IMG/VR virus record: IMGVR_UViG_3300010429_000387
Coordinates: 160,001 to 224,000 of that record
DNA from: a virus
Lineage: Duplodnaviria; Caudoviricetes
Strand: one strand, 5' to 3'
Length of the DNA: 64,000 nucleotides
In this document: piece by piece, positions 1-64,000 of the stretch
Layout of the letters: the number at the start of each line of letters is the position of its first letter
Position numbering within the stretch: the stretch's first letter is position 1
Notes under the pieces: generated by a model
The model's input: only the letters and a program-made list of their open reading frames with translations
The model's database searches: none
What the model was told of the DNA's origin: nothing
Position numbers and translations under genes: made by a program

Positions 1-1116
1 CAGCTAGCCTACCTTCTCACGATAGAGCTAGCTGGAAGTTCAACCCTCATCCCTCAACTGACCGATGAGATCACCGCTTCCCTTGCTGGGGACTCCACCT
101 GTGATGCGGTCAAGCTCATCGACAACATCACCGCTTCCCTTTCTGGGGAGTCCTCTATTGACGCAACGATAGAGAAGAGTGGTCAGATCATTGCCTCACT
201 GGCAGGGTCTTCGTCGATAGCAGCGGAACTTGATGCTCAAACCGGGGCTAGTTGCACCTTCAACGGGGACTCGTCTGTTTCCGCGACCCTCTTGAAAGTC
301 CAGGTTCTCGATGCAACCCTTGCTGGAACGTCTACCTTCTCCTCAACCGAGCTTCTTGCCCTCCGGCCACTAGAAAGCTCGTTGGTAGGGGACTCAAACC
401 TCACAGCTTCGGTTGTCAGGAAGTTCACAACCTTCTCGGTCCTTACCGGTATTGCGGACATCGTCTCGACCCCAAGGGTTGACTTTTCGGTCAATGCAAC
501 CCTTGCAGGGAACTCTTCAGTTGGAGCTGGGTCTCGGGTTGTGGGGAGCATGACCGCTAGCCTAGCGGGAAGCTCAACCCTGGTAATCCCCTACCTGATC
601 GACCAGAACAACTTTGACCCCTTGCACCTACAGGGTTCTTCCACTCTCGCTTCAGAGCTTTCGACTCGGGTCTCTGTGGATGCAGCTTTGGGGGCAGATT
701 CCTCTGTGGAATCGGAAACCTCAGTCGTTCTGGCTCTGGAGGCTACCCTATCTGGGGACTCGACTTCGGAAGCCTCCCTGACGGCACTCTACCCTGTCGA
801 GGCTAGTTTGGGTGGGGACTCGGAGATGACCACCGACCTGGCGACCCTGATCGAAGCTCAGATGGCTGGCGACTCTGACTTCGTTTTGGAGGACTTCGTT
901 CGTGTTCGGTACTTGGACGTTGTGATTCAGGGCTATGCCGCCATGGACCTGGAGCTTTCCTGGCAGGGGCACCCTGGACCGCCACCTCTACAGCCCACGG
1001 TCAACTCGGCTGTCACCCTCCAAAAATTCATTGATGCCACTGGCGTAGCAAGGGAGGCATCACGGACCCCCACACCAGATCACCTCACCGTGGTTGTGAA
1101 CCCACGCCACCTATGA
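1..1116 (+). CDS. 5'-truncated repeat-rich virion fibre/decoration-like protein
   Basis: Frame 1 is open from base 1 (QLAYLLTIELAGSSTL...) to TGA 1116, so the track's 292 start is internal. Many ~20-aa repeats (A/T)-S-L-(A/S)-G-(D/S)-S-x-(L/V). C-terminal ~50 aa shared with 1135..1647. Confidence 0.7.
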   Translation, partial: QLAYLLTIELAGSSTLIPQLTDEITASLAGDSTCDAVKLIDNITASLSGESSIDATIEKSGQIIASLAGSSSIAAELDAQTGASCTFNGDSSVSATLLKVQVLDATLAGTSTFSSTELLALRPLESSLVGDSNLTASVVRKFTTFSVLTGIADIVSTPRVDFSVNATLAGNSSVGAGSRVVGSMTASLAGSSTLVIPYLIDQNNFDPLHLQGSSTLASELSTRVSVDAALGADSSVESETSVVLALEATLSGDSTSEASLTALYPVEASLGGDSEMTTDLATLIEAQMAGDSDFVLEDFVRVRYLDVVIQGYAAMDLELSWQGHPGPPPLQPTVNSAVTLQKFIDATGVAREASRTPTPDHLTVVVNPRHL

Positions 1117-1134
1117 GAGGGCTGAGGACCTAGC

Positions 1135-1647
1135 ATGGCTGAAATCATCTACAACCTCGGACCTCCGTATGAGAATGACTGGACAGACCCGTTCGAGGGT
1201 GGTTCGGATCTTGGCGCAGACCCGTCTTTGGTCATCGACCCTACCGAGGGGTCATTTCTGCTCGATGGTGAAGCTGACGTGGGTGCAGAGCCCACTGTGC
1301 TGTTCTCTCTCGAAGCCTCACTATCTGGGGGGTCAGATATTGGTGGGTCTCTGATTCCACTGTTTGACCTTGACTTCTCGGTGGTTGGAGAGTCCTTCCT
1401 CGTAGCAAACGGGTCCTTCCTCTTGGGAGTCTCTTCAAGTCTGTCAGAAGAGTCCCATTTGCTGGGGGATATCTCTTGGTGGGCGGCTCCTGGGGCACCC
1501 CCTAAGAGGCCCTCATCCAACTCGGCTGCGACCCTCCAACAATTCATTGATGCGACTGGTGTTGGCAGGTCCGCACCAAGGACGGCTCCGACACATTCTG
1601 TGGTGGTTGACCCCAATCCTCCGAGGAAGCCTCAAAGCCCACGGTAA
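1135..1647 (+). CDS. Paralog of the upstream repeat protein, putative virion protein
   Basis: RBS GAGGA before ATG. Same SLSGxS repeats. C-terminus NSAATLQQFIDATGVGRSAPRT matches NSAVTLQKFIDATGVAREASRT upstream. Confidence 0.7.
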   Translation: MAEIIYNLGPPYENDWTDPFEGGSDLGADPSLVIDPTEGSFLLDGEADVGAEPTVLFSLEASLSGGSDIGGSLIPLFDLDFSVVGESFLVANGSFLLGVSSSLSEESHLLGDISWWAAPGAPPKRPSSNSAATLQQFIDATGVGRSAPRTAPTHSVVVDPNPPRKPQSPR

Positions 1648-1668
1648 CTAGGAGAGCAGGAGATAACA

Positions 1669-2067
1669 ATGGCTGCGAAGACAACGTACATCAAGAACCG
1701 ATCCCTCGACCGCATTCTCAAGAACAATGCTGACTTCAGCTACACCTTCCCAGCGACGGTGTATGCAGCTCTGTTCACGGCTGACCCGACCGACTCGGGA
1801 TCCTTGACGAATGAAGTCACGGGCGGGTCCTACGCTCGTCAGTCCATCACCTGGGGGACCATCTCCAACGGGTCCATTGCCAACTCGGCAGCAGTGACCT
1901 TCCCGGTCGCCACGGCTTCCTGGGGTACGATCACCCATGTAGGCATCTGTGACCTCGGTTCGGCCGGGAACATGATGTATCACGGAGCCTTGGGAACCTC
2001 CAAGACCGTTGGCACGGGCGACCAGGTGTCGTTTGCCATCGGAGCCCTCACGGTTTCTGAGACCTGA
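1669..2067 (+). CDS. Small phage structural/fibre-associated protein
   Basis: Strong RBS AGGAGA. The pattern VYAALFTADPTD..NEVTGGSYARQSITW..NSAAVTFPVATASWGTITHVGI is typical of small beta-rich fibre-associated phage proteins. Confidence 0.7.
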   Translation: MAAKTTYIKNRSLDRILKNNADFSYTFPATVYAALFTADPTDSGSLTNEVTGGSYARQSITWGTISNGSIANSAAVTFPVATASWGTITHVGICDLGSAGNMMYHGALGTSKTVGTGDQVSFAIGALTVSET

Positions 2068-2087
2068 TCTTCTTCGAGGAGTAGCGG

Positions 2088-2741
2088 GTGGACATCGACC
2101 TTGATACCAGTTTGTCTGGAGCCTCCTCAGTTTCGGCTGAGGCTTGGTTGGCGCTACCCCTTACCCTACCTCTCGATGGAGATTCAACTACCGGGGCTGA
2201 TGCCGACGTGATCTGGACGGTCACGTCGGCATTCTTGGCGGGCTCCTCCATCAGCGGAGACCTGACTGCTTCATTTAGGGCGATCTTCTCTGCCCCAGGT
2301 GAAGCTCAACTTGGTGCCAACCTCACCCTGATCCCAGGGTATCAGGCCCCGATCAGGTACCAACCCCCATGCCGTACTTCCCCGACGGGGAAGATGATCC
2401 TTGAGCAAGTAGACTTTTTCCTGGTGGACGGCAGAACCAGGGCACAGGGGCTTGTCCCAGGGGACCTCCAACTGAAGGTATTCTTGAATGATGCCCAGGT
2501 GGACTGGCCCCTTGTCTCTGGGGCTGGGATTCAGAACGTTCGGGTGACTGCTGGGAGGGTCTACTGGACTGAGTTCTCTTCGGGGTACTACAGCATCCGG
2601 TTCTACCCCAACATGGCTGGGACCTGGAGGGTGATCGTCACTTACCCCGATCAGGACCAGGCTATCTCCCTTTCCTATGACGTTGCACCCCAGTATGCAC
2701 CTCCACCTTCAGGGATGAGGGCGTCCCTGCTACGAAGGTAG
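2088..2741 (+). CDS. Chimeric virion protein: SLSG repeats plus Ig-like domain
   Basis: GTG start after GAGGAG. N-terminal repeats resemble ORFs 1-2; C-terminal ~100 aa align with 2783..3193. Confidence 0.65.
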   Translation: MDIDLDTSLSGASSVSAEAWLALPLTLPLDGDSTTGADADVIWTVTSAFLAGSSISGDLTASFRAIFSAPGEAQLGANLTLIPGYQAPIRYQPPCRTSPTGKMILEQVDFFLVDGRTRAQGLVPGDLQLKVFLNDAQVDWPLVSGAGIQNVRVTAGRVYWTEFSSGYYSIRFYPNMAGTWRVIVTYPDQDQAISLSYDVAPQYAPPPSGMRASLLRR

Positions 2742-2782
2742 TGGGACGCCCCAGAAACCTCTTGTAGGGGGCGTGGGAAGAG

Positions 2783-3193
2783 ATGCCCACGACACGAGGT
2801 CGGCTTGTCTACAACAACTTGGTCGTCTATGACCAAGCCGACTTTTTTCAGCTAGACGGCTACACTAGAGTACCGGGACTTACCCCGTCGCAACTAGTGT
2901 GCCAGGTCTACCACAACAACGTGCTCTTGGCGTGGCCCCTCATATCTGGGGCCGGTCTGATTGAAAACCAGATCACTGCTGGGCACGTTTACTGGGATGA
3001 CCTGTCGAGTGGCTATGGAGTCAGGTGGCGCCCAAACGCTTTGGGTTACTGGCGCATTCTCATCACCTATCCAGTCGGGTCCCAGATCCTCGGGCAAGAC
3101 TACGATGTGAGTTCTGGAACCGGGGTTCTCCCTCCTGGTGGGGGCCTGAAGGCTTCATTTGTGGGACCTGGAGGTAAGCCCAATGATTGTTAA
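2783..3193 (+). CDS. Ig-like putative virion protein, paralog of the C-terminal domain of 2088..2741
   Basis: DQADFFQLDGYTRVPGL..WPLISGAG..ITAGHVYW..YDV versus EQVDFFLVDGRTRAQGL..WPLVSGAG..VTAGRVYW..YDV. Confidence 0.65.
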   Translation: MPTTRGRLVYNNLVVYDQADFFQLDGYTRVPGLTPSQLVCQVYHNNVLLAWPLISGAGLIENQITAGHVYWDDLSSGYGVRWRPNALGYWRILITYPVGSQILGQDYDVSSGTGVLPPGGGLKASFVGPGGKPNDC

Positions 3194-3632
3194 AGCCAGC
3201 CCAGGCGTCTTCCGATACGGTCAGCTCTTTCAACGAGGGGACCTTCCCATCTTCATCACCGACACGGTTGGGAGCCCTTTCGACCCCTACAGCATTCGGT
3301 ACACACTCCTTTATCAGCCGAAGGATGCCCAATGCCTGGTCAAGGCTGGAGCATGTGGTCGGACCCCGGTCAAGGCAGACACGGGTGAATACTACGCAAC
3401 GGGCTATGCTGGTGAGTGCGGGCAGCCGGGCCAGTGGTTCGTTCGGTGGTGCATCCAGGAATACTTCGAGGGACCTCTGACGACCCAGGAGTTTGGGTTC
3501 TCGGTCTATGATACGGCAGCCTTCTGTGCCCCCAATGGGGGGCTACCTGCACAGCCTTCTGGCTGTGGGGGGAGAAGGCACGGGTGGAACTGTGGTGGTG
3601 GCTGCTCCGGCTGCTCCCAGGGAGGCTGGTGA
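3183..3632 (+). CDS. Ig-like putative neck-associated protein with Cys/Gly-rich tail
   Basis: ATG 3183 preceded by GGAGG. Similar to the N-terminus of 3636..4526 (GQLFQRGDLPIFIT / GQQLGRNDLNIFLT; GEYYA / GEYFA). Confidence 0.65.
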   Translation: MIVKASPGVFRYGQLFQRGDLPIFITDTVGSPFDPYSIRYTLLYQPKDAQCLVKAGACGRTPVKADTGEYYATGYAGECGQPGQWFVRWCIQEYFEGPLTTQEFGFSVYDTAAFCAPNGGLPAQPSGCGGRRHGWNCGGGCSGCSQGGW

Positions 3633-3635
3633 GTC

Positions 3636-4526
3636 ATGGGAGTTTCATTCCTTCGGGGGCAACAACTTGGTCGGAACGACCTCAACATCTTCCTCACCAA
3701 TGCCTCTGGGCACCCCACCAATGCGGCAGAGATCACCTACTCGCTCTACGACTACACGACGGGCATGGAGGTCCTGGTAGGCCCCCAGAGACGAGTACCG
3801 GCCAATGCTGCTGTGGGTGAATACTTTGCCTCGGTCATCATCCCCACGGATGCCAACATCGGGGGGTACCGTATCCGGTGGACCATGCGGGAGATGGTCG
3901 GGGGACCCCTTCAAACGGTAATCCAGGAGTTCGACGTTCGGGACAGGGAGACCAAGAACCCTGTAATCTACACTCCCATTGAAACTGACCTGATGAGACG
4001 GCTCAGGATCCTCCTGAGGGACCAGAACCCGGATAGGAACTACAAGTTTCGCCCCCCAGCACATGAAGAAACTGTTGACCAGTTCAGCAGAGTCTTCGGG
4101 TACATCTGGGAGGAGGAGGAGCTGCTGGAGTACCTTGAGCGTGGGATGGACATGGTGGTTGCGGCCCCACCTAGGACCCCCTTCAGCAGCTTGGACCAGA
4201 TGGTCCAGACTCGACACGAGTGGACGACGCTTCTCCTCACCGGGGCCATGTACTGGGCACTTCAGGCGCTCCAGATCAACTGGACCGCTGATGAGTTCGA
4301 CTATTCTATCGGTGGGGTCTCCCTCACTCTTGAGAAGTCCAGCAAGTATGAGTCTCTGAAGCAGGGAGCCAGCGACCAGTTCGACAAGATGCTGGAGAAG
4401 GCCAAGGCGACCGTCAAGGTCATCAAGGGTTTGCAGCAGCCGAAGTACGGGGCTGGTATTCGTTCCAGCTTCGGACCCTACGTTGGCAGAGGGGTACTTG
4501 CCCCGAGCAAGTTCCTCGGTGTCTAG
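3636..4526 (+). CDS. Head-tail adaptor (neck) protein with N-terminal Ig-like domain
   Basis: Helical C-terminal half (LRILLRD..EEELLEYL..FDYSIGGVSLTLEKS) resembles adaptor/neck-1 proteins. Lies upstream of the other completion genes. Confidence 0.55.
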   Translation: MGVSFLRGQQLGRNDLNIFLTNASGHPTNAAEITYSLYDYTTGMEVLVGPQRRVPANAAVGEYFASVIIPTDANIGGYRIRWTMREMVGGPLQTVIQEFDVRDRETKNPVIYTPIETDLMRRLRILLRDQNPDRNYKFRPPAHEETVDQFSRVFGYIWEEEELLEYLERGMDMVVAAPPRTPFSSLDQMVQTRHEWTTLLLTGAMYWALQALQINWTADEFDYSIGGVSLTLEKSSKYESLKQGASDQFDKMLEKAKATVKVIKGLQQPKYGAGIRSSFGPYVGRGVLAPSKFLGV

Positions 4527-4535
4527 TAGCCAGGC

Positions 4536-4751
4536 ATGTTCGGTGTACCCTTTGACTGCAACGAGCCCCTCTCCCCTGAGGACTTTGGGAGATGCCTTAC
4601 CGCTATCAACGAGGGGACCAGATCCCTTGCTCTCAAGGGGGCAAAGCTGCTACGACTCCGATATGAAAAGGGAACCCTCTACTTGATCCCAGACCAGGGA
4701 GCCGAACTTGCGTATCTTCTCAAGAGAGGTTGCCCAGGCTGCCCGGATTGA
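4536..4751 (+). CDS. Hypothetical protein, C-terminal CPGC
   Basis: 71-aa ORF filling the gap in the + strand gene run; weak RBS. Confidence 0.4.
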   Translation: MFGVPFDCNEPLSPEDFGRCLTAINEGTRSLALKGAKLLRLRYEKGTLYLIPDQGAELAYLLKRGCPGCPD

Positions 4752-4823
4752 TCCGAGGATCTTCTTATCTATCAGTGCTAATGCCGCTAGGCACACCGTA
4801 AACCAATCCTGGAGACAGATCAA

Positions 4824-5198
4824 ATGAGCACCCAGACCGAACCCACAGAGCAGAAGACCATCGACACCCCGGTTTCCGCTGAGGACCTTGCCAAGTTCGC
4901 TCAGCTTCAAGGGGCCAGGCTTCAGATTGCCGAGCGTGTTCTCGACCTGGAGCAGGAGAAAGTCCGGGCTCTGAGGGCGGCAGCGAACATCGACGCTGAG
5001 CGGCAGAAGCTCTTCGAGAAGATCCTGGTGGAGCGTGGCCTTCCTCCTGGGTTCCCCGTGGAGATCGACTCCAAGACTGGCAGCATGAAGCCGGTTGAGG
5101 GGGCGATGGAGGCTTTCGTTCGGCAGCAGGCTGCCCAGTCGGTACCCTCTGTGATGGAGGCAGCTCCGGCGACGGACCCTGCCAACCCACCCTCTTGA
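4824..5198 (+). CDS. Hypothetical coiled-coil protein
   Basis: RBS GGAG, typical codon bias, heptad-like ERVLDLEQEKVRALRAAANIDAERQKL. Confidence 0.7.
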   Translation: MSTQTEPTEQKTIDTPVSAEDLAKFAQLQGARLQIAERVLDLEQEKVRALRAAANIDAERQKLFEKILVERGLPPGFPVEIDSKTGSMKPVEGAMEAFVRQQAAQSVPSVMEAAPATDPANPPS

Positions 5199-5253
5199 GT
5201 CCAACTTCGTGCGGGTGATCCCCTTATCAGGGGTGACCCAATGAGGACTCAAC

Positions 5254-6603
5254 ATGGCGGATGTGAGCAATAGGGACAGAGATCCCCAGCTACTCGAAAT
5301 CACCAAGGCTCCCTGGCCTGCTCCGCCGCTCAACCTGCTCATGCTGGATGGGACTCGTGGGGTCATCGACCTTCGGTGGGATGACCCTGCGTACCTTTCC
5401 ATCAATAGCCGATACCAAATCCTCGGGGTGAACCTCTACCGGAGCTTCGACTCCGAGTTTGGCCCTTACAAGAGGGTCACAGAGCTTCCGGTCGGGAGCA
5501 CCTTCTGGCGGGACCAGACCGACAACGAGTTGATCGTTGAGGAGGACGTGACTGATAGGTTCATCCTCTTTGGTACAGCTTCAACGGGCCAGGATGGGCC
5601 TCGGTACGTCTTCACGACCCTTCACTCCCCAATCGTTGGGGAGGCTGCCAGGGGTTACTCAACGAACCTGAGAAATGAGGTCCGGGTCTTCGTGGATGGG
5701 GTTGAGGCTCGGGTCCGGGCGGTCAACGGAGCCACGGGAGAGGTGGAGATCGATCCAGACATCCATCCAGATGTCGGGACCCAGAAGTACATGACCCCAG
5801 TGGTCCCGACTACCAAGAGTCGGGTCACCTGCACCTATCGGTACACGAGGGACTTCCTCAAGACCGACTTGAACCAGCGCATCTTCTATCGAGTCACAAC
5901 GGTTGGGATTCCAGCCGATTGTTCCTGGCATGGGGCAACTTCCCAGGACTTGGTGGAGACCCCCCTCGAACATGCAGCGGCCACCAACACCTTCGAGATC
6001 GAGAAGCTGGACTACATCTGGAGGGAGGCCATCCGTCGGAACCGATGGATCCTGGAGCAGGGTGGTGAGCGGGTGAAGGTCTTCCTCCGAAAGGTTGTAG
6101 GAGTCACCTGCCCATGTGTGTCTCAGACCCACAAGCAGCCCATCTCGGACTGCCTCCACTGCTTTGGTACGGGGATCGTGGGTGGCTATGAGGGGCCTTA
6201 CGAGCTTCTGGTAGCCCCTGACGACGCTGAAGTGAAGATTTCCCAACGGGACATCGGCCGGACCACCGAGCACGTCTACGAGGTCTGGACGGGGCCACAA
6301 CCCCTGCTGAGTCACCGGGACTTCATCCTGAAGATCAACGGGGACAGGTACAGCATTGGTCCAGTTCGGATGCCCTCGAACCGGGGCAACCTTCTTCAGC
6401 AACACTTCCAGATCAGCTCTTTTGATGACAAGGACATCCGGTACAAGGTCCCGGTTGGGGACCCCGTCAAGTTCGTTGCCACTCAGTTCAGTCCGAGGGG
6501 GCCAGAGTTTGGTGCTCCGGACCAGGTAACGGAGAAGCCCAACATCGGCAACGAGCGTGAGCTTCGTGGGAGGACACTAGCCTGGAAGAACCAGAACTAC
6601 TGA
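5254..6603 (+). CDS. Head-closure/neck protein with FN3-like N-terminus and Zn-finger
   Basis: DLRWDDP..GVNLYRS (FN3-like). CPC-x11-CLHCFGTG..GGY motif in the C-terminal domain. Position between adaptor and tail genes. Confidence 0.55.
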   Translation: MADVSNRDRDPQLLEITKAPWPAPPLNLLMLDGTRGVIDLRWDDPAYLSINSRYQILGVNLYRSFDSEFGPYKRVTELPVGSTFWRDQTDNELIVEEDVTDRFILFGTASTGQDGPRYVFTTLHSPIVGEAARGYSTNLRNEVRVFVDGVEARVRAVNGATGEVEIDPDIHPDVGTQKYMTPVVPTTKSRVTCTYRYTRDFLKTDLNQRIFYRVTTVGIPADCSWHGATSQDLVETPLEHAAATNTFEIEKLDYIWREAIRRNRWILEQGGERVKVFLRKVVGVTCPCVSQTHKQPISDCLHCFGTGIVGGYEGPYELLVAPDDAEVKISQRDIGRTTEHVYEVWTGPQPLLSHRDFILKINGDRYSIGPVRMPSNRGNLLQQHFQISSFDDKDIRYKVPVGDPVKFVATQFSPRGPEFGAPDQVTEKPNIGNERELRGRTLAWKNQNY

Positions 6604-6611
6604 GGTGCTGA

Positions 6612-7115
6612 ATGGACAGTCTTGGATCCATCTACGGGAAGCCCTTAGTCAAGGGCTTGGATGCCTCACCGGACAAGGCCCTTCAGAGGGTAAAGTTCAG
6701 TGTTCTCCGTAGGTTGCGTGACAAGCTCGTTCAATCCACCTTCTCAGAGCGGGCCAAGAAAGCACTCTCCAAAGCCCTTCAGGTGGTCATCGGGGAGTCC
6801 TCCCTGACGATCTACTCCAACCACCCGGCCTTCGTTCACCTCATGAGGGGGCAGAAGAAGGGCCAGATGACCTGGTTGGTGAAGGCACGAGCCCCGATTC
6901 CAATCATCACCGAGTCCGGAGAGTTGATCTTTCGGTCTGCTACGATCAAGTCAATGAGGGATGGGAAGTGGGTACACCCAGGTAGACCCCCCTACAACTT
7001 CGTTGAAAAAGCCAAAGATGAAGCAAAGACCCAGATTCGCAAGGCTATGGCTGCTGAAATGCGACGTGTCGCCAAGGAAGCTGCTGCACAAGCCAAGCGG
7101 GCTGTTCAGAGGTAG
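6612..7115 (+). CDS. Basic neck/tail-completion protein (HK97 gp10-like role)
   Basis: Basic 167-aa protein ending WVHPGRPPYNFVEKA, the HPG..F motif of this family; synteny. Confidence 0.5.
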   Translation: MDSLGSIYGKPLVKGLDASPDKALQRVKFSVLRRLRDKLVQSTFSERAKKALSKALQVVIGESSLTIYSNHPAFVHLMRGQKKGQMTWLVKARAPIPIITESGELIFRSATIKSMRDGKWVHPGRPPYNFVEKAKDEAKTQIRKAMAAEMRRVAKEAAAQAKRAVQR

Positions 7116-7117
7116 CT

Positions 7118-7771
7118 ATGAACCCAGGTGACATGGTAGTTTGCGGTGTTTCAGCGGACATTGTGGTTGAAGACATCGGGTTGAACGTCCCTAAGGGGAT
7201 GGCTGTGCCCGTTCCGGGGGATAGTGCCCAAAGGTCTAAGGACCTTTGGAGGTACATCTCACAAGGGCTGATCTTCAAGTGCGATGTCAGCAACATCGTG
7301 AGGTCAGCTCCTCCTGCCCCTGCCCCGGTGGAAAGCCTGAAGTACATCGAGGTCTACAACTCGAACCTCTCCCGGATTCAAGGCGAACTGGCCCAGGTGA
7401 AAACGGCCAAGGCTGATCTGGAGACGGACCTCGGCCGCCTTCAGGCAGAGAACGCCAAGCTGAGGGCTGAGCTGGCCGAAGAGAGGGCTAAGATTCAGAA
7501 GCTCGACAAGCTCGATGACATCCTGACCCTCCTACAGAAGCAGCCAGCCGCTCAACAGTCCCTACGGTCTGCTCTTGTGACGTTGCCAAACAACGGTGGT
7601 AACGGCTCTTCTTCGGTAGAAGAAGCCGCCCCAATGTACATTCCCTCACAGATCAAGCCAGACGGCTCATCTGACGGGGTCGGCCTTGTTGCAAGAGTCG
7701 GACAATCCGATGGTGGGGCGGTTACAGGGGCAGCTCAGGCCCTACGCAACGTCCGGAAGCGGGGTCAATAA
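7118..7771 (+). CDS. Hypothetical protein with central coiled coil
   Basis: RBS GAGGT; heptads LETDLGRLQAENAKLRAELAEERAK. Confidence 0.7.
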   Translation: MNPGDMVVCGVSADIVVEDIGLNVPKGMAVPVPGDSAQRSKDLWRYISQGLIFKCDVSNIVRSAPPAPAPVESLKYIEVYNSNLSRIQGELAQVKTAKADLETDLGRLQAENAKLRAELAEERAKIQKLDKLDDILTLLQKQPAAQQSLRSALVTLPNNGGNGSSSVEEAAPMYIPSQIKPDGSSDGVGLVARVGQSDGGAVTGAAQALRNVRKRGQ

Positions 7772-7811
7772 AGTTCTTTCGGACTTGGCAGTTGAGGAGA
7801 CTTCCAAGCCC

Positions 7812-8816
7812 ATGAACGACCCCAAGCACGCCCTCCTTGCCCGTGCCGCCTCCTTGGTTGAGAAGACTGCCGCCCCGATGCTGTGGAAGTACACAGACGA
7901 GGACGGGAAGGACTTCTATCTCACTGAGAAGCGGACTGGAACCGTCAAGTCTCCCTACTCAGGGAAGAGCTTCACTCCGAAGCCAACCAGGTCCTCCCTA
8001 TCGGACGTGGGCAAGGAGCTGAAGCAGGATGACGCCAAGGTGAAGGGCTCCTTGTGGAAGTACGTGGATGGGGAAGGCAAGGAGTTCTACCTTCCGGAGC
8101 GCCTCACAGGGACCCTCAAGAGCCCCTACAGCGGCAAGAGCTTCACCCCCAAGGCGGAGAAGTCCACCCTCTCGGACGTGGGCAAGGAACTGAAGCAGGA
8201 CGCCAAGGCAGAGAAGAAGGCCGCTGATGAAGACCCCGAGCAAGGCCAGCAGGGTCAGGACAAGACCGCTGCCCTTGCCGATTCGGACAAGAAGGTCGTG
8301 GACGCCTTCTACGAGAAGAAGCCAGCCGAGGGCAAGATGCTCACGACGGATGGCAAGGTTCTGGAGAAGATTGGTCTCGGTGGCAAGGGCTTTGCCAAGT
8401 GGGAGGGTGGCAAGATCGTGGTCGATGCAAGCCGTCCCCAGGTGAAGAACGACGAAGAGATCCTTCGCTACATGAAGAAGTCGATTCCGGCCGGGACTCT
8501 TGCCCCCCACTCCTTCTTCGGGAACTCCAAGAAGGCGACCTCTGAGGAGCAGTGGGAGCTGGCCTCGGAGATCATCAAGCAAGGGGAGAAGCACCCCGCC
8601 TTGGCCGTCATCAAGAAGCAGTACGACGCCATCCTTGAGGGGGTCAAGACAGCCGCCAAACGCTCTGCTGCCATGAAGCGGATTGGGGTTGGGCGAACTG
8701 AAGACCCCAACTTTGTTCTGATCGAGATCCGACCCGAGATCGAGAAGTTGAGCAAGGTCTCCGAGGCTGTTGCGGCACAACTCACTCAACGTCTCACTGG
8801 ATCGGGGAAGTGGTGA
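7812..8816 (+). CDS. Modular Lys-rich protein with a 57-aa tandem duplication; putative internal head protein
   Basis: ATG 7812 downstream of GAGGAG. Modules are separated by KTAA/KKAA/KTAA/KKAT. TGATG overlap with the next gene. Confidence 0.7.
   Translation: MNDPKHALLARAASLVEKTAAPMLWKYTDEDGKDFYLTEKRTGTVKSPYSGKSFTPKPTRSSLSDVGKELKQDDAKVKGSLWKYVDGEGKEFYLPERLTGTLKSPYSGKSFTPKAEKSTLSDVGKELKQDAKAEKKAADEDPEQGQQGQDKTAALADSDKKVVDAFYEKKPAEGKMLTTDGKVLEKIGLGGKGFAKWEGGKIVVDASRPQVKNDEEILRYMKKSIPAGTLAPHSFFGNSKKATSEEQWELASEIIKQGEKHPALAVIKKQYDAILEGVKTAAKRSAAMKRIGVGRTEDPNFVLIEIRPEIEKLSKVSEAVAAQLTQRLTGSGKW
7881..8208 (+). repeat. Tandem duplication, 171-nt period
   Basis: LWKYTDEDGKDFYLTEKRTGTVKSPYSGKSFTPK..LSDVGKELKQD (7881) versus LWKYVDGEGKEFYLPERLTGTLKSPYSGKSFTPK..LSDVGKELKQD (8052). 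Confidence 0.9.
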
Positions 8817-9541
8817 TGAACCCTCTCGCTTGGAAGACTCGGGTTGCACAGGCGTACCCCTTTGCACCTCAACCTCATCATCCAGGCGTGAGCCCTTCTG
8901 ACACACCCCCGGATGATGCAACTCACGTCATTTGGCAGGACCCGTCGTCCTACGACCCGTTCTTTCATGGACCCCCGTACCTGCCAGGAATGAAGGTCCG
9001 CATGGACAAGGCAGCCTCCTCCCGTTCTATCGTAGCCAAGGTGGTCTCGGCAGCAGGCCCGGACCTGTCCTCGGTTCTTGTGTTCCTCCGGTCCCTCGCC
9101 TTCATCCACCAGAGCCATCACTGGCTGACCTTCGGTGGTGACTACTACGGGGACCACCTGCTCTTCGAGCGTCTGTACGACCAGACCACAGAGGAGATCG
9201 ACCAGATTGCTGAGAAGGCAGTTGGGGTCGGGACCCCTGTTCAGAAGCTCCATCCTGGACTTCAGGCCAGCCTGGTCGCCCAAGTGGTGGCGAGCTTCTG
9301 CGGGAACGGGGTGACAGAAGGAGCGGGGGAGAGCCCCAACTCCTATGTGGAGACCAGCCTGAAGGCCGAAAGGCACTTCATCAACTGCATGAAGCAGATT
9401 GCCGAGGGGCTGAAGGCTACCGGCACACTCTCACGAGGGGTTGATAACCTCCTCGCTGGGATCGAAGACAAGCACGAGGGGCACATCTACCTCCTCGGGC
9501 AACGTTCCAAGGGTGACCCTTGGAAGGCTACCGGGGCCTGA
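8816..9541 (+). CDS. dps: Dps/ferritin-like protein with N-terminal extension
   Basis: HQSHHWLTFGGDYYGDHLLFERLYDQTTEEIDQIAEK matches the Dps ferroxidase signature (HW..G..H..E..D-x-IAE); C-terminal EDKHEGHIYLL. Confidence 0.8.
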   Translation: MNPLAWKTRVAQAYPFAPQPHHPGVSPSDTPPDDATHVIWQDPSSYDPFFHGPPYLPGMKVRMDKAASSRSIVAKVVSAAGPDLSSVLVFLRSLAFIHQSHHWLTFGGDYYGDHLLFERLYDQTTEEIDQIAEKAVGVGTPVQKLHPGLQASLVAQVVASFCGNGVTEGAGESPNSYVETSLKAERHFINCMKQIAEGLKATGTLSRGVDNLLAGIEDKHEGHIYLLGQRSKGDPWKATGA

Positions 9542-9575
9542 TACTCGGCATATCCAGATGAAAAGGAAGACCCAA

Positions 9576-10601
9576 ATGGCAAATGAATCGAACCAGACGT
9601 ATGGCGTCGGGGTGGATGTTGGTACCATGAACATCGTCTCCGCTCGCCAAGAGGGCGGAGTTGTCAAGACCAAGAGGGTGCGGGACGCCTTCATCGACCT
9701 CGAAGTAGAGGCGAAGAAGTCCCTCAAGATGGGGAAGGTCTCCTTCTACGAGGATGAGGACTCCGGTCAGCTCATCGTTCTCGGGGACTCAGCCCTCAAC
9801 ATGGCGAACCTCTTCAAGCGTGAAGTCCGGAGGCCCTTGGCGAAGGGCCTCATCTCTGCCGGGGAGCTAGATGCCCAGCGGGTTCTCTCCAAGCTCATTT
9901 TCAGCGTCCTGGGGGAGCCACTGACCGACAAGGAGCACTGCTACTACAGTGTTCCTGCTGAGCCCATCGACATGATGGACCAGGATGTGGTCTACCACAC
10001 CGAGGTCTTCCGTCAGATCGTGGAGGAGCACGACTACAAGGCTCACCCCATGAATGAGGCCATGGCGATCATCTACAGCCAGTGCCCAGACACCAGCTTT
10101 TCTGGCTTGGCAGTCTCCTTTGGCTCAGGGATGTGCAATGTTGCCCTGTCCTACCAGACGATGATGGGGTTGGACTTCTCCCTGGCCCGAGGTGGGGACT
10201 GGATTGACACCCATGCTGCCAAGGCCATCGGGTCCACGGCCAGTAGGATCTGCTCGCTCAAGGAGCGTGGTGGGTTCGACCTCTCTAGCCCACCAAGGGG
10301 GAATCGGGAGGCTGAGGCCATCTCCCTCTACATTCGTTCCCTCGTCCGGTACTGCCTGGAGAAGATTGCTGAGAAGGTTCGCCGTGAGCGCTCTGGGGCT
10401 GATCTGGAGGAGCCGATCCCCTTCGTTGTCTCAGGTGGGACAACCCTTGCCGAGGGCTTCATGACAGTCTTCCAGGAGGAGTTCCACTCTATCAAGAAGC
10501 GTGGGTTCCCCATTGCCATCTCGGAGGTTCGTCGGGCTAAGGACCCGATGACAGCGGTTGCAGAGGGGCTCCTTGTTCTAGCTATGCAGGAACACGAGTA
10601 A
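9576..10601 (+). CDS. Actin-like ATPase (MreB/ParM/MamK-type fold)
   Basis: Phosphate-1 GVDVGTMNI, YSVP, connect-1 NEAMA, phosphate-2 variant SFGSG, GGDWID, adenosine VVSGGT. RBS AAGGA precedes ATG 9576. Confidence 0.85.
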   Translation: MANESNQTYGVGVDVGTMNIVSARQEGGVVKTKRVRDAFIDLEVEAKKSLKMGKVSFYEDEDSGQLIVLGDSALNMANLFKREVRRPLAKGLISAGELDAQRVLSKLIFSVLGEPLTDKEHCYYSVPAEPIDMMDQDVVYHTEVFRQIVEEHDYKAHPMNEAMAIIYSQCPDTSFSGLAVSFGSGMCNVALSYQTMMGLDFSLARGGDWIDTHAAKAIGSTASRICSLKERGGFDLSSPPRGNREAEAISLYIRSLVRYCLEKIAEKVRRERSGADLEEPIPFVVSGGTTLAEGFMTVFQEEFHSIKKRGFPIAISEVRRAKDPMTAVAEGLLVLAMQEHE

Positions 10602-10605
10602 CCCT

Positions 10606-11799
10606 GTGTACTACTACCTGATCTCATCCCTGAAGAGGCGCCTGGTTCTGGAGCTGCAAGACAGCTTCAGTAAGCATCCTGTGTACGAGAAGGCAGTCCC
10701 GTATATCCAGAACAAGTACGCCTTCGATGAGCGACCTCAGTTCGGGATTGTGGTCAAGGGGGCCTCTGGGAACAAGGTCCAGCTCTCAGCCGAGAACTTC
10801 GTTGGCGTGGTTCAGAGCCACGTCATGTTGGCCTTCCTGGACACCCCCTCCTATCTGTTGGAGTGGGTTCGAGAGGACCTGAACACCATCAAGGAGAATG
10901 GGGATCAGGTCCCCGTTCAAGCGGGGGTCTACTACATCGAGTGCCTGACTGCCCCAACCAATCAGGGGGAGGCTGGCACCTTCGTGATAGACCCCCTTCT
11001 CACTGTCACCGATGAGCCCCTCCTCAAGGTGATCTCAGGGGTTGAGCGGACAGCCCACCTTCAGAATGAGCCGGTCTCTGGAACTCTGAGGCTCTGGGAG
11101 AACCGTAGGACCCCCCTTCTTGAGGGTCGGGACTACACTGTCGATGGGCAGGAGGTCACGATCCTCGGGAGGCTCCTCCCAGGGGCGGTCATCACAGCGG
11201 ACTACCGCTATGCTGCCCCGTCGATAGGCCCCATTGAGTGGAAGTGGAACACCTCGAACTGGAAGACTCTTCCAGGGGTGGTCATGGCCTTCGGGAAGAG
11301 GGGTAAGCCTGGTGACAAGCAGGCGGTGGTGATCTACGAGGACAGAGTTGATGTCGCCAACGCCTACGGGGGTCGCTTCGAGGCTTCCTTCGACCTTGAC
11401 GTGATTGCCCAGGACCCGATCCAGATGGAGGAGATGGCAGACTACGTTGTCATGTCTCTCTGGGGAGAGAAGAGAAGTGCCCTTTCATTCGAGGGCATCG
11501 AGATTCTTGACCTTTCAATGGGTGGTGAGGCAGAGGAAGCGTATGACGAGAACGCTGACCTCTACTACTACAATGCTTCCCTGTCTATTCAGTTGCAAGC
11601 GGACTGGGAGATTCACGTCCCCATGCCGTTTACAGTCAGTCGTGCCGTTGCTTTCACACGTTCTGCCGAGGCAGCCATGAACGCAGATCGTAGTGGGTAC
11701 GGAGAGTCAAGCATAAGGGCCTACTCTCAAGGTGGTCTCTTCTTGGCTACAGTCCCGGTCATTGTTGGTCGGAACAGCTCGTATGAGCGAATCACATAA
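10606..11799 (+). CDS. Probable tail terminator/completion protein with inserted Ig-like domain
   Basis: GTG start; upstream of the sheath. C-terminal FDLDVIAQDPIQMEEMADYV..YYYNASLSIQLQADW pattern resembles the terminator fold. Confidence 0.5.
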   Translation: MYYYLISSLKRRLVLELQDSFSKHPVYEKAVPYIQNKYAFDERPQFGIVVKGASGNKVQLSAENFVGVVQSHVMLAFLDTPSYLLEWVREDLNTIKENGDQVPVQAGVYYIECLTAPTNQGEAGTFVIDPLLTVTDEPLLKVISGVERTAHLQNEPVSGTLRLWENRRTPLLEGRDYTVDGQEVTILGRLLPGAVITADYRYAAPSIGPIEWKWNTSNWKTLPGVVMAFGKRGKPGDKQAVVIYEDRVDVANAYGGRFEASFDLDVIAQDPIQMEEMADYVVMSLWGEKRSALSFEGIEILDLSMGGEAEEAYDENADLYYYNASLSIQLQADWEIHVPMPFTVSRAVAFTRSAEAAMNADRSGYGESSIRAYSQGGLFLATVPVIVGRNSSYERIT

Positions 11800-11819
11800 G
11801 ATGAAGAAGGAATGAACCC

Positions 11820-12260
11820 ATGCCCAAGTACGTCTTTGAGTGCCAGACCTGCTCTACACGGTTCGAGCGTACCCTGAAGATGGGGGACCACCCGACTCAG
11901 CCCTGTCCTTCTTGCAAGGAGGATGCCCCTAGACTCTTTGCAGGTAATGGGTTTGGGTTCGGATTCTCTGCCCCTGCCAACGCTGCCCCAGCAAATACAG
12001 GGGTTCACAGTCAGGACTACCCGACTGCTGACCAGATTGTTGGTCGGAGTGCAGAGCAACGGTGGGGAACCTACAACAAGCGGGACGAAGTCAAGAAGAA
12101 GGTGCGTGAAGAGGGCAAGAGCCCAGCCCTGGCTCGCTTGGATGGAGATGGATACACCGAGTATTCGGCTATGGCCCCGGAAGAGCGAGGGGCTAGGGAG
12201 AAACTGGTGGACTATGCCGTCCAGATAGAGAAACAGCCCGAAGCAAAGCCACCCCAATAA
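11820..12260 (+). CDS. FmdB-family zinc-ribbon protein
   Basis: MPKYVFECQTCSTRFE...PCPSCK (MPxYxxxCxxC..CPxC). Confidence 0.8.
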   Translation: MPKYVFECQTCSTRFERTLKMGDHPTQPCPSCKEDAPRLFAGNGFGFGFSAPANAAPANTGVHSQDYPTADQIVGRSAEQRWGTYNKRDEVKKKVREEGKSPALARLDGDGYTEYSAMAPEERGAREKLVDYAVQIEKQPEAKPPQ

Positions 12261-12293
12261 AGTGTTGTTTTGACTTGTGTAGGGTAGAAACCA

Positions 12294-12448
12294 TCCGGTA
12301 CTCGCAGACCGGACACTAGATGTAGATCGACTCAAATCAGATTGCTGCCAGATGGTTGCCCTCTGGGGCCATCACAAACACCGAGGAATTTCCTCGGAAG
12401 ATCAGATCGGATGACATCCCCCAGAACTGATTTGAGGAGAATCGGATG
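12294..12448 (+). promoter_or_regulatory. Structured YAGAY-repeat leader or ncRNA upstream of the sheath gene (element 1)
   Basis: About 12 YRRAY-type pentamers. Hairpins at 12294-12313, 12351-12373 and 12381-12397. Ends at RBS GAGGAG and CGGATG start. Confidence 0.55.
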
Positions 12449-15400
12449 GCCCTCGGACCTTTCTCTACCTACGTACCCCCTGGCGTTTACTCTCGCACCC
12501 TGACCGAAGCGAACGTTGCGGCCCTAGTGGCTGGACTTCGCATCCCCGTGATCATCGGGGTCGGCCAAGAGGAGCTGGAACAGCTCGACCTTGAAATGGT
12601 GCGAGGCTCTTCTTCGACTCTCGATCAGCAGATCGTGAACGAGGATGTGACCCTCCGCTGGATCGTGGACGACACCAACCCCACGAACCCGACCCTTGGT
12701 GCGAACGACGGGACCAAGACCCGGTTCAAGGTTCGCAACTTCCCGTTGGTTGACGGGCAAGGCTTCGGCCGTACCACGAACGATGTCCGGTCTGTGACCG
12801 TGACCGTCGATGGGATCCCGGTGGCCGTTGGATCTGTTCGGGGCTCCTCTGGAGAGGTCATCCTTCAGGTTCCCCCTCCTTCCACGGCAGTGGTCCGATG
12901 CACCTACTTCTTCCATCGTGGTGACACGGCCTTCACGGATGACGTGTCGGACCAGGTCACTGCTACGGCTGCCACGATCATCACCCCTGGCTTCGAGCCC
13001 TACAACATCGTGGCTGGCTCCAACGACACCCTGAAGATCCGGGTGGACGGTGGAGTGGAGTACACGGTGACGTTCCTCCCTGGTTCTGGAACCACGGCGG
13101 CTTCGCTCAAGACCCAGATTGATGCCGGAGTCATTGCCGGGCTGTCTACCTCGGTCTTCGTCGCCAACGACGGAAGCAACCACCTTCAGTTCACGGCCCA
13201 GACCTCTATCGAGATCGGGACCGGAAGTGTCAACGGGATCCTCGGTCTCTCCAATGGGCAGAAGACCTCCCGGAACCAGAGCTTCAGGGTCTACCAGATC
13301 CCGATGGTCGATGGGACCTCTGGGGGCGTTACCACTACCGACCCCTCGAAGGTGGTGGTCAAAGTCAACAACGTCCAGGTGATCCCGACCTCGGTCGATG
13401 GTACTCATGGTCTTGTGACCCTTGGCTTCGCACCCCCTCCAGGGTCGAGCGTGGTCATCACCTACTGGGCCAACACCTGGCAGGACACCTTTGACTACCT
13501 CCCCAACACCCTGGTCACCAACGTCATTCGGGCGGGAATCTCCCCGAACCGTAGCGACTACATCCAGGGCCAGGACTTCGTGGTGAGCAACCCGTCTCCG
13601 GACGTGTCGATCATCCACTGGGGTGCCAGCTACTCCGTCTCCTCGACCCTCAGGACACCCGGTGCTGAGCCTCTGGATGAGTCTCAGATTATCCCGACGA
13701 TGGTGGACGACAAGCTGTGGTTGGCCCCTTGCACGGCCTTCGTGGACACCTCGGTCATCCCGGCCAGGGCAAGCACCACGGTCTTCGTGCTCCCCGAGGT
13801 CCCCACCACAGGGAACGGCCGTGACACGGTTCTCGGGACCCAGACCTACAGCAGCATCGCCAATAGCCGGATGGACCTCGTCACGAACCGTCCGGACCTG
13901 GTGATTGCCCGAGTGGGCAGAACCCTCCGTGATGCCCTCGGTCGCCCAGCGGCCAAGGTGGTTGCGGTGGATGGGTCTTCCAAGAAGATCGTCCTCAAGG
14001 ACCCGCTTCCCCCGGACTGGAACGTGTATGCCACGTTCAACTACAGCCGTCTGGTGGATGACACCTATATCTTCACCAACAAGACCCCAGGCCCCATCGG
14101 CCAGGGTCAGTACGAGGTCTTCTCCTCGCTCTTCAACTCGAACCTCTATCAGGTTCGGTTCGGGAGCAAGGGTGGTGGTCTTGTTGAGACCGTCCAGTGG
14201 CCCCGTGGTGTCGAGCAGGTTCCGGATGCCATGCACGTTGGTGGCACCCCGGTTGGCGAGACCGTGACTGTGACCTTCGGTCAGGCAGCCGCTACGAATG
14301 CGGTGTTCACGAACAAGGGTGCCCAGCCCTTCTCGTTCTACAGCCCTTCTTCGGCTACCTGGAGGACCCTCCTCAACGGGAATCCGGTGGTCAGCACCAA
14401 CCTGGTGACTGCCTCCCGAGCCTACATGGTCAGCAAGCCGGTCAAGCTGTCTGGTGGAGGGAACATCACCATCACCAGTGCCTCGAACGACCTGTTCAAC
14501 CTCACCATCGACGGTGTGGACATCGACGTTTCACTGACCCCCGGAACCAGGACCCCGGCCCAGATCGCTACAGACATCAATGCAGCGATTGATGCCGACC
14601 CGGCCTTCTCCTCGGTCACGAACAACTACATGTGTACGGCAATCCCTGGCCCTGGGACTGGCTACACCTTCTTCGTGATCCGTAGCTACTCGACTCCGGG
14701 TGCTCTCCCTGGTGGCTTCGATCACCAGAGCTACGTCCGGATTCGTCAGGGAACGGCGGAAAGCACTCTCGGGTTCACGACCTTCCAGCGTGCTGACGGT
14801 ACCACGGGTGCAGTCAACAAGCCTGCAACCCTCGTTGGGGCCAATGCGGAGGCTTTCGTCTTCACAAGCGGCCTGAACGATGTGCTCAAGGTCCGGATCA
14901 ATGGGGTGGACTTCCAGGTCACGATCAACCCCTCTTCGACCACGGCAACCCTGGTGGTGGCGGACATCAATGCCGTCATCGCTTCTCAGGGCACTGCCTC
15001 GGTAGGAACTCTGGGCAACCTGAACCACGTCCGTATCACGAGCAACATCAACTCCGAGCAGTCCTCGGTGGTGATCCTCAATGGTTCGGCAAATGCCACT
15101 CTCGGCTTCAGTGAGGGTGACTTCGCCAGCCAGTCTCGGGTCAACGTCCAAGAGGTGGTCAACCGCCTCATGGCTACCCCGAACATTGCAGTCACCTCCT
15201 GGGGTTCTGCTGGAAGCCCTGGAACGGCTCCGACTGCCAACACCACGGGTGCGGTGGTCTACCCGACAACCATCGCTGGGCAGGTCTACTTGACCATCGA
15301 GTCCCTGGTGGTGGGTTCTGCCTCCTCCATCGCCTTCGGGACGGGTGCCAACTCGGCCTTCAACATCCTCACTGGAACCCAGATCACCCCTGGGACCGAT

Positions 15401-16765
15401 GGGGACAATGGGGAAGATGCCACGGACAACTTCGTGGTCACCTCGACCAACCCCTATGGCTCTGCCGGAACGGGCGTCCCTGGGCAGACCTACACGGATG
15501 AGCGCACGGGCCTCAGGTTCACGGTCCTCCCGGCTTCGGGTGGTTCGTACACCTCTGGTGGGCACTTCTCCCTGAACGTCTCCCAGACCTTCGAGGTGAA
15601 CCCTGGGGTCCCCTTCCTGGCAATCCCAGGCTTGGAGACCATCGTGACGAACACGGTCAACGTGGGAGTCAACGACACGGCCAACGTCCAGACCTTCAAC
15701 CCGAGCGGGCTGGAGCCGAAGAACGGGGACTTCTACTTCATCTCCTACCGGTTCCTGAAGCAGGACTACTCGACCAGGATCTACCGTCAGTTCAAGACCA
15801 TCGAGGCGAACTACGGCAAGCTCTCAGCCGAGAACCGGGTCACCCTTGGAGCCTACTTGGCGATCCTCAACGGGGCCGTCCTGGTGGGTGTCAAGCAAGT
15901 CCACAAGGTCCCCAACACGAACCAGGCGTCTGCTCAGGTCTTCATCGACGCCATCAACAACCTCGCAACCCCGCTGCCTGGGAACATCAAGCCTGACCTC
16001 CTGGTCCCCCTCTCGACGGACACAGCGGTCTACTCGTTCCTGACCCAGCATTGCGAGATCATGAGCAACATCCGCAACCAGTCGGAGCGGATGGGCTTCA
16101 TCGGGTTCGCTTCGGGTACCAGCCCCACGAATGCTCAGACGGTGGCCCGTAGCCTCTTCAGCCAGAGGATCGTCGCCTTCTACCCGGACTCGGCAGTCAT
16201 CACCCTCTCGAATGAGCTTGGTGAGACCTTCGAGACCCTGGTGGACGGAACCTTCTTCGCTGCTGCTGCTTCGGGTGCGGTCTGCTCCCCAGCAGTTGAC
16301 GTGGCAACCCCCTACACCCGTCGTCGGATTCAGGGCTTCACCCGGATCCCCCGTATCCTCGACCCGGTGGAAGCCAACCAGACTGCGGTTGCTGGTGTGA
16401 CCCTCCTGGAGGACCTGGACCCCATCGTCCGGATTCGTCAGGGCCTCACGACCAACATGACCTCGGTCCTCACCCGTCTCCCGACGGTCACCCAGATTGC
16501 TGACTATGTCAGCATCAACAGCCGCTCGGTCCTCGATGCCTTCGTCGGGACCAAGTTCCTGTCGAGCCGGACCAATGAAGTCGAGGTCTCGATGACCTCG
16601 CTCTTCAACCAGCTCATCCAGCAGGAGATCGTGGCTGCCTTCACGGGTATCTCGGCAGTCATCGACCCAGAGGATCCCACGATTCTCCGTGCCGAAGCCT
16701 ACTACCAGCCGATCTTCCCGCTCCTGTACCTGGTCCTCACGTTCAACCTGCGTGCCCGGATCTGA
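12446..16765 (+). CDS. Tail sheath protein (1439 aa) with multiple inserted domains
   Basis: N-terminal YVPPGVYSRT..IPVIIG. C-terminal sheath domain ERMGFIG..RIVAFYP..VRIRQGLTT..DAFVG..YYQPIFPLLYLVLTFNL. Confidence 0.9.
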   Translation: MALGPFSTYVPPGVYSRTLTEANVAALVAGLRIPVIIGVGQEELEQLDLEMVRGSSSTLDQQIVNEDVTLRWIVDDTNPTNPTLGANDGTKTRFKVRNFPLVDGQGFGRTTNDVRSVTVTVDGIPVAVGSVRGSSGEVILQVPPPSTAVVRCTYFFHRGDTAFTDDVSDQVTATAATIITPGFEPYNIVAGSNDTLKIRVDGGVEYTVTFLPGSGTTAASLKTQIDAGVIAGLSTSVFVANDGSNHLQFTAQTSIEIGTGSVNGILGLSNGQKTSRNQSFRVYQIPMVDGTSGGVTTTDPSKVVVKVNNVQVIPTSVDGTHGLVTLGFAPPPGSSVVITYWANTWQDTFDYLPNTLVTNVIRAGISPNRSDYIQGQDFVVSNPSPDVSIIHWGASYSVSSTLRTPGAEPLDESQIIPTMVDDKLWLAPCTAFVDTSVIPARASTTVFVLPEVPTTGNGRDTVLGTQTYSSIANSRMDLVTNRPDLVIARVGRTLRDALGRPAAKVVAVDGSSKKIVLKDPLPPDWNVYATFNYSRLVDDTYIFTNKTPGPIGQGQYEVFSSLFNSNLYQVRFGSKGGGLVETVQWPRGVEQVPDAMHVGGTPVGETVTVTFGQAAATNAVFTNKGAQPFSFYSPSSATWRTLLNGNPVVSTNLVTASRAYMVSKPVKLSGGGNITITSASNDLFNLTIDGVDIDVSLTPGTRTPAQIATDINAAIDADPAFSSVTNNYMCTAIPGPGTGYTFFVIRSYSTPGALPGGFDHQSYVRIRQGTAESTLGFTTFQRADGTTGAVNKPATLVGANAEAFVFTSGLNDVLKVRINGVDFQVTINPSSTTATLVVADINAVIASQGTASVGTLGNLNHVRITSNINSEQSSVVILNGSANATLGFSEGDFASQSRVNVQEVVNRLMATPNIAVTSWGSAGSPGTAPTANTTGAVVYPTTIAGQVYLTIESLVVGSASSIAFGTGANSAFNILTGTQITPGTDGDNGEDATDNFVVTSTNPYGSAGTGVPGQTYTDERTGLRFTVLPASGGSYTSGGHFSLNVSQTFEVNPGVPFLAIPGLETIVTNTVNVGVNDTANVQTFNPSGLEPKNGDFYFISYRFLKQDYSTRIYRQFKTIEANYGKLSAENRVTLGAYLAILNGAVLVGVKQVHKVPNTNQASAQVFIDAINNLATPLPGNIKPDLLVPLSTDTAVYSFLTQHCEIMSNIRNQSERMGFIGFASGTSPTNAQTVARSLFSQRIVAFYPDSAVITLSNELGETFETLVDGTFFAAAASGAVCSPAVDVATPYTRRRIQGFTRIPRILDPVEANQTAVAGVTLLEDLDPIVRIRQGLTTNMTSVLTRLPTVTQIADYVSINSRSVLDAFVGTKFLSSRTNEVEVSMTSLFNQLIQQEIVAAFTGISAVIDPEDPTILRAEAYYQPIFPLLYLVLTFNLRARI

Positions 16766-16782
16766 TTCGTAAGTAGGCTTGG

Positions 16783-16823
16783 AAACGGCCGTATCTCTTC
16801 GGAGGTACGGCCGTTTTCGTTTT
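16783..16823 (+). terminator. Intrinsic terminator after the sheath gene
   Basis: AAACGGCCGTATCT-C(TTCG)G-AGGTACGGCCGTTT stem with a cUUCGg tetraloop, followed by TCGTTTT. Confidence 0.85.
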
Positions 16824-16839
16824 ATGACCCTCTGTGAGT

Positions 16840-17598
16840 ATGGCCTACGTCCCGTCCACTATCTATCGAACGGTGTACGACATCAACTTCACTGCCGAGA
16901 GTTCCCAGACTTTCAGCGCTGATCAGAACTACACCATGGGCGGGGCGACATGGGTGAAGCAGGGGACCTCTTATGAAGACTCGGCCGCTTCTGTTGGCTC
17001 CGGGGGCCTTGTCATACGCCCAAACCAGACTTCAGATTGGAACATTACGGGAAGCGGACGCAACCTTCCTATGTTGAAGCTCCCTATCAAGAACGCATTC
17101 AGTGGGTTCTCCATGCCAAGTAGGCTTAGGGTCTGGGCCTACAACCCAAGCAATGATGCCGCCAACAACTATGAGGATGCGGTCATCACCGTTGGGTCTG
17201 GGGATTCAACTCTTGAGTTTGTTGTCAAGAGAGGACGGGGTCTGAGTGGGAATGGACTCTCACCGGCCTACACGTCTACAGTCGTCAGGGGTAACAACTA
17301 CCTAGACAACGTGATGACCCTAGGAACTTCAAATGATGTCATCGTGTTTGACATTCCAAGCCTGTACATGGCGAACTTCAAGGTGTACTACGGCGCATAC
17401 ACTGCGAACGGTTGGCCTGGACTTGGATCGATGAGTTTGGCCTTGCCTTGGGACTACTACGCCAGCAACTTGGTCTCAGCCTCTATCCTCACTGCTTTGG
17501 CCTCTGATAAAGTCTCAGTGTGCCTAGGGGCTCAGAGGTCTGGTTCTGGGACAGCCTACACAGTCAGGTTTGACCGACTCCGGATCGATGTGGGCTAG
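16840..17598 (+). CDS. Hypothetical beta-rich (lectin-like?) protein
   Basis: ~252-aa Ser/Gly/Asn/Tyr-rich ORF with lower GC than the sheath; alternative GTG start at 16834. Confidence 0.55.
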   Translation: MAYVPSTIYRTVYDINFTAESSQTFSADQNYTMGGATWVKQGTSYEDSAASVGSGGLVIRPNQTSDWNITGSGRNLPMLKLPIKNAFSGFSMPSRLRVWAYNPSNDAANNYEDAVITVGSGDSTLEFVVKRGRGLSGNGLSPAYTSTVVRGNNYLDNVMTLGTSNDVIVFDIPSLYMANFKVYYGAYTANGWPGLGSMSLALPWDYYASNLVSASILTALASDKVSVCLGAQRSGSGTAYTVRFDRLRIDVG

Positions 17599-17626
17599 AA
17601 TCCTTCTATGCAGCGGAGCAAGTGAC

Positions 17627-18850
17627 ATGTACACCAATCGGACTGCCCGAGAGCTTCACGCCAGGCTTCTCCTCTCTATGTCAATGGAGGATGCCAAGGA
17701 AATCCTAGGCTTTCCACCTGGGTCAAGCCCTTCCCCTTCGGAAGTAGCCAGGGCGTACAAGCGCAAGGCCCTGGAGAACCACCCTGATCGGGGTGGGGAC
17801 CCAAGGAAGATGGTGGAGGTCAATGTTGCCAAGGAAGTCTTGGACGGGAAGTCTCGTGGTGACTTCGTCCGGCAGCAGAACGAGGAGGAGAAGAAGAGGC
17901 GTGAAGCCCTTCTGAGGGACCTCGCTACCATCGACCGGGCCAAGAAGCAGGCCGTTCAGGCTATGGCAAACCACTCTCTGTACGTGTTTTCCTTCCGGAT
18001 TCGGGAGCCCTTCCGGGTTTTCCTTATGGATGACTTCGCAGAGGTCCTGGACTTGGTTCATGACCATGCTGAGAAGGGACTCAAGAAGCCCGCCTCCAAG
18101 GATGACGAGAAGGCCCTGAAGAGTGTCCTGGGGGTCATTAAGGAGATGAACGGGATCACCCTTCGGATTGCCAGTAAGTACCGTGGGCTCTCCAACCCTG
18201 GGGAGATCATGCTCTCCCAGCTTGAGGACCGGTACGAGAGTGGCGTGGCTATCCAGAAGATGATGGAAGACCTCTTCGCCAAGTCGAGGCAACTGAATGG
18301 CCTTCTGATGACGGGCCTTGGTCCGACCTATGAAGATGCCATCTCCATCCCGGATAAGGTCTGTGATCGCTACCTGAATGCCCATTCTTGGTTGGAGTCC
18401 TACATACGGGACCTCTCATCCTTCGACCCGAGTGACCTTCAGAAGGTACTGAAGAAGGTCGAGGAGGCTGTGACCGAGGTGCTCGACATCCTGAAGGACC
18501 GGAAGGTGAACCCCAGGGACTTCGACATCTCGCCCAACTGGCAGAGCTGGGACATCCCGGACAGCTTCGACCTTGCCGAGGTGGCAATCCGAAACCCAGT
18601 CAAGCACGCAAGCCAGGACGACGTGATTGCCCTTCGTGTGGCAGCCAGATACAAGGAGGCCGCCCCAAGAGGTAAGGCCCAGGTAGCCATCATGGAGTAC
18701 CTCAAGAGCGGAGATGAGGTACAGCTCACCGACATGACCCGACACCCGTCCTTTCGAGGGGTTCACTTTTCGGCCATCCAGTCGGCTGCTGAAGCCCTGA
18801 AGAAGCAAGGGCTGATCGAGTACAACGGCAAGACTCTCAAGAAAAAGTAA
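17627..18850 (+). CDS. J-domain (DnaJ-type) multi-domain protein
   Basis: AKEILG..EVARAYKRKALENHPDRGGDPRKMVEVN with intact HPD. RBS GGAG precedes ATG 17627. Small HTH-like C-terminal module after RVAARYKEAA. Confidence 0.85.
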   Translation: MYTNRTARELHARLLLSMSMEDAKEILGFPPGSSPSPSEVARAYKRKALENHPDRGGDPRKMVEVNVAKEVLDGKSRGDFVRQQNEEEKKRREALLRDLATIDRAKKQAVQAMANHSLYVFSFRIREPFRVFLMDDFAEVLDLVHDHAEKGLKKPASKDDEKALKSVLGVIKEMNGITLRIASKYRGLSNPGEIMLSQLEDRYESGVAIQKMMEDLFAKSRQLNGLLMTGLGPTYEDAISIPDKVCDRYLNAHSWLESYIRDLSSFDPSDLQKVLKKVEEAVTEVLDILKDRKVNPRDFDISPNWQSWDIPDSFDLAEVAIRNPVKHASQDDVIALRVAARYKEAAPRGKAQVAIMEYLKSGDEVQLTDMTRHPSFRGVHFSAIQSAAEALKKQGLIEYNGKTLKKK

Positions 18851-18891
18851 CCTCTTGGTTGAAAGAACCTCCCCTGGTCCGTTGTAGAGCT

Positions 18892-19233
18892 ATGACGACC
18901 TCGAACTACTCCAAGACGGACTGGGAAGTTGACCTGACCTCGGACCTCGTGTCCACGGGCTACAATGAGGACGGCGAGGAAGTCATCCGGGAGTGCTTCT
19001 ACGTGACCCTGACGAACAGCTTCGGGGACCGATACCGCTCGAACTTCTCGTCTTTCAACAGGAAGGACGTTGAGGTTCATGAGAAGAAGGTGGCTCGTCA
19101 CCTGGTCCTCGGTTGTTCACCTGTGGGCTCCTCCAAGTGGACCCCGCACTACCCGGTGTACGGTTCACCGGCATATTCGTCTTACGGGGCGGCAGAAGAG
19201 GTCGCCTGGGAACGCAAGATGGATGCAGCATGA
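18892..19233 (+). CDS. Hypothetical phage protein
   Basis: 113-aa ORF with matching codon bias, ending YPVYGSPAYSSYG..VAWER. Confidence 0.65.
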   Translation: MTTSNYSKTDWEVDLTSDLVSTGYNEDGEEVIRECFYVTLTNSFGDRYRSNFSSFNRKDVEVHEKKVARHLVLGCSPVGSSKWTPHYPVYGSPAYSSYGAAEEVAWERKMDAA

Positions 19234-19289
19234 TTGATGCTCTTTGGTTGGGGGTTCTTTCTATGAGCCCCCACTGAAGATACCTGGAG

Positions 19290-22200
19290 ATGGACATGGC
19301 CTTGAAGATCGACGAACGGCTCCTCGTTGCAGCGGCAGACGGTACCCCCAAGAATGACGACCGGGAGACCGCTCCAGGCCGTCTGCTGGACCTCATGGTC
19401 CTGGTGCTGGCAATCGACGCCTACACCATCGGTGGGGACGACCAGCAGTTCCTCGACAAGGGCCTGGCTCTCTACAGGATGCACCGTAGTTCCATTGAAG
19501 AGGCTGCCAAGAAGCACCTCGACTCACTGATGGAGCGTCCTGATGCGGGAACGGTCAGTGCGAAGTACCGACTCATGGAGCAGGTGGACCCGAGCAAGAA
19601 GGCTCGGTTCATCGAGGAGTTCATGGTCTGGATCAAGCGCCGGACCACCCTCATGCGGGACGTGTTCCCCGGCCGGACCTATGCCAATGCTGCCAAGGTA
19701 GCGGCTGCCTGTGAGGAGCCGGATCTCGAAACCAGGATGCAAAAGCTGGCGGTTGTTCCGACCAGCTCAGGTCTTTCCTCGATGTTCAAGTGGGTCCGCA
19801 AGGGTGCAGAACTCTTGGGAGCCCCAGCCCCGACGGTCGAAGCCATCTCTGCCCAGGTCGAGGGTGCTCAGGCGATTGCTGAGGAGATGAAGGAAGCTGA
19901 CCGGAAGATCAATGTGGAGCCGGTGGGTTCCCCGACTCGGGCAGCCCTGGAAGACAGGAAGCTCGACCTGGCTGCTGACCTCAATGAGGCAGTCGAGGAG
20001 TCTGACGACCCTCAGATTGTTGGGTCAGCAGCAGCTAGCAAGTTTGCGGCACCTTCCAGGACGGCTCAGAAGTTTGGCCTGACTCCCGAGCAGGAAGACG
20101 TGATGCGCTCGATGGGGAAGGTGGTCATCGCTGCTGGAGCAGGTTCGGGCAAGACCCAGACCCTTGTTGCCACCATCGCCCACCTCGTTGAGGAGAAGGG
20201 CTACATGCCGAGCCAGATCATGGCTTGCTCCTTCACGGTGGCTGCCTCCACTGAGCTTGAGGCTCGTGTGACCGAGAGGGCAGGGATCCATGGGGCCAGG
20301 ATTGGCACCACCCACTCGATGGCTCGTGAGATCATCACGAAGAACCGACCTGGCCTGGCTCAGGCAGTCAAGAACACCAAGGCAGCGGACAAGCTCTTCA
20401 AGATTGCCATGAAGCAGGTCCCTCTGGACCCCAAGGCTCATGAGAAGGCTCTGGAGCAGAACAAGGATACGATGGCTCGGATCGAAGCCATCCCTGGGTG
20501 GCGTTCGATTGAGATCCTACGCTCCTTCCATGACCAGCTCGCAAGGGGTCGGACCCTCTCTGAAAAGCAGATGGCCGTCATCCCCAAGTTCGAGGGTCGT
20601 GGAGGTGGTGGCTACGGGGGTGGAGGGTACCGCCGTCGGTATGCTGAGGAAGAGGTACCGGCTGTCAACGCAGTTCGGGCAGCTATGTCCCAAGCTCAGC
20701 TCCCCCTCCCAGGGGTTCCGGTTGTTGCCGCTGACTCGGATGCCCCTAGTGACGACCGGATCAGTCCCTACTGGACCACTCCCTGTGGTCAGTGGTTCAA
20801 CATTGGCAAGCCCATCGTGGGTGATGACCAGAAGCCGATGGGGGAGAAGAGGGCCAAGCTGGCCGTCGAGAACTTCAAGAATGCGGGTCAGACGGTAGAG
20901 CAGGTCCGGGCAGAGATGGGTGATGACCATCCTCTGGCGGCTCTCTATGGGGCCTACGAATGGCTCAAGCAGAACGACCCGGTGATGGCCCCGGCTATGG
21001 ATTTCACCGATCAGCTCGTTGTGGCTCTGGACATCCTGAAGAACGACCCGGCAGCTCGGGCAGCCGAACAGCGTCGTTTCAAGGCAGTTCTGGTTGATGA
21101 GGCTCAGGATCTCAACCAGATCCAGTTCGAGATGTTCCAGATCCTTGGGGAGAAGGCAGACCTTCTCGGCTTCATTGGGGATGACAAGCAGAGCATCTAC
21201 GCCTTCCGTGGCGCAAAGCCCAAGAACTACGTGGATTTGTCCAAGCAGGAGGGCTTCCAGACCAAGCTCATGACGATGAACTTCCGCTCTGGGAAGGCCA
21301 TCGTCGATGCTGCCAACAAGCTCATCGCCCACAATGCGGATCGTCAGATCCCGATGACTTGTGACGCTGACGTGGAGCGCAAGGGCATGGGGGCTATCCG
21401 GACTCGGGATGCAGCCGACCATGAGGATGCAGCCGACCAGGTAGCTCAGGAGATCAAGGACTCGTGTGATGCCGGGGACTCCCCCAAGGACTTCGGGATC
21501 CTGGTCCGGAACAATGCCGAGCACGACGCCTACACCCTGGCCCTCTTGGTTCGGGGCATCCCCTACCGCCTTCTCAAGCGTGGTGATGGTGGGTACTTTG
21601 GAAAGCCACTGGTCCGGGCTCTGACTGCCTGGATGCGGTTGGTGGTTGGCGGGAGCAACGAAGCCGTCAACGAAGCCGTTCTTGATGCCCACATGACCCC
21701 TGGCTTCGGGCTGGACAAGCAGTTCGGTGCGGGCCTCTCTCGAAGTGCTCGGGGTCAGAGCTACCTCGACTACATTCTAGGTGGGAACCCAGTGTACTTC
21801 GGGAAGGCTGACTGGATGAACAAGCGTGTGGCTGAGTATGCCAACGCTATCCGGACTGTTTCCGCTGTTGGGGGCATGGACTCCCCCTCTCTCATCCGGG
21901 CCATCCTGAACATCAAGGGTCAGAAGGGAACCTTCGAGGACGCCCTGATGAAGTTGGTGGATGAGGATGACGTGATCGAGGAGGACGGTGCTGAAGCCGG
22001 TGAGGAGGCCATCCGGAATGCGGCTATGGCACCTCTTCGCCCTCTCATGATCATGGCTGAGAACTTCAAGGACCCAGAGAATCTCCTTGGGTTCATCGCT
22101 AAGATGAAGGCGGCCAACGAGAAGGCCCAGAAGAAGAACCCAGAGGACAAGGAAGACTGGAAGGAGCCTGCTGTTCTGGTTGGCACCGTCCACGGGTGGA

Positions 22201-22805
22201 AGGGCCTCCAGGCTAAGCACTGCTATGTGTGCATGGCGGGAGGGGTCTTCCCCAACTTCCGGAGTGACGAGAAGGAAGCAGCAGGGGACGAGACCGCTTT
22301 CGATGAAGAGCGTCGTCTAGCCTATGTCGCCATCACCCGAGGCGAACAATCGGTGACGGTCATGGCCCCCCAGAAGAACTACCTCGGGAAGCCTGCCCCT
22401 ATGTCCCGGTTCATCGCTGAGGCGTGTATTCCAGTGGTGGGTGAGAAGGCCCAGGCTGAAGCAGAGCGAGGGGACGCCCCGAACGATGAGCAGCTTGTCT
22501 TTGCTGACCCAAGTCAGGACCAAGCAGGACCAAACGACAGGACCGCAAGCACGATCAGGTCAGGTCTTTTCCAGAGGGCCTTCCTGGCCTTCAGCCATGG
22601 TATGGAGCCTTCGGCCTTCGATGACCTGGTGGAGTCGGACCTTCTGACGGACCCGACGATTGGTACCTCCGGACCTTGTGGGGGTGACTGCGAAGGCGGC
22701 TGCAAGGATGGTGGCGAGTGTGAAGGCGGCTGCAAGGGCGGTTGTGGAGACAAGGCATCCGAGGATGGGGTGACCTGCCCCTGTGAGTACGACTACGCTC
22801 GGTAG
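19290..22805 (+). CDS. uvrD: UvrD/Rep/PcrA-like SF1A DNA helicase with N-terminal, internal and C-terminal extensions
   Basis: LTPEQ, AGAGSGKT, SFT, GTTHS, VLVDEAQD, GDDKQSIYAFRGA, NFRS, ILVRNN, TVHGWKGLQ, EERRLAYVAITR. Confidence 0.92.
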   Translation: MDMALKIDERLLVAAADGTPKNDDRETAPGRLLDLMVLVLAIDAYTIGGDDQQFLDKGLALYRMHRSSIEEAAKKHLDSLMERPDAGTVSAKYRLMEQVDPSKKARFIEEFMVWIKRRTTLMRDVFPGRTYANAAKVAAACEEPDLETRMQKLAVVPTSSGLSSMFKWVRKGAELLGAPAPTVEAISAQVEGAQAIAEEMKEADRKINVEPVGSPTRAALEDRKLDLAADLNEAVEESDDPQIVGSAAASKFAAPSRTAQKFGLTPEQEDVMRSMGKVVIAAGAGSGKTQTLVATIAHLVEEKGYMPSQIMACSFTVAASTELEARVTERAGIHGARIGTTHSMAREIITKNRPGLAQAVKNTKAADKLFKIAMKQVPLDPKAHEKALEQNKDTMARIEAIPGWRSIEILRSFHDQLARGRTLSEKQMAVIPKFEGRGGGGYGGGGYRRRYAEEEVPAVNAVRAAMSQAQLPLPGVPVVAADSDAPSDDRISPYWTTPCGQWFNIGKPIVGDDQKPMGEKRAKLAVENFKNAGQTVEQVRAEMGDDHPLAALYGAYEWLKQNDPVMAPAMDFTDQLVVALDILKNDPAARAAEQRRFKAVLVDEAQDLNQIQFEMFQILGEKADLLGFIGDDKQSIYAFRGAKPKNYVDLSKQEGFQTKLMTMNFRSGKAIVDAANKLIAHNADRQIPMTCDADVERKGMGAIRTRDAADHEDAADQVAQEIKDSCDAGDSPKDFGILVRNNAEHDAYTLALLVRGIPYRLLKRGDGGYFGKPLVRALTAWMRLVVGGSNEAVNEAVLDAHMTPGFGLDKQFGAGLSRSARGQSYLDYILGGNPVYFGKADWMNKRVAEYANAIRTVSAVGGMDSPSLIRAILNIKGQKGTFEDALMKLVDEDDVIEEDGAEAGEEAIRNAAMAPLRPLMIMAENFKDPENLLGFIAKMKAANEKAQKKNPEDKEDWKEPAVLVGTVHGWKGLQAKHCYVCMAGGVFPNFRSDEKEAAGDETAFDEERRLAYVAITRGEQSVTVMAPQKNYLGKPAPMSRFIAEACIPVVGEKAQAEAERGDAPNDEQLVFADPSQDQAGPNDRTASTIRSGLFQRAFLAFSHGMEPSAFDDLVESDLLTDPTIGTSGPCGGDCEGGCKDGGECEGGCKGGCGDKASEDGVTCPCEYDYAR

Positions 22806-22827
22806 CCGGTCGGTGTAGACTCCGACC

Positions 22828-23679
22828 ATGCAGGTGTCGGAGCTTCAGTTCCAAGTTCTCGTTGACCCAGGGCTCCCCTCGATTGTGAGTGGAGCCCTGT
22901 GCTTTGAGACCGGAGCTACTCGGGAGCAGTTGGGTCCTGGGGTCTACGAGCACCATGGTGCTGGGTTCCGACCTGAGGACCCTGGAGCCCTCACTCGGTT
23001 CTACGAGGACCTTCTCCTGGGAACACCCCTACCCCTCGTCTTTGCCACCAAAGAGGTTCGTGGGCCTGACACCCTCCTGGCGATAGCTCTCTTCCTGCAC
23101 CGGGAGCTTGCCCTTGTCCCAGCCGCTACAGGGTTGGTGGCCGGGGTAGACCTCTACCATCGTTGGGGGCCTCCACTCCTTGCCCATATCGAACCGGCCC
23201 TTGCTGGGTTCCTCCGGACCTTCGACAAGTTCTTCCCCTCCAACCTGACCAAGAGGGAGCGTGGAGAGAGGATCGGAATGGGTGCTCAATGGGTTCGAGA
23301 GTTCCTTCTGGAAGGGAACCTCCCCAACCTGGGGACTCCTCTGCCTGAGGTTCGAGTAGTGGACATTGGGTCTAACAGCTTCGTTCTTGCTGAAACCATG
23401 TCCCCCTCCGTTGAAGCCTGGGAGGTACTGTACAGATCCGGGCACCTACGAGGGGTCCTTCTGGGACCTGATCTTGAGGGTCTTCGAGTTGTTCTTGCCT
23501 CCAGGAAGCACGAGCGAGCATGGCCTGGGATGGGCAATGCTGTGGTGTTCCTAAATGACTTGGAGGGTCTTTCTGGGGGTCAACCCGAGTGGACCTGTGA
23601 TGGGTCCTATCTACGTTCACCACCTGTGGGCTCACGGATCCTCCCCTCCCACCTGCTGGAAGTATTTTTGAGAATGTAA
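22828..23679 (+). CDS. Hypothetical protein, possibly a degenerate DHH-like fold
   Basis: 283 aa; YEHHG and GPDTLLA resemble DHH-type motifs, but key acidic residues are unclear. Confidence 0.45.
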   Translation: MQVSELQFQVLVDPGLPSIVSGALCFETGATREQLGPGVYEHHGAGFRPEDPGALTRFYEDLLLGTPLPLVFATKEVRGPDTLLAIALFLHRELALVPAATGLVAGVDLYHRWGPPLLAHIEPALAGFLRTFDKFFPSNLTKRERGERIGMGAQWVREFLLEGNLPNLGTPLPEVRVVDIGSNSFVLAETMSPSVEAWEVLYRSGHLRGVLLGPDLEGLRVVLASRKHERAWPGMGNAVVFLNDLEGLSGGQPEWTCDGSYLRSPPVGSRILPSHLLEVFLRM

Positions 23680-23699
23680 GGGCAACCCAGGGGGTTATC

Positions 23700-23906
23700 G
23701 TGTTGCCAGTGACTATCGACCAAGAGACACGAGAAAGTCGTGTAGTTGAGAGACTTTACCCTCTTACCGAGGACGGGTTGGACCTTCTGAGTGAGGTCGA
23801 TGCTTTACCCCCTCCCCCGCTAGTTCCAGGTTTCGCCAGGGACACTATCCCTTGTCCTCCCCCGGATCCCAACGAGTGGACCTCGGATGAGGATCCGGGG
23901 TGGTGA
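23700..23906 (+). CDS. Small acidic Pro-rich hypothetical protein
   Basis: 68-aa ORF filling an intergenic gap; GTG start. Confidence 0.4.
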   Translation: MLPVTIDQETRESRVVERLYPLTEDGLDLLSEVDALPPPPLVPGFARDTIPCPPPDPNEWTSDEDPGW

Positions 23907-23935
23907 ATCTTGTTGTCCGTCTTCTGCTCTAGGAG

Positions 23936-25498
23936 ATGGCACCCTCACTCATCACAGTCGCTACCGACGGGTTCCGGGACTACGTTGACCTCCCAGACGG
24001 AAGGCAGCTCAATCTCGGGTCTGTTTCGGTCCTGAAGTTGGTGACCTCTCTTGTCTCCAGCTCGACTGACTGTCGAAAAGCACTCGACGGATTCCTAAGC
24101 AAAGGTTCGACCACCATCAAGGTTGACCTGCAAGCTCTGGAGGGGCTTTTGCGTCCTCGCAGGGCACGATGGGCGGGGCATGGTGATCCGTTTATCCCTG
24201 CTGATTCTCGTCTACACTTCAGAGGCGCAAGCATGAACCCAGTCCAAGCTATCCACACCCACATCGACGAAATCGAGAGGCATGTCGCTGCGCTTCAGCA
24301 AGAAGCTGGGCAGGGACAAGAGCAACAGGAGAAGTCCGCTGGCCTTCACAGGGTCGTGGCGGCACTTCTGGGCCTGGTGACTCAAACGGAGGCCGAAGGG
24401 CTCAGCGCTAAGCTGTCAGCCATCGAGTCCACGATTGATGCCATCAACAAGGCTGGCTCTGCCCCCAAGGGCTCGGTTGAGACCCTTCGTGGCCTCACTG
24501 CAAGCCTCTGTGAGGTGGTGACAGGCAAGACTGCTGCTGTGGACGAGGATGCCAAGCGGGAACTCGAACTCTACATGGAGAACGAGTCGAGGCTCTATCG
24601 TCAGAAGCAGGACATCATCAAGAACATCATGCGGAAGATGAAGGGTGGCAAGTACAACCACTCTCTCGCCCCCAAGTTGTGGATGTACTGGGTTGACGAA
24701 GGCGCCAAGATGTACGTCCGTGAGTTCGGTGGGGACGTGAAGACCATGTTCCCGAAGCAACTTCGTGAGGAGTTGGCGAAAGAGATCGCCAACGACCAGA
24801 AGAAGCTCATCGAGGATGGGGAGTACGACAGCCTCAAGGTCGCTGCTGAACAGGATTGGTCAGTTACAGCCTCCGTCAAGTGGAATGAGGGGGATGGGTC
24901 CTGGACAGCTAATGGCGAGGGCGACTTCATCAAGAAGGTCACCATCACAGAGATCAAGGGTCCTGGGATTCCTCTGTACGTGCTGAAACTCACTACTGAG
25001 AAGGGTGAGTTCAAGTACAAGAAGGAGTACAAGAAGCTCAATGACGCCAAGAAGGATGGTGAGACCTGGGTGAAGTCTGATGAGGACGGGGCAAGCCTGA
25101 TCCTCACAGACTTCAAGAAGGTCGCTTCTCAGGGACAGGACCAGCAAGGTCAAGACGAGCAGGAGGCCCCTGAAGAGCAGGCCAAGCAGGCTCAGGACCA
25201 ACAGCAAGACCAGCAAGGGCAGGACAAGGAAGCCTCCCTCCGAATCTCTTCTGAAGAAGTTCTGGTGATCAACGAAGCTCTAGCACACTCGGTCATGGCG
25301 AAGGTCGAGAGTGCTCTGAAGGTGGTCGAGGCAAGTGGACTGCCCGGAACTCAAGTTGCCAAGAAGGACTTGAACACCATCTCGATCAAGCTGGCAAAGC
25401 TGGTTGAGGCGTCGGACCTCAAGAACCCGAGCCTCCGATCCGACCTCACGAAGCTCGCCAGCATGGCAGACAAAGTTCACTCTCACTTCGCCGCCTGA
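23936..25498 (+). CDS. Modular protein, putative internal head polyprotein
   Basis: RBS AGGAG. Domains are separated by KSAG, KTAA, KVAA, KVAS, KQAQ, KEAS and Gln-rich linkers. Confidence 0.7.
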   Translation: MAPSLITVATDGFRDYVDLPDGRQLNLGSVSVLKLVTSLVSSSTDCRKALDGFLSKGSTTIKVDLQALEGLLRPRRARWAGHGDPFIPADSRLHFRGASMNPVQAIHTHIDEIERHVAALQQEAGQGQEQQEKSAGLHRVVAALLGLVTQTEAEGLSAKLSAIESTIDAINKAGSAPKGSVETLRGLTASLCEVVTGKTAAVDEDAKRELELYMENESRLYRQKQDIIKNIMRKMKGGKYNHSLAPKLWMYWVDEGAKMYVREFGGDVKTMFPKQLREELAKEIANDQKKLIEDGEYDSLKVAAEQDWSVTASVKWNEGDGSWTANGEGDFIKKVTITEIKGPGIPLYVLKLTTEKGEFKYKKEYKKLNDAKKDGETWVKSDEDGASLILTDFKKVASQGQDQQGQDEQEAPEEQAKQAQDQQQDQQGQDKEASLRISSEEVLVINEALAHSVMAKVESALKVVEASGLPGTQVAKKDLNTISIKLAKLVEASDLKNPSLRSDLTKLASMADKVHSHFAA

Positions 25499-25517
25499 CC
25501 AAAGAGGAGCCTGACCG

Positions 25518-26240
25518 ATGGGAAACCCGAGGGAACTCAACACTTACATCTACCGAATGGGGACCGCCCCCAACACTCGTGTAGCCGTCAGCCAGAAGAA
25601 CAAGGTCTACGGCTACATGGTTGGAAAGAACAAGTTCCAACAGATCGGTGTGGTCTCTGAGTTCGGCTTCGATGAGAGCCGGACCATCGATCCCGTCCGT
25701 GGCGTAGGCTTTGGTGACACGGTTGCCGAGCTTGTGCCGGGCGTGACCGAGCCGATGGCCCTGACCTTGAACCGGACCCTGCTCTACACCGTGAACATCT
25801 TCCAGGTGCTCGGGTACAAGGGTGGCGTCGAAGGTCTGGTCAGGTCGCTCCGGCATCACCGCTGGCCGTTCGACATCAAGCAAGAGCTGGTCTTCTCCGA
25901 GCTGTCCTCGAAGGAGGACACGGTTGGTGTGGACTCGAAGAACATCAAGAAGGCCGTTCAGCAGCCCCAGGGTACTTCGAGCCTCTACACGAGTGACATC
26001 AAGGCCCTCTTCACCTTCTACGAGGGTTGCTGGCTCAACAGCTACTCCGCCTCGTTCACGAGCGATGCAGCCATCGTGGCTGAGAACTCTTCGGTGACTG
26101 TCACGGACATCATCGACGGTTTCTCGACCTACGGTGAGTTCATCGACACGGGCCTCAGCCCCGGTGGTGGTGGAACCGCTGGTGGTGGCTACTCGCTCCG
26201 GTTCGCCGGAGGAGCACAGCCCTCAACAACCGTCGGCTGA
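25518..26240 (+). CDS. Tail tube protein
   Basis: RBS GAGGAG and very strong codon bias. QIGVVSEFGFDESRTIDPVRGVG..ELVPG..LTLNR..PFDI..YEGCW..YS..VAENSSV fits the contractile tube fold; precedes chaperones and tape measure. Confidence 0.8.
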   Translation: MGNPRELNTYIYRMGTAPNTRVAVSQKNKVYGYMVGKNKFQQIGVVSEFGFDESRTIDPVRGVGFGDTVAELVPGVTEPMALTLNRTLLYTVNIFQVLGYKGGVEGLVRSLRHHRWPFDIKQELVFSELSSKEDTVGVDSKNIKKAVQQPQGTSSLYTSDIKALFTFYEGCWLNSYSASFTSDAAIVAENSSVTVTDIIDGFSTYGEFIDTGLSPGGGGTAGGGYSLRFAGGAQPSTTVG

Positions 26241-26250
26241 TGGCTGAGAT

Positions 26251-26416
26251 AGGCCCCCTTCAAGGAGGGGGCCTTAGATGAGATTGGACATGCGGCAACG
26301 GATGTAGATGTAGAAGTATCAGATCAGACCCAGATTGTTCCCTCACTCTCCCCGCTTGGTCCTCTGGGCGGGGAGGCTAGATCGGACCCCCGAACTAGAT
26401 GGGATGTAGATGTACA
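26251..26416 (+). promoter_or_regulatory. Structured YAGAY-repeat element or ncRNA after the tube gene (element 2)
   Basis: Hairpins at 26251-26274 and 26348-26375, with about 15 AGAT/GGAT/AGAC-type pentamers in the unpaired stretches. Confidence 0.55.
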
Positions 26417-26479
26417 CATTCACCTCTGCCGTCACCGCTGTCCTTCTCCACCACAACCCCAAACTGGTAGGGTGCGAGA

Positions 26480-27661
26480 ATGGCAAAGTTGCAAGCGAAG
26501 AAGATCACCGAAGCTCTCAAGAAGGCCCAGCGAGTAGGAGAGGTAGAGGTTTCGTTCACCGTTGCTGACTGCAACGTAGTGCTCAGGAGTCTCCGACCTG
26601 AGGAGTATGAAGCCGCTATGCAAGCGGCTCAGGAGTTCGAGGAACTCCAGTACATCAACGCCTTCAAGCGGGAGCACATCTCCCGTGCCGTCTGCGAAAT
26701 CAACGGAGAGTCTCTCCGTGAGTATGATTTCGTGGAGGTGGACGTTGAGGAAACGGACCCTCGAACAGGCAAGGTTTCAACCAAGACTGTAGCCTTGGAA
26801 CGGCATCAGTTCGTCTCCGAGTACATCTTGGCAACCTGGTCTCGGGAAGTCATCGACACCACCTTCCGGAAGTTCAACGAGGTGGTAGCCAAGTCTGAGA
26901 AGGCTTCCACTGAAGGGGTTGAGTTCACCATCCCCGATGAGACCCCGGAGGAGAAGTACCGCCGTCTGCTCATCGAGGCCAAGGAGATTGAAGGGCAAAT
27001 CCCCTTCGAGCTGGTTGGTCGGATCCTGGACGAGGTGGGGTATATGTCCCGGTCGTCCAAGGGTGAGTTGGAAGGGGTCGATCAGAAGCTCGCCCAGGTG
27101 GCGGAGGAGATCCCCCCTGGAGAGGTTCCCGAACCCCAGCCAGTCCCGGTAGCAGCCCCTCAGAGGGCTCCGGTTCGAGCACAAGCTCCAAGCCACCAGG
27201 CACCAGCAAACCCCCCTCAGGAGGCCCCTGAAGTGCCCCTGGCCCGCCCGGTGCGCCCCAACCTCCCTCCGGAGCTTCAGCATCCCGATCCCGAGGTGCT
27301 CATGAGGAGCCGGAAGCCTCTGAACCAGGTGGCCTCCCCGGTTCCCCAACCACCCCAGGCTCAGGTCCCCCAGGCGACTCAGCCCGCCCAGCCCCCTCCG
27401 GCAATGCAGGCCCGCCCGGTCATCCCAGCCACTCCGGCAGCCCTTCGTAGGGCTCAGGAGATCGAGGCGATGGAGCAGCAGGCAGCTCTTCCAGATGACC
27501 CAACTCCTCCCCCCATCCAGGGTGGAACCAGGTTGGCCGAAGGCATCCCTGAGTTGGCCGAGAACATCGCCAAGGTCAACCCTCAGGCAGCCGAACGGAT
27601 CTTCGAGCAGCCCCCGGTTGCAGGGATCAACCCCAGGTTCAAAGCCCCCCCACGTCTTTGA
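26480..27661 (+). CDS. Tail assembly chaperone 1 with Pro/Gln-rich C-terminus
   Basis: Position after the tube gene; VVLRSLRPEE..ISRAVCEING..ILATW..VIDTTF chaperone-like pattern. Confidence 0.55.
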   Translation: MAKLQAKKITEALKKAQRVGEVEVSFTVADCNVVLRSLRPEEYEAAMQAAQEFEELQYINAFKREHISRAVCEINGESLREYDFVEVDVEETDPRTGKVSTKTVALERHQFVSEYILATWSREVIDTTFRKFNEVVAKSEKASTEGVEFTIPDETPEEKYRRLLIEAKEIEGQIPFELVGRILDEVGYMSRSSKGELEGVDQKLAQVAEEIPPGEVPEPQPVPVAAPQRAPVRAQAPSHQAPANPPQEAPEVPLARPVRPNLPPELQHPDPEVLMRSRKPLNQVASPVPQPPQAQVPQATQPAQPPPAMQARPVIPATPAALRRAQEIEAMEQQAALPDDPTPPPIQGGTRLAEGIPELAENIAKVNPQAAERIFEQPPVAGINPRFKAPPRL

Positions 27662-27669
27662 GGTAAGCC

Positions 27670-28968
27670 ATGCCACGGCCTAGCCTCAACGACCGGATCA
27701 ACGAAATCGTCGAGGGGGCCGAAGAGGCCCTAGCATCCGGCGAGGTTGATCCCGAGGACATTCGGATTCCGGCTCCAAAAGAGCCGGAAGTCAACCCAGA
27801 GGTCTATCGAGATGTGGAAAGCCTCTTGTTCAGGGGCTTTCTCATTTTGCCCGCTGAGATCAACGGGGTTCAGTTCCTCTTCAAGTCAATCAACCATCGG
27901 GAGTTCGAGTACCTTCAGTGGGCCTCGGGCACACTCGGGGAGATGACTGGGAAGTCCATGGATCGCTACTACAGCGCTTTCATGGCTTACGGGGTCTTCA
28001 TGATTGACGGGCAGAACATCCTGCCCGACCGAGACCAGTGGGTCCCAAAGCTCCAAGAGGTCTTCTCTGGGTTCCCAACAGGGGCTCGGGGGAAGATCAT
28101 CCGTCACCTCTCAGAGGTCAACTCCAAGGCGGCTGGGGCAGTGACCCTGACCGAAGCCTACCAGATGGAGAACTACTCCAGGTTCCGGTGGGCTCAGTAT
28201 CGGGGGCTCGACCCAATGTCTTCGACCTCTACTGGGATCTTGGGTACAGAGCGTTTGGGTCTCAACTTCGCCCAACTCGTTTGGAGGGCACTCAACTACT
28301 ACGAGGACACCCGAGACTCAGCCGAGAGGGAGTGGGACAACGCCAAGTTCATCGGGTCCTGCTTCGCGGGCAAGGGCATCCAGAAAATCTACAACCAGGA
28401 CAAGGACCGTCGCCAGAAGGAGCGTGAGGAGCGGGTCAAGCGTCGGGACCAGCTCATTCGTCAGGTGGTCCTTCGAGAAGACCCTGACAAGGCCAAGGAG
28501 AGCGGGCGCTATGTCATGAACGTGGCCCGGTCTGTTGAGGAGTTGGCCGACCAGTTGGAGAAGAACCTTCGAGGAGAGAAGGACTGGCACGATGAGGTGG
28601 TTGCCCGTGAAGAAGCTCGACTCAGGTCTGAGATGACTGCCCGCCAGAAGAAGATCCAAGAGCTGGCTCGGGAGCGTGAGAAGGAGCAGGCCCGCCCCTA
28701 TGCAGCGAGTTCGGAACTCACAGGGCTCACGAAGGAAGAGGTAGCCCAGAGAATCCAGCGGAAGCGTCAGCTTGAAGCCCAACAGGCTGCCTCCCGCATG
28801 GTGCATCCAGAGCTGATGGATGAGCGTATGGAGGGGTTCATGCAGAAGTACCTCGGGGATCAGGACGGAACTTATCAGGATCCTGGTGTGGGGACCACAG
28901 ACCGTGACCCCTCCGAGGTCTTGCCTCTGCCACCTCCACGGCCAAGGGCGACCCCATTCCGGAGATGA
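27670..28968 (+). CDS. Tail assembly chaperone 2
   Basis: Between chaperone 1 and tape measure; FLFKSIN..MAYGVFMIDG..SRFRW..NFAQLVW. Confidence 0.5.
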   Translation: MPRPSLNDRINEIVEGAEEALASGEVDPEDIRIPAPKEPEVNPEVYRDVESLLFRGFLILPAEINGVQFLFKSINHREFEYLQWASGTLGEMTGKSMDRYYSAFMAYGVFMIDGQNILPDRDQWVPKLQEVFSGFPTGARGKIIRHLSEVNSKAAGAVTLTEAYQMENYSRFRWAQYRGLDPMSSTSTGILGTERLGLNFAQLVWRALNYYEDTRDSAEREWDNAKFIGSCFAGKGIQKIYNQDKDRRQKEREERVKRRDQLIRQVVLREDPDKAKESGRYVMNVARSVEELADQLEKNLRGEKDWHDEVVAREEARLRSEMTARQKKIQELAREREKEQARPYAASSELTGLTKEEVAQRIQRKRQLEAQQAASRMVHPELMDERMEGFMQKYLGDQDGTYQDPGVGTTDRDPSEVLPLPPPRPRATPFRR

Positions 28969-28971
28969 CCT

Positions 28972-31900
28972 ATGGCGAGTACCCGTGAGCAAGTCGAACT
29001 AGCGTTCAATATCGAGCTTGAGACTCGTAAGGCTCTCGGTGCCCTCAGCAAGATGGACAAGTCGCTCAAGGCGATGGTGTCCAAGAAGCTGAAGTTCGAC
29101 GCTTTCGACTCCAAGTCCCTCAAGAAGGCCGAAAAGGGTGTCGGTCGGATTGGGGACGAGCTGAAGGACATGATGTCCTTGATGTCGAAGAAGAGCAGGG
29201 GGGCTATTTCCAAGCAGTTTGTTGAGGCCGAGTCAGCAGCTAGGAACCTCACCAGGGTCGTCACAGCCGAGCGGGAGAAGATTGCCAAGGCTGAGGAAGC
29301 CATCAACAGGGAGTCTGACAAGGCCAGGAAGGCAGCCCTTCAGGAGACCCTCAAGGACCTCCAAAAGGAGAGTTCTCTTGTCATCAAAGAGGCCAAGAAG
29401 TCCTACAGCGAGAAGAGCAAGATCCTCTCCAAGAAGATGGAGAAGACTGGGGTCCACAATGAGATCCAGCGTAGGGCAGAGAGTAAGGGTGCCACTGCCA
29501 AGGGGCTGAAAGACACCCTGGATGCAGCTCAGTCCTACAGCATGGGCGAGGAACTCTTCGAGGGGTTCAAGGACGGTATCGACTCCCTCAAGGGCAAGGA
29601 CGTTCTTGGGATTGCCAAGGCTGGACTCAAGATGTCCGCCTCGGTCTTCAAGAAGGCTGGTGCCGTAGCGTTGCCCAAGATTCTGAAGGGTGGGTTTGCC
29701 CTTCAGGATAAGGGGCAAGAGATGAAGAACAAGGGCAAAGACATGAAGGGCTTTGCCGGGGCCGGGATGCAGGGCCTAGGTTCCGCCATGAAGGGCATTG
29801 GCGGGATGATGAAATCCATCGGCCCTCTCGTTGGTACCCTTGCCAAGATGGGACCCATCCTCAGTGCCTCGGCCGCCATCTTTGCTGCCATCGTCAAGAT
29901 TGCCCTGGATGCTGAGTCGGCTGCCAAGGAGATGAACAAGAACCTCCTTGATGGGGCCTCGGCCGCTGAGTTCCTGTATGAGGGTGGGAAGAAGTCGGAG
30001 GGTGCCTTCCGCAAGCTGGACTCAACCCTGGACCAGGTCAGGAAGGATGCCACTGACATAGGTGAGAACTTCAAGTGGGGCACCAAGGCAGATGACATCA
30101 TCAAGACCACCAACGCCTTGGCCCAGCAGGGGATCACACTCAAGAGCATGACCCAGGCGTTCAAGAACGCTGGGGACTCTTCCGACCAGGCAGCTCGTCA
30201 GATCAAGGGTTTTGGCGATATGGCCCGGATGAGCTTTGCCTACTCACGGCTCATGGGTGTGAGCATCAACGAGATCACTGACCTCCAAGGGGAGATGTTC
30301 ACCGAGATGGGGACCAGCTTGTCTGGCCTCAAGTTGGAGTTCGCCCGGATGACGAAGGAGGCCAACGAATCCGGGATGGCTACCAACAAGTTCTTCGCCA
30401 TCCTTCGAGGTGTTTCCGCTGACCTTGGTCTCTACACGACACGTATTGGTCAGGCTGCCACGATGCTCAAGCTCCTCGGGAAGGTGATGAACCCGAGGGA
30501 GGCCCAGAAGTTCTTCCAGACCGCCATGCAGGGCATGAAGCAGATGTCCGAGGAAGAGCGACTCCGCATGACGCTCTTGGCGGGTGAGGGTGCCACCAAG
30601 GACATTGTGACCAAGGACCTCGCCCGGAAGTCGAAGCTAGCCTACGCTGACATGGCCTCCTCTGCTGGTATGACCGTTGAAGAGGTCAAGAAGGCAGTTG
30701 ATAAGGGTGGTAGTGAGCTTGATGCGATGTTGCAGAAGGTCCCCGAGAACCAGAGGGCAGCCTTCAAGAGCTTCTTGGCAGAGGCCAAAATGGACAAGAA
30801 CGCCCTTGAGAAGGGCGGGATCATGGGCATCCAGGAGGCAGCCTCCAACCTCTCGGCTGCTGGTGCTCTTACCCTGACCAAGAAGGCCCTACAGCGCTTC
30901 GGTGGTGGTGGGAAGCTCCGGGACATGACTGGGGTCCAAGCCTTTGCTGCCCGTAAGGCAGCCGGTGTCTCGCTGGAGCAGTTCCGGGGGATGGCGAAGT
31001 TGGAGGCCGCCGTAGATGACCAGAAGGAGGAGATGATCAAGCTCCTCAAGAAGCCACCACAGGAGTTGACTGAGGGGGACAAGCAGATGCTTGCCCGCAT
31101 GGATGCCATGGGCCTCAAAGATGAGAAGGCCATCAAGGCAGCCGATGATGCAGATGTCATCGCCACGATGGAGAAGAGTGCTCAGGACAACCTGGCAGCC
31201 GCCCAAGAGCAGACAGACTACGCTGCTGAGACCTTCAAGGCCACAACCAGCATCTCCGACAAGATAGAGATGGTCATCGAGGGTATCTTCGAGTTTCTCT
31301 ACGTCAAACTCAAGAGGATCCTTGAGGACATCAACGAGTTCATCGACCTGGTTGCCGGGTGGTGGAATAAGACTGATCCAAGGAAGCAAGCCAAAGCGGT
31401 TGACGATGCTCTCTCAAAGACCAAGACCGAGGGGAACGCCAAGCTCATCGACGCCATGGTGGAGGCTGGTAGGAACGAAACAACCGCTGGGGGTAAGGCA
31501 GCCAGGTGGATTGAAACAGTTGGTCCTGTTCTTGACAAGGCATTGAGTGAGTCCGGAGCCAAGGACAAAGAAGCGAGCCGAACAGCTTCTATTGCGGCAC
31601 ATGAGAAGACCCTCGGTCGGTCTATGACCAAAGAAGAGCTGGGGGACTTCAATAAGGGCTTTGAGGAGCGGTTCAGTAAACTCACTACGATGCAGAAGAA
31701 CCCCTCAATGCAGAATGCCTTGAGTGACGTTCTTGTTCGTGGAGGCTTGGATACCACTGAGGGAGGCAAGAAAACTGTCGGAATGACAGGGATCGATGCT
31801 GCGAAGAAGAAGAAGTTTGACGAGTCCCTTGCTGCACAGGAAGCCCAATCGAAGAAGGATGGTGGGGCAACCCTAATCAGTGTCCAAAGAGCCATGAGAG

Positions 31901-32895
31901 AGGCTGGTTTTGAGGAGAAGGACTACAAGGAGTTCATCCAAAAGTCCCTCCGGGCTATGAGTCCAGAGGGATTGGCTCAGACTCTTCCCAATATGGACAT
32001 CCTCAAAGGCCAGGGGCCTGCAAAGGTTGCTGAGTCCACTGACGCAGCCAAGGCCAAGGCGGCCAAGGAGAAGGCTGCTGCTGAAGAGGCTGCCAAGGCC
32101 AAGGCCAAGGGAGGGGCTGAAGCCAAGCCAGCCGCTCCGGGAGCCCCAGCCCCACCTTCCCCAACAGGTCAGGCAGCCGCTACTGCCAAGGCCGCCGATC
32201 CTGGAAACGCTGGGGCAGTCACGACTTCTACCGCTGCCCCAGCCGCTACCCCAGCCACCTCGACCCCAGGGTCCAACTTCAGCCCGACCCTGGCCCCGAT
32301 GAGCAACGTCAACGGGCCGATGATGTCTTCTACCCCTGACAAGGGGACCCAAGAAGTCGTCAGCATGATTGACATCACGGGGAGGGACACCGTCAGGAAT
32401 CTCCAGGACCTCTGGGACCTGATGAAGCAGAAGGGTATCAGGCTCAACCCCCAGCGGTTCAAGGAGGACACCAACATCGAGAAGAGTGTCCTTGACGCTG
32501 TTCGAGTCGCCCTTTTCGAGTTCGCTGTCTATACCGCTGAGGACCCAAACAAGGTCCTTGAGAAGATGGAGAACTCAGGGCTTGATGCCGGGAAGCAGGC
32601 GGAGGCTTTCAAGGCGGCAAAGGGGTACAAGCCTGGGTTCCTGAATGATAACGCTGAAGGTGGTGTGGTTACCAGTGTTGGTGGGGGCCTAGCCACAATC
32701 AATCCAGCTCCAGGTGAGGGTCTGGCCTCCATTGGGAAGGGGGAGAGGATCATTCCTGCCGGTGGGGGGCAGGGAGGGGCAGGCAACATCACGGTCAATG
32801 TGAATGGGATCGGAGGGGCCGACCTCGCCAATCTCATCAAGGCCAAGGTGGCTGAGGGTGTCTACGAGTACAAGCGTCGGGAGAAGTTTCACTGA
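28972..32895 (+). CDS. Tape measure protein (1307 aa)
   Basis: Long Ala/Lys/Met-rich helical protein with a hydrophobic amphipathic segment; C-terminal AEGGVV..GERIIP..NITVNVNG. Confidence 0.8.
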   Translation: MASTREQVELAFNIELETRKALGALSKMDKSLKAMVSKKLKFDAFDSKSLKKAEKGVGRIGDELKDMMSLMSKKSRGAISKQFVEAESAARNLTRVVTAEREKIAKAEEAINRESDKARKAALQETLKDLQKESSLVIKEAKKSYSEKSKILSKKMEKTGVHNEIQRRAESKGATAKGLKDTLDAAQSYSMGEELFEGFKDGIDSLKGKDVLGIAKAGLKMSASVFKKAGAVALPKILKGGFALQDKGQEMKNKGKDMKGFAGAGMQGLGSAMKGIGGMMKSIGPLVGTLAKMGPILSASAAIFAAIVKIALDAESAAKEMNKNLLDGASAAEFLYEGGKKSEGAFRKLDSTLDQVRKDATDIGENFKWGTKADDIIKTTNALAQQGITLKSMTQAFKNAGDSSDQAARQIKGFGDMARMSFAYSRLMGVSINEITDLQGEMFTEMGTSLSGLKLEFARMTKEANESGMATNKFFAILRGVSADLGLYTTRIGQAATMLKLLGKVMNPREAQKFFQTAMQGMKQMSEEERLRMTLLAGEGATKDIVTKDLARKSKLAYADMASSAGMTVEEVKKAVDKGGSELDAMLQKVPENQRAAFKSFLAEAKMDKNALEKGGIMGIQEAASNLSAAGALTLTKKALQRFGGGGKLRDMTGVQAFAARKAAGVSLEQFRGMAKLEAAVDDQKEEMIKLLKKPPQELTEGDKQMLARMDAMGLKDEKAIKAADDADVIATMEKSAQDNLAAAQEQTDYAAETFKATTSISDKIEMVIEGIFEFLYVKLKRILEDINEFIDLVAGWWNKTDPRKQAKAVDDALSKTKTEGNAKLIDAMVEAGRNETTAGGKAARWIETVGPVLDKALSESGAKDKEASRTASIAAHEKTLGRSMTKEELGDFNKGFEERFSKLTTMQKNPSMQNALSDVLVRGGLDTTEGGKKTVGMTGIDAAKKKKFDESLAAQEAQSKKDGGATLISVQRAMREAGFEEKDYKEFIQKSLRAMSPEGLAQTLPNMDILKGQGPAKVAESTDAAKAKAAKEKAAAEEAAKAKAKGGAEAKPAAPGAPAPPSPTGQAAATAKAADPGNAGAVTTSTAAPAATPATSTPGSNFSPTLAPMSNVNGPMMSSTPDKGTQEVVSMIDITGRDTVRNLQDLWDLMKQKGIRLNPQRFKEDTNIEKSVLDAVRVALFEFAVYTAEDPNKVLEKMENSGLDAGKQAEAFKAAKGYKPGFLNDNAEGGVVTSVGGGLATINPAPGEGLASIGKGERIIPAGGGQGGAGNITVNVNGIGGADLANLIKAKVAEGVYEYKRREKFH

Positions 32896-33764
32896 TGGGC
32901 TACATTCGATCCGCCAATCCGTCGAACTTCGCTCCCACCACGGATGGGAAGGCAGTCTACATCCATGGTGCGGACACCAGGAAGCACTATGTCCCACTCG
33001 CCTTCCAGGTTACCAGCCCCTATGACCACCAGAAGGTCCTACTCCCTCATGCCCTGGTTGCCCACGTCAACCCGATGAGCTTTGCTGAGACCTTCACCAA
33101 GAAGGTCGAGCGGATTCAGACCAGGGGAGGGTTCGTCGAACAGCACTGGGGTGATGAGCTGACTGAAATCTCGGTGGACCAGTCTACTGGAGCCTTCGTG
33201 AACCTGTATACAGGGCTCTCCTCGGTTCTCAGGCAGAGGACCATTGCCTGGGACAGGTACCGGGACCTCTATGACCTCTATCGAAACAACGGCTCGGTCT
33301 ACGACCCTTTTGGGAACATCGTTCTCCAGGGGTGGATCATGCTCATGTTCGACCGGGGGACCTACATTGGGACTTTTCGCAACTTCTCGGTGGAGGAGAC
33401 TGACGATAGTCCCTTCGCCTTCAAGATTTCGTGGACCTTCAAGGTGGAGCACACCATCCAGAAGATCCCCTACACCGATGAGTTCTCCAGAGGGGCTCCG
33501 ACATTCCAGAGCATGAACGGGAAGAAGGTCGAGGTCACCAACCAAGGGGAGACCAACGCCCAATACTACAATCGGCTTGAGGAGGAAAAAGCTGCCGAGG
33601 AGAAAAAGGCGAGTGAGGCTCGGGCAGAGGTTCTTCGACAGACTGCTGTAGCCGGGTACAACGCAGTTGTGTCTGGGTACAACTCCGTCATGGACTTCTT
33701 GGGCGGACTACCCTCAGCCCCCTCGAACCCGGATGCCCCCAAGCTCCCAACCACCAAGGAATAG
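32895..33764 (+). CDS. Baseplate tube-initiator (T4 gp48/gp54-like role)
   Basis: TGATG coupling to the tape measure; VNPMSF..QTRGGFVEQHWGDEL..YIGTFRNFSVEE..PFAFKISWTF. Confidence 0.6.
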   Translation: MGYIRSANPSNFAPTTDGKAVYIHGADTRKHYVPLAFQVTSPYDHQKVLLPHALVAHVNPMSFAETFTKKVERIQTRGGFVEQHWGDELTEISVDQSTGAFVNLYTGLSSVLRQRTIAWDRYRDLYDLYRNNGSVYDPFGNIVLQGWIMLMFDRGTYIGTFRNFSVEETDDSPFAFKISWTFKVEHTIQKIPYTDEFSRGAPTFQSMNGKKVEVTNQGETNAQYYNRLEEEKAAEEKKASEARAEVLRQTAVAGYNAVVSGYNSVMDFLGGLPSAPSNPDAPKLPTTKE

Positions 33765-33774
33765 AGTCTAGGAG

Positions 33775-36015
33775 ATGGCGACCAAGAACATCACAGACCC
33801 TACTGGGAACGAGCCTCTGAACTATCAGAGTGGTTGGGGATCTCCACAGGACCCCACTACTTTCGAGGGGATGGTGTTCCCCCCGGTGACGAGTGGGCAG
33901 GCTTCATCGCATCCTCTCCCTCCAGGTGTTCGGCGTGGCGAACGGGTCATCACGGACATCGAGAACAAGGCTGACTACTACTCTCCGGAACTCTACCGGA
34001 AACTACTCACCTTCTTCTCCAGCTCTCAGTTTGAGCAAGACTCTAACACCGACTTCATTCCAATCTCCCAAACGAAGGCCAACCCAAAGCTCTTCGTGGT
34101 TGGGCTCATCCCACCTTCAGCCACCGTCACAGGGAGGCTTCTCGACCGGTCGGCTTCGATTGCAAACGCCACTGGTTGGCCTGACCAGGAGCTAGACTTC
34201 TCTGGGGCCAAGGCTGGTGCTCCTGGGGGTGCTTCTGGTGGGGGTAGTAAGACAATGCCCATCGTGACGGTCTCCGGCTACACGATTGGGCAGGGGACAG
34301 GAAAGTCCGATGGTGTACCAGGGGGAGGGGGAGGGGCAGGACCCAACGGAGGTCCGCCTATCATGACCCGTCTCTCTATTCCCCAGCTCTGGAATGTCCT
34401 GTCTAACGCCTATCGAAGCATGTACGGGAAGGACGCAACCCCTACTGAGATGCAGTTCTATGTTGCTCAGGCTATGCGTGAGACTGGGGGCAACCTCCCA
34501 AACAACAACTTCGGGTTCGTAGGTAACTACCCGAAACCACCCGAGGGGCGTGAGACTTTCAGGTGGACAAACGGGATGTACTTCAACTCCTATGCCACTA
34601 CAGAGGAGGGGGCAAGAGGCTTCCTAGGTCACTTGCGGAGTCAAAATGTTGGTGATTCAGCTCGTGCTGGGGACGTGATGGGGTATATGACCTCCCTTGC
34701 TCAGGGCGGTTATTATGGGGAGCCCGTAGAGGTCTACTACCATGGGACGGCAGCAAGCCCGAAGAATGGGCTGTTTCCAGCCCTTCTGGGGGATGTTGCT
34801 AGGGGGATGGCCCCTTACGGAGTGCAGCTCGATCCAGGAACTAGCCTTCCAGCCCACTCTCCAGATGCTTGCGCCTTCAGGGAAAGCGTCTTTGCCTACC
34901 GAGATCGGACTGCCCCAGGGTGGAACAAGGGGGGTAAGGGTGGTGGCCTGAAGCCGGACAACCTGTTCAGGTTCATGCCTGGGTCGGACTACAGTGGCAA
35001 CTGCACTATGGATGCCAAGACGGCTGGGGAGCCCCCAAGTACCAACGGGGCTTGGGCCGGGTCTGGGAGCAAGGATGCTGCTGCGGCTAAGGCTGCGGAT
35101 GTCAAGAAGACAGACACAGACCTGAACACCTCGGACATTGGGAAGAGGTTCCAGGCTGCTCAGGCGGCTGAGGCTTTCCAGACAGCTATGCTCATCAACA
35201 AGATGAGAGACACCCCACCTCTTCGACTCCTGGTCAACCCCAAGAGCTTCAAGATCAGCTCGGAAAAGATATGCAACGATGGGAACTGGACCCGGAATGG
35301 GCACATCATCGAGCATTGGGGGGACCAGCAGGACAAGCTCGATGCCTCAGGGACTCTGGCAGCCTTCTTTGCCATTGACGCCAACAGCCAGACCCCCGAC
35401 TCGGATGGGTCCAGTCCAGGTCTCACACGGGTCGCTAGGCAATACTCGGAGAGCTTCCAGAACTTCCTGTCCTTGTACCTGCTCTACAAGAATAACGGAT
35501 ACCTGTTCACCTCAGGTTTGGAACAGCAGAACAGCAAGAGCAGCTTCTTCACCCGACTGTCCCTGGTAGGGTCGATCTACATCTACTACGACTCGACTCT
35601 GTACATCGGGTCGTTCGACAACTTCAACATCACTGAGACTGACGACAAGCCCTACACCCTGGAGTACAACTTCCAGTTCACGGTTCGGGCAACGTTCCTC
35701 CTCGACCGCCCAGATGAGTACGACTACGGGAACAAGGACCTGTTCAAGGGGTCCCCAGCCCTCTCAGGAGAGGATGCTCTCTTCCAAAAGGATGAGGAGG
35801 ACAGCCACACCATTGTGGAGGTCCCGCCTGATGCCCCCCAGACAATCGAAGAGCAGTGGGCTCGTGAGGCGGATGAGAAGGCAAGACAAGAGGCGTTCTT
35901 CGCCAGTCTCCCACCTTCTGGAGACACTACCATCGACCCAGCCGTAGCAGCGGCAACTGGTGGTGGGCAAGCGGTTCCTAAGCCAACTCAGGCCCAGAAG
36001 AAGGGGAAGAAGTAG
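33775..36015 (+). CDS. Baseplate protein: GH73/lysozyme-like domain plus tube-initiator-like domain
   Basis: VAQAMRETGG..NNNFG..FNSYATTEEG..LAQGGYY resembles FlgJ/GH73. The C-terminal domain is paralogous to 32895..33764. Confidence 0.65.
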   Translation: MATKNITDPTGNEPLNYQSGWGSPQDPTTFEGMVFPPVTSGQASSHPLPPGVRRGERVITDIENKADYYSPELYRKLLTFFSSSQFEQDSNTDFIPISQTKANPKLFVVGLIPPSATVTGRLLDRSASIANATGWPDQELDFSGAKAGAPGGASGGGSKTMPIVTVSGYTIGQGTGKSDGVPGGGGGAGPNGGPPIMTRLSIPQLWNVLSNAYRSMYGKDATPTEMQFYVAQAMRETGGNLPNNNFGFVGNYPKPPEGRETFRWTNGMYFNSYATTEEGARGFLGHLRSQNVGDSARAGDVMGYMTSLAQGGYYGEPVEVYYHGTAASPKNGLFPALLGDVARGMAPYGVQLDPGTSLPAHSPDACAFRESVFAYRDRTAPGWNKGGKGGGLKPDNLFRFMPGSDYSGNCTMDAKTAGEPPSTNGAWAGSGSKDAAAAKAADVKKTDTDLNTSDIGKRFQAAQAAEAFQTAMLINKMRDTPPLRLLVNPKSFKISSEKICNDGNWTRNGHIIEHWGDQQDKLDASGTLAAFFAIDANSQTPDSDGSSPGLTRVARQYSESFQNFLSLYLLYKNNGYLFTSGLEQQNSKSSFFTRLSLVGSIYIYYDSTLYIGSFDNFNITETDDKPYTLEYNFQFTVRATFLLDRPDEYDYGNKDLFKGSPALSGEDALFQKDEEDSHTIVEVPPDAPQTIEEQWAREADEKARQEAFFASLPPSGDTTIDPAVAAATGGGQAVPKPTQAQKKGKK

Positions 36016-36017
36016 TC

Positions 36018-39000
36018 ATGGCACGAGGACCCTTTCAAGGAACCTACACCCCTAACGCCAGGCCAACCGTGGTCATGGCCCCTGATTCCATTGTCTACAT
36101 CAACGGGGAGACGGATATCATCGGGTGTGCCACCTGCAAGCGTCGGTTCGACTTTGGCAAGTACATCACCCAGATCCAGACCAGCCTCGACATAGACAGC
36201 GTCCCTGGGTCCGCCACCATCAACCTGAGTGTCCCACGCCATGTCGTGGACGACTTCTACATGGACGGGGTTCCGGTCATCTCACCCATGATGGAAGTGG
36301 AGATTTTCTCCAAGGGATTCTACCTACTTGAGGGGATCCCCCAGTATTACCCTACTTTCTGGGGGCTCATCACAGAAGTGTCCGACTCCTACTCCAATGG
36401 AGAGCACACAGTCACACTCAGTTGTGCCGATATCTTGAAGTGGTGGGAGATTTGCCGGATGAACGTGAACCCTGCGTTCACGGCTCCCACACCGTCCCTT
36501 GGAAGGTCGATCTTCGGGAACGTCCTCTTCGGGACCAACCCCTACGACCTCATCTTCACCTTGGCTCAGATGAGCTTCGGGGACGTGATCCTGGGGACTG
36601 GGTCGCTCGTGAGCCTCTACAAGGAGGCTGGGCAGAAGGCCACCTTCAACGCTGCCCTTGGGGACATCATGTCCTACTGGTCCCAGCGCTTCTCTCGGAT
36701 TCGCTCGAACCTCCTCCTGTATGGGGTCAATGGAATCGCCATTCGAGGGGACTCGGTTGCCCACAGCTACGAGCAGTCAAAGTTCACCCCAACCAAGGGT
36801 CTGACCCCGGTAGCCAACGCCGTCCGGAATGCCAACGGGGGTCCCCTGGCAGCCCAGCTTGCCTTCGACCCCACTGACCCGGACGTGACTGCCTTTCGGA
36901 CCCAGTTCTCTCAGGCTGGTGAGGTCAACTTTTGGCAGTCTGAGTACCAGACCAAGCTCGAAATCGCCAATGCCTGCAAGGAGGCTATCGGGTTCGAGTT
37001 CTACATGGATGTGACTGGGGACATTGTCTTCAAGCCCCCCTTCTACAACCTGGATATCCTCTCAAACAAGCCAGTTTCGTGGATTCAGGACATCGACATC
37101 ATCGACTGGGACTTCTCTGAGTCCGAGGCGGAGGTGGTCACCCAGCTCACCATCCAGGGGTCCTACGGCGGGAACGTAGACTACGGGTTCGGGCCAGAGA
37201 TCACTCCGTTTACGAGCGTAACTGACTACCACTTGCTTCGGCAGTATGGCTGGCGCCCTCATACCTTCAACTCGGAGTTCATGGGGGACCTGACCCGGAT
37301 GTTCTACCACGGGATGGACATCCTCGACCGCCTGAACTCCAGGCGGCACCAGGGGACGGTTACCATTCCGTTCCGACCTGAGCTTCGCCTTGGCTTCCCC
37401 GTCTACATCGCACCCAAGGATCAGGTCTGGTACATCAAGGGGATCTCCCACAGTATTGCCTTTGGTGGAAGGGCCACAACCTCCCTGACTCTGACTGCAA
37501 GACGGCAGAAGTTCGTTGCCATCCAAGGAATCTCGACCCTCAAGACCAAGGGGGACGCCTCTGAAGCCTACTATGAGAAGGCTTTGGCGGAGTTCAACAG
37601 GCTTGCCCCGGAGAAGAAGAAGGGAAAGTCACCCCCGAAGAAGCCAACCCCCAGTGGCAAGATCCAGGGTCCTCCCACCATTCGTCAACTTCGAGACCGG
37701 GCGTTTGCCTTGGAGATGGGGGACGCTGCCACGATCCCACCCATCGGGATGAACCCCGATGACCCGAAGACTTCGGAACCCTACAAGCCACTGCTCCTTC
37801 GCCACCCCAAGACTGGGAAGGTGGTGGGCTACCCCAATGTCGTGATGGTCTACACGAGGCCCTATGACGGGAAGAAGGGGTATGAGGCCATCGCAGGTGA
37901 GAAGAAGGCTGGGTCAAACAAGCAAGCACCAAAGGCCACAAAGGCCCAAACCGAGCAGCGGCAGAAGGCTGCTAGGGAAGAGGCCAAGAAAGCCTCAGCC
38001 TTCGGGAGGACCGAAGAGCTTCAGGGCAAATACTCGCACAACCGATACTCCTATGGCCTGAATTCTGCTGGGGTCTATGTCTATGCTCACGATGTAGACA
38101 AGTCGGTCACCCAGTTTGCCTTGATTCCTTCCAAGAACATCGTTGTGTCTGGGGGTGATAGCCCATTCACGGAGGAGGGCATCAAGCTAGAGACTCCCAC
38201 CTCGATGGTCAGGCCAGTCTCAGATGAGCGTGGGTTCGAGGTCATCGGTCACTTCCGGTACGGGCGTGGGGTGTCTCTTCGAGACGGGTCCTTGGTCTAC
38301 AACGAGGGTCAGAACAACCAGCAAACCGAGATTGGTGCCCAGCTAGCCTTGGGTGGGGACCTCTTTGCTACCCTCACTGCTCAGAGTCAGGGCCTCACCT
38401 CGGTCATCACGGCTTACCCGAATCCTGCTGATGCCGTGGCAAGGCTCATGCCTGAGGACCTTCAGTCCGCTGGCACTTGGACCATGGAGAACGGGGTTCG
38501 GAAGTTCGAGTTTGCGAACACAGGAACCAACTTCGTTGACTCAGCACCCCTTGGATCTGCTGAGGCCAAGGGGGTACCCCCGAGTGTCGAAGCGGGGCAG
38601 CTATCCAGGGCTTTGACCCTTGCTGAGATGACCGTTCGTTCAGAACTGGTTCCAGGTGACCCTGACTGCCCGTGTCAAACGGGGCGGGCGGATCTGACCT
38701 TCATCAATGTGGGCTACCAGGTCAAGACGATCAACCCTTCTTCCCCTGTCCTAGGTGACTCCCTCTATGGGAACAGGAATGCGGGTGGAAATGAGTTCCA
38801 GGCAGATGGTGCTGGTAGTGGTGGGGCAGCAGCAGATGGGAGCATCAACTTTGACTACCACTCAATCTCTGCTGAGGATTCTGCCGGGTCACAGTCCTAC
38901 TATGAGGCTCCTGTCAAACCCCCAACCCTGAAGGCGAGTGAGGCTATCGAGAGGGTCGAGAAGTACCTCATGACGCTCTACCAAGCCCTCGACACGCCTC

Positions 39001-39467
39001 ACCAAGACTTCGAGAAGTCTCTTCGAGGGGACCCCTCTGGGTTTGAGCTTCAGGGGGAGATTTCGGGGGAACGTCAGGTCCCCGATTTGTTCACCGGAGC
39101 TGAGGGTGATCCGGAGCAGGGGAACTTCTCTCCGCCCTTCAGCTCACCCAACCGATCCAACCTTGGTGACCCTGTTGCAACGGCTCAACAGGCCAGCTCT
39201 GCCATGGGGGACCTGAAGCAATCCTTCTCGGACTTCGGTGACAACCTGAAGAAGAACACGAAGAAGGCCCAACTCAAGTCCGAGATCAACGCTTTGACTG
39301 CCAAGATCGACCGCTTGAAGAAGCGTCAGGCCATGGCGATTGCCTCTTCTGGGTCTGGTTCTGTCACGATCCTGGGGAAGGACGACCCCGAGGAGCTTCA
39401 GAAGCAGATTGATGCAGCCGAACAGGACCGAGCCAACAAGGAGGCCGAGCTTGCCTTGCTCGGGTAA
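36018..39467 (+). CDS. Baseplate hub protein (gp27/VgrG-like)
   Basis: GSATINL..FWGLITEVSDSY..TKLEIA..FEFYMDVTGDIVFKPPFYN..GTVTIPFRPELRLGFPV..YIKGISHS..TTSLTL. Confidence 0.7.
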   Translation: MARGPFQGTYTPNARPTVVMAPDSIVYINGETDIIGCATCKRRFDFGKYITQIQTSLDIDSVPGSATINLSVPRHVVDDFYMDGVPVISPMMEVEIFSKGFYLLEGIPQYYPTFWGLITEVSDSYSNGEHTVTLSCADILKWWEICRMNVNPAFTAPTPSLGRSIFGNVLFGTNPYDLIFTLAQMSFGDVILGTGSLVSLYKEAGQKATFNAALGDIMSYWSQRFSRIRSNLLLYGVNGIAIRGDSVAHSYEQSKFTPTKGLTPVANAVRNANGGPLAAQLAFDPTDPDVTAFRTQFSQAGEVNFWQSEYQTKLEIANACKEAIGFEFYMDVTGDIVFKPPFYNLDILSNKPVSWIQDIDIIDWDFSESEAEVVTQLTIQGSYGGNVDYGFGPEITPFTSVTDYHLLRQYGWRPHTFNSEFMGDLTRMFYHGMDILDRLNSRRHQGTVTIPFRPELRLGFPVYIAPKDQVWYIKGISHSIAFGGRATTSLTLTARRQKFVAIQGISTLKTKGDASEAYYEKALAEFNRLAPEKKKGKSPPKKPTPSGKIQGPPTIRQLRDRAFALEMGDAATIPPIGMNPDDPKTSEPYKPLLLRHPKTGKVVGYPNVVMVYTRPYDGKKGYEAIAGEKKAGSNKQAPKATKAQTEQRQKAAREEAKKASAFGRTEELQGKYSHNRYSYGLNSAGVYVYAHDVDKSVTQFALIPSKNIVVSGGDSPFTEEGIKLETPTSMVRPVSDERGFEVIGHFRYGRGVSLRDGSLVYNEGQNNQQTEIGAQLALGGDLFATLTAQSQGLTSVITAYPNPADAVARLMPEDLQSAGTWTMENGVRKFEFANTGTNFVDSAPLGSAEAKGVPPSVEAGQLSRALTLAEMTVRSELVPGDPDCPCQTGRADLTFINVGYQVKTINPSSPVLGDSLYGNRNAGGNEFQADGAGSGGAAADGSINFDYHSISAEDSAGSQSYYEAPVKPPTLKASEAIERVEKYLMTLYQALDTPHQDFEKSLRGDPSGFELQGEISGERQVPDLFTGAEGDPEQGNFSPPFSSPNRSNLGDPVATAQQASSAMGDLKQSFSDFGDNLKKNTKKAQLKSEINALTAKIDRLKKRQAMAIASSGSGSVTILGKDDPEELQKQIDAAEQDRANKEAELALLG

Positions 39468-39470
39468 ACC

Positions 39471-41660
39471 ATGACGAGAAAGGTGGACTACGGAAAGGTC
39501 CCGAACAAGGACTTCGCAAGCTCAGACAAGCCTTTTGAGGGTTTGAGGGTCGGCATCATCACTCGGGTGGACGAGTTCCACATGAAGGCCGACGTGAAGG
39601 TTCTGTCTGGTCAGGACAACCGCTTCGAGCTGGACCTGACCTCCGCTATGGCAGGCCCGAGGAGCTTCCTAGGAGGCATCCCGGAGGTCGGATCGGTCGT
39701 TGTCATAGGCTACCGCAAGCGAAGCAAGCAAATCTACGAGGCGGTCATCCTTGGGTACGTGCCGGTCGGGAACTCCCTTGGGCTCAAGTTCGACACCTTT
39801 GCGGCTGTACCCCCTAGCGAAGTCTCTCCCGAGGATGCTGAGGATGCCCAGAAGCTCCTCGGTCGTCCTATCCGGTACAAGCGCATCAAGGGTCGCCAGG
39901 GGGACATCTTCGGAATGTCCTCTTCTGGTGCAGAGATGCACCTCTCGAAGGATGTTCGGTTCACCAACCGGGCGGGGGATCTCTTCGAGCTTCGGGACGT
40001 AGACCGAACCTTTGTCAGTCAGGCCCTTCATAGGGTAGAATCCGATGCAGCGGCTTACCTGTACTCGGGACCGATCCGTCGTGGGGCCATGAACCTGCCC
40101 CTGGAAATCTTCGTGAAGGACCCCAAGACCGGGGTGATCACGAAGAAGGTCAGGGGTCCGGATGCTAGGTACTTCGGACAGGATGACCTGTCCACCACGG
40201 GGATTGCTCCCTCGGCAACCTTCATCAACCCGGCAACCTACGAGCGGCTGGACCGGATCAACAAGGATGACGAGTTCCCACCGACCACCTACTCCAACGG
40301 GAGGCAGGTGTTCTACCCCTCTGGGAACCAGGCCACCAACTTCGAGGACCCCCTCAATGGTGGATCTCTCCGGGCCTACACCGAGCGCCGGATGGAGATC
40401 CGTCACGAGACGGACATGGAGCAGGAGGTCTTGGAGGAGATCGATGGGTTCCCCATCGACCGACCGAGGGCCTACATCGAGCAGGTCTTCGGGACCCTTG
40501 TCGGAAACGACCCCATCTCGACTCAGGGGCAACGGCAGTACGCCAGGGTCCTGAAGCCCAAGGTCTTCGAGGACTTCGACCAGGCTTCAGCAGCAGGCAA
40601 CGGGCTGACCGTAGAGGAGTGCCTTCGACCCCCGGCAACGGCTGTGGACGAAGCCCTCAACATGGCGGCAGCCTACTACTTCAGGATCTCCCCACCCAGG
40701 GCTTCCTCGAAGAGCACCTTTGCGGTGGCTGTCTCGAAGCAGGGGAAGCTCTTCGCCAACATCCCTGGTTCCTCCAGCGAGAACTATGCAGCCAAGAACG
40801 TTTCGGCTGAGGTCAACATGGAGGGAGCCCTCAAGATGTTCTTGGGCGCCATGCTCCCTGACCGATACTCCCTTCACCTGACCTGCGAAGGAGGGGTCTA
40901 CCTGGACATCGGGGCCAACTCGAACGGGGAGTGCATCACCACCAACTTCCGGGGGTCTATCAAGAACATCTTCCGAGGTAGCGGGAACTCTGTGGATGAT
41001 GTGGCCCACAGCATGGATGTCCAGGGGAACACTGAGACCCATGTAGGCGGGACCGACAATCAGGTGGTCAAGGGCTCGTACCAGAAGACCGTGGATGGCG
41101 GCTACACCGTCAAGGCCAGTACCATTGCTCTCAATGGGCTCAACGGCTTCAGTGGGAACTTTGGGGGCTGGAATACCCTGGTCTCCGGAAAGACCCAGAA
41201 CTACTACGCCATGATCTACCAGGAGACGGTAGCTCTTGGTGGGAAGCTCTGTACGATTCTGGCGGGTGGGCACATCGAGAACATCTTGGCGGGAGCCAAG
41301 ACGACCACGGTTGCAGCGGGAGCTGTGGCAGTCAACTGTCCGGCTGGGGCCTATGCGGTTACGGTTGGGACTGGTGCTATGTCTCTGACCACTGGGGCAG
41401 GGGCCGTGACCATCTCGACTGGGGCAGGGGCCTTGTCCTTGACGGCTGGAGGGGGTGTGATTGCCATCACAGCGGGCCTGGGGATGACCCTCACGGCATC
41501 GACCCTGGTTTCGATAGTCGCCCCTCAGATCCTTCTGGGAGGCCCCCCAGCAGTCCTTGGGGTGGCCCGAGGGCTTCCGATGCACCCACCGGGGAGTCCG
41601 AGCTTGGACTGGATCACTGGACTCCCCATCCAGGGCTCAGCCATGGTGAGGTCCATCTGA
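39471..41660 (+). CDS. Baseplate central spike (gp5/gpV-like)
   Basis: N-terminal OB-fold with GIPEVGSVVVIGY; C-terminal beta-helix repeats (VQGN..VGGT..VKGS..VDGG, then GAGAVTISTGAGALSLT). Confidence 0.75.
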   Translation: MTRKVDYGKVPNKDFASSDKPFEGLRVGIITRVDEFHMKADVKVLSGQDNRFELDLTSAMAGPRSFLGGIPEVGSVVVIGYRKRSKQIYEAVILGYVPVGNSLGLKFDTFAAVPPSEVSPEDAEDAQKLLGRPIRYKRIKGRQGDIFGMSSSGAEMHLSKDVRFTNRAGDLFELRDVDRTFVSQALHRVESDAAAYLYSGPIRRGAMNLPLEIFVKDPKTGVITKKVRGPDARYFGQDDLSTTGIAPSATFINPATYERLDRINKDDEFPPTTYSNGRQVFYPSGNQATNFEDPLNGGSLRAYTERRMEIRHETDMEQEVLEEIDGFPIDRPRAYIEQVFGTLVGNDPISTQGQRQYARVLKPKVFEDFDQASAAGNGLTVEECLRPPATAVDEALNMAAAYYFRISPPRASSKSTFAVAVSKQGKLFANIPGSSSENYAAKNVSAEVNMEGALKMFLGAMLPDRYSLHLTCEGGVYLDIGANSNGECITTNFRGSIKNIFRGSGNSVDDVAHSMDVQGNTETHVGGTDNQVVKGSYQKTVDGGYTVKASTIALNGLNGFSGNFGGWNTLVSGKTQNYYAMIYQETVALGGKLCTILAGGHIENILAGAKTTTVAAGAVAVNCPAGAYAVTVGTGAMSLTTGAGAVTISTGAGALSLTAGGGVIAITAGLGMTLTASTLVSIVAPQILLGGPPAVLGVARGLPMHPPGSPSLDWITGLPIQGSAMVRSI

Positions 41661-41661
41661 A

Positions 41662-42231
41662 ATGCCGCTTGTGCCACCTGCACTTACGGCCACCATCACC
41701 ACGGGACTGATCTCCGGTGGCATGTTGGGCACGTCTGTACCTCAGCTTGCCTCTGGAATCGGTATGGGCCTGTCTATGTGGGCTCAGCAGCAAACCGTTA
41801 CAACCGTAGACGCTGGAGTTCTGGGTGTAGGTGTCGGGATAGCCCCCTTCATCATCCCTCCTCCACTGATGATCGTCAATCTTCTAGCTGCTTTTGCCTC
41901 GAATGGGTTGCTTGGTCCGATGGCTCCCCTTGAGGCAACTGGACTTGCAAATGGAATCGCTCTCGGGATGGCTCAGGGGGTCCTCCAAACTCAGCACCCG
42001 ACGGTAGGTACCGGGGCTGGGGTGGGTCGCATCGTAGGCCCCCCAGCTTTTTCTTCTTTGATGCAGGGCTTTGGTAGCGTCGGCATCAAAGGCCAGGGTG
42101 CAACCCAGAAGGCCAACGCTATTTCGATGGCCTTGATGATGACCCTACAGTCTCTTGTCTTTCCAATCCCCATCGTTGGCTCGGGGTCACCAGCCTCCTC
42201 TGGTGGGGTAGGTACAGGCAAGATTCTCTGA
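41662..42231 (+). CDS. Hydrophobic Gly-rich baseplate-associated protein
   Basis: 189 aa with very few charged residues, directly after the spike gene. Confidence 0.6.
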   Translation: MPLVPPALTATITTGLISGGMLGTSVPQLASGIGMGLSMWAQQQTVTTVDAGVLGVGVGIAPFIIPPPLMIVNLLAAFASNGLLGPMAPLEATGLANGIALGMAQGVLQTQHPTVGTGAGVGRIVGPPAFSSLMQGFGSVGIKGQGATQKANAISMALMMTLQSLVFPIPIVGSGSPASSGGVGTGKIL

Positions 42232-42248
42232 GATCAGATGAGGAATAG

Positions 42249-45200
42249 ATGGGCTTCTCACTCACCGGCTATGTCATCGAAAAACCTCGGGTTGGAGCTG
42301 CCAACAGCCCGTTCACAGCGAGCCCGGACAACTTCGTTTCGGACCCAGCAGCCTATTCCTCTACGTTTGGGAGTGACGAGTCAGATCCGGGTCGCACGGA
42401 GTACCTGACCATAGTCCTGGTTGATGGTGACTTCCCTGTTGCAGAGTTCGGTTGGACCAAGAACGAGGGAGGGCTCCAACGGTTCGACTACGACGGAGCT
42501 GAGGGCAAGTTCAGGCCCCTTCCTGGTGGGAAACGTCAGCTTCTTGGGACTCTTAGCTTGGAGTCCAACATGACTCGGCTGAAGGTTGCTTCCAAGCCAG
42601 TTTTCTCTACCACCGTTGCGCCATTCCGCCTTTCAGTGGGAAACACTGGAAGCGGAACCACTTTCACGGTGACCCTGGTTGAGCTTGATGCAGACTTCAC
42701 GACGATCACAACCTCGGGGCAGGCCCAACTCAGCCTTGAGACGGGGAACCTCAACTGGAAAGACTCCGACCTGGTTTCCAACCTGGGCCAGGAGGTCTAC
42801 TTCCAGCAGCAGGCGTTCTTCACCCTGAAGGAGTCCAAGGGGCTCCTCGGCACGCTTGGGACTGACCCGATCCTCTTGAACCCGATTCCGGGGCAGGGTC
42901 CAACGGCTGGGACCTATCAGGCCCCCATCCTTCGATTTGGCTTTGGGCTTTACCTGACCCCAGTTCGAGTGGCGGATGAGGCGTCCTTTTCAGTGGACCC
43001 AACCAAGGGCACGTTCGAGTGGGCTCAGTCTACAGGGAGAGTGAACTTCAACTCTTCGGACATGACTGAGAACGATGGGGAACCTGTGTACTATGACGGG
43101 GTTCTCTTTGAGAAGGGCAAGCGCCTCACCAAGCAGGATCTCCTCTCGGTTAGCAGTCCTTTGCCCGTATCGCCTCTTCCGGCCTCTGGTGGGGACCTTG
43201 TTTTTCGAGCTGTAAATCTAGCGTTCTGCCCGTCGGGGACAGCTACGCTTCTCTCAACCTCCCTACTTGAGGACAACTCCGTAGACTTCCTGGTGGGTGG
43301 AGTTCAGGCTGGTGACTTGGTCCTGATCACAGGAGGCCCCTACTCGGGTCTTCGACGGCAGGTGGTTCAGGTAGCTCAGCATCAACTCACTGTCGCCCCG
43401 CCCTTCCCCGCCACCATGGTGGCTACCTACCGGGTCGAGCTGCAAGCTCAGGTTCATCAGTTCCCAGTGACATCCAGGGTGACCTCGTTCACTCCCCCAG
43501 GGGCCTTTGGAACTGTTCAGGTGAACAACACGTCGGGGGCCGTTCAGTTTTCGGTCCCAGACCAGGCTGCCTACGGGACGTGGAGGGTCGAAGCCATCTC
43601 AGGTGACCTTCCCTTGGAGCGTGGTTTGTCGATGAGGTTCTTCCGGTCCCCAGTGGACCTGAGTGGGACCAATCCAGCAGCCAAGGACTTCACCTCCTTC
43701 TACCCGACAGAAGAAGCCAGGTTGGCCGACCCCATCATTGGGGCACCTCTTGTCTTCTTGCCCACCCTTCCGATAGACGACCCGGCCTACCCGACCTACT
43801 ACGAGGTCCAGCAGGGGACCGGGACCTTCTTGGGACCTCTCCCAAGGCTGGACGTAGCCAGCCCACCCTCGGGCTATGGGTACACCATCGACTTCGAGGG
43901 GAAGCAGCTCAGCTACGCCTTCAGGAGGAACCTCGAAGTATCCCAAATCCCCTCGGTGACTGGAGCCTGGACACTTCAACCACTGGTCAACCCAACCGCT
44001 GCTCTGTTTGAGCTGGACCAGGGTACTGGCTACCTTCCGCTTCACTTGGTCGGGGAGGAGCCTATCCTGGGTCCAAATGCTGGGGACGCCATCCTTGAGC
44101 CCACCTCAGGGGTTCTGACCTTCGTGGATGAGGTGGGAACACTTCTCTTGGCTAGCGCCGGAGGTTCGGTCTCGTCCCTGTCTTTGGGAACCCTTCACGA
44201 CAACAGCGTGGATTTCAGCTCTATCCCGGACAACAGTCTCTTGTTCATCTACTCGGGGACGGCCTCTGAGGAGATCAAGGGAGTCTACACCGTCACGGGG
44301 GTGTCTGACTCAACCCACTTGACCTTTACCCCTGCTCTTCCTGTCTTTGCTACAGGGGTCAGTTACGAGATCCGTCAGGACCGGGAGGTCCTTGCAGACC
44401 GGTTCTTCGAGGAGGTCTCGGTTGCTGACCCCAACACCAAGCTGGAGAAGATCCGGATTTTGGGGGTCTGCTCCAACTCGACTCGACTGAACATCAACAA
44501 GGCTCTGGCCTCGGTCTCCAGGTTCAGGTTCGGGACTGACCGATTCTCGACCCAGGTGAACCAGGTTGCCACGGATGCGGACTTCACTACCCTTGCCCAG
44601 GGAGTGGTCGAGGTCAGCCTAGCCACTGGGAACCTCAACTTCTCACCATCCGATGTGTCCCTGGCCCCTCAGGTCTACTGGGTCTGGGCGCTAACTAGCG
44701 GAAAAGACTACAGAATCAGTGCAGAGCTGGGGATGTTCCAGCTCACCGAGCGGCTCTTGTCCATGGACGAGTTGCTGGTGACCTATCCAGCTTCGGATGA
44801 CAATCCTGACCCCACGGTGACCCCATTGGTAATCACCGTTGAGCGTGGGGTGTTCCTTGTTCGGAAGGAACTGACCGAGCACACAGCGATCACCTCAAGC
44901 ATCCCCTTCAACAAGAAGGGGAGGACCGTGGCTACCGTCCCAGCCCCGGTGGTATTCCGTGGGGGTCGCCCACAAGACGATACCCAGGTGGTGGTGAATA
45001 CTGGAAGCTCCACGATCACCTTCCTCCCAGACTTGATCCCTACCCCTGGAGGAGCGCTCCGGGTCACAGATGCGCTCCCTCATGGGGCTCAGATTGGCCC
45101 TGATGAGCGGGTCTACATCGACTACAACATCTACGAGGCCCTTGGGGGTGAGAACACAATCACCGTCACCAAGCCTCCCTTCCTGGTCTCACCCGTCCAG

Positions 45201-48200
45201 ATCACTGAGGGGGCCACCAGCTTCACCATCAAGGGTGACCGGAGAGCAGACTTCCCAGCCAACTACCTCTTCAGGGTGGAAACCGAGCAGCTCTACTACC
45301 TCGGGACCCCCACCTATGATGCGGGTACTGGGCTCACCACGGTCAACTTGGCAGTGGGCCAGAAGTTCAGGGACTCCTTCACCAACCCAAAGCTCTTCCT
45401 GTCCTCTGGGGCTACCAGGGTTGCATCGATCTTCTTGTCCCCAGGGTACTTTGTTCCGGAAGTAGCGACCTTCGAGAGCACCCCTCGGGGCATGTCCAAG
45501 GTGAAGGTCTACGGTGACAAGACCTCCGCCTATCGAACTGGGGTTGTGGTCAACTTCTCTGGGACGCTGGACTCTGTCAACTACAGCGAGTTCTACTTGA
45601 TCTCTGGCGTGGCCTATGATGCCAAGTCAGATAGGACAGAGCTTACCTTCACTCAGTCTACCGCACGCCAGTATTCTTTCGGCCAGTGCGTTATGCGTAG
45701 GTCGGTTCGCCCCATCTATGAGGCATCCACCACGAAGGTCCAGACGGCATCTTCCCCCACGGTACCACCAGCCCCCTCTGGGAGCCCTCCCAACAAGCTG
45801 ATCGACACGGTCATCGTGTACCGAAGAACCGATGGGTCTCCGGGGACTGTCCTCTCCTCCCCCACGGACTTCAAGCTCGATGACTCCGGAAAGCTGGAGT
45901 TCACTGAGCCTTTGGCTCACGGGGAGGAGTTCTCAATCCTGTACACGAAGTTCAGGAGCATTCAGCCGGGCCAGCTTCGGTCGTCCTACACGCACACCAT
46001 CTCTCCCAACGCTGACAACGGTCTGGTGAATCAGATCCTCGTCAGTAGCTTCACGACTTTCATCCCGGATTCTTTCTACTTCCGGGTGGAGACCATGACC
46101 AACTACCGGGGAGAGGTAGCCAAGAAGTACAAGGACGATGCCAAGGCTTCGGTTCCTTCCAGCGGGCCTCGGGTGAGCAATGCTTCTCAGCCCAAGCTCT
46201 ACGAGCAGGGGCAGAAGTCCGTGTTCTTCGATGAGGGGGCCTTGGTCAACGAGGATATCATCGCTCGAACGGTCCTCAAGAACTACAACGACACCATCAA
46301 CACTCTGGAGGACATCCTCTGGAACCTCGATGGGCGTGTGGTCGGGGACTGGGACGGGAAGTTCAGGTTCGATGGGACACTAGGGTCCACTGTCACTGAC
46401 TTTACCCTGGCAAACAACCAGATTGACGACCAGGTCCAGGTCTCACCCTTCCCGATCACATTCAACCCGTCACTGACCTTCATCGGGACCTACATCAAAG
46501 CCTACCAGCCCGGAGCCCAGAGCCGCTTCTATCCGATGCGGAAGACTGGGGTGGGAAAGACGCTCACTGGGAAGGATGACAATGCTGGGACGGGAGCCCA
46601 GCTTGTGGACTTCGAGGCCAAGAACATCATCGGATCGGATCCAACCGTCTACCGCCGGGTCCCTCGGGCTCGGGTCATTCGTCCTGCCAAGGCCGGTGAG
46701 ACGACACTCTACGTGGACTCGACGGCAGCAGTGGACCAGCCACCCTATCGACCAGCTTTCTCGGGTGGGATGAAGGTGGTCATCCAGGATGCAGCCGGGA
46801 CCTTCTACGTGCCCCAGAGCGCACCCCTGACCGTTGGGTCTGTGAGTCCGACCAGCCTCATCGTAGGGGCTCTCCCCTCGGATGTGCCCGCTGGGGCAAC
46901 TGTCTACCTGGGAGAGAAGGATGACAGCTACCAGAAGAGCTACCGAGTTGGGATGGATGTCTCGTTTGACAACGAGAAGGGGTACCTCCTCTACATCAAG
47001 CCCTACTTCCCCTTCGATGGTTCGGTTCCGCTGATCCCAGAGCAGCTCTGCGTCCAGCCTCCGAACAAGAACGAGCTTCTTCAGGGCACCGTTTCAATGT
47101 CCAACGGGCTGACCGCTCCCAAGAAGATCCCAGCTCTCTACGGTCAGGCGTTCGATGACTCCGGGGACCAAAGGATACCCCTTATTGGCCCCTCAATGAC
47201 CTGTGAGAACAACTCTGGTGGGTCTGGGTACTTCGACATCCAGTTGAAGTACGTGGCTCCTAGCGGGGTTCTGGGAGCCTTGCCGGTGCCCTTTGTCGGG
47301 GTGGGGAACCTCGACTCCCTCGGGACAACAATCACCCTTGCCTCCGGGACGTTCCCAGCCCCGGTTCCTCAGCCAGGGGACTTGGTCAGGATCCTTGATG
47401 GAGCCAACGGCCCCTCATCTTTCCACCGGATTACCTCGGTGGGGGCCAACTCTCTGTTCTTTGAGAATGCTCTGGGAACAAGGCCGACCACTGGGTTCCA
47501 GTTCCTTGTCACTACAGCCCCCAACCTAAGGGTGGGCTCCTTCTCGGTCATGTCTGGGGTCACGCTCACGGACCTCACCGCAACCTTCCAGTCCCTTGGG
47601 ATTCAACCAGGTGACACGGTGGTCCTGACCAACTCCTCTCACCTGAACTCGAAGTACCAGCGACGCCAGGTGGTAGCAGTTCTCTCCGAGACCCAGCTTG
47701 TTGTGGACTATGCTTTCACTGGGATAGTCATTCCAGAGACCTACCGGATCTGTCGCCCTCTCAACACCTTCAGCTACAAGGATCGGTTGGCAGAGCTGGC
47801 TGCCTCAGCAGGTGGGTTGGTTCAGATTCTATCCACTAACCCGAACAGTGAGATCGCTTCAGCGGACGCCTTCTTCAACAGCGTGTTCACCGACCGATTC
47901 CCTGGCTCAGTTGCGGGGACCTTCTCGGGGGACACCCTCACGGGGGCTGGTGGGGTAGACTTCGTCACCCACAACGTCCAGGCCGGGGACTACGTCTATG
48001 CCCCCTACCCTCAGGGGAGTGCCGGGTTGTTCCTGGTCACTTCGGTAGTCAGCTCGTCTGTCCTGAAGGTCAAGGATCCCCCTTCTCCAGGTGGCGTGAC
48101 CTTCCGGGTTGCCAGTGCCTTTGGTGTGGTCGAGAAGTCTCTGAGGACCGTCTACGAGATTCGGAAGGCAGCCTACGACTTCGTCCAGAAGCCCATAGCC

Positions 48201-48533
48201 TGGCAGGCCCTTGCCGCCACAAGCATCCCTGTTCTCGGCCCTTCGGGTAGTTCAGATTCCAGCTACTTCGCCCGAGGGTTCCTTCCTGACAGCATCACGA
48301 GCTGGTATTCAGACGTGACCCTTCGTCAATCCAGCATCCCTACGGCAATCACCGACCTAGAGACCATCCTGGCTTCTGGGGATCGCCTCTATGACAAGAG
48401 GTACACCTGGATTGATGCTCGGATCAACTTGGAGAAGGGGCTTCTGGTAAAGCAACAGCGGGCGGCAGCAGAGCGAGTCAAGGCTCAGACCGACACCCTC
48501 AACCAGCTCATCAAGCTCTTGGCAGTTCAATGA
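42249..48533 (+). CDS. Very large virion structural protein (2094 aa)
   Basis: Beta-rich with repeated motifs (ETGNLNW / STGRVNF / SGAVQF / ATGNLNF; GVQAGDLV / GIQPGDTV / NVQAGDYV) and a helical C-terminus; baseplate context. Confidence 0.7.
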   Translation: MGFSLTGYVIEKPRVGAANSPFTASPDNFVSDPAAYSSTFGSDESDPGRTEYLTIVLVDGDFPVAEFGWTKNEGGLQRFDYDGAEGKFRPLPGGKRQLLGTLSLESNMTRLKVASKPVFSTTVAPFRLSVGNTGSGTTFTVTLVELDADFTTITTSGQAQLSLETGNLNWKDSDLVSNLGQEVYFQQQAFFTLKESKGLLGTLGTDPILLNPIPGQGPTAGTYQAPILRFGFGLYLTPVRVADEASFSVDPTKGTFEWAQSTGRVNFNSSDMTENDGEPVYYDGVLFEKGKRLTKQDLLSVSSPLPVSPLPASGGDLVFRAVNLAFCPSGTATLLSTSLLEDNSVDFLVGGVQAGDLVLITGGPYSGLRRQVVQVAQHQLTVAPPFPATMVATYRVELQAQVHQFPVTSRVTSFTPPGAFGTVQVNNTSGAVQFSVPDQAAYGTWRVEAISGDLPLERGLSMRFFRSPVDLSGTNPAAKDFTSFYPTEEARLADPIIGAPLVFLPTLPIDDPAYPTYYEVQQGTGTFLGPLPRLDVASPPSGYGYTIDFEGKQLSYAFRRNLEVSQIPSVTGAWTLQPLVNPTAALFELDQGTGYLPLHLVGEEPILGPNAGDAILEPTSGVLTFVDEVGTLLLASAGGSVSSLSLGTLHDNSVDFSSIPDNSLLFIYSGTASEEIKGVYTVTGVSDSTHLTFTPALPVFATGVSYEIRQDREVLADRFFEEVSVADPNTKLEKIRILGVCSNSTRLNINKALASVSRFRFGTDRFSTQVNQVATDADFTTLAQGVVEVSLATGNLNFSPSDVSLAPQVYWVWALTSGKDYRISAELGMFQLTERLLSMDELLVTYPASDDNPDPTVTPLVITVERGVFLVRKELTEHTAITSSIPFNKKGRTVATVPAPVVFRGGRPQDDTQVVVNTGSSTITFLPDLIPTPGGALRVTDALPHGAQIGPDERVYIDYNIYEALGGENTITVTKPPFLVSPVQITEGATSFTIKGDRRADFPANYLFRVETEQLYYLGTPTYDAGTGLTTVNLAVGQKFRDSFTNPKLFLSSGATRVASIFLSPGYFVPEVATFESTPRGMSKVKVYGDKTSAYRTGVVVNFSGTLDSVNYSEFYLISGVAYDAKSDRTELTFTQSTARQYSFGQCVMRRSVRPIYEASTTKVQTASSPTVPPAPSGSPPNKLIDTVIVYRRTDGSPGTVLSSPTDFKLDDSGKLEFTEPLAHGEEFSILYTKFRSIQPGQLRSSYTHTISPNADNGLVNQILVSSFTTFIPDSFYFRVETMTNYRGEVAKKYKDDAKASVPSSGPRVSNASQPKLYEQGQKSVFFDEGALVNEDIIARTVLKNYNDTINTLEDILWNLDGRVVGDWDGKFRFDGTLGSTVTDFTLANNQIDDQVQVSPFPITFNPSLTFIGTYIKAYQPGAQSRFYPMRKTGVGKTLTGKDDNAGTGAQLVDFEAKNIIGSDPTVYRRVPRARVIRPAKAGETTLYVDSTAAVDQPPYRPAFSGGMKVVIQDAAGTFYVPQSAPLTVGSVSPTSLIVGALPSDVPAGATVYLGEKDDSYQKSYRVGMDVSFDNEKGYLLYIKPYFPFDGSVPLIPEQLCVQPPNKNELLQGTVSMSNGLTAPKKIPALYGQAFDDSGDQRIPLIGPSMTCENNSGGSGYFDIQLKYVAPSGVLGALPVPFVGVGNLDSLGTTITLASGTFPAPVPQPGDLVRILDGANGPSSFHRITSVGANSLFFENALGTRPTTGFQFLVTTAPNLRVGSFSVMSGVTLTDLTATFQSLGIQPGDTVVLTNSSHLNSKYQRRQVVAVLSETQLVVDYAFTGIVIPETYRICRPLNTFSYKDRLAELAASAGGLVQILSTNPNSEIASADAFFNSVFTDRFPGSVAGTFSGDTLTGAGGVDFVTHNVQAGDYVYAPYPQGSAGLFLVTSVVSSSVLKVKDPPSPGGVTFRVASAFGVVEKSLRTVYEIRKAAYDFVQKPIAWQALAATSIPVLGPSGSSDSSYFARGFLPDSITSWYSDVTLRQSSIPTAITDLETILASGDRLYDKRYTWIDARINLEKGLLVKQQRAAAERVKAQTDTLNQLIKLLAVQ

Positions 48534-48540
48534 GGTCATC

Positions 48541-48747
48541 ATGACGGATGAGACCAAATCAGATGAATCGACACCTGGGACCGACACCGCTACCCCGGAA
48601 GAACCGGTCAAAGCCTCTTGGGAGTACAAGGAAGAGTTCGGCATCGTCCGAGAGATGAAGAAGGTTGTGAACCTGACCAAGCAGGCAACGGAGTTGGAGC
48701 TTGAGGGCCTACGCCGCAAGCTCGAACGTTTGACCTACGGGAGCTGA
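48541..48747 (+). CDS. Hypothetical protein
   Basis: RBS GAGG; 68 aa, fills the gap. Confidence 0.65.
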   Translation: MTDETKSDESTPGTDTATPEEPVKASWEYKEEFGIVREMKKVVNLTKQATELELEGLRRKLERLTYGS

Positions 48748-48750
48748 AAC

Positions 48751-50952
48751 ATGGCGTCAGAGTGGAAGGCCCTAGAGATCAAGATTCCGGGCAAGGACTT
48801 GCTCGAACAGGTGAGGAGCGCCCTGGAAGCGCTTGTCACCTTTATGGAGATCATCAAGGCCCTCCTTGAGACGATCAGCCTGTTTCTCATCGACTTCGGG
48901 AACCCGATCCGTCCAATCGTCGAAGCCCTCCTGAAGCTCATCATGCAGCTCTTCGAGAGCTTGAAGAGGACTGGGCTCTTCGGGTGGTTCGACATCCCGA
49001 ACCCGGCTCAGGACCCGAACTTCGACCGGTGGAAGGGGGGCTACCAAGCCTTCGTGAACCGGTTCAAGGCAAGCCTCTTCGACCCCAAAGACCCATTCCG
49101 CCCTCAACCTCTTCCGAACATCAACCAGAGCGGGTTCGTTCTCATCGTTGCGGACGCTCAAGCCGTCTTCGGTCTTCTTCGGCTCATCAAGATCCTCCTT
49201 CGGTTCTTCGGGAAGGAGCTTCTCTCGGCCAAGTACACGGCCCCAGCCAACGTGAAAGCCTTCCCTGCTGGCAAGAAGCCCAAGGCCATGGGCGGGACGG
49301 ACTACGACCCAATCCTCCAGGTGGCCTCGGTCTTTGGTGCCACCCTGAACGGTATCGCCATCGAGTGGACGCTGGCTACCAACCAGTTCCCCCCTGACCC
49401 TGGGTTCCATGACCTTGTAGGCACGGTGGCAAGCGAGATGATCCCCCAGAAGTGGATCATCGAAAAGACCAGCAATCCTGCTGGGCCAGTTACGGTGACT
49501 CTGGACGCTCAGACCAACTTCGAGACCAAGAAGGGCAAGCCGGTCAAGAGGAAGATCAAGGTCCGTGACGAGAATGGTGACTACTTCCGGAAGTTTGAGA
49601 AGTACATCGTCATCGACCCCTCAACGGCTACCGCTACGTTCCTTCTGGGTCAGCTTGGCACGTTCCGCTACATCGACAAAGAGGTGGAGAAGAACAAGAC
49701 CTATCAGTATCGGGTTCGAGCCTTCAGCGGCCCGTTGAAGGTAGGGTCTGACGGCACCATCGAGCTGGACGACCCGATCTTTGACACCTCGAAGAACGAG
49801 TGGATCCAGAGGTGGCCCACCAAGGACCCCAACGACCCGGTGGTGATGGGCAAGCCGAGCCCAACGGTCACGGGCCGGATTCCGAACATCCCTCCGGATT
49901 TCGATGTCATCACGGTCCTCCAGTACACCTTCCGGATGGCTTTCGCCCTGGGGTTCCACCTGGAGCTGGCCCCGACCTCGACCTTTGACGAGAACGGGAA
50001 GAACACGGGGGACACCCCGGCCACCGAGATTGGAAAGGGTACCTTGTCTGGACTCGGGGGTCCATTGTCTCAGATCATCCCGGCGGTCACTTTGGGCTTC
50101 GTGAACCCGAAGTCCACCTCGATGGCAGCAGGTACCGTTGGAGGTGTGGCTTTCAGTGACAAGGGCATCTCTGAAGTCACACCAGACCCAACATCTGGGG
50201 AGTACCCAGATGTCACACACAACTTCTTCTCGGTGAAGGCTCACTCCGCAAGGTTGGCAGATGCAGTTGGCTCTTCTCTCCTTGAGAACAGCAACATGCT
50301 GGTCCCCCTACGAGACCTTTTCACCACCACGTTGGCTCTTCCAGTCCCATCTGAGGGCAACCTTGCAGGATGCTCGACCCTCAAGGACGTGGTCTACGCC
50401 TTCAACAAGATCCCAGACGACTTCCCCAAGCAGTATCACCAGGAAGTCTACATCACCTATGCGGCAGCCTTCTCCGACCAGAACACTCGACTCGACTTGT
50501 TGTCGGCCGTTCGCTTCATCAAGAGCTTCACTCTTGGTGGGACCCCTCCTGACTGGATCTCGATCAGTCTCCTACGAGACATCATCCCGTGGAGCGGGCA
50601 GTTCATCTACGACCTGCTCAACCGGATTGAGGCTCTAGTTGACGCTTTCAAGTCAGCCATTGACGAGATCAAGGCATTCATCGACACTCTCATCCGGAAG
50701 ATCGACACTCTTGAGCGGTTCATCAAGTACCTGATCGAGCTGTTGAACTATCTGGACTCGTTTTCTGCTGGCTTCTACTTCCTGAACGTCCCAAACACGG
50801 ACAAGGGCATCCCAGGGTGGATTGAGGCGGTGGATAATGCTGGGGGCACACCACCTCCGTCTGGTCCAGGAGGCTATTCGGCTGGAATTGCCCTCGCCTA
50901 CTCAGGGACGAACGTGGACGCCTTCGCTGCTGCATTCAGCCTGATCTTCTAA
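48751..50952 (+). CDS. Virion protein with amphipathic termini and central FN3-like domain
   Basis: YIDKEVEKNKTYQYRVRAF (FN3-like); long amphipathic helices at both ends. Confidence 0.6.
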   Translation: MASEWKALEIKIPGKDLLEQVRSALEALVTFMEIIKALLETISLFLIDFGNPIRPIVEALLKLIMQLFESLKRTGLFGWFDIPNPAQDPNFDRWKGGYQAFVNRFKASLFDPKDPFRPQPLPNINQSGFVLIVADAQAVFGLLRLIKILLRFFGKELLSAKYTAPANVKAFPAGKKPKAMGGTDYDPILQVASVFGATLNGIAIEWTLATNQFPPDPGFHDLVGTVASEMIPQKWIIEKTSNPAGPVTVTLDAQTNFETKKGKPVKRKIKVRDENGDYFRKFEKYIVIDPSTATATFLLGQLGTFRYIDKEVEKNKTYQYRVRAFSGPLKVGSDGTIELDDPIFDTSKNEWIQRWPTKDPNDPVVMGKPSPTVTGRIPNIPPDFDVITVLQYTFRMAFALGFHLELAPTSTFDENGKNTGDTPATEIGKGTLSGLGGPLSQIIPAVTLGFVNPKSTSMAAGTVGGVAFSDKGISEVTPDPTSGEYPDVTHNFFSVKAHSARLADAVGSSLLENSNMLVPLRDLFTTTLALPVPSEGNLAGCSTLKDVVYAFNKIPDDFPKQYHQEVYITYAAAFSDQNTRLDLLSAVRFIKSFTLGGTPPDWISISLLRDIIPWSGQFIYDLLNRIEALVDAFKSAIDEIKAFIDTLIRKIDTLERFIKYLIELLNYLDSFSAGFYFLNVPNTDKGIPGWIEAVDNAGGTPPPSGPGGYSAGIALAYSGTNVDAFAAAFSLIF

Positions 50953-50971
50953 TGGGGGGCGGGTAGCTAGG

Positions 50972-51724
50972 ATGCCATTCGATTTTCTAGGGACTTTCAA
51001 CAAAAGCCAGTTTGAGAGGCTTGCTGCGTATGCAAGGGATCGCCTTGCATACGTGGATGCCCGCATCCTGCACCTGACCATGGAACAGCAGAGGGTCGGT
51101 TTCCTGAAGTTCGCCTTTGACCCAGCCGGAAAGCCGACCTCCTATCTTACCGGATCACCTGGGTTCAACACCTACATCGGAAAGCTCATGGCTGCCTACG
51201 AGGTCATGGGTGGGGACCCGTTCTACGACCTTCAGATGAGGTCCAAGTCTGACCCTGTGTACTACTTGAAGGGGGACGAGGTAGCGACCTCCAAGGTCAT
51301 GTCCAACGGGGAGCCTATCCCTCAGCAGGGGCTCTCCGATGCCCCCTCGGGGAATGCAGTCAGGGGCATCCGAGCCTGGATGGAGGATGGGATCGACCGT
51401 CTTGACCGTCTTGAGCGCAAGGTCCGAAGGGCTGTGGACTACTCCGACCAGCTCCAAGAAGAGATCGATCTTCTGAAGAAGATCAAACAGTCGGTTGAGA
51501 CCGAAGGGTCCCTGGAGAACTTGATTGCTTCAGTGGGGAGTTTGTTCACCGACCCAAGCTACCGAGCTATCTCGGACGACAAGGGTGCCGACCCATTCGG
51601 GAAGTTGATCTATGCCCCAATGTCCTCCTACGACTCTGGTGGTGACCGGTCTGGAGCCGATGGCCTGGTTGTCGAACGAACCGGAGCTGGGGTGGTCATC
51701 TCTGGTGAAGGGGAAGTCGCATGA
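50972..51724 (+). CDS. Hypothetical helical protein in the baseplate cluster
   Basis: 250-aa ORF overlapping the next start (ATGA). Confidence 0.65.
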   Translation: MPFDFLGTFNKSQFERLAAYARDRLAYVDARILHLTMEQQRVGFLKFAFDPAGKPTSYLTGSPGFNTYIGKLMAAYEVMGGDPFYDLQMRSKSDPVYYLKGDEVATSKVMSNGEPIPQQGLSDAPSGNAVRGIRAWMEDGIDRLDRLERKVRRAVDYSDQLQEEIDLLKKIKQSVETEGSLENLIASVGSLFTDPSYRAISDDKGADPFGKLIYAPMSSYDSGGDRSGADGLVVERTGAGVVISGEGEVA

Positions 51725-52842
51725 GCTACGACCGTCAGATTGACCAGTTGTGCCCCCACCTCGTTGTCGAGGAGTTCCTCTATCCGACAGACCGGATGCG
51801 GGTTATCCCCATGCGTCCCATCTCTGCCTCAAACTCAGTGGTCTTGCGGGTCGATGGCATGACCGAGGTCCCTTCCTATGGGGTGGACATCCCTGCAAGC
51901 TCAGGGGGGACGAGAGAAGGTCCATTCACCATCAAGTTGGGGGTGAATGACCTGATGCGGCTTCGGGTGAATAGCGGAGAGTGGCAGAGTGTTGTGATCC
52001 CCCCGTCAGTTCGTTTGTCAGCAAAAAGACTGGCGGACCTGATCTCAGCTCAGGTGTCTGGACTCAGCTTCTTTGCTGACGGGAACCTCGTCAAGTTCAA
52101 GACCAACCTGAGTGGGCGGGACAGCACTGTTTTCATCCACCAAGACAGCACCCTTGCGACTGCCCTGGGCATCAAGGTCAACCGAGAGTACCGAGGGAAG
52201 AGGACCTTCCCTGGATGGTCCCTGGTGAACTACCCGAATACGGTGAGCACTCGCCCTCTTCGGATGATTATCTTCGATGAGCCCCTCGCTGCTGACACCC
52301 ACTTTGTTGAGGTGAACTACACGACAGTCCGTGAGGAGTGCCGTAGGTGTGGCGGTCTTGGGATCGAGAACGACTGGCGCTACACAAATGGTGGGGATGT
52401 TGTCAAGTCCTCCAAAGAAGACCTGCTCATGCAGGAGCTTCAGAAGGTTCTGTACACCGTTCGAGGGTCAAACCCGTTCCACCCTTGGTATGGGACCACC
52501 ATCATCGAGCAGATCGGGCAGAAGCTCATCGTCGGGGGTCTCATCCAGAACAAGATCGTCTCCGACATTCAGACCACCTTCAGTCGGTGGCAGAGCATCA
52601 AGAAGCAGCAGGAGGACAACGTAGGGCAGCCCGTCTCGGACGAAGAGTTCCCCTTTCAGCTTCAGAGTGTCACCCTCGAACAGAGCCAGAAGGACCCCAC
52701 GGTGCTCTTCGTGAATGTTACCGTGCGAAATCGGTCCTTTCGACCGATCCAGTTCTCCCGAGGTCTTCGGATCCCACTCCCTCAGGACTTGCTTGGGTCA
52801 ACCCAACAGGACGCCATCACGAAGGCCGTCCGAAACTACTGA
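51721..52842 (+). CDS. Sheath initiator (gp25/gpW-like C-terminal domain) with N-terminal extension
   Basis: LLMQELQKVLYTVRGSNPFHPWYGT is the gp25-type motif; preceded by CRRCGG; directly upstream of the wedge gene. Confidence 0.7.
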   Translation: MSYDRQIDQLCPHLVVEEFLYPTDRMRVIPMRPISASNSVVLRVDGMTEVPSYGVDIPASSGGTREGPFTIKLGVNDLMRLRVNSGEWQSVVIPPSVRLSAKRLADLISAQVSGLSFFADGNLVKFKTNLSGRDSTVFIHQDSTLATALGIKVNREYRGKRTFPGWSLVNYPNTVSTRPLRMIIFDEPLAADTHFVEVNYTTVREECRRCGGLGIENDWRYTNGGDVVKSSKEDLLMQELQKVLYTVRGSNPFHPWYGTTIIEQIGQKLIVGGLIQNKIVSDIQTTFSRWQSIKKQQEDNVGQPVSDEEFPFQLQSVTLEQSQKDPTVLFVNVTVRNRSFRPIQFSRGLRIPLPQDLLGSTQQDAITKAVRNY

Positions 52843-52858
52843 TTGGGCTAGGTAAGAC

Positions 52859-55800
52859 ATGGCGACGGCACCCCAGATCAAGCTCCGTGACGGTTCTGGA
52901 TACACCCAGAACCTAGTCTTCACCACCAATCAAGAGGCTGTCACCATCGAGGGCAAGGTGGATGTGTCGGCCGCCGACATCCAGGTCTCTGTCAACGGAG
53001 GGGGCTTCGTCTCAGACCCGACCCTGGTGAAGTTCGACCTCCCCAACTTCGTCATCCCCAACCCCGACAACTACCCGGATGGACTCACTCTGGAGCCAGG
53101 GGTCAACCTCATCCTCATCCGAACCATCGACACGATTGGCGGGGTGAGTGGTGCCTCTTCAGCCAACATCACCAGAGTCAGGCAGTCAGATGTTCTTCAG
53201 GTGGTTACCCCCTCGGGCCTCAGGGTTCGTAGGCGTAGGAACTCGGTGGACATTCTCGCTGCCCTCCCAGCTCAGAGGTTCAGCACCACCGGGGCACCCC
53301 TCGACAGCAACTTCAGGGGTTTCAACTTCTACGCCTCTACTACCCCCGGTGGAACCAACGGGTACTACAAGATCAATGCCAAGCTGGTCTCCGCAAAGTC
53401 AACGATCTACGAAGAGAGTGCTCAGCTCATCTCTGCTGAGAGCACAACGTTCGGCAACAGCAACAAGAAGCAGCTCTCCCTCCGTCTGGTAGACCAGGAT
53501 GAGTTCGGGAATGACATCACCGTCCGCCTCGACCAGACCTACGATGTCTCCCTCTACAATGAGAGCCTACGCTTCAAGGCCAGCCTTGAGGACTACCATC
53601 TCATCGAGTTCATCTCGTTCACTCACGTCAGAACTGGGACCGCCTACAGCATCAATGACGATCAGTTTGCCAGCGTCCCGGATACACTGCCGATCTACTA
53701 TGTAGTTACCTCGGTCTACTACGATCCTGCTACTGGACAAGAGGTGGAGAGCGCCTACTCCCAGGAGGTCCTCGGGGCTCCGTTGGTCATCGACACGAAC
53801 CTTCGGGAACTCCCTGGGAGGAACCAGTTTCAGATTGTCACCGACTACGTGACCGCCATCCAGCGGGTCAACCAGGAAGTGAGCCTTGTCCCAGGGTCCA
53901 CGACCCGTGACGTGAGTATCGACCCATTCAGTTCTGAAGCCGAGCGTCTGTACTTCCTCTTGGACTTCGTCCACAAGTGCCAGAGCTTTCTGACTCTTCT
54001 TCAGCTCGACAATGCTAGCGGGAATGGGGTGTCAGACCCGGTTGCCAGCTCTGCCTACAAGAACGCTCTCAAGGCTGCCCTCGGATACAGCACCAACCAA
54101 GCTGTCCAGGCCCTCATTGATGCAGCCTTCGACAAGCTAGCCAGCAACGTCAACAAGAAGAGGCTCCCAGGCCGTCCTGCTGTGGGCCAGGCTGTCTTCT
54201 ACACCTCGACTCGGCCGACCTTCAACCTGACGGTGCCCTCTGGGACCATTGTCAGCACGAGTGCCGATTCCAGCCTTGGGATCCCCTCCGTTCGGTTCCG
54301 GGTTGGTGGGACCTACGTCCTCCCTGCTTCTCAGGCAGACGCCTACTACAACTTCGATACCAAGCGCTACGAGCTTGTGGTTGACATTGTAGCCGAGACC
54401 ATCGGGGCAGACGGGAACCGACCGGCGGGGCAGATCAAGACCTCCTCGGGTGTCTCTGGCTTCCAGGTTACCAACACTGAAGCCACGGTCTATGGTGCCG
54501 ACCAGGAGAGCAACGCAGACCTGGCAGCCAGGGCTCTCCTAGGGTTCGTCTCAGTCGATACTGGCACGGAGGGTGGTTACGCCTCCACCTCAGCCGAGCA
54601 GATCGGGGTCATCAAGGCCAAGGTCGTCAAGGGTGGGGACCCTCTGATGATGAGGGACTACGACCCGGTGCGGCACAAGCACATCGGTGGGAAGGTGGAC
54701 ATCTGGGTCCAGGGCCTTCGGGAACGTCAGGTCTCGGAGAAGTTCGCATTCACCTTCGAGGTGGCCCGAGACGTTCAGTGTCTCATCTTGGACGCTACAA
54801 ACCTCATCTTCCGGGTTCAGGACAGCCGGGTGACGGTAAACACCCCCCTCACTGAGCTTCTGGACAACGTAACCCAGGGCCTTGGAGTTCGTAACGTAAC
54901 CCAGGGCCTCGACTACACCCTCACTGGGGCTCAGATCCTCGACTACCAGACGTTCAAGCTCGACCCTACCATCTCGGGGCAGGTCGAAACGAACGTGGAT
55001 GATGTGGTGGCAGCGGATTACCGCTTCCGAGTGTTCAACCAGTTCCGGTTCTCCTTCCAGCCCGTTCGACGGGTGGTCTCTGTGGTGGGTGAGGTCTCGG
55101 GTGCCCTAAACTCCGTTGGGGGCTACGACCTCTACAAGACGGCCGATCCTCTTCTTGAGGGTGAGAGCACCATCTCCACAGACTACCTCTCGATCAATCA
55201 GGTTGGGGGTATTCCCTCCGGGGAGAGCCTCCTGGTCAACCATGAGGTTCACGTCCTCATTGGGTTCCAGGAGGAGCCTTTGGGGAGTATCGGGATCAAC
55301 ACGAAGACCATCAGGGTTTTCAACGAGGATCGTTCCATCGAGTATGACGGCCCGGACGCTACCCTCCCTGACTATGAGGTCATCGAGGGGACCCCAACCA
55401 CTCCCGTCCGGATTGTCAGGACCTCCACCTCGGACATCTCGAACGGCTCAACAGTGTCCGTGGACTACTCGCATGACGAGAACTTCACGGTCACTTACGT
55501 TATCAACGACCTTCTCCAGCAGCTTCAGCGGACCATCGACTCCCGCAAGCACGCCACGGCTGACGTGGTTGCCAAGCAGGCTATCCAGAACTCCCTGGAC
55601 ATCGAAACCACGGTCCAGCTCCTCTCAGGAGCCACCAAGGACAAGGTTGACCCTGCCATCCGGTCTGGGCTGAGCCTGGAGACGAACAAGCGCCTCATCG
55701 GGCAAGGGATTGCCCAGTCCGACGCCATTCACGCTATCGACGCCACCGAGGGGGTGGACTACCAGGTCATCCCGTTGGCGAAGATGGCCTATGCCGATGG

Positions 55801-56311
55801 GTCCAGGAAGCTCCGGGAGAGCCTCACCTCGGCCTACAAGGATTTGCCCTCCTTGGGGATAGGCGGGAACCTGGCCTACATCCTGACCACTGGCCTACAG
55901 TCACCTACAACCGATGGGGGTGGGTTGGCAACTGAGCACAAGGGGGTCTTCCAGGATGATGAGCCCATGACCCTGAGCACAACGCTCCTCGGGGTGGCTA
56001 CGCTGCCCAACCAGGCGTTCATCATTGGAGCCGCTGGGGCGGTCATTCCGGGCTACTCGGACCCCACCACGCTCATCTCCGAGGGCTTCGTGACCCCAGC
56101 CGACCAGCAAGCAGAGCTTCTCCGAAGGACGGCCAACCATGTCGTCATCTCCATCTCTGGGTCTGGTAGCCCCATCGACATCCCGACCAACCACATCTAC
56201 GCCGTGTCCTATATCGTTCGAGGTGATTCTGGCTCCAAGGACATCTCCTCCTCTGGGGTGGAGTTCATTGAGCTGGGGAACTTCACGATCACTTTCAGGG
56301 AGGCGAAGTAA
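52859..56311 (+). CDS. Baseplate wedge protein (gpJ/gp6/gp47-like)
   Basis: PGSTTRD..DKLASN..AVGQAVF..VPSGTIVST..GADGN..GQI..VTNTEA..GADQESNADL..GTEGGY..GKVDIWV. Confidence 0.8.
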   Translation: MATAPQIKLRDGSGYTQNLVFTTNQEAVTIEGKVDVSAADIQVSVNGGGFVSDPTLVKFDLPNFVIPNPDNYPDGLTLEPGVNLILIRTIDTIGGVSGASSANITRVRQSDVLQVVTPSGLRVRRRRNSVDILAALPAQRFSTTGAPLDSNFRGFNFYASTTPGGTNGYYKINAKLVSAKSTIYEESAQLISAESTTFGNSNKKQLSLRLVDQDEFGNDITVRLDQTYDVSLYNESLRFKASLEDYHLIEFISFTHVRTGTAYSINDDQFASVPDTLPIYYVVTSVYYDPATGQEVESAYSQEVLGAPLVIDTNLRELPGRNQFQIVTDYVTAIQRVNQEVSLVPGSTTRDVSIDPFSSEAERLYFLLDFVHKCQSFLTLLQLDNASGNGVSDPVASSAYKNALKAALGYSTNQAVQALIDAAFDKLASNVNKKRLPGRPAVGQAVFYTSTRPTFNLTVPSGTIVSTSADSSLGIPSVRFRVGGTYVLPASQADAYYNFDTKRYELVVDIVAETIGADGNRPAGQIKTSSGVSGFQVTNTEATVYGADQESNADLAARALLGFVSVDTGTEGGYASTSAEQIGVIKAKVVKGGDPLMMRDYDPVRHKHIGGKVDIWVQGLRERQVSEKFAFTFEVARDVQCLILDATNLIFRVQDSRVTVNTPLTELLDNVTQGLGVRNVTQGLDYTLTGAQILDYQTFKLDPTISGQVETNVDDVVAADYRFRVFNQFRFSFQPVRRVVSVVGEVSGALNSVGGYDLYKTADPLLEGESTISTDYLSINQVGGIPSGESLLVNHEVHVLIGFQEEPLGSIGINTKTIRVFNEDRSIEYDGPDATLPDYEVIEGTPTTPVRIVRTSTSDISNGSTVSVDYSHDENFTVTYVINDLLQQLQRTIDSRKHATADVVAKQAIQNSLDIETTVQLLSGATKDKVDPAIRSGLSLETNKRLIGQGIAQSDAIHAIDATEGVDYQVIPLAKMAYADGSRKLRESLTSAYKDLPSLGIGGNLAYILTTGLQSPTTDGGGLATEHKGVFQDDEPMTLSTTLLGVATLPNQAFIIGAAGAVIPGYSDPTTLISEGFVTPADQQAELLRRTANHVVISISGSGSPIDIPTNHIYAVSYIVRGDSGSKDISSSGVEFIELGNFTITFREAK

Positions 56312-57127
56312 ATGCCTAGGTTCGTCAAGGAGGTGGATCGCCTCAACTACACGATCCAGCAGTCTGGCAAGGAGTACAACATCCGCCTTGCCAACCGCTC
56401 CCAGGTCATCTTCACCAACTTGATGAACCTTCTCCCGTCGAACTACATCTCGACGGTCCAGGGGCCTAGCTACACGCTTGAGCTGAAAGCTGTGGCAGTT
56501 GAACTTGCCAAGCTGGAGCTTGCCCTAGAAGATGTTGAATTTGATAGTGATTTCAAGGGTACACGCTCTGACTTCATCTATAGCCTCATTGGCTACATGG
56601 TGTTCTTGAACGGCAAGCTGCCGTCCACCACGTTTGATGACCAGGAGTTCAAGACCTTCCTGTTGAACGTCATCCGGATCTACTTCCAGGGATCCGTCCC
56701 AGCCTCTATTCGAGAGGGAGTTCAGCTCTTCGTCTCTGGTACTGTTACAGTGACAGAGAACTTTCTCTTGGTCCGAGAGGGTGCTTCTGGCTACGACATC
56801 TCGGACCAGTTCGGTTTTCAAATCTCAATCGACAGCCTGGAGAACACGTTTCCTCCAGACATCTTCGCTGTTGACTCCAACATCCGTTTGATCCTCAACA
56901 TCATTCGGCCCGCCCACACCTTGTTCACGATCAGGTACGTGTTTCGAGACAAGTACGAGCCGAACAAGGACCAGGGTGGCAGGGTTCTTGACGCTCTTCG
57001 TTGGAGGTTGTCGAACTACTACTACGAGGACTTCCGAGGGTACGTCCGTGGCCTGAAAGACAAGGACCGCCTCGGTGTGAAGACGAACCAGCCGGTCTCC
57101 GGCGAGGATCATTCGATGGATTTCTAG
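56312..57127 (+). CDS. Baseplate wedge subunit (gpI/gp7-like)
   Basis: MNLLPSNY..IYFQGSVPASI..LNIIRPAHT motif; follows the J-like gene. Confidence 0.7.
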   Translation: MPRFVKEVDRLNYTIQQSGKEYNIRLANRSQVIFTNLMNLLPSNYISTVQGPSYTLELKAVAVELAKLELALEDVEFDSDFKGTRSDFIYSLIGYMVFLNGKLPSTTFDDQEFKTFLLNVIRIYFQGSVPASIREGVQLFVSGTVTVTENFLLVREGASGYDISDQFGFQISIDSLENTFPPDIFAVDSNIRLILNIIRPAHTLFTIRYVFRDKYEPNKDQGGRVLDALRWRLSNYYYEDFRGYVRGLKDKDRLGVKTNQPVSGEDHSMDF

Positions 57128-57171
57128 CTGGGGAACTACTTATCCCCAGCACCCCTACGGAGGAACCACTC

Positions 57172-57708
57172 ATGCTCATCCAGGTCAGCGATATCACCGG
57201 TCCCAGGGCTCGGGCCACCATCACTCATGCTCGTGCCTACGACTATGACGAGAAGCGGGGCATCTGGCTCACGAAGGTCATTGACGAGCAGGAATCCCAC
57301 AACATCGTCACGGATGCTGGCCGACGCAGGATCCACACCTACCTCTATGGTGTTGGGTCTCAGCGCTCTGGTCTCGGTGGCGGGCTCAACTACATCGCCC
57401 TCTCGAACGATGCCACGGCCCCAGCAGCGAACGACACTGTCCTCGCTGGGGAGATCCTGGAAGGGGTCGCAACAGCAGGTCTGGCTCGCTCTCTGGCAAC
57501 CGTGACCCTGCCAACGGGCTCGGGAACCCAGACCGTGATTCAGAAGATTTTCACGTACACTGGCGTTCCAGGCCCTCAGGGAGTCCAGAAGACGGCCCTC
57601 TTTGATGATGCCACTACTGGTGCGATGGCTCATGAGATCCAGTTCGCCCCGAGGACTCTCTTCACCAACGACACCCTGACTGTCACGTTCGCCATCACCC
57701 TAGCGTGA
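57172..57708 (+). CDS. Tail fibre attachment/collar-like protein
   Basis: RBS GGAGG before ATG 57172; NIVTDAG..YIALSND..DTVLAGEI..ALFD..DTLTVTFAITL is typical of fibre N-terminal modules. Confidence 0.65.
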   Translation: MLIQVSDITGPRARATITHARAYDYDEKRGIWLTKVIDEQESHNIVTDAGRRRIHTYLYGVGSQRSGLGGGLNYIALSNDATAPAANDTVLAGEILEGVATAGLARSLATVTLPTGSGTQTVIQKIFTYTGVPGPQGVQKTALFDDATTGAMAHEIQFAPRTLFTNDTLTVTFAITLA

Positions 57709-57736
57709 GGGCACTTCTGGATGAATGGAGTGCTAA

Positions 57737-58903
57737 ATGGGCGTAGCGACTTGCCAGTTCACACAAGGGAGTAGTGTAGGCGGGAGCGGGAAATCAGTTT
57801 TCGGCTTCCAGTCTGGCGTTTCCGTCACCATGACGGATGACGGTGGCCCAGGTGCGACCTCGTACCAGTGGGAACTCCTTTCGTGGCCTGCTCCACTCGC
57901 TGTCCCCCCAGTCATCACTGACGAAACCCTTCAGGTGGCGACCATCACGCCAACCCTGGATGGGGTCTACATCGTCAAGCTGACAAGGACCGAAGGTGCC
58001 ACGGTCACCACCGACTACAAGTTCTTCGGGGTGGCTGACGAAGACGGACTGACTCTGCCCTCAGCGGGTCAGTCCGGGCACATGACCAACCAGACCACGG
58101 AGACACAGAAGACTGGGTGGGCTGGTAGGGCCAATGCCACTACGAACTTCCAACTCGATGCTTACCTCCGGTTCCTCAAGTCTCGGGTTGGAAGGTATGT
58201 AGGGCACACTCTAGTCATCCCGCACACTGGAACCCACACGACGGTTCAGGTCCAGGATGGGGTGAGTAAGCCCTTCCGGATCATCACGGCCTCGGGAGGC
58301 TCTGGGCTCTACACTGAGGAGCTGGTGATCCCAGCTACCGAGGGGCAGCGGATCCGCTATCTTGTGAGCCTCACAACGGGAGCGGGTGGGGTCAGGATGC
58401 TGAACGGGGTTGGTGGGTCCATAGTCCTGGACCTCCCGGCCCCTCCTTCGGGGACAGTCACCTATGAGGCTGAGTTCGTCTCCGATGGGACCAACTGGAA
58501 CCTCTCCCGAAGCACGGTTGTTGGTCAGAAGTCTCAGTTTCGTAGCCGGGACATCGACTTCGTGGCTGGCCTCAAGACGACCGATCAGACGATCCCGACC
58601 CGAATAGGTTCCGCTCGGATCAACACCAGTGACTTCCCTGACAACACGGAGTTCCGCTTCGTTGTTCAGATTGAGGTCACTGTGGGCCGAAGAGCCTACA
58701 TTCAGGTGTACGACCTGACCGGAGGGGACTACGTTGGCACGTCCCTGACTACGAACATCGAGACTCCAACTCAACTGGAGCAGGTCCTTTCACTCCCTTC
58801 TGGCACGAGGGACTATGAGGTCCTGCTCTGGCAAGGTTCCCCTGGTGGCCCCGCTGACAGGGTAACGTGTACCAGTGCCAAGATTGTAGCAAAGTGGGGC
58901 TGA
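57737..58903 (+). CDS. Tail fibre-associated protein with N-terminal PKD-like domain
   Basis: TSYQWEL..ATITPTLDGVYIVKLT (PKD-like), followed by beta-rich domains. Confidence 0.6.
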   Translation: MGVATCQFTQGSSVGGSGKSVFGFQSGVSVTMTDDGGPGATSYQWELLSWPAPLAVPPVITDETLQVATITPTLDGVYIVKLTRTEGATVTTDYKFFGVADEDGLTLPSAGQSGHMTNQTTETQKTGWAGRANATTNFQLDAYLRFLKSRVGRYVGHTLVIPHTGTHTTVQVQDGVSKPFRIITASGGSGLYTEELVIPATEGQRIRYLVSLTTGAGGVRMLNGVGGSIVLDLPAPPSGTVTYEAEFVSDGTNWNLSRSTVVGQKSQFRSRDIDFVAGLKTTDQTIPTRIGSARINTSDFPDNTEFRFVVQIEVTVGRRAYIQVYDLTGGDYVGTSLTTNIETPTQLEQVLSLPSGTRDYEVLLWQGSPGGPADRVTCTSAKIVAKWG

Positions 58904-58904
58904 T

Positions 58905-60116
58905 ATGGGCGGAACACTCAGAGGCAAGATTGACTGCTACAACAACTCGTTGAATCACTTCACGAACGCCCAAGAGGTCTTCAAGTGCCTCTACGACTTC
59001 CTGAAGTCTCACCCGAACATGACCGAGATCGCTCGGAACGGTGGGGGTGGAGGGTCGGCTGCAAGCGTTGATTTCTGGGATGGGTCCAACCCATTCAGGT
59101 ACAACGCCTGGTACGTGTTCCGGATGAACGATGCCACCCTAGAGTCTGGGGCGGCTAACCCTACCGGGTACAGCGGCCCGAGGACCTTCCCTTGGTACAT
59201 CTACGTCCAGTGGCTTCGTGGTGACTACACTCAGGACTGGAATGCCTCCCCGGCCACTCCATCTTACTTCGAGAACTACAACAATATCGCCTATTCGGGA
59301 GGGGTGGTAGGGGTCCAGTTCTGCATCCCTGTGGGTACAATAGCTGGAACGAGCGAGATGCCCTGGAACGGAGGCGGGACCTTTGGGGCAAACACCAAGG
59401 GGACTCCGGTTTGGAGGTCAACAGCGGGGACTCCCACAGGCTTCCAAGGCTCCTTCGTCTTCCCCAGGACAAACAACGTGGGTGGTTCCTTCGCTAGCTC
59501 CAGGCAGAGTTGCTCGAATGTCGTTTACTTCAACAACACTGGAACAACACCTGGTCGATGTCACTTCCTGGCCGATGATGACAGCCTGATCATTCTGACC
59601 AACGTCGGGGACAACGCCAACGACTGGACTCTCAACTACTTCGGGCTCTACAACGTTCGCCCTGGGATCACCATCAACTACCCGATGGTTCACATCCAAA
59701 GCGGGCTACCCCTTGGGGTAGCTAACACGACTTTTGGGCCAACAGGTGGGGCCTATCCAGGAGGTGGGTTCCCCGTGAATGCTGTTGCCACTGATGGTGT
59801 TCGTGGGCTGATTGTCTCCCGGTACGATGAGTTCTTCAATCAGTATTCCAGCCCGAACAAGATGTTTGCTTCGGAGCAGTACGATGAGTGGAAGATCCCT
59901 GTTGGGCTCTATGAGTACCCTAGCTACTATGGGTATGCTGGGGAGATAGACCTCCTGAGGGAGGTCTACAACTGGTCTCCGAATGATGCCAACATTGGAC
60001 GCACAAGGCTGGCAATTGGAACGAACACCCCTCAGGGTGTCAAGCTGACGATCCCCTGGAATGGTTCGACGATCCCAAGGTCGAACTTCACCCGAGCTGG
60101 GATCACCTTCCCTTGA
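58905..60116 (+). CDS. Putative fibre/receptor-binding protein, paralog 1
   Basis: 403 aa, rich in Gly/Asn/Tyr/Trp; first of the tandem family. Confidence 0.6.
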   Translation: MGGTLRGKIDCYNNSLNHFTNAQEVFKCLYDFLKSHPNMTEIARNGGGGGSAASVDFWDGSNPFRYNAWYVFRMNDATLESGAANPTGYSGPRTFPWYIYVQWLRGDYTQDWNASPATPSYFENYNNIAYSGGVVGVQFCIPVGTIAGTSEMPWNGGGTFGANTKGTPVWRSTAGTPTGFQGSFVFPRTNNVGGSFASSRQSCSNVVYFNNTGTTPGRCHFLADDDSLIILTNVGDNANDWTLNYFGLYNVRPGITINYPMVHIQSGLPLGVANTTFGPTGGAYPGGGFPVNAVATDGVRGLIVSRYDEFFNQYSSPNKMFASEQYDEWKIPVGLYEYPSYYGYAGEIDLLREVYNWSPNDANIGRTRLAIGTNTPQGVKLTIPWNGSTIPRSNFTRAGITFP

Positions 60117-60125
60117 GAGGCTGAC

Positions 60126-61334
60126 ATGGGCGGAACACTCAGAGGCAAGATTGACTGCTACTCCAACTCGGGGTCCCAGTACACCAACCCTCAGGCGGTA
60201 TTCAAGGGACTCTACGACTTCCTGAAGTCTCACCCGAACATGACCGAGATCGCTCGTCATGGTGGGAGTGGAGGGTCAGCCTCGAACATCAACTACTACG
60301 ATGAGGCCAATCCGTTCAACCACCAAGCCTGGTACGTGTTCCGGATGAACGACGCCACGTTGGAGTCGGGGGCGGCTAACCCTACCGGGTACAGCGGCCC
60401 GAGGACCTTCCCTTGGTACATCTACGTCCAGTTCAGTCGAGGAGACGTGGGGCAGGACTGGAACGCCTCCCCAGCCAACCCTTCATACTATGAGGCTCAA
60501 ACTGGAACCTACTGGAACGCAGGGATTGTGGGGGTTCAGTTCTGCATCCCAGTGGGGACGATAGCTGGAACGAGTGAGGCTCCTTGGAACGGTGGTGGAA
60601 CCCTCGGGACGAACACCAAGGGTTCCCCAGTTTGGAGAACCACAGCAGGGACCCCTACAGGGTTCCAAGGGTCCTTTGTTTTCCCTCGGTCCAACAGTCC
60701 TGGAGGGTCCCACTCATCTGCTCGGCAAAACTGCTCCAATATCGTGAACATCAACGGATACGGGGGTCCAGTTAGGTACAGTTTCATTGCTGATGACGAT
60801 AGTTTGGTCATCCTCACCAATGTAGGAGATGATGCCAACACCTGGACCATGAACTACTTTGGGTTGTACACTCCCAGGACCGGCCTGACCATCAACTACC
60901 CGATGGTCTACTTGCAGTGGACCCTCCCACTTGCGGTAGGGAACACGGTCTATGGGTCTACTGGAGGAGCCTACCCAGGAGGGGGGATCCCTCTGAATGC
61001 TGTTGCCACTGACGGTGTTCGCCAGGTGATCATCTCCCGGTATAATGAGTTCTTCAACCAGTATTCCAGCCCGAACAAGATGTTCGCCACCGAGAAGTAC
61101 GATGAGTTCCGGATCCCGGTCATCGTGTATGAGTCCCCGACCTTCTTTGGGTATGCCGGTGACATCGACTTCATTCGAGAGGTCTACAACTGGTCCCCGA
61201 ATGACATGACTACGGGAAGGCTACGGGCAGCTTGGGGGACCAACACTCCCTTTGGGATCAAGCTGACCACTCCTTGGAATGGGGTCACTTCCCCAAGGTC
61301 AACCTTCACCCGAGCCGGGGTCACCTTCCCGTGA
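60126..61334 (+). CDS. Putative fibre/receptor-binding protein, paralog 2
   Basis: Collinear with paralog 1 and shares identical DNA blocks. Confidence 0.6.
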   Translation: MGGTLRGKIDCYSNSGSQYTNPQAVFKGLYDFLKSHPNMTEIARHGGSGGSASNINYYDEANPFNHQAWYVFRMNDATLESGAANPTGYSGPRTFPWYIYVQFSRGDVGQDWNASPANPSYYEAQTGTYWNAGIVGVQFCIPVGTIAGTSEAPWNGGGTLGTNTKGSPVWRTTAGTPTGFQGSFVFPRSNSPGGSHSSARQNCSNIVNINGYGGPVRYSFIADDDSLVILTNVGDDANTWTMNYFGLYTPRTGLTINYPMVYLQWTLPLAVGNTVYGSTGGAYPGGGIPLNAVATDGVRQVIISRYNEFFNQYSSPNKMFATEKYDEFRIPVIVYESPTFFGYAGDIDFIREVYNWSPNDMTTGRLRAAWGTNTPFGIKLTTPWNGVTSPRSTFTRAGVTFP

Positions 61335-61344
61335 GAGGTCGCTG

Positions 61345-62583
61345 ATGTCCGGTACGATTCGAGGAAAGGTCGAGTGCTACTTCGGGTTCAGGAATACCCC
61401 TACGGGTACTGGGGCTGGGTACAGAGACATCGTCCAAGAGGTGTTCACTGCGATCTACAAATATTTCAAGGTCCATCCGAACATGACCGAGGTGGCTCGT
61501 CATGGGGGGATCGGTAGCACAGCTTCCTCAGTCAACTACTGGGACGAGTCTTTCCCCTTCACCAACAACGCCTGGTTCGTGTTCAAGATGAACACGGTCA
61601 CCGAAAACCCTCTCTACATTGGGACCAGGACGTTCCCTTGGTACGTTCTAGTCCAGTGGAACCGAGATGACCAGGCCAGCTTTGGCTCTTCCCCAGGGAA
61701 CCCAGGGAAGTGCGAAAACAACGCCAACTACAGCGGCAACAACAGCCGCATAGGCATTCAGTTTGCCATTGGCATCGGGGGGGATCAGAACCCCTGGAAC
61801 GGCACGGGGACACTTGGTCAGAACGTGAAGGGTTCCCCTGTCTGGAAGACTCCAACCGGCGGGACTGGGGTTATCGTGTATCCTCGCTCGAACAACGTGG
61901 GTGGAGCCCATGTGACGAACAAGGAGAACACCAGCCACATTTTCTATCGTGATAGTGGGAACACAACCAGTCCAAGCAAGGTCCACATCATCATGGATGA
62001 CGACAACTTCGTCTTCCTTGCAGATCCAACCTACATAGATCAGTGGTCTTTGTGCTACTTTGGTGTCTTCGTTCCACGGCCGGACCTGACTTTTGAATAC
62101 CCCTACGTGATGCTCAACACCATCACGGGGTATCTGCCGATCCTGAGAGGCAATGTCTACGGGAGCACCAACGGACAGGGGTGGTGTAATGAGAGCCCAA
62201 ACAACGGTGGTGGGATTCCAGCCCCTAATCCAGCCGTCAACGGGGTTAGGGGGCTTTTCATGGAGAGGTATCAACTCCTCTTCGACAGTTCATCTCCCTA
62301 TGTGTTCATGAACCCCAACAAATACTTCGACACTCCAGTGTTTGACGAGTACCCGATCCCTATTGCCATGTATGAGTACCCCAACTGGTACGGGTATGCA
62401 GGGCAGATCGACTTCATCAAGGAGACTTCTGGGTCTGAGACCAGGTGTCGAACCACTGGGACAGGTACTCGCTACGTCGTTGGCGGTTCCACCAGTCTCA
62501 CCAACGTCGTCAAGCTCTCTGTTCCCTGGCCTGCCAGCGTGAACCCAGGGATCGGCCTGACCCGAGAGGGAATCGTCTTCTAG
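61345..62583 (+). CDS. Putative fibre/receptor-binding protein, paralog 3
   Basis: ATG 61345 after GAGG; MSGTIRGKVECY..HPNMTEVARHGG..RTFPWY..PWNG..YAGQIDF. Confidence 0.6.
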   Translation: MSGTIRGKVECYFGFRNTPTGTGAGYRDIVQEVFTAIYKYFKVHPNMTEVARHGGIGSTASSVNYWDESFPFTNNAWFVFKMNTVTENPLYIGTRTFPWYVLVQWNRDDQASFGSSPGNPGKCENNANYSGNNSRIGIQFAIGIGGDQNPWNGTGTLGQNVKGSPVWKTPTGGTGVIVYPRSNNVGGAHVTNKENTSHIFYRDSGNTTSPSKVHIIMDDDNFVFLADPTYIDQWSLCYFGVFVPRPDLTFEYPYVMLNTITGYLPILRGNVYGSTNGQGWCNESPNNGGGIPAPNPAVNGVRGLFMERYQLLFDSSSPYVFMNPNKYFDTPVFDEYPIPIAMYEYPNWYGYAGQIDFIKETSGSETRCRTTGTGTRYVVGGSTSLTNVVKLSVPWPASVNPGIGLTREGIVF

Positions 62584-62595
62584 GAGGAACCAGTC

Positions 62596-63825
62596 ATGGC
62601 AGGTCAGGTCTACGGCAAGATTGAGTGTGTCTCGAACACCGGCAACAACAAGTACAACACCTACGAGGTGTTCAAGGGGCTCTACGACTTCCTCATGTAC
62701 CTTGAGACCCAGGGGGTTGTGACCCTTCGGGCTCGGTATGCTGGGATTGGAGCAGCCTCAGCAGCCTCAGTGGCCTACTGGGACCAGGCGAATCCCTTCA
62801 CCCACAACGCTTGGGCCTTGTTCGAGTGGAGGACCGGTTCGACAACTCCGTCGAATCCGAGCTATGCCGGGACCAGGAATGAGCCGTTCTACATTCTCAT
62901 CCAGTTTGCCACTTCCCCAGATGGATGGTTCTCCCAATCGGGCACCCCAGCGGCCCCGTCTTTGATTTTGGGTGTCAATGGGCCTGATGGGGGTCAATCT
63001 GGAGCTGTAGCCCTCTCAATGGCCGTTGGCATTGGAGGGGACCAGATGCCCTGGAACGGCACGCTGGGGACCTATGGGGACTCAGGGTCGTTCGGGAACC
63101 AAGCCAAGGGAAACCCGGTCTGGAAGGTCCCTACCGGCGGGACCGGCCTCTATGTCTTCCCTCGAAGCAACAACTCCGGAGGGTCCCATAACACCTCCAA
63201 GCAGAACATGAACTACGTGTTCTTCAATCAGTGGACCCCGAACATTCCAGTTAGATACCACTTCATTGCCGACCACGATGGTCTACTCATTCTGAATGAC
63301 GACGCCAATGACGTGAACTACCACTACCTGTACTCGGGGGTCTACAAGCTGAGAGATGGTCTAACTGACCAGGATCCCTACCTCATGATGGGTGGCAGGA
63401 CTGTGATTGCCCCAGATTCAGGAACGTACTTCGGGGATACATTGGGAACCAATGGCACCAACGGTGGTATTGCCTTCAAACGTGATGGGGTTTGTGATGT
63501 TCGGTTGGTAGGCACCTCCCTTCTTCAGGAAGTTCTTGGGTGGTCAACCAACTACACTCAACCGAATCGACTTTTTGCCTCAAGTACCTACGATGAGATG
63601 CCATACCTCATTCAACCGTATGAATACTATGCTGGATTTGCGGGGAGCATCGAGTTCTTCCGCATCGTCCAGAACGTAGCCAACTTGGAGAGGAACACGG
63701 CGGGCAACAAGCTCATCATCGGGACCCCAACTGTATCGGCTCTCAAGTTCATTGTCCCGTGGAACTCTGCTGTGGTCCCCCTCTCTGGGACGACTCGGGT
63801 GGGGACAACCGGGGCATTCCCCTGA
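62596..63825 (+). CDS. Putative fibre/receptor-binding protein, paralog 4
   Basis: RBS AGGAGG; GKIEC..FKGLYDFL..PWNG..VFPRSN..PWN. Confidence 0.6.
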   Translation: MAGQVYGKIECVSNTGNNKYNTYEVFKGLYDFLMYLETQGVVTLRARYAGIGAASAASVAYWDQANPFTHNAWALFEWRTGSTTPSNPSYAGTRNEPFYILIQFATSPDGWFSQSGTPAAPSLILGVNGPDGGQSGAVALSMAVGIGGDQMPWNGTLGTYGDSGSFGNQAKGNPVWKVPTGGTGLYVFPRSNNSGGSHNTSKQNMNYVFFNQWTPNIPVRYHFIADHDGLLILNDDANDVNYHYLYSGVYKLRDGLTDQDPYLMMGGRTVIAPDSGTYFGDTLGTNGTNGGIAFKRDGVCDVRLVGTSLLQEVLGWSTNYTQPNRLFASSTYDEMPYLIQPYEYYAGFAGSIEFFRIVQNVANLERNTAGNKLIIGTPTVSALKFIVPWNSAVVPLSGTTRVGTTGAFP

Positions 63826-63848
63826 TCGTCTTCTAGGAGGTCTAGTTC

Positions 63849-64000
63849 ATGTCGGGGCAAGCCTACGGAAAGCTCGAATGTGTCTCCCTGTATACAGGGA
63901 ACAACGTCTATCAGAACGCCCAGGAGTTCTTCAAGGGCCTCTACGACTTCCTCATGTACCTTGAGACTCAAGGAGTTGTGACCCTTCGGGCTCGGTATGC
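63849..64000 (+). CDS. Paralog 5, 3'-truncated (not in the ORF track)
   Basis: AGGAGG then ATG 63849: MSGQAYGKLECVSLYTGNNVYQNAQEFFKGLYDFLMYLETQGVVTLRARY, nearly identical to paralog 4 in its second half. Confidence 0.75.
   Translation, partial: MSGQAYGKLECVSLYTGNNVYQNAQEFFKGLYDFLMYLETQGVVTLRARY

Follow-up and report, generated by a model that had tools for sequence, protein, structure and literature searches.

A conserved [KR]-x-A-[AS] linker motif as a candidate head-protease site in scaffold, protease and enzyme-like proteins of a phage G-related megaphage

Introduction

The closest described parallels to the system proposed here come from phages that load proteins into the head and trim them there. 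In T4, the internal proteins IPI-III and Alt bear a capsid-targeting sequence (CTS), which is removed by the prohead protease gp21 (PMC9026906). As in our proposal, unrelated proteins enter the procapsid by means of this short peptide, and the head protease that removes it also cuts scaffold/core proteins and processes itself. However, gp21 cuts after Glu in L/I-x-E, whereas the motif described below, [KR]-x-A-[AS], has no Glu; the putative tag that accompanies it is unlike the CTS in sequence and occurs at N-termini, C-termini and internal joints. A second parallel is offered by the prohead proteases gp175 of phiKZ and gp245 of SPN3US with their inner-body/ejection proteins (PMC10052503, PMC5694885), where a giant-phage head holds many non-structural proteins and a self-cleaving protease acts at multiple copies of a three-residue motif, with cleavage sites in propeptides and between domains. 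Their motif, A/S/G-x-E with cleavage C-terminal to the Glu, is again unlike the one here, no sequence relationship was detected between their cargo or protease and those described below, and the candidate cargo of the present phage includes Dps, UvrD, TopIB and a J-domain protein. With Lys/Arg and Ala but no Glu, the motif falls outside the x-x-E, cut-after-Glu specificity class of T4 gp21 and phiKZ gp175. Family 1 encapsulins are comparable in that a short portable peptide sends unrelated enzymes, including ferritin-like ones, into an HK97-fold shell, but there the peptide stands at the C-terminus, attaches directly to the shell protein, is not removed by a protease and shows no sequence similarity.

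The window analyzed here, a stretch of 64,000 nucleotides in whose coordinates the genes and sites below are given (all on the + strand), lies within the late structural block of a 407-kb uncultured megaphage related to phage G (Donellivirus gee). Cultured relatives are phage G and Tunturi_5, and more than 580 MCP-related stretches are among the matches listed from IMG/VR. The head module of phage G features gp14 as the portal, gp19 as the protease and gp27 as the MCP (PDB 6WKK). The MCPs of the two phages are homologous (phmmer E = 1e-60; tblastn 38% identity); unlike the phage studied here, phage G has an AT-rich genome and a Firmicute host. In our genome, the head-module gene order is portal, a 1062-aa protein, p248, protease, scaffold, decoration-like p207 and MCP.

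A conserved motif in linkers

We found that [KR]-x-A-[AS], in which x is most often Thr, is common to the scaffold, the head protease and several enzyme-like proteins, where it is located at domain joints; the enzyme-like carriers are a UvrD helicase, a protein with a J domain, a Dps-like putative ferritin and two modular proteins, the products of genes 7812 and 23936. All 10 site and tag positions that we re-checked (7863 to 25226) are placed correctly in the initial annotation. Counted over the ORFs of the genome itself, there are six matches against 1.0 expected in gene 7686/7812-8816, six against 1.2 in gene 23936-25498 and five against 1.0 in the J-domain gene 17570-18850, which thereby take ranks 2-4 for motif excess among about 460-463 ORFs; the UvrD as a whole is not enriched (six against 3.4). 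The head-to-tube block at 115-186 kb holds 8 of the 12 most enriched ORFs (hypergeometric p = 2.5e-5), and phage G likewise has its K-x-A-[AS]-rich ORFs concentrated in the head module, portal and protease among them.

Across the relatives, the observed/expected ratio is 6.0x in the scaffold family, the highest of all, followed by p248 (4.95x), Dps (4.7x), g7812 (3.8x; 29 homologues), g23936 (3.6x; 38 homologues), p317 (2.9x) and p340 (2.8x), these homologue counts not being independent events because the relatives share phylogeny. The excess is retained in homologues less than 50% identical. Neighboring control families do not show it (0.5-1.7x), the figures for single controls being volactin 0.65x, tube 0.48x, p207 0.07x and g22828 1.1x, and the portal of this clade, at only 1.4x, is not enriched. 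Relative to global shuffles, the forward motif is 3.15x enriched, and the figure is still 2.94x when residues are shuffled only within 12-residue windows; reversed or permuted motifs of the same composition give 0.8-1.4x. In AF2 models of the products of genes 7812 and 23936, it is linkers of low pLDDT that hold the conserved sites, whereas sites that are not conserved fall in helices. The suspicion that the motif exceeds what Lys/Ala composition would give is thus borne out by the shuffles, permuted motifs, homologues and control families: [KR]-x-A-[AS] is a conserved linker motif, not a composition effect, and is a functional short linear motif in exposed linkers.

Scaffold, head protease and MCP

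The initial annotation had proposed looking beyond the window for the motif in the scaffold and other capsid-assembly proteins, and this search was positive. The scaffold, where enrichment is highest, displays three conserved sites, which over 52 homologues take the form FNHPE-[KR]xA[AS] in 38, [KR]xA[AS]-xRT[VI]G in 49 and L[PAG]-[KR]xA[AS] in 29. Encoded between p248 and the scaffold is the head maturation protease, a protein of 548 aa that matches PHROG 18299 at 2.6e-11 and shares 31% identity with phage G gp19 over the blocks containing His and Ser; the Pfam S77 (Peptidase_S77) and S78 models find no match anywhere in the genome, this protease included. Directly ahead of its catalytic domain, 35 of the 44 distinct homologues possess [RK]-x-A-[AST], aligned to a K-T-A-A of phage G gp19, and a conserved [KR]-A-A also follows the domain. 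The MCP is 93-99% invariant, and its KTAA falls in a region where the aligned residues in phage G gp27 do not form the motif; judged from this alignment, the MCP, a usual substrate, gives no support for the cut-site reading, its KTAA being invariant for other reasons.

Motif-bearing proteins of the window

The Dps-like protein, with a putative ferritin fold (8816..9541; PHROG, Pfam and leader alignment), features a conserved leader of ~68 residues. It matches two PHROGs, 3636 (annotated 'DNA binding protein'; 7.8e-9) and 858 (5.3e-5), and scores 1.2e-3 (19.2 bits) against Pfam Ferritin, below the 24.5 cut-off. A motif scan places R-V-A-Q-A-Y (8840..8857), a degenerate copy of the putative docking tag described below, at its N-terminus; a homologue in another locus (L019) starts with the full tag, RVAARF, followed by KSAA. 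Alignment identifies G-P-P-Y-L-P (8969..8986) as the core of the leader, present in 39 of the 44 Dps homologues and occurring once in this genome, and places K-A-A-S (aa 65-68; 9008..9019) between the leader and the ferritin core. Amid divergent flanks, [KR]xA[AST] occurs within 22 residues after GPPYLP in 31 of the 39, and K-A-A-S 9008 is, on these alignments, the best single candidate cut site within the window. The Dps-like ORF of phage G is without a strict site.

The UvrD/Rep SF1 helicase (19290..22805) combines an N-terminal extension of ~260 residues, the N- and C-terminal helicase domains (PF00580, 3.8e-51, 174.8 bits; PF13361, 3.8e-26, 92.8 bits) and a C-terminal tail rich in Cys and Gly. 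The alignment reveals R-T-A-S (aa 1084-1087; 22539..22550) directly after the helicase core and ahead of this variable tail, with [KR]-[TE]-A-[AS] or a one-residue variant in more than half of ~40 distinct aligned segments; the surrounding region is otherwise unalignable.

The product of gene 7812 (7812..8816; ORF, translation and AF2 model) has no family match in Pfam or PHROG; its AF2 model is modular, with a helix at the N-terminus, a helical hairpin at the C-terminus and, in between, two WKY beta domains and a disordered linker rich in Q, D and E. Alignment and AF2 point to three sites: (1) K-T-A-A (aa 18-21; 7863..7874), at the end of the N-terminal helix and directly before the first WKY domain, with K/R-x-A/S-A ahead of LWKY retained in most homologues; (2) K-T-A-A (aa 151-154; 8262..8273), at the end of the GQQGQD linker (pLDDT <50 over aa 143-155) and aligned to KVAAL, VTAAL and KTAAL in relatives; and (3) K-K-A-T (aa 240-243; 8529..8540), where a low-confidence stretch (pLDDT <50 over aa 230-239) gives way to the C-terminal hairpin, partly conserved as KNAS, KSAT and RRAS. 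KTAA279 and RSAA284, also proposed as sites, lie inside confident helices, are not conserved and were set aside.

Gene 23936 (23936..25498) encodes a beads-on-a-string protein of five folded modules in the AF2 model, with no match in Pfam, PHROG or PDB folds. Its R-G-A-S (aa 96-99; 24221..24232; AF2 and alignment), in the linker after module 1, lies where pLDDT is <50 over aa 86-101, and close relatives retain [RK]G[AST][SG]. Two further sites, both from AF2 and alignment, mark module boundaries, namely K-T-A-A (aa 198-201; 24527..24538), between helices H178-196 and H204-216 with a conserved GKT..AAVD, and K-V-A-A (aa 301-304; 24836..24847), which adjoins residues 305-309 with pLDDT <50 and precedes a variable insert, taking the form K-x-A-[AS]-[ED] in 7 of 14 distinct aligned segments. 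K-V-A-S (aa 395-398; 25118..25129; AF2) sits in a long disordered Q-rich stretch (pLDDT <50 over aa 366-435) and is not conserved because the surrounding region is variable. K-E-A-S (aa 431-434; 25226..25237; AF2 and alignment) closes the QQGQD linker, immediately ahead of the helical bundle at the C-terminus, and its counterparts in relatives read GQDKEAS, GKDKDAS and KKEAS. KLAS506 fails as a site, since it lies inside a confident helix and is not conserved.

A second motif, often next to a site

The J-domain protein (17570..18850; PF00226 and translation) scores 28.6 bits against PF00226 (cut-off 27.8) and displays the HPD tripeptide in its translation; neither a Gly/Phe nor a zinc-finger region was found in it, and it has only two homologues in the fetched loci. 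Its order is an HPD-bearing J domain, a helical middle, a site-tag-site segment and a small C-terminal domain. The segment consists of K-H-A-S (aa 345-348; 18602..18613; from homologue comparison), the putative docking tag R-V-A-A-R-Y (18635..18652; from motif enrichment) and, immediately after it, K-E-A-A (18653..18664; from motif scan). The L002 homologue ends in KNAS, a spacer and then RVASRF, and the RVAARY heptad core recurs at the N-termini of p129 and TopIB as well as in a fourth ORF. The initial annotation had noted this element as RVAxxY: the tag is real, but its proper form is [KR]VAxR[YFW], clear in the J-domain protein and degenerate in Dps, and RRYAEE of UvrD does not belong to it. 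There are 49 such tags in the relatives against 9.8 expected (5x), 19 of the 49 being N-terminal, and a site lies within 14 residues upstream in 11 of the 49 against a 4.4% background (p = 7e-6). As the tag often adjoins a candidate cut site, we propose that it could be removed after loading. In phage G, full RVAxRY tags of the same pattern were not found, only a KTAARY-like N-terminus in gp13.

A proposed loading and processing pathway, and its rivals

These patterns are best explained if a recognition/cut site of the head protease is combined with a docking tag on proteins loaded into the procapsid, a reading to which we assign a probability of roughly 0.55. Most likely, [KR]-x-A-[AS] is what the phage's own head maturation protease recognizes and cuts. 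We infer that the motif is cleaved, at a bond in or next to it, that the head protease, possibly 'Ala-specific', is the enzyme, and that the products would reside in the capsid and be ejected. The protease would be assembled into the procapsid together with the scaffold, would then trim itself at the motif directly ahead of its catalytic domain, and would go on to cut the scaffold at the three conserved sites and accessory proteins at their domain joints. Through the helix-forming tag [KR]-V-A-x-R-[YFW], accessory proteins probably bind a component of the procapsid interior, and the Dps leader, with its degenerate tag, GPPYLP and K-A-A-S, would act like a tag plus cut site. The Dps-like protein, UvrD, the J-domain protein and the products of 7812 and 23936 would thus be loaded into the procapsid and released as separate domains.

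The leading rival, though unlikely, keeps the head protease as the enzyme and makes the window proteins transient assembly helpers that, like the scaffold, would work in or on the procapsid and be chopped and expelled before or during DNA packaging, without delivery to the next host. The strongest motif carriers are indeed the scaffold and its neighbors, a J-domain co-chaperone and an actin-like neighbor would suit an assembly role, and a protein with several internal sites looks more like a scaffold to be degraded than like one that loses a single propeptide. However, Dps and UvrD have one conserved site each, placed so as to leave the enzyme core intact, which fits maturation better than disposal, and the helicase, topoisomerase IB and Dps are without an obvious part in assembly.

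We consider it improbable that another protease/unfoldase, of the phage ClpX/ClpP type or from the host, reads the motif for cytoplasmic turnover or activation unrelated to the capsid. Phage G does encode ClpXP, which is found in its particles, and a cut after A-A would, on our own inference, yield an ssrA-like C-terminus; but the highest density and the best-conserved sites belong to the scaffold and to the boundary of the head protease's catalytic domain, and the head module is where enriched ORFs concentrate, here as well as in phage G. Still less probable is that nothing is cut at all, the motif serving as a hinge or as a docking peptide bound by some common partner such as the scaffold, the portal or a chaperone. 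Conservation and linker position would suit any short linear motif, and a binding helix is the simplest reading of the adjacent RVAxRY tag; yet a protein can hold as many as 5-6 strict matches, several standing at module joints, which, together with the occurrence of the motif at the propeptide boundary of the protease, is typical of processing sites, and four residues with one free position make a weak binding determinant on their own. A chance or composition artefact of Lys/Ala-rich linkers, conceivable for a short motif picked after these proteins were seen and with some listed instances not conserved, is rejected as scarcely credible by the 2.9x excess left after 12-residue local shuffles, by the 0.8-1.4x of reversed/permuted motifs, by replication in homologues <50% identical but not in controls, and by position-specific conservation.

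Implications

Extending the head-protease reading, we tentatively suggest for phage-G-like megaphages a two-part code in which a [KR]-V-A-x-R-[YFW] helix or a GPPYLP-type leader, plus a head-protease site, loads a changeable set of enzymes, namely Dps, UvrD helicase, topoisomerase IB, J-domain co-chaperone and modular effectors, which would be trimmed and co-injected with the DNA. We found no description of such a code in the literature. Particle proteomics of phage G lists helicases and a ferritin-like protein (PMC12484599), which may be contaminants, as the preparations were purified on sucrose gradients only (PMC12484599).

Proteins inside giant-phage heads are known, but only in T4 and the phiKZ group, both with Glu-specific proteases, has the code by which they are loaded and processed been deciphered. 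If true, the present proposal would add a different, sequence-defined code, by which virion cargo could be predicted from the metagenomic genomes of a large, mostly uncultured clade, and might supply a portable tag for putting foreign proteins into large capsids. The cargo would be unexpected, including a ferritin-like DNA protector, a helicase, a topoisomerase and a co-chaperone, and, being co-injected with the DNA, would let the genome arrive with its own protection and repair kit.

Genomic setting of the motif-bearing genes

The virus record is a single sequence of 407,078 bp with direct terminal repeats, and the window, which covers positions 160001-224000 of the record, has 58% G+C and carries almost all of its genes on the + strand. 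The motif-bearing region is late structural DNA extending from neck genes to the tail tube. It comprises g7812 (gene 7812, coding for a modular protein), a Dps-like gene (a ferritin-fold protein with a leader), a volactin-type actin, a 1439-aa sheath-like protein, a J-domain protein (J-protein; window 17570-18850), a UvrD superfamily 1 helicase (window 19290-22805), g23936 (gene 23936, also modular) and a tube-like gene. The volactin-family actin-fold protein (window 9576-10601; PF25216, 6e-66) is set among neck and tail genes.

The head module lies outside the window and begins with the terminase, topoisomerase IB, three small paralogues, a 180-aa ORF and the portal, followed in order by a 1062-aa K/E-rich protein, p248, a 548-aa protein, a Q-rich scaffold, p207 and the major capsid protein (MCP). 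The topoisomerase is of the poxvirus type (genome 120348-121415; PF01028, 5e-27) and directly follows the large terminase, and the paralogues form a tandem set of 172-188 aa (genome 121370-123001) that only the 180-aa ORF separates from the portal gene downstream. The MCP (290 aa, genome 133118-133990) is encoded 26 kb upstream of the window. It has a Pfam Phage_capsid match and is related to phage G gp27 (PDB 6WKK; phmmer E = 1e-60; 38% identity by tblastn); among cultured phages, Tunturiibacter phage Tunturi_5 is nearest, with 48% MCP identity. Genes were called as longest ORFs, with the scaffold gene (genome 131149-132348) added by hand. Long Leu-rich antisense ORFs displace it in such calling, and they may lead automatic annotation of the relatives astray too.

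For comparison, we fetched relatives from IMG/VR in two sets of 80 loci each, one surrounding homologues of the sheath and the other homologues of the MCP. The MCP is 92-99% identical among the best 80 relatives (loci L085-L164), in several of which sheath identity to the window protein falls to 55-85%; the capsid protein is under far more constraint than the tail. Genes 16834 and 18859, which flank the J-protein gene, have no homologue in the 80 sheath loci, and the J-protein has just two across the fetched loci. We regard this stretch (window 16834-19233), between sheath and UvrD, as a variable islet.

An excess of the candidate cut motif beyond composition

The initial annotation had proposed that an Ala-specific protease frees a packaged toolkit marked by K/R-x-A-(A/S), and all the motif coordinates that we checked were correct. 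Against their own composition, g7812 and g23936 carry six [KR]-x-A-[AS] sites each (1.0 and 1.2 expected) and the J-protein five (1.0 expected), placing them at ranks 2-4 among ~460 ORFs for motif excess, and the 115-186 kb head-to-tube block holds 8 of the 12 most enriched ORFs (p = 2.5e-5). Over its full length, UvrD shows no enrichment (6 sites against 3.4 expected; 1.44x for the family in the fetched relatives), and the Dps-like protein has a single strict site.

Among homologues, which share phylogeny and hence do not give independent counts, the observed/expected ratio is 3.8x for g7812 (n=29), 4.7x for Dps (n=44) and 3.6x for g23936 (n=38), and the excess in these window families is equally large in homologues below 50% identity. 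Neighbouring families taken as controls gave 0.48x (tube), 0.65x (volactin, whose protein in this genome has no site), 1.1x (g22828), 1.4x (a zinc-ribbon protein) and 1.7x (g10606). Pooled over the carrier families, the forward motif reaches 3.15x when residues are shuffled globally and 2.94x when they are shuffled within 12-residue windows; reversing the motif, or permuting it in three ways that keep its composition, gives 0.8-1.4x. These shuffles and permuted-motif controls rule out a composition artefact. The initial annotation had named a lack of enrichment beyond Lys/Ala composition as refuting its proposal, and this outcome did not occur.

Sites at linkers and module joints

In the Dps family, a leader core G-P-P-Y-L-P is present in 39 of 44 homologues, and in 31 of these 39 it is followed within 22 residues by [KR]-x-A-[AST], just before the ferritin core; the stretch joining the two varies in length and sequence. 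The UvrD family has [KR]-[TE]-A-[AS], or a variant differing from it at one residue, after the helicase core in more than half of ~40 distinct aligned segments, preceding a variable tail in a region that is otherwise unalignable. In g7812 and g23936 the conserved sites fall at module joints, and relatives gain or lose whole modules between sites. AF2 models built on homologue alignments give g23936 five confident modules with low-confidence linkers between them, with sites 96, 395 and 431 inside the linkers and sites 198 and 301 at joints of confident modules. In the g7812 model, site 151 lies within a disordered stretch, site 240 ends one and site 18 ends the N-terminal helix. The placement of the motif at domain boundaries stands for the conserved sites and fails for KTAA279 and RSAA284 of g7812 and KLAS506 of g23936, which are not conserved and lie inside confident helices. 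Foldseek searches of both models against the PDB returned no match below E = 0.07.

BLAST among the motif carriers of this genome recovered no paralogous modules, the sole matches being to a second J-domain gene and a weak one between p340 (a head-module protein, genome 137609-138631) and UvrD (E = 4e-4). Module sharing by p340 is visible only in relatives of g7812: by eye in the alignment, homologues from L072, L074, L080 and L011 have extra WKY repeats and a module resembling a p340 segment. Because g7812 relatives carry this p340-like module, shuffling of motif-bounded modules between head-side and sheath-side genes is suggested. The second J-domain protein (window coordinates 92851-94149, past the window end) has a J domain 68% identical to that of the J-protein, an N-terminal KVARSW stretch and KSAS near its C-terminus. 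The termini of several proteins share a further string, D-P-(x)-W-K-[AVT]; it is seen, for example, at the Dps C-terminus (window 9515) and the p340 N-terminus (genome 137615), and in relatives at Dps N-termini and in g7812 homologues.

The scaffold and the predicted head protease carry the motif

The initial annotation had suggested looking for the motif in capsid and scaffold propeptides outside the window, and we found it in both the scaffold and the head protease. The scaffold of this genome has four copies (three [KR]-T-A-S and KKAA), and its family exceeds every other in motif excess (6.0x in 63 homologues), with three recurrent site positions occupied in 38, 49 and 29 of the 52 homologues longer than 300 aa. 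Enrichment of 2.8-5x is seen in the head-module proteins p248, p317 and p340, but not in p207 (0.07x) or the portal (1.4x).

The 548-aa protein matches PHROG 18299 (2.6e-11) and shares 31% identity with phage G gp19 across blocks with a conserved His and an S-M-G-C serine, features by which we identify it as the head maturation protease. It was recognised through PHROGs; the Pfam S78 and S77 protease models have no match anywhere in the genome. In 35 of 44 distinct homologues, [RK]-x-A-[AST] directly precedes the conserved catalytic domain, aligned with K-T-A-A of gp19, and [KR]-A-A ~35 residues past the domain and K-x-A at residues 5-7 are also kept.

KTAA also occurs in the MCP, at aa 16. 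As the protein is near-invariant (93-99% identity in all relatives) and the aligned gp27 segment is non-motif, this copy is uninformative either way as a propeptide test. No scaffold homologue was found in cultured phages by tblastn, and the corresponding search for Dps matched only one uncultured record.

Phage G is AT-rich, and Ala is therefore scarce in it; its most motif-rich ORFs cluster in the head module (3.9-17.7 kb), with three sites each in portal gp14, at aa 18, 55 and 625, and in protease gp19, at aa 43-46, 248-251 and 274-277. Particle proteomics of phage G list helicases and a ferritin-like protein (PMC12484599), which fits the cargo idea but is weak evidence for it, and the Dps-like ORF of phage G lacks a strict site. 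Just before the portal, gp13 (NC_023719.1 11937-12203) begins K-T-A-A-R-Y-A-A-S, in which site-like and tag-like sequences overlap, at a position paralleling that of the 129-aa tagged protein described below.

A putative docking tag

The second proposed motif, RVAxxY, is real and enriched, and is better written [KR]-V-A-x-R-[YFW]. This tag lies at the N-termini of two head-module proteins, a 129-aa protein and topoisomerase IB (which starts RVAARY). In the J-protein it sits between two sites (K-H-A-S, spacer, R-V-A-A-R-Y, K-E-A-A), and in the L002 homologue the series K-N-A-S, spacer, R-V-A-S-R-F immediately precedes the C-terminus. Another copy lies in a fourth ORF, far downstream, the Dps copy is degenerate, and the UvrD RRYAEE earlier counted here is not an instance of the tag. 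The fetched relatives contain 49 distinct tags (9.8 expected), of which 19 lie no more than 25 residues from the called start; a site lies within 14 residues upstream of 11 of the 49, over a background of 4.4% (p = 7e-6). No paper with the tag strings came up in a literature search.

A candidate processing code for head assembly

These comparisons establish, at the level of sequence, a conserved linear motif common to the scaffold, the predicted protease and accessory proteins. The window proteins may assist assembly only transiently and be broken down like the scaffold. The motif may alternatively be read by another protease or ClpX-type machinery, or may be a non-proteolytic docking element. 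The simplest and most likely account is that of a T4-like logic in new letters, for which both cleavage and capsid residence are predicted. The docking peptide would carry accessory proteins into the procapsid. There the head protease would next act at [KR]-x-A-[AS] in exposed linkers, cleaving these proteins as well as the scaffold and its own chain. The gp21-type and gp175/gp245 enzymes cut after Glu at x-x-E motifs (PMC10052503). The motif here, in contrast, has no Glu and falls outside the specificity class of T4 gp21 and phiKZ/SPN3US gp175/gp245; the S77 and S78 models match nothing in this genome. In its workings, the candidate code of this phage would nevertheless resemble both the CTS/gp21 system of T4 and the gp175/gp245 system of phiKZ/SPN3US.

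Follow-up and report, generated by a model that had tools for sequence, protein, structure and literature searches.

Sense-strand arrays of a short repeated word form a conserved cis-element family in the virion operon leaders of a megaphage clade

In a clade of megaphages, leaders of virion operons carry runs of a short word, Y-C-A-R-A-U-C, which is repeated on the sense strand at a regular spacing and at a set distance from the start codon of the next gene. These arrays make up a cis-element family that is real, conserved and previously undescribed, and for which we infer a mechanism below. In the genome studied here they are distributed over four operons, and comparison of sequences indicates that the repeat runs are kept in more than 90 related giant-phage sequences. 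The source is a 407,078-bp IMG/VR virus record with direct terminal repeats, and the window, the whole stretch of 64,000 nucleotides that was analysed, covers bases 160001-224000 of this record (positions below are those of the window unless they are given as genome positions). The + strand carries all of the large genes of the window, and the intergenic gap that bears the repeats (12261-12445, 185 nt) is flanked by two of its genes:

11820 to 12260, + strand: upstream gene, coding for a 146-aa FmdB-family zinc-ribbon protein with a CxxC...CxxC pattern (Pfam PF09723, 7e-10; TIGR02605, 8e-11).
12446 to 16765, + strand: downstream gene, coding for a 1439-aa tail sheath protein with large insertions (identified by tblastn of the C-terminal 400 aa).

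A first-pass annotation, made from the letters of the sequence, had called the downstream gene the sheath gene. This is borne out by tblastn of the C-terminal 400 aa, which matched the tail sheaths of Tunturiibacter phage Tunturi_5 (4e-42) and Bacillus phage G (gp178; 2e-26), as well as those of the actinophages Myrna, Phabba and Finch (approximately 1e-11), so that the product is a tail sheath protein by homology to annotated sheaths. The full 1439-aa product gave no Pfam sheath domain and no PDB match by sequence or profile, and the AlphaFold model of its C-terminus was unusable (pLDDT 38). On the 5' side, an FmdB-type zinc-ribbon gene adjoins the leader and sheath gene in most relatives (N-termini of the form MPKYxFEC..C..RFER are found in approximately 50 of the 66 distinct frames upstream of sheath leaders), and a paralogue of this zinc-ribbon gene lies at genome position 65422.

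All 12 pentamers that had been listed ahead of the sheath gene were found exactly where they had been placed. From 5' to 3', the leader contains the following features:

12255 to 12285, + strand: 5' box CAATAAAGTGTTGTTTTGACTTGTGTAGGG, a pyrimidine-rich tract plus TGTAG that resembles the late-promoter-like boxes of other late genes.
12294 to 12313, + strand: hairpin 1, UCCGGU/ACCGGA with an 8-nt loop (-8.7 kcal/mol, z -3.1), holding the units CAGAC (12305) and CGGAC (12310).
12317 to 12353, + strand: array A, comprising TAGAT at 12317 and 12323 (UAGAU-G-UAGAU), CAAAT at 12333 followed by CAGAT at 12338 (CAAAU-CAGAU), and CAGAT at 12349 (CAGAU).
12344 to 12369, + strand: weak hairpin 2, with CCUCUGGG at 12360-12367 (z -0.15, not significant; not conserved in relatives).
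12375, + strand: single unit CAAAC.
12381 to 12397, + strand: hairpin 3, CCGAGGA-AUU-UCCUCGG (-11.1 kcal/mol, z -4.2).
12398 to 12412, + strand: array B, AAGAT (12398), CAGAT (12403) and CGGAT (12408) at 5-nt spacing (AAGAU-CAGAU-CGGAU), ending 33 nt before the AUG.
12427 to 12449, + strand: translation initiation region, with CUGAUUUGAG (12427-12436), the Shine-Dalgarno (SD) sequence GAGGAG (12434-12439) and the AUG (12446).
12443, + strand: unit CGGAT, overlapping the ATG at 12446.

Within the gap, YAGAY occurs six times on the + strand and not once on the - strand, with 0.58 copies expected from its frequency in the window. The six copies compare with a mean of 1.16 in 5000 dinucleotide-preserving shuffles of the gap (P=2e-4), and the four tandem unit pairs spaced 5-6 nt apart compare with a shuffle mean of 0.17, none of the 5000 shuffles reaching four. 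When both strands of the 407-kb genome were searched for at least three tandem pairs per 150 nt, only the sheath gap and a second gap at window positions 26241-26479 were recovered. The motif had been described as strand-specific, which agrees both with the six against zero YAGAY copies in the window and with a sense-only bias in relatives.

Homologues of the sheath N-terminus led to 80 IMG/VR loci, with more than 100 homologous stretches matched, and full-length sheath ORFs among these relatives are 1403-1547 aa long. From these we took as the leader set 60 non-identical gaps of at least 90 nt upstream of sheath genes. Beyond close relatives the leader sequence is mostly unalignable, yet the repeat word is retained in these 60 sheath leaders, with the following counts:

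CAGAT: 114 sense, 7 antisense.
CAGATC: 68 sense, 1 antisense.
CCAGAT: 56 sense, 2 antisense.
AGAT: 221 sense, 42 antisense.

Distances from one unit to the next cluster tightly at 5 nt (75 instances) and 6 nt (99 instances). Unseeded expectation maximisation (EM), started from a flat matrix, converged on [C/U]-C-A-[G/A]-A-[U/C]-C, with approximately 360 sites in 58 leaders, or about six per leader; the A-R-A-U core is the most informative part, and a C precedes A-R in 68% of sites. The YAGAY motif proposed from the window hence survives as an array of a short word, whereas the consensus is wider and differently centred, namely Y-C-A-R-A-U-C. The last tandem unit ends a median of 33 nt before the AUG (28-34 nt in 24 of 55 leaders, and less than 25 nt in none), and the distance of array B in the window is equal to this median. 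Collecting the syntenic leaders of relatives, as the first-pass annotation had suggested, thereby showed the repeat word to be kept, and the element can be described as a conserved, multi-copy array of a short motif that keeps its distance from the start codon of a highly expressed gene.

The degree of conservation differs with distance. The leaders of the near-identical relatives L017, L018, L023 and L089 are identical. Over the clade, of which there are roughly 30 complete genomes, the form of the word also varies, with GGAU in L033 where other relatives have AGAU, and with the hexamer UAGAUG, ending in G, in head leaders. The array has been lost in one member of the clade (L056), the cultured relative Tunturi_5 has a homologous degenerate leader with approximately two units (CCGGACC-UUAGAUG... 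and AAGAUC), and the sheath leader of the more distant huge phage LR745208 has no array. The two units of Tunturi_5 and the lack of any in LR745208 show that sheath expression as such does not require the arrays. The coding sense strands of the phage do not avoid single units (CAGAT z = +5.2), so that motif avoidance in coding regions could be rejected, and this tolerance of single units suggests that function resides in the array rather than in the single word. Genome-wide counts of unit dimers in five related genomes showed no enrichment over a reversed-pattern control, and only the local clusters stand out.

Four virion operons carry array leaders, namely those of the decoration and major capsid proteins, of a DUF5659 protein with the neck genes, of the sheath, and of a tail-assembly-chaperone-like protein. 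The three leaders other than that of the sheath are:

Genome position 132416: weaker array, a hairpin followed by UAGAUGUAGAUGAAGAUG, preceding a 207-aa gene and the gene for the major capsid protein (identified by PF05065, and by phrog_2522 at 2e-52).
Genome position 158411: weaker array, preceding an 84-aa DUF5659 gene and then neck-region genes.
26241 to 26479, + strand: element 2, a paralogous array leader with eight YAGAY copies and five tandem pairs, preceding a 393-aa gene.

The octamer TAGATGTA has six + strand copies in the genome, five of which fall inside these four leaders. The sheath leader and element 2 also share a core that extends beyond the units (GAUGUAGAU..AUCAGAU..CCAGAU.GUU.CC..AGAUCGGA..CCCCC.GAAC). 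The 393-aa product encoded after element 2 had no match in PDB sequence or profile searches, and its N-terminal domain gave a weak Foldseek match to the HK97 tail assembly chaperone 2ob9 (prob 0.69). A third site, lying just upstream of the window (genome position 158392), has six YAGAY copies per 150 nt. The head-operon array is kept in approximately 45 distinct relatives (TAGAT 45 sense and 2 antisense, TAGATG 31 and 1), and the DUF5659 and chaperone-like leaders are kept at matching relative positions in two other complete or near-complete genomes, as well as being conserved in L005-L011. In every case the orientation of the array is that of the downstream gene. A sponge RNA, the other role that had been considered for the sheath leader, finds nothing in its favour, as all copies are cis leaders directly ahead of ORFs and nothing suggests a free-standing RNA.

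Relatives retain the 5' box at the 5' margin of the sheath leader, including cases in which the box lies clear of the stop codon of the preceding gene; it consists of a pyrimidine-rich tract plus TGTAG or TGTAC, often with CAATAA ahead. A related box is present in the head leaders L104 and L105, and similar boxes (Y-rich plus TTGTAG or CTATGAG) occur in other late gaps. The idea that the 5' box is a genome-wide promoter was rejected: its strict pattern is not found elsewhere in the genome, and only the looser class of Y-rich tract plus TTGTAG recurs. Transcription probably starts just downstream of the 5' box, and the arrays are very probably transcribed, because this conserved promoter-like box lies 5' of them and the upstream gene is co-oriented.

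The first-pass annotation had also described a structured RNA with three hairpins interleaved with mostly unpaired units, and this description survives in part. Hairpins 1 and 3 are locally significant, the CCGG...CCGG of hairpin 1 being retained in close relatives and hairpin 3 having a counterpart in L012 in which GG/CC is changed to AG/CU. The hairpin with CCTCTGGG (12360-12367), which pairs the CAGAU unit at 12349, is not significant. The units are less paired than the remainder of 58 related leaders by a small margin (mean pairing probability 0.50 vs 0.56), and several of the window's units are base-paired in the minimum-energy fold. A compact structured RNA can be rejected, since the z-score of the whole-leader fold is near zero on both strands (sense -0.49, antisense -0.82) and shows no preference for the sense strand. 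A hairpin before the first unit was likewise rejected as a defining feature, sheath leaders having -8.97 kcal/mol in this position and random coding 40-mers -8.92 kcal/mol; the hairpin ahead of the head-leader arrays is marginally stronger than background (p=0.04).

Two long-range pairings are predicted over the initiation region of the window (duplex z -4.1). In both the centroid and the minimum-energy fold, CUCAAAUCAG (12331-12340, inside array A) pairs with CUGAUUUGAG, which overlaps the SD, and CCAUCCGG (12291-12298) may alternatively pair with UCGGAUGG (12442-12449) across the start codon. Read by eye, the pairing is kept with changes of A-U to G-U or G-C in L013, L015 and L025, and in L015 and L026 the start-codon pairing has CUCAU/AUGAG in place of CCAUCC/GGAUGG. 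These predicted pairings are convincing in the window and its closest relatives. Pairing of the array with the pre-SD segment was rejected as a general mechanism and is a feature of this subclade only, the family mean of the duplex z being -0.69 and anti-units beside the SD occurring in only about 11 of 58 leaders. Over the sheath leaders, the unpaired probability of the ribosome binding site (RBS) and SD is 0.388, compared to 0.424 in shuffled controls (p=0.04), and RBS accessibility in head leaders showed no effect against shuffled controls. In the chaperone-like leaders two unrelated pairs, CUUCUCCACC/GGUGCGAGAA and UCAUCCUCA/UGAGGAUGA, form the same RBS hairpin, which is good evidence for RNA-level control in these leaders; this covariation was read by eye, the MAFFT alignment being too poorly registered for pair counts.

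Our data suggests, as a tentative reading that we consider possible rather than probable, that the sheath leader is a transcribed 5' platform through which a multivalent binder of single-stranded RNA tunes the translation or stability of late virion mRNA. The arrays would then act as RNA and be read by a protein, and the active part of the leader would be the two runs of phased, single-stranded Y-C-A-R-A-U-C rather than the fold, with the word repeating every 5-6 nt in approximately 6-12 copies per leader and variable hairpins separating the runs. An oligomeric or cooperative single-strand RNA-binding factor, from phage or host, would land on the runs and, bound approximately 15-20 nt upstream of the SD, would set ribosome access, mRNA lifetime or both, and runs shared between leaders would co-ordinate the output of those structural proteins that are required in greatest quantity. 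The first run would in addition pair just 5' of the SD, and the CAUCC box with the start codon, in the window and its closest relatives; given that the run pairs with the initiation region, binding to it would free that region, amounting to activation. A multivalent RNA binder best fits the combination of a specific word, many copies, phasing, sense-only occurrence, placement 5' of the ribosome footprint and presence on several co-expressed operons. The free mixing of 5- and 6-nt spacings also fits a flexible single strand better than sites on double-stranded DNA, and the constant agreement in orientation between array and downstream gene likewise favours RNA.

The nature of the binder is a more speculative matter. 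The phage genome was found to encode no CsrA, TRAP, Hfq, S1, S21 or cold-shock domain. An undescribed translational-control leader, as the first-pass annotation had it, is a fair description in so far as it means a multivalent leader element, and the binder it implies was not found. It is conceivable, though we regard it as unlikely, that one oligomeric protein reads the YCARAUC arrays on the head, neck, sheath and tail-chaperone leaders and thereby links the translation of these operons. On positional grounds the best candidate for such a reader is the FmdB-type zinc-ribbon protein, put forward because of where its gene lies and because of the precedent of other zinc proteins, such as T4 gp32 and Mu Com, which bind phage leaders. 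A permissive Pfam scan of the zinc-ribbon protein did not return Mu Com, and in the literature we found no demonstrated RNA binding by FmdB proteins. The small DUF5659 protein, whose gene has an array leader of its own, is the second candidate.

A ribosome standby site or translational enhancer, which would need no dedicated regulator, is an alternative that we judge doubtful. Here the arrays would serve as open, G-poor tracts 5' of the 30S footprint, where subunits, perhaps via S1, wait for a partly structured RBS to open, and the outcome would be a high output of virion proteins. Such a role accords with arrays that border directly on the 5' side of the initiation region (the median of 33 nt and minimum of 25 nt from the AUG), with their location ahead of the most abundant structural genes, with the RBS-hiding helices of the window and of the chaperone-like leaders, and with the failure to find a phage-encoded binder; S1 or cold-shock proteins have also been proposed for the comparable TAACTGA leader repeats (PMC4679880). 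However, openness alone leaves unexplained a specific word of seven positions with an invariant A, fixed phasing and occurrence in the sense only, the units are barely less paired than their flanks, and RBS occlusion is weak or absent in most leaders.

Less likely still are entry sites for RNase E/G-type processing or decay, with the units read as A-R-A|U-C or A-R|A-U. Read in this way, each unit resembles the loose preference of RNase E/G, written RN|WUU (the older 9S/RNA I site is ACAG(A/U)AUUUG), for single-stranded RNA with a purine two positions upstream and with A/U at the cut. Long late transcripts would be cut by this route into separate mRNAs for the sheath, the capsid and other proteins, with a hairpin-capped 3' end on the upstream side and, downstream, a short leader under ribosome protection. 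The arrays do lie between co-oriented genes and often directly 3' of a hairpin (median gap 2-4 nt; 96% of head leaders have a hairpin within 6 nt of the array), a cut at the minimum distance of 25-34 nt from the AUG would produce a leader as long as a ribosome footprint, and the T4 gene 32 leader is likewise cut by RNase E at conserved sites (PMC3014915). Against this, the flanking pyrimidines and the C after the U lie outside the RNase E preference, phasing at 5-6 nt is unneeded for independent cut sites, single units are tolerated in coding sense strands as described above, and the hairpins ahead of the sheath arrays are no stronger than background.

It is similarly improbable that the arrays work at the level of DNA, as reiterated late-promoter or activator sites, for instance a TGTAGAT-type -10-like word for a phage sigma-like factor or the sites of a zinc-finger late activator. 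P2 Ogr is an activator of this kind, a zinc finger with four late promoters, and the element described here is on exactly four virion operons, with five of the six + strand TAGATGTA copies in their leaders. Since ATGTAGAT, inside the arrays, has TGTAG in common with the general promoter-like motif TTGAAA-N17-TTGTAG, a DNA promoter element could account for some of the signal, and the genome offers possible factors in a weak sigma-70 region-2 match (genome position 58723) and in the zinc-ribbon gene next door. The units, however, are without dyad symmetry, and a mixture of 5- and 6-bp spacings would rotate neighbouring sites by approximately 35 degrees. Distant relatives keep CAGAUC runs without TGTAG, a separate promoter-like box lies 5' of the arrays, and the arrays come so close to the conserved SD (within approximately 15-20 nt) that no promoter would fit between. 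Pairing with the 3' tail of 16S rRNA, of which GAUC(CAG) would be capable, was set aside, as only some half of the units contain GAUC.

Almost nothing is known of how uncultured megaphages regulate their genes, and the array provides a simple cis-signal that can be scored by computer, that marks major virion operons without dependence on protein annotation and that helps to annotate late operons and their starts. It also gives a handle for the search for trans-factors and for post-transcriptional control of capsid and tail stoichiometry. Were a multivalent RNA binder to read the arrays, the clade would run a post-transcriptional virion regulon, and if the FmdB zinc-ribbon or DUF5659 protein were its reader, this would be a first assigned function, would give a widespread family a role and would amount to a TRAP-like mechanism that uses another fold.

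The element belongs to no family in Rfam 15, which had no matches in the whole window at gathering thresholds; with E up to 10, the sheath leader and element 2 gave only sub-threshold chance matches. Our literature search on CAGAU arrays and phage late-leader repeats found no prior description. In architecture, its nearest counterparts are TRAP sites, the T4 gene 32 operator, CsrA targets and the short repeats of bacterial leaders. The first-pass annotation had drawn an analogy with CsrB GGA and TRAP (G/U)AG repeats while holding that the motif itself differs, and comparison with both systems confirms that difference. CsrA/RsmA GGA-motif leaders and CsrB-type sponge RNAs employ multivalent short motifs to control translation initiation, and multivalency close to the initiation region is what the phage leaders share with them. 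In contrast to CsrA targets, GGA in hairpin loops is not conserved here and occurs only in the minority units CGGAU and CGGAC, the core is ARAU, a spacing of 5-6 nt between neighbouring units is too small for a CsrA dimer, and the phage has no CsrA, so that the leaders are neither CsrA/RsmA targets nor sponges.

Repeats in bacterial leaders have been described as TAACTGA heptamers in Beggiatoaceae and Cyanobacteria and as (AGAT)n in uspA2 of Moraxella catarrhalis (PMC4679880). These likewise repeat in tandem on the sense strand, immediately before start codons, a role in translation has been suggested for them, and uspA2 has the tetramer AGAT in common with the phage element. Unlike the phage units, which are imperfect (CAGAU, UAGAU, CAAAU, CGAAU, CGGAU), have a period of 5-6 and form interrupted runs, they are perfect, microsatellite-like repeats with a period of 7 or 4 whose copy number varies between strains. 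With its imperfect units, mixed 5/6 spacing and interruptions the phage element is not a slippage microsatellite, and unlike slippage repeats it is conserved as a motif across deep divergence.

In the operator of T4 gene 32, a 5' pseudoknot leads into an unstructured tract, which carries several UUAA(A) repeats, overlaps the RBS and is coated in a cooperative manner by the zinc protein gp32 (PMC3014915). The phage leader similarly has a structured 5' element followed by repeated single-stranded words toward the RBS, and in both systems the gene of a zinc-binding protein is associated with the site. The T4 operator, however, is autogenous, A+U-rich and serves one gene, whereas here four operons share a different word, and while the T4 tract overlaps the RBS, the phage runs stop approximately 30 nt short of the AUG (25 nt at minimum).

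TRAP sites of Bacillus (trp leader, trpG, yhaG) comprise 11 (G/U)AG triplets with spacers of 2-3 nt, which are bound by an 11-mer ring (PMC3913778). No match to TrpBP (PF02081) was found in the phage genome with E up to 1, and the arrays are not TRAP sites of 9-11 (G/U)AG triplets, their information peaking on A-R-A-U and not on NAG, and the variants CAAAU, CGAAU and CGGAU having no AG at the position of the TRAP triplet. The likeness lies in a single-stranded, sense, multi-copy word with the same period of 5-6 nt in a 5' leader, and in competition with alternative RNA pairings near the initiation region. The phage word, YCARAUC, differs in preferring C before the core A-R-A-U, whereas TRAP disfavours CAG; its units stand in runs of two to four that are split by hairpins rather than in one continuous run of 11, and they precede virion operons, whereas TRAP serves amino-acid control.

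The leader ahead of the gene for the 393-aa chaperone-like protein ends in a hairpin, in which the purine-rich ribosome-binding region and the AUG of that gene are both paired.

Window 26432-26485: hairpin at the 3' end of the leader, also found at the related loci L005-L011, L097 and L098
Window 26480-27661: gene for the 393-aa protein

Among the relatives this same hairpin is built by two unrelated sequence pairs, CUUCUCCACC/GGUGCGAGAA in some and UCAUCCUCA/UGAGGAUGA in others, a replacement that looks like compensatory evolution. In the protein itself, roughly the first 145 aa make up a confident domain; the long tail after it is rich in proline and of low confidence, and carries short conserved C-terminal motifs (PELS..RVNP..AERIFEQPPVAGINPRFR).

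A YARAY array leader of its own also precedes the gene for an 84-aa DUF5659 protein, which shares 76-80% identity with its counterparts in two related genomes; this is a small late protein with strong conservation.

G000 (the whole 407-kb phage genome) 158478-158732, equal to 979-1233 of locus L100: 84-aa DUF5659 protein (match 8e-10)

Outside the leaders, CAGAT is over-represented in the coding sense strands of the whole of G000 (357 versus 300 in synonymous-codon shuffles; z +5.2), and the same comparison showed no over-representation of the looser YARAY. The YAGAY run at L094 (G001:C1:18700-20500, minus strand; G001 is another genome) comes from a repeat with a unit of some 19 nt (UAGAUGAUUCAGUAACCG...); it apparently sits in coding sequence and not in a leader array, and is a false positive of simple pattern scans.

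Three further genes or matches were recorded, the first of them placed among the phage neck and tail genes.

Window 9441-10601: 386-aa protein, strong match to the Volactin actin-like family (PF25216; 6e-66)
G000 65422-65544: second FmdB zinc-ribbon gene, with a stronger match (7e-16)
G000 58723-58827: sigma-70 region-2 match, below threshold, within a frame of 424 aa

Two kinds of promoter-like sequence were found. Near-identical boxes precede the UvrD-like helicase gene and another late gene, and fall within a looser Y-rich+TTGTAG/CTTATAG class that may represent the late promoter. The other motif recurs upstream of genes on both strands of G000, mostly avoids the structural block, and is probably an early or host-type promoter of the phage.

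Window ~19250-19275 and G000 ~252310: box GGTTC(T/A)TTCTATGAGCCC(C)AC
G000 27486, 55171, 76067, 78924, 282475, 344186, 371658 and 406721, all outside the window: motif GGTTGAAA-N17-(c)gTTGTAG

Follow-up and report, generated by a model that had tools for sequence, protein, structure and literature searches.

A predicted intercistronic control RNA with AGAU repeats follows a tail-tube-like gene in a clade of jumbo phages

What does a gap of 239 bases do in a genome that leaves little space between its genes? The question is raised by a complete virus record of 407,078 bp (57.9% GC, with direct terminal repeats), of which bases 160001-224000 were analysed. This 64-kb stretch is called the window here. 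The long open reading frames (ORFs) of the window are all plus-strand and closely packed, and just 4 gaps are longer than 180 nt. The gap studied here, at 26241-26479 between a 240-aa ORF and a 393-aa ORF, is called element 2. From sequence comparison we read it as a new, predicted structured cis-regulatory RNA of jumbo phages that carries a clade-wide AGAU-repeat signature.

The 240-aa protein encoded upstream of element 2 is 48.5% identical to gp329 of Tunturi_5, a 'virion structural protein', and is related to gp180 of phage G. Language-model (atlas feature) leads point to Phi812_tail_tube and DUF2001, and an AlphaFold model of the protein is unusable (pLDDT 33). It is reasonable to regard the protein as tail-tube-like. 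The 393-aa protein encoded downstream has only sub-threshold leads, which are to tail assembly chaperone families. Its homolog is syntenic in 78 of 79 loci, and the gap before it ranges from 48 to 259 nt. A second repeat element of the window, element 1, is followed by the gene for a 1439-aa protein with a match to the protein annotated as tail sheath in Tunturiibacter phage Tunturi_5. For the flanking genes, searches of PHROG, Pfam and PDB by sequence were mostly empty. The first-pass annotation had labelled these genes as sheath and tube. The labels are reasonable because of the Tunturi_5 sheath match and because the tube-like protein has virion relatives and tube leads; they are only partly verified, the tube fold itself being putative. 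Tunturi_5 is a cultured jumbo myovirus that infects an acidobacterium (PMC11924767). The host of the window phage is probably not a relative of Bacillus, its cultured distant relative being a phage of Acidobacteriota. The features of the locus are as follows.

25518-26240, plus strand: gene of the 240-aa tail-tube-like virion protein, stop codon TGA at 26238-26240 (ORF list).
26251-26274, plus strand: hairpin 1, 10 bp, loop CAAG, no U-tract (MFE fold).
26275-26285, plus strand: first AGAU pair, TAGATGAGATT (sequence).
26286-26295, plus strand: 5' strand of the closing helix P1, GGACATGCGG (MFE fold; pairs conserved in 9-11 of 11 close relatives).
26299-26337, plus strand: AGAU repeat block 1, CGGATGTAGATGTAGAAGTATCAGATCAGACCCAGATTG, including copy 1 of a 12-nt repeat at 26301-26312 (aligned and conserved in relatives).
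26347-26376, plus strand: central hairpin, 13 bp, containing CCTCTGGG (MFE fold).
26377-26414, plus strand: AGAU repeat block 2, a small hairpin CTAGATCGG/CCGAACTAG (26377-26398) and then GGGATGTAGATGTA (sequence, MFE fold).
26435-26448, plus strand: 3' strand of P1, CCGCTGTCC at 26435-26443 plus TCTC at 26445-26448, the latter shared with the start hairpin (MFE fold, RNAalifold).
26444-26482, plus strand: start-region hairpin, TTCTCCACC... with ...GGTGCGAGAA, up to and into the ATG at 26480-26482 (MFE fold, pairing probabilities).
26480-27661, plus strand: gene of the 393-aa protein, presumably the regulated gene (ORF list, synteny).

The repeats and hairpins that the first-pass annotation had listed for element 2 were all found in place when sequence and fold were re-checked. 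AGAT begins at nine positions of the gap (26247, 26276, 26281, 26306, 26321, 26332, 26379, 26397 and 26408). Against 2000 dinucleotide shuffles of the gap, the observed counts are well above the shuffle means for AGAT (9 vs 1.5), for the YAGAY pentamer (8 vs 1.4) and for YRRAY (13 vs 3.9), and none of the 2000 shuffles reaches the observed count of any of the three. The complementary word ATCT is absent from the gap, and the opposite strand carries no AGAT, no YAGAY and 1 YRRAY. Element 2 is the peak of YAGAY density in the 64-kb window and the peak of AGAT density in the 407-kb genome, where AGAT averages 0.73 per 200 nt. A 12-nt exact direct repeat, GATGTAGATGTA, starts at 26301 and again at 26403; the second copy (26403-26414) lies inside block 2, whose second box CCCAGATGTAGATC is highly conserved among relatives. 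Hairpin 1 is followed by UUAGAUGAG (UUAGAUG), and a scan for intrinsic terminators made no call at 26251-26274. The word CCTCTGGG has 90 sites in the genome and so carries no weight.

The 240-aa protein has 275 relatives in IMG/VR, and the loci of the best 80 of these 275, on contigs of up to 529 kb, were compared. AGAT is found in 66 of the 67 distinct orthologous gaps that these related jumbo phages provided. It occurs 264 times in the 67 gaps where 79 are expected (z about 23), and ATCT occurs 27 times where 57 are expected (z -4.3), a depletion that is partly a side effect of the shuffling. The signal is thus strand-specific. ATGTA, TAGAT, AGATG and CAGAT are each enriched in the orthologous gaps (z 16-25). 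AGAT is five times as dense in the gap as in the flanking genes (2.41 vs 0.48 per 100 nt), and in 49 of 73 loci the 150 nt richest in AGAT within the 6.7-kb locus coincide at least in part with the gap. The distance between units, written as RRAY(C/G), peaks at 5 and 6 nt. A chance origin of the repeats is ruled out by the shuffles, the genome-wide density and the enrichment in orthologous gaps.

Other parts of the element are kept less widely. Short orthologous gaps retain AGAT units and lack both the long box and the domain that P1 encloses. An equivalent of hairpin 1 is optional, being present in 18 of the 67 orthologous gaps (27%), and none of these 18 hairpins is followed by a U-tract (5 or more T among the 8 nt that follow). 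The central hairpin has a CTCC...GGAG core in close relatives; in distant ones it stands in the same place with variable length and sequence. Tunturi_5 has the same gene order and no AGAT repeats in the three corresponding gaps, so the signal is specific to a subclade. Genomes of the Tunturi_5 type are without the repeats, which occur in genomes whose tube protein identity exceeds about 60%. A coding or readthrough extension of the tube gene was rejected: frame 0 is open through the gap here, but relatives have in-frame stops and non-triplet indels.

The conserved structure of the gap consists of two helices. P1 pairs 26280-26295 with 26435-26448 and encloses a domain of about 150 nt. Its outer 5' strand, GAGA at 26280-26283, mimics the GAGA that precedes the start codon, and RNAalifold pairs it with TCTC at 26445-26448 in 11 of 11 close relatives. 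In the subgroup of the window, P1 reads GAGA-UU-GGACA-U-GCGG with CCGC-UGUCC-U-UCUC, and its 5' strand GAGAUUGG mimics the start region GAGAAUGG. The second helix is the start hairpin, which can also be written UUCUCCACC... with ...GGUGCGAGAA and runs into the AUG; positions 26471-26479 are paired with a probability of 0.96-1.0 in the window fold. In relatives this hairpin lies directly 3' of P1 and pairs an anti-Shine-Dalgarno (anti-SD) or anti-start segment with the ribosome-binding region.

Both helices covary. P1 of distant relatives is formed by GTGACAGCG/CGCTGTCAT, GTGGCGACG/CGTCGCCAT, GATGACGATGGG/CCCATCGTCATC, GACGGCTTGG/CCAAGCCGTT and others, and the start hairpin by CCATCCTC/GAGGATGG, CATCCC/GGGATG, CCGTTCTC/GAGAATGG and CCCATTT/AAATGGG. 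A covariance model of both helices (R1), built from 15 seed sequences, has 49 plus-strand matches in the 6.7-kb loci. All of them are in the gap downstream of the tube gene and many are not seed sequences. Over 45 distinct rows, 91.5% of cells pair, compared with 74% for shuffled partners and 30-63% for slid partners, and compensatory cells number 117 vs 35 in shuffles (0 of 500 reach the observed value), in an alignment that was fitted to the structure of the model and so favours that structure. All 14 pairs are changed on both sides. In P1, 95.8% of cells are paired and 7 of 7 pairs covary; in the 7-bp SD/start hairpin, 87% of cells are paired and 7 of 7 pairs are changed on both sides. The same two helices also come out of plain MAFFT/RNAalifold, and the margin of covariation is large. 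The helices are invariant within the subgroup of the window, and the covariation signal is a comparison between subgroups. On its own genome R1 has no significant match (best E 1.3; element 1 E 7.65), the copy in the window belonging to a divergent subgroup. A further helix, P2 (GAUGUGA with UCACGUC, after box 2), was set aside; it has one compensatory change, is confined to a subclade and shifts register elsewhere.

P1 and the SD hairpin share 3-7 nt. Forcing one or the other gives folds whose energies are 2.6 kcal/mol apart in the window and 0-5 kcal/mol apart in eight relatives. In some relatives the full P1 conformer still leaves a 4-bp SD hairpin, which suggests a graded modulator rather than a binary switch. 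In several relatives the 5' strand of P1 starts 12-14 nt after the stop codon of the tube gene, which implies that the transcript reads through from the tube gene and contains the boxes. The repeat blocks have no conserved pairing in the RNAalifold consensus; in single-sequence folds, however, unpairedness is only slightly higher at AGAT positions than at other gap positions (0.46 vs 0.40). Pairing of the start region with covariation, together with a competing helix that shares nucleotides with it, is what defines RNAs that sequester the SD sequence, and both are found here. By its pairing, element 2 belongs with translational control RNAs of this class, which is defined by function and not by sequence, its effect on translation being a prediction. 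At least in this gap, it would act as RNA.

The first-pass annotation had also described element 2 as related to an element upstream of the sheath gene, as follows.

12261-12445, plus strand: element 1, an AGAU-repeat leader before the gene of the 1439-aa sheath homolog (alignment, orthologs).

The relation holds. The local alignment of the two elements scores 51, compared with 27 +/- 5 for shuffled element 1 (1/500, z 4.8) and with 27-28 for element 2 against two other long gaps of the window or against the reverse complement of element 1. The two are collinear in the box, ATCAGAT, CCAGATNGTT, a hairpin, AGATCGGA and CCCCC-GAAC. Among 58 distinct orthologs of element 1, AGAT occurs 207 times where 37 are expected, and ATCT occurs 30 times. 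Element 1 has a hairpin at 12294-12313 followed by CACTAGATGTAGAT, and a helix of CTCAAATCAG (12331-12340) with CTGATTTGAG (12427-12436) that adjoins the SD sequence GAGGAG. This long-range helix is kept in the closest relatives only and is not above shuffled controls across the clade. A further pentamer cluster had been predicted near the major capsid gene, which lies at 133.1-134.0 kb of the genome, and it was found in the leader of the capsid operon in this genome and in relatives. The gap that heads this two-gene operon has CCTAGATGTAGATGAAGATG after a hairpin. In relatives the leader consists of a hairpin and then the hexamers TAGATG TAGATG TGAATG TGAAG, about 40-60 nt before the start codon. 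Both strands of the hairpin change among relatives (CAGTC/GACTG, CAGCC/GGCTG, CAACCC/GGGTTG, CAATCAC/GTGATTG), and no consensus structure is predicted 3' of it. The AGAU signal is common to three late-gene leaders, those after the tube gene, before the sheath gene and at the head of the capsid operon. Element 1 and the capsid leader lack a clade-wide long-range helix, and action at the RNA level is therefore putative in these two.

We propose that element 2 is a new RNA for translational control between cistrons, with its AGAU units as a platform for a putative single-strand binder, a reading to which we give a probability of about 0.55. It starts from what was observed: conserved and strand-biased repeats, two helices that covary and overlap, and a motif common to three late leaders. 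The gap would be transcribed together with the tube-like gene and fold into a control RNA for the 393-aa gene. P1 would close a domain in which a variable hairpin has a block of AGAU-type units on either side (RRAU with C or G after it, every 5-6 nt), and the second hairpin would keep the 393-aa gene's Shine-Dalgarno and/or start-codon region base-paired. P1 and the start hairpin would trade base pairs, since the 3' strand of the former and the 5' strand of the latter overlap. A trans-acting reader of the single-stranded AGAU units would shift the balance between P1 and the start hairpin, and this balance may set translation of the 393-aa gene, a tail gene probably of low copy number, relative to that of the tube protein. 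This reader, phage- or host-encoded, is most likely a protein and may also act at the AGAU leaders before the sheath gene and before the capsid operon. We infer that the units are bound in the RNA; any identity of the binder and any direction of control are put forward on the same footing.

The first-pass annotation had proposed one RNA-binding factor for these leaders. The strand-specific motif that the three leaders share fits such a common reader, and no factor was found. A scan for a phage gene of the Sm/Hfq, KH, CsrA or TRAP-like type had been suggested, and the complete phage genome has none: the Pfam families CsrA, TRAP, Hfq, KH_1, S1, CSD and RRM_1 gave no match in it. For TRAP (TrpBP, PF02081) a control genome was matched. 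T4 RegA had no match in the phage genome, nor in its control, so that this one negative carries no information. The reader may be a host protein. Other candidates, on inference only, are virion proteins in an assembly feedback and the FmdB-type Zn-ribbon protein whose gene (11820-12260 in the window) is always directly upstream of element 1. An antisense RNA partner was also sought; elsewhere in the genome, every ATCT cluster and near-complement of the box falls within a coding region, and no candidate sRNA emerged. At gathering thresholds Rfam 15 has no match in the window, and its best sub-threshold matches in 26200-26520 (12-19 bits vs cut-offs of 36-50) are at chance level. A literature search on the AGAU motif and on leader RNAs of jumbo phages found nothing relevant.

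Some known systems resemble element 2 in part. The TRAP leaders of Bacillus subtilis (trp leader, trpG, trpP, ycbK) contain 9-11 (G/U)AG triplets that are 2-3 nt apart. Element 2 is like them in having tandem purine-rich units on one strand of a leader with a 5-6-nt period, and it would be more so if a multimer on the repeats decides between competing structures and frees the Shine-Dalgarno region. It differs in its AGAU core (RRAU followed by C or G), in that C is as frequent as U before this core and CAG as frequent as UAG, and in having 3-9 units, split between two blocks, where the TRAP leaders have 9-11 in a single block. With this core, with fewer units and with no TRAP gene (PF02081) in the phage, it is not counted among TRAP-binding leaders. 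CsrA/RsmA proteins bind GGA motifs, typically in hairpin loops and one of them at the SD, with the SELEX consensus RUACARGGAUGU. Their target leaders also have several short sites and control at the ribosome-binding site, and the boxes ACGGAUGUA and GGGAUGUAG of the window's subgroup resemble the consensus. However, GGAUGU is restricted to this subgroup and most of the clade has AGAUGU without GGA, the boxes are not in hairpin loops and the phage has no CsrA gene. Element 2 was therefore not assigned to the CsrA/RsmA targets.

The operator of T4 gene 32 consists of a folded 5' element followed by UUAAA/UAAA repeats up to the start site, and cooperative single-strand binding to it controls translation. 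Like element 2, it is part of a phage mRNA leader and combines a folded element with neighbouring short repeats that are unstructured. The repeats of element 2 differ in sequence and are enclosed by a helix; neither a pseudoknot nor an autoregulator of the gp32 type has emerged here. Riboswitch expression platforms and MS2-type long-distance interactions likewise involve a covarying SD/start hairpin that shares nucleotides with a long-range helix; element 2 has no known ligand or coupling partner and no Rfam match. The intercistronic RNase III sites of T7 are also a family of structured elements between late genes, with long irregular hairpins and conserved internal loops. The helices of element 2, in contrast, are short and interrupted, and its signature is a tandem single-stranded repeat.

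If the repeats were instead read in the DNA, the YAGATGTAGAT box AGATGTAGAT or the tandem hexamers would be late promoters or activator sites behind hairpins that terminate the preceding transcription unit, and the folded RNA would be a separate matter. We hold this to be rather unlikely. It would account for the distribution of AGATGTA, which has only 7 non-coding sites in the genome, all in gene orientation and in the plus-strand virion module and most of them 1-30 nt after a GC-rich hairpin; one of these box sites stands at the head of the capsid operon and another at the head of the long operon running into the window. The box is rich in AT although the genome has 58% GC, and the Zn-ribbon protein gene adjoins element 1. 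Pfam found no phage multisubunit RNA polymerase (Rpb2_6), and the phage has a weak sigma-like ORF with a sub-threshold match to sigma-70 region 2, so that the host polymerase could plausibly use a class of promoters specific to the phage. Both boxes, however, lie inside the covarying P1 in the wider clade, and because the 5' strand of P1 begins so near the tube stop codon, transcripts that started at either box would lack P1. Each gap has two boxes and no conserved -35-like block upstream, and a scan of 25400-26700 found no sigma-70 promoter-like site. The conserved core is a short AGAU with a 5-6-nt period, which suits single-strand binders better than duplex sites, and the AGAT units of short orthologous gaps do without the long box. 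RNA processing or stability as the main role has a still smaller chance. In that case the RRAU units would be cleavage sites of a host endonuclease of RNase E/G (or other) type, or P1 would be a site of RNase III type, and cleavage would uncouple the abundant tube mRNA from the cistrons after it and remodel the downstream ribosome-binding site. RNase E has a published preference for a single-stranded R-N-cut-W-U(-U)-like core, part of which RRAU would fit, but its sites are loose, whereas the conservation seen here is sequence-specific (AGAU far above generic AU-rich sequence) and periodic. Uncoupling would fit the intercistronic position, with a high-copy gene on one side and one of probably low copy number on the other; it is not needed in the capsid leader, where the repeats are at the head of the operon. 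Hairpin 1 without its U-tract could be a 3' stabiliser, yet just 27% of relatives have it. In outline, the long bipartite helix, whose internal loops are conserved, is reminiscent of T7 RNase III sites. RNase processing is plausible, and it could go together with the translational control model.

A ribosome-directed role, one form of which (ATG-TAG start-stop units as traps) the first-pass annotation had named as its alternative, is very unlikely. The units that place AUG before a stop codon (AUGUAG, AUGUGA, AUGUAA) would trap or park ribosomes, or the repeats would be a 30S standby or enhancer site. An AUG does stand directly before a stop codon in 75 of 281 cases in the orthologous gaps, and ATGTAG occurs 3 times in the window gap where 0.04 is expected. 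As the conserved core, though, a start-stop trap is contradicted by the orthologous gaps, in which CAGAT (93) is as frequent as TAGAT (95), 70 AGATC units have no AUG and only 35 of 123 AGATG make a one-codon ORF. The lengths of upstream ORFs scatter, and no Shine-Dalgarno sequence precedes the internal AUGs. A structured start site adjoining a single-stranded platform is the classical standby layout and is seen here, but standby sites do not require a conserved sequence. A riboswitch that senses a small molecule or an RNA, with the P1 domain as aptamer and the overlap with the SD hairpin as expression platform, is the most improbable of all. The closing helix that overlaps an SD-sequestering hairpin, the conserved unpaired nucleotides around a variable hairpin and the nearly isoenergetic folds would suit it. 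It is disfavoured because AGAU units recur in two leaders with a different or no conserved architecture; moreover, the units are tandem repeats and not a compact junction, short orthologous gaps have the repeats without the domain, and no Rfam riboswitch matches.

The translational control reading of element 2 has consequences beyond this gap. Tentatively, the clade of uncultured phages with genomes of 200-530 kb might possess a late post-transcriptional regulon, in which a dedicated, sequence-specific binder of single-stranded RNA, from a family that is not yet counted as RNA-binding, reads tandem RRAU(C/G) units with a 5-6-nt period in the three leaders and toggles P1 against the start hairpin after the tube gene. 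This wider proposal is possible, and we would not yet call it probable. To our knowledge, the regulation of genes in giant uncultured phages has hardly been explored, and the phage translational operators that we know of come nearly all from a few model phages. The AGAU leader would be a late-gene control signal that has not been described previously. As a cis-element, it is defined comparatively by dozens of independent sequences with strong covariation and a clear anatomy, and its covariance model can be used for annotating metagenomic phage contigs. Element 2 separates the gene of the tube protein from the next tail gene, a position at which stoichiometry is important, and the signature that it has in common with the sheath and capsid leaders offers a handle on the timing and balance of virion gene expression. 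Should the reader prove to represent a new family of RNA-binding proteins, it would be a further translational regulator that reads repeats, beside TRAP, CsrA and gp32.

The reading frame of the 240-aa tube-like gene continues across element 2, the AGAU-repeat gap that follows it (window 26241-26479). The gene itself ends at the first of two in-frame stops.

Window 26238: TGA, first in-frame stop of the tube-like gene
Window 26247: TAG, second in-frame stop of the tube-like gene

Past the second stop the frame remains open for about 100 codons (window 26250-26552) and spans the entire gap. Amber suppressor tRNAs have been reported for this phage genome. The open frame is probably incidental because the relatives do not keep it open.

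AGAT units are absent from the 256-nt gap ahead of a 520-aa gene (window 23680-23935), where a long hairpin (CCCCGGATCC...GGATCCGGGG, at about 23871-23900) and possibly a 68-aa ORF are found. The second-densest AGAT cluster of the 407-kb genome (genome 118026-118226, outside the window; 8 in 200 nt) falls within a coding region of repeated E-I/K-I codons. Leaders are not identifiable from AGAT density alone.

Two proteins encoded by this phage are the following.

Genome 133119-133991 (1319-2191 of L159, the capsid-gene locus), outside the window: major capsid protein, 290 aa
Window 11820-12260: protein of 146 aa carrying an FmdB-type zinc ribbon at its N-terminus (Pfam Zn_ribbon_8, E 7e-10)

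Conservation of the capsid protein is unusually strong, with 93-99% identity across the 80 IMG/VR relatives compared, whereas the tube-like protein is 61-93% identical in those same phages. The zinc-ribbon gene lies directly 5' of element 1, the leader of the sheath homolog, in every relative examined, and AGAT units precede its paralog, which begins at genome 139541. The 146-aa protein may be a nucleic-acid-binding regulator.

Two further upstream motifs recur in the genome. The motif GGTTGAAAG-N17-CGTTGTAG-N4-ATG is found at window 18880-18894 and at about 25 other sites, for example:

Genome 2455, 25152, 294566 and 405424: GGTTGAAAG-N17-CGTTGTAG-N4-ATG

The start codon lies at a constant 12 nt from the motif, which often follows an A-run. 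The motif resembles the ECF-sigma consensus (TGAAA / CGTT) and appears to be a promoter of that type, giving leaderless mRNAs. YYGGTGTA (window 22812-22830 and about 35 other sites), located 15-16 nt 5' of ATG without a Shine-Dalgarno sequence, may mark a second class of promoters, again driving leaderless genes.

The gap 5' of the capsid operon carries AGAU hexamers in the window's clade. In the equivalent gap (L240:12850-12960) of Tunturi_5, a distant cultured relative, AATCACAGTGAACG-N-AAAACCAACTACG is present in two direct copies after a U-tract terminator, and this pair may be a late signal of Tunturi_5's own.
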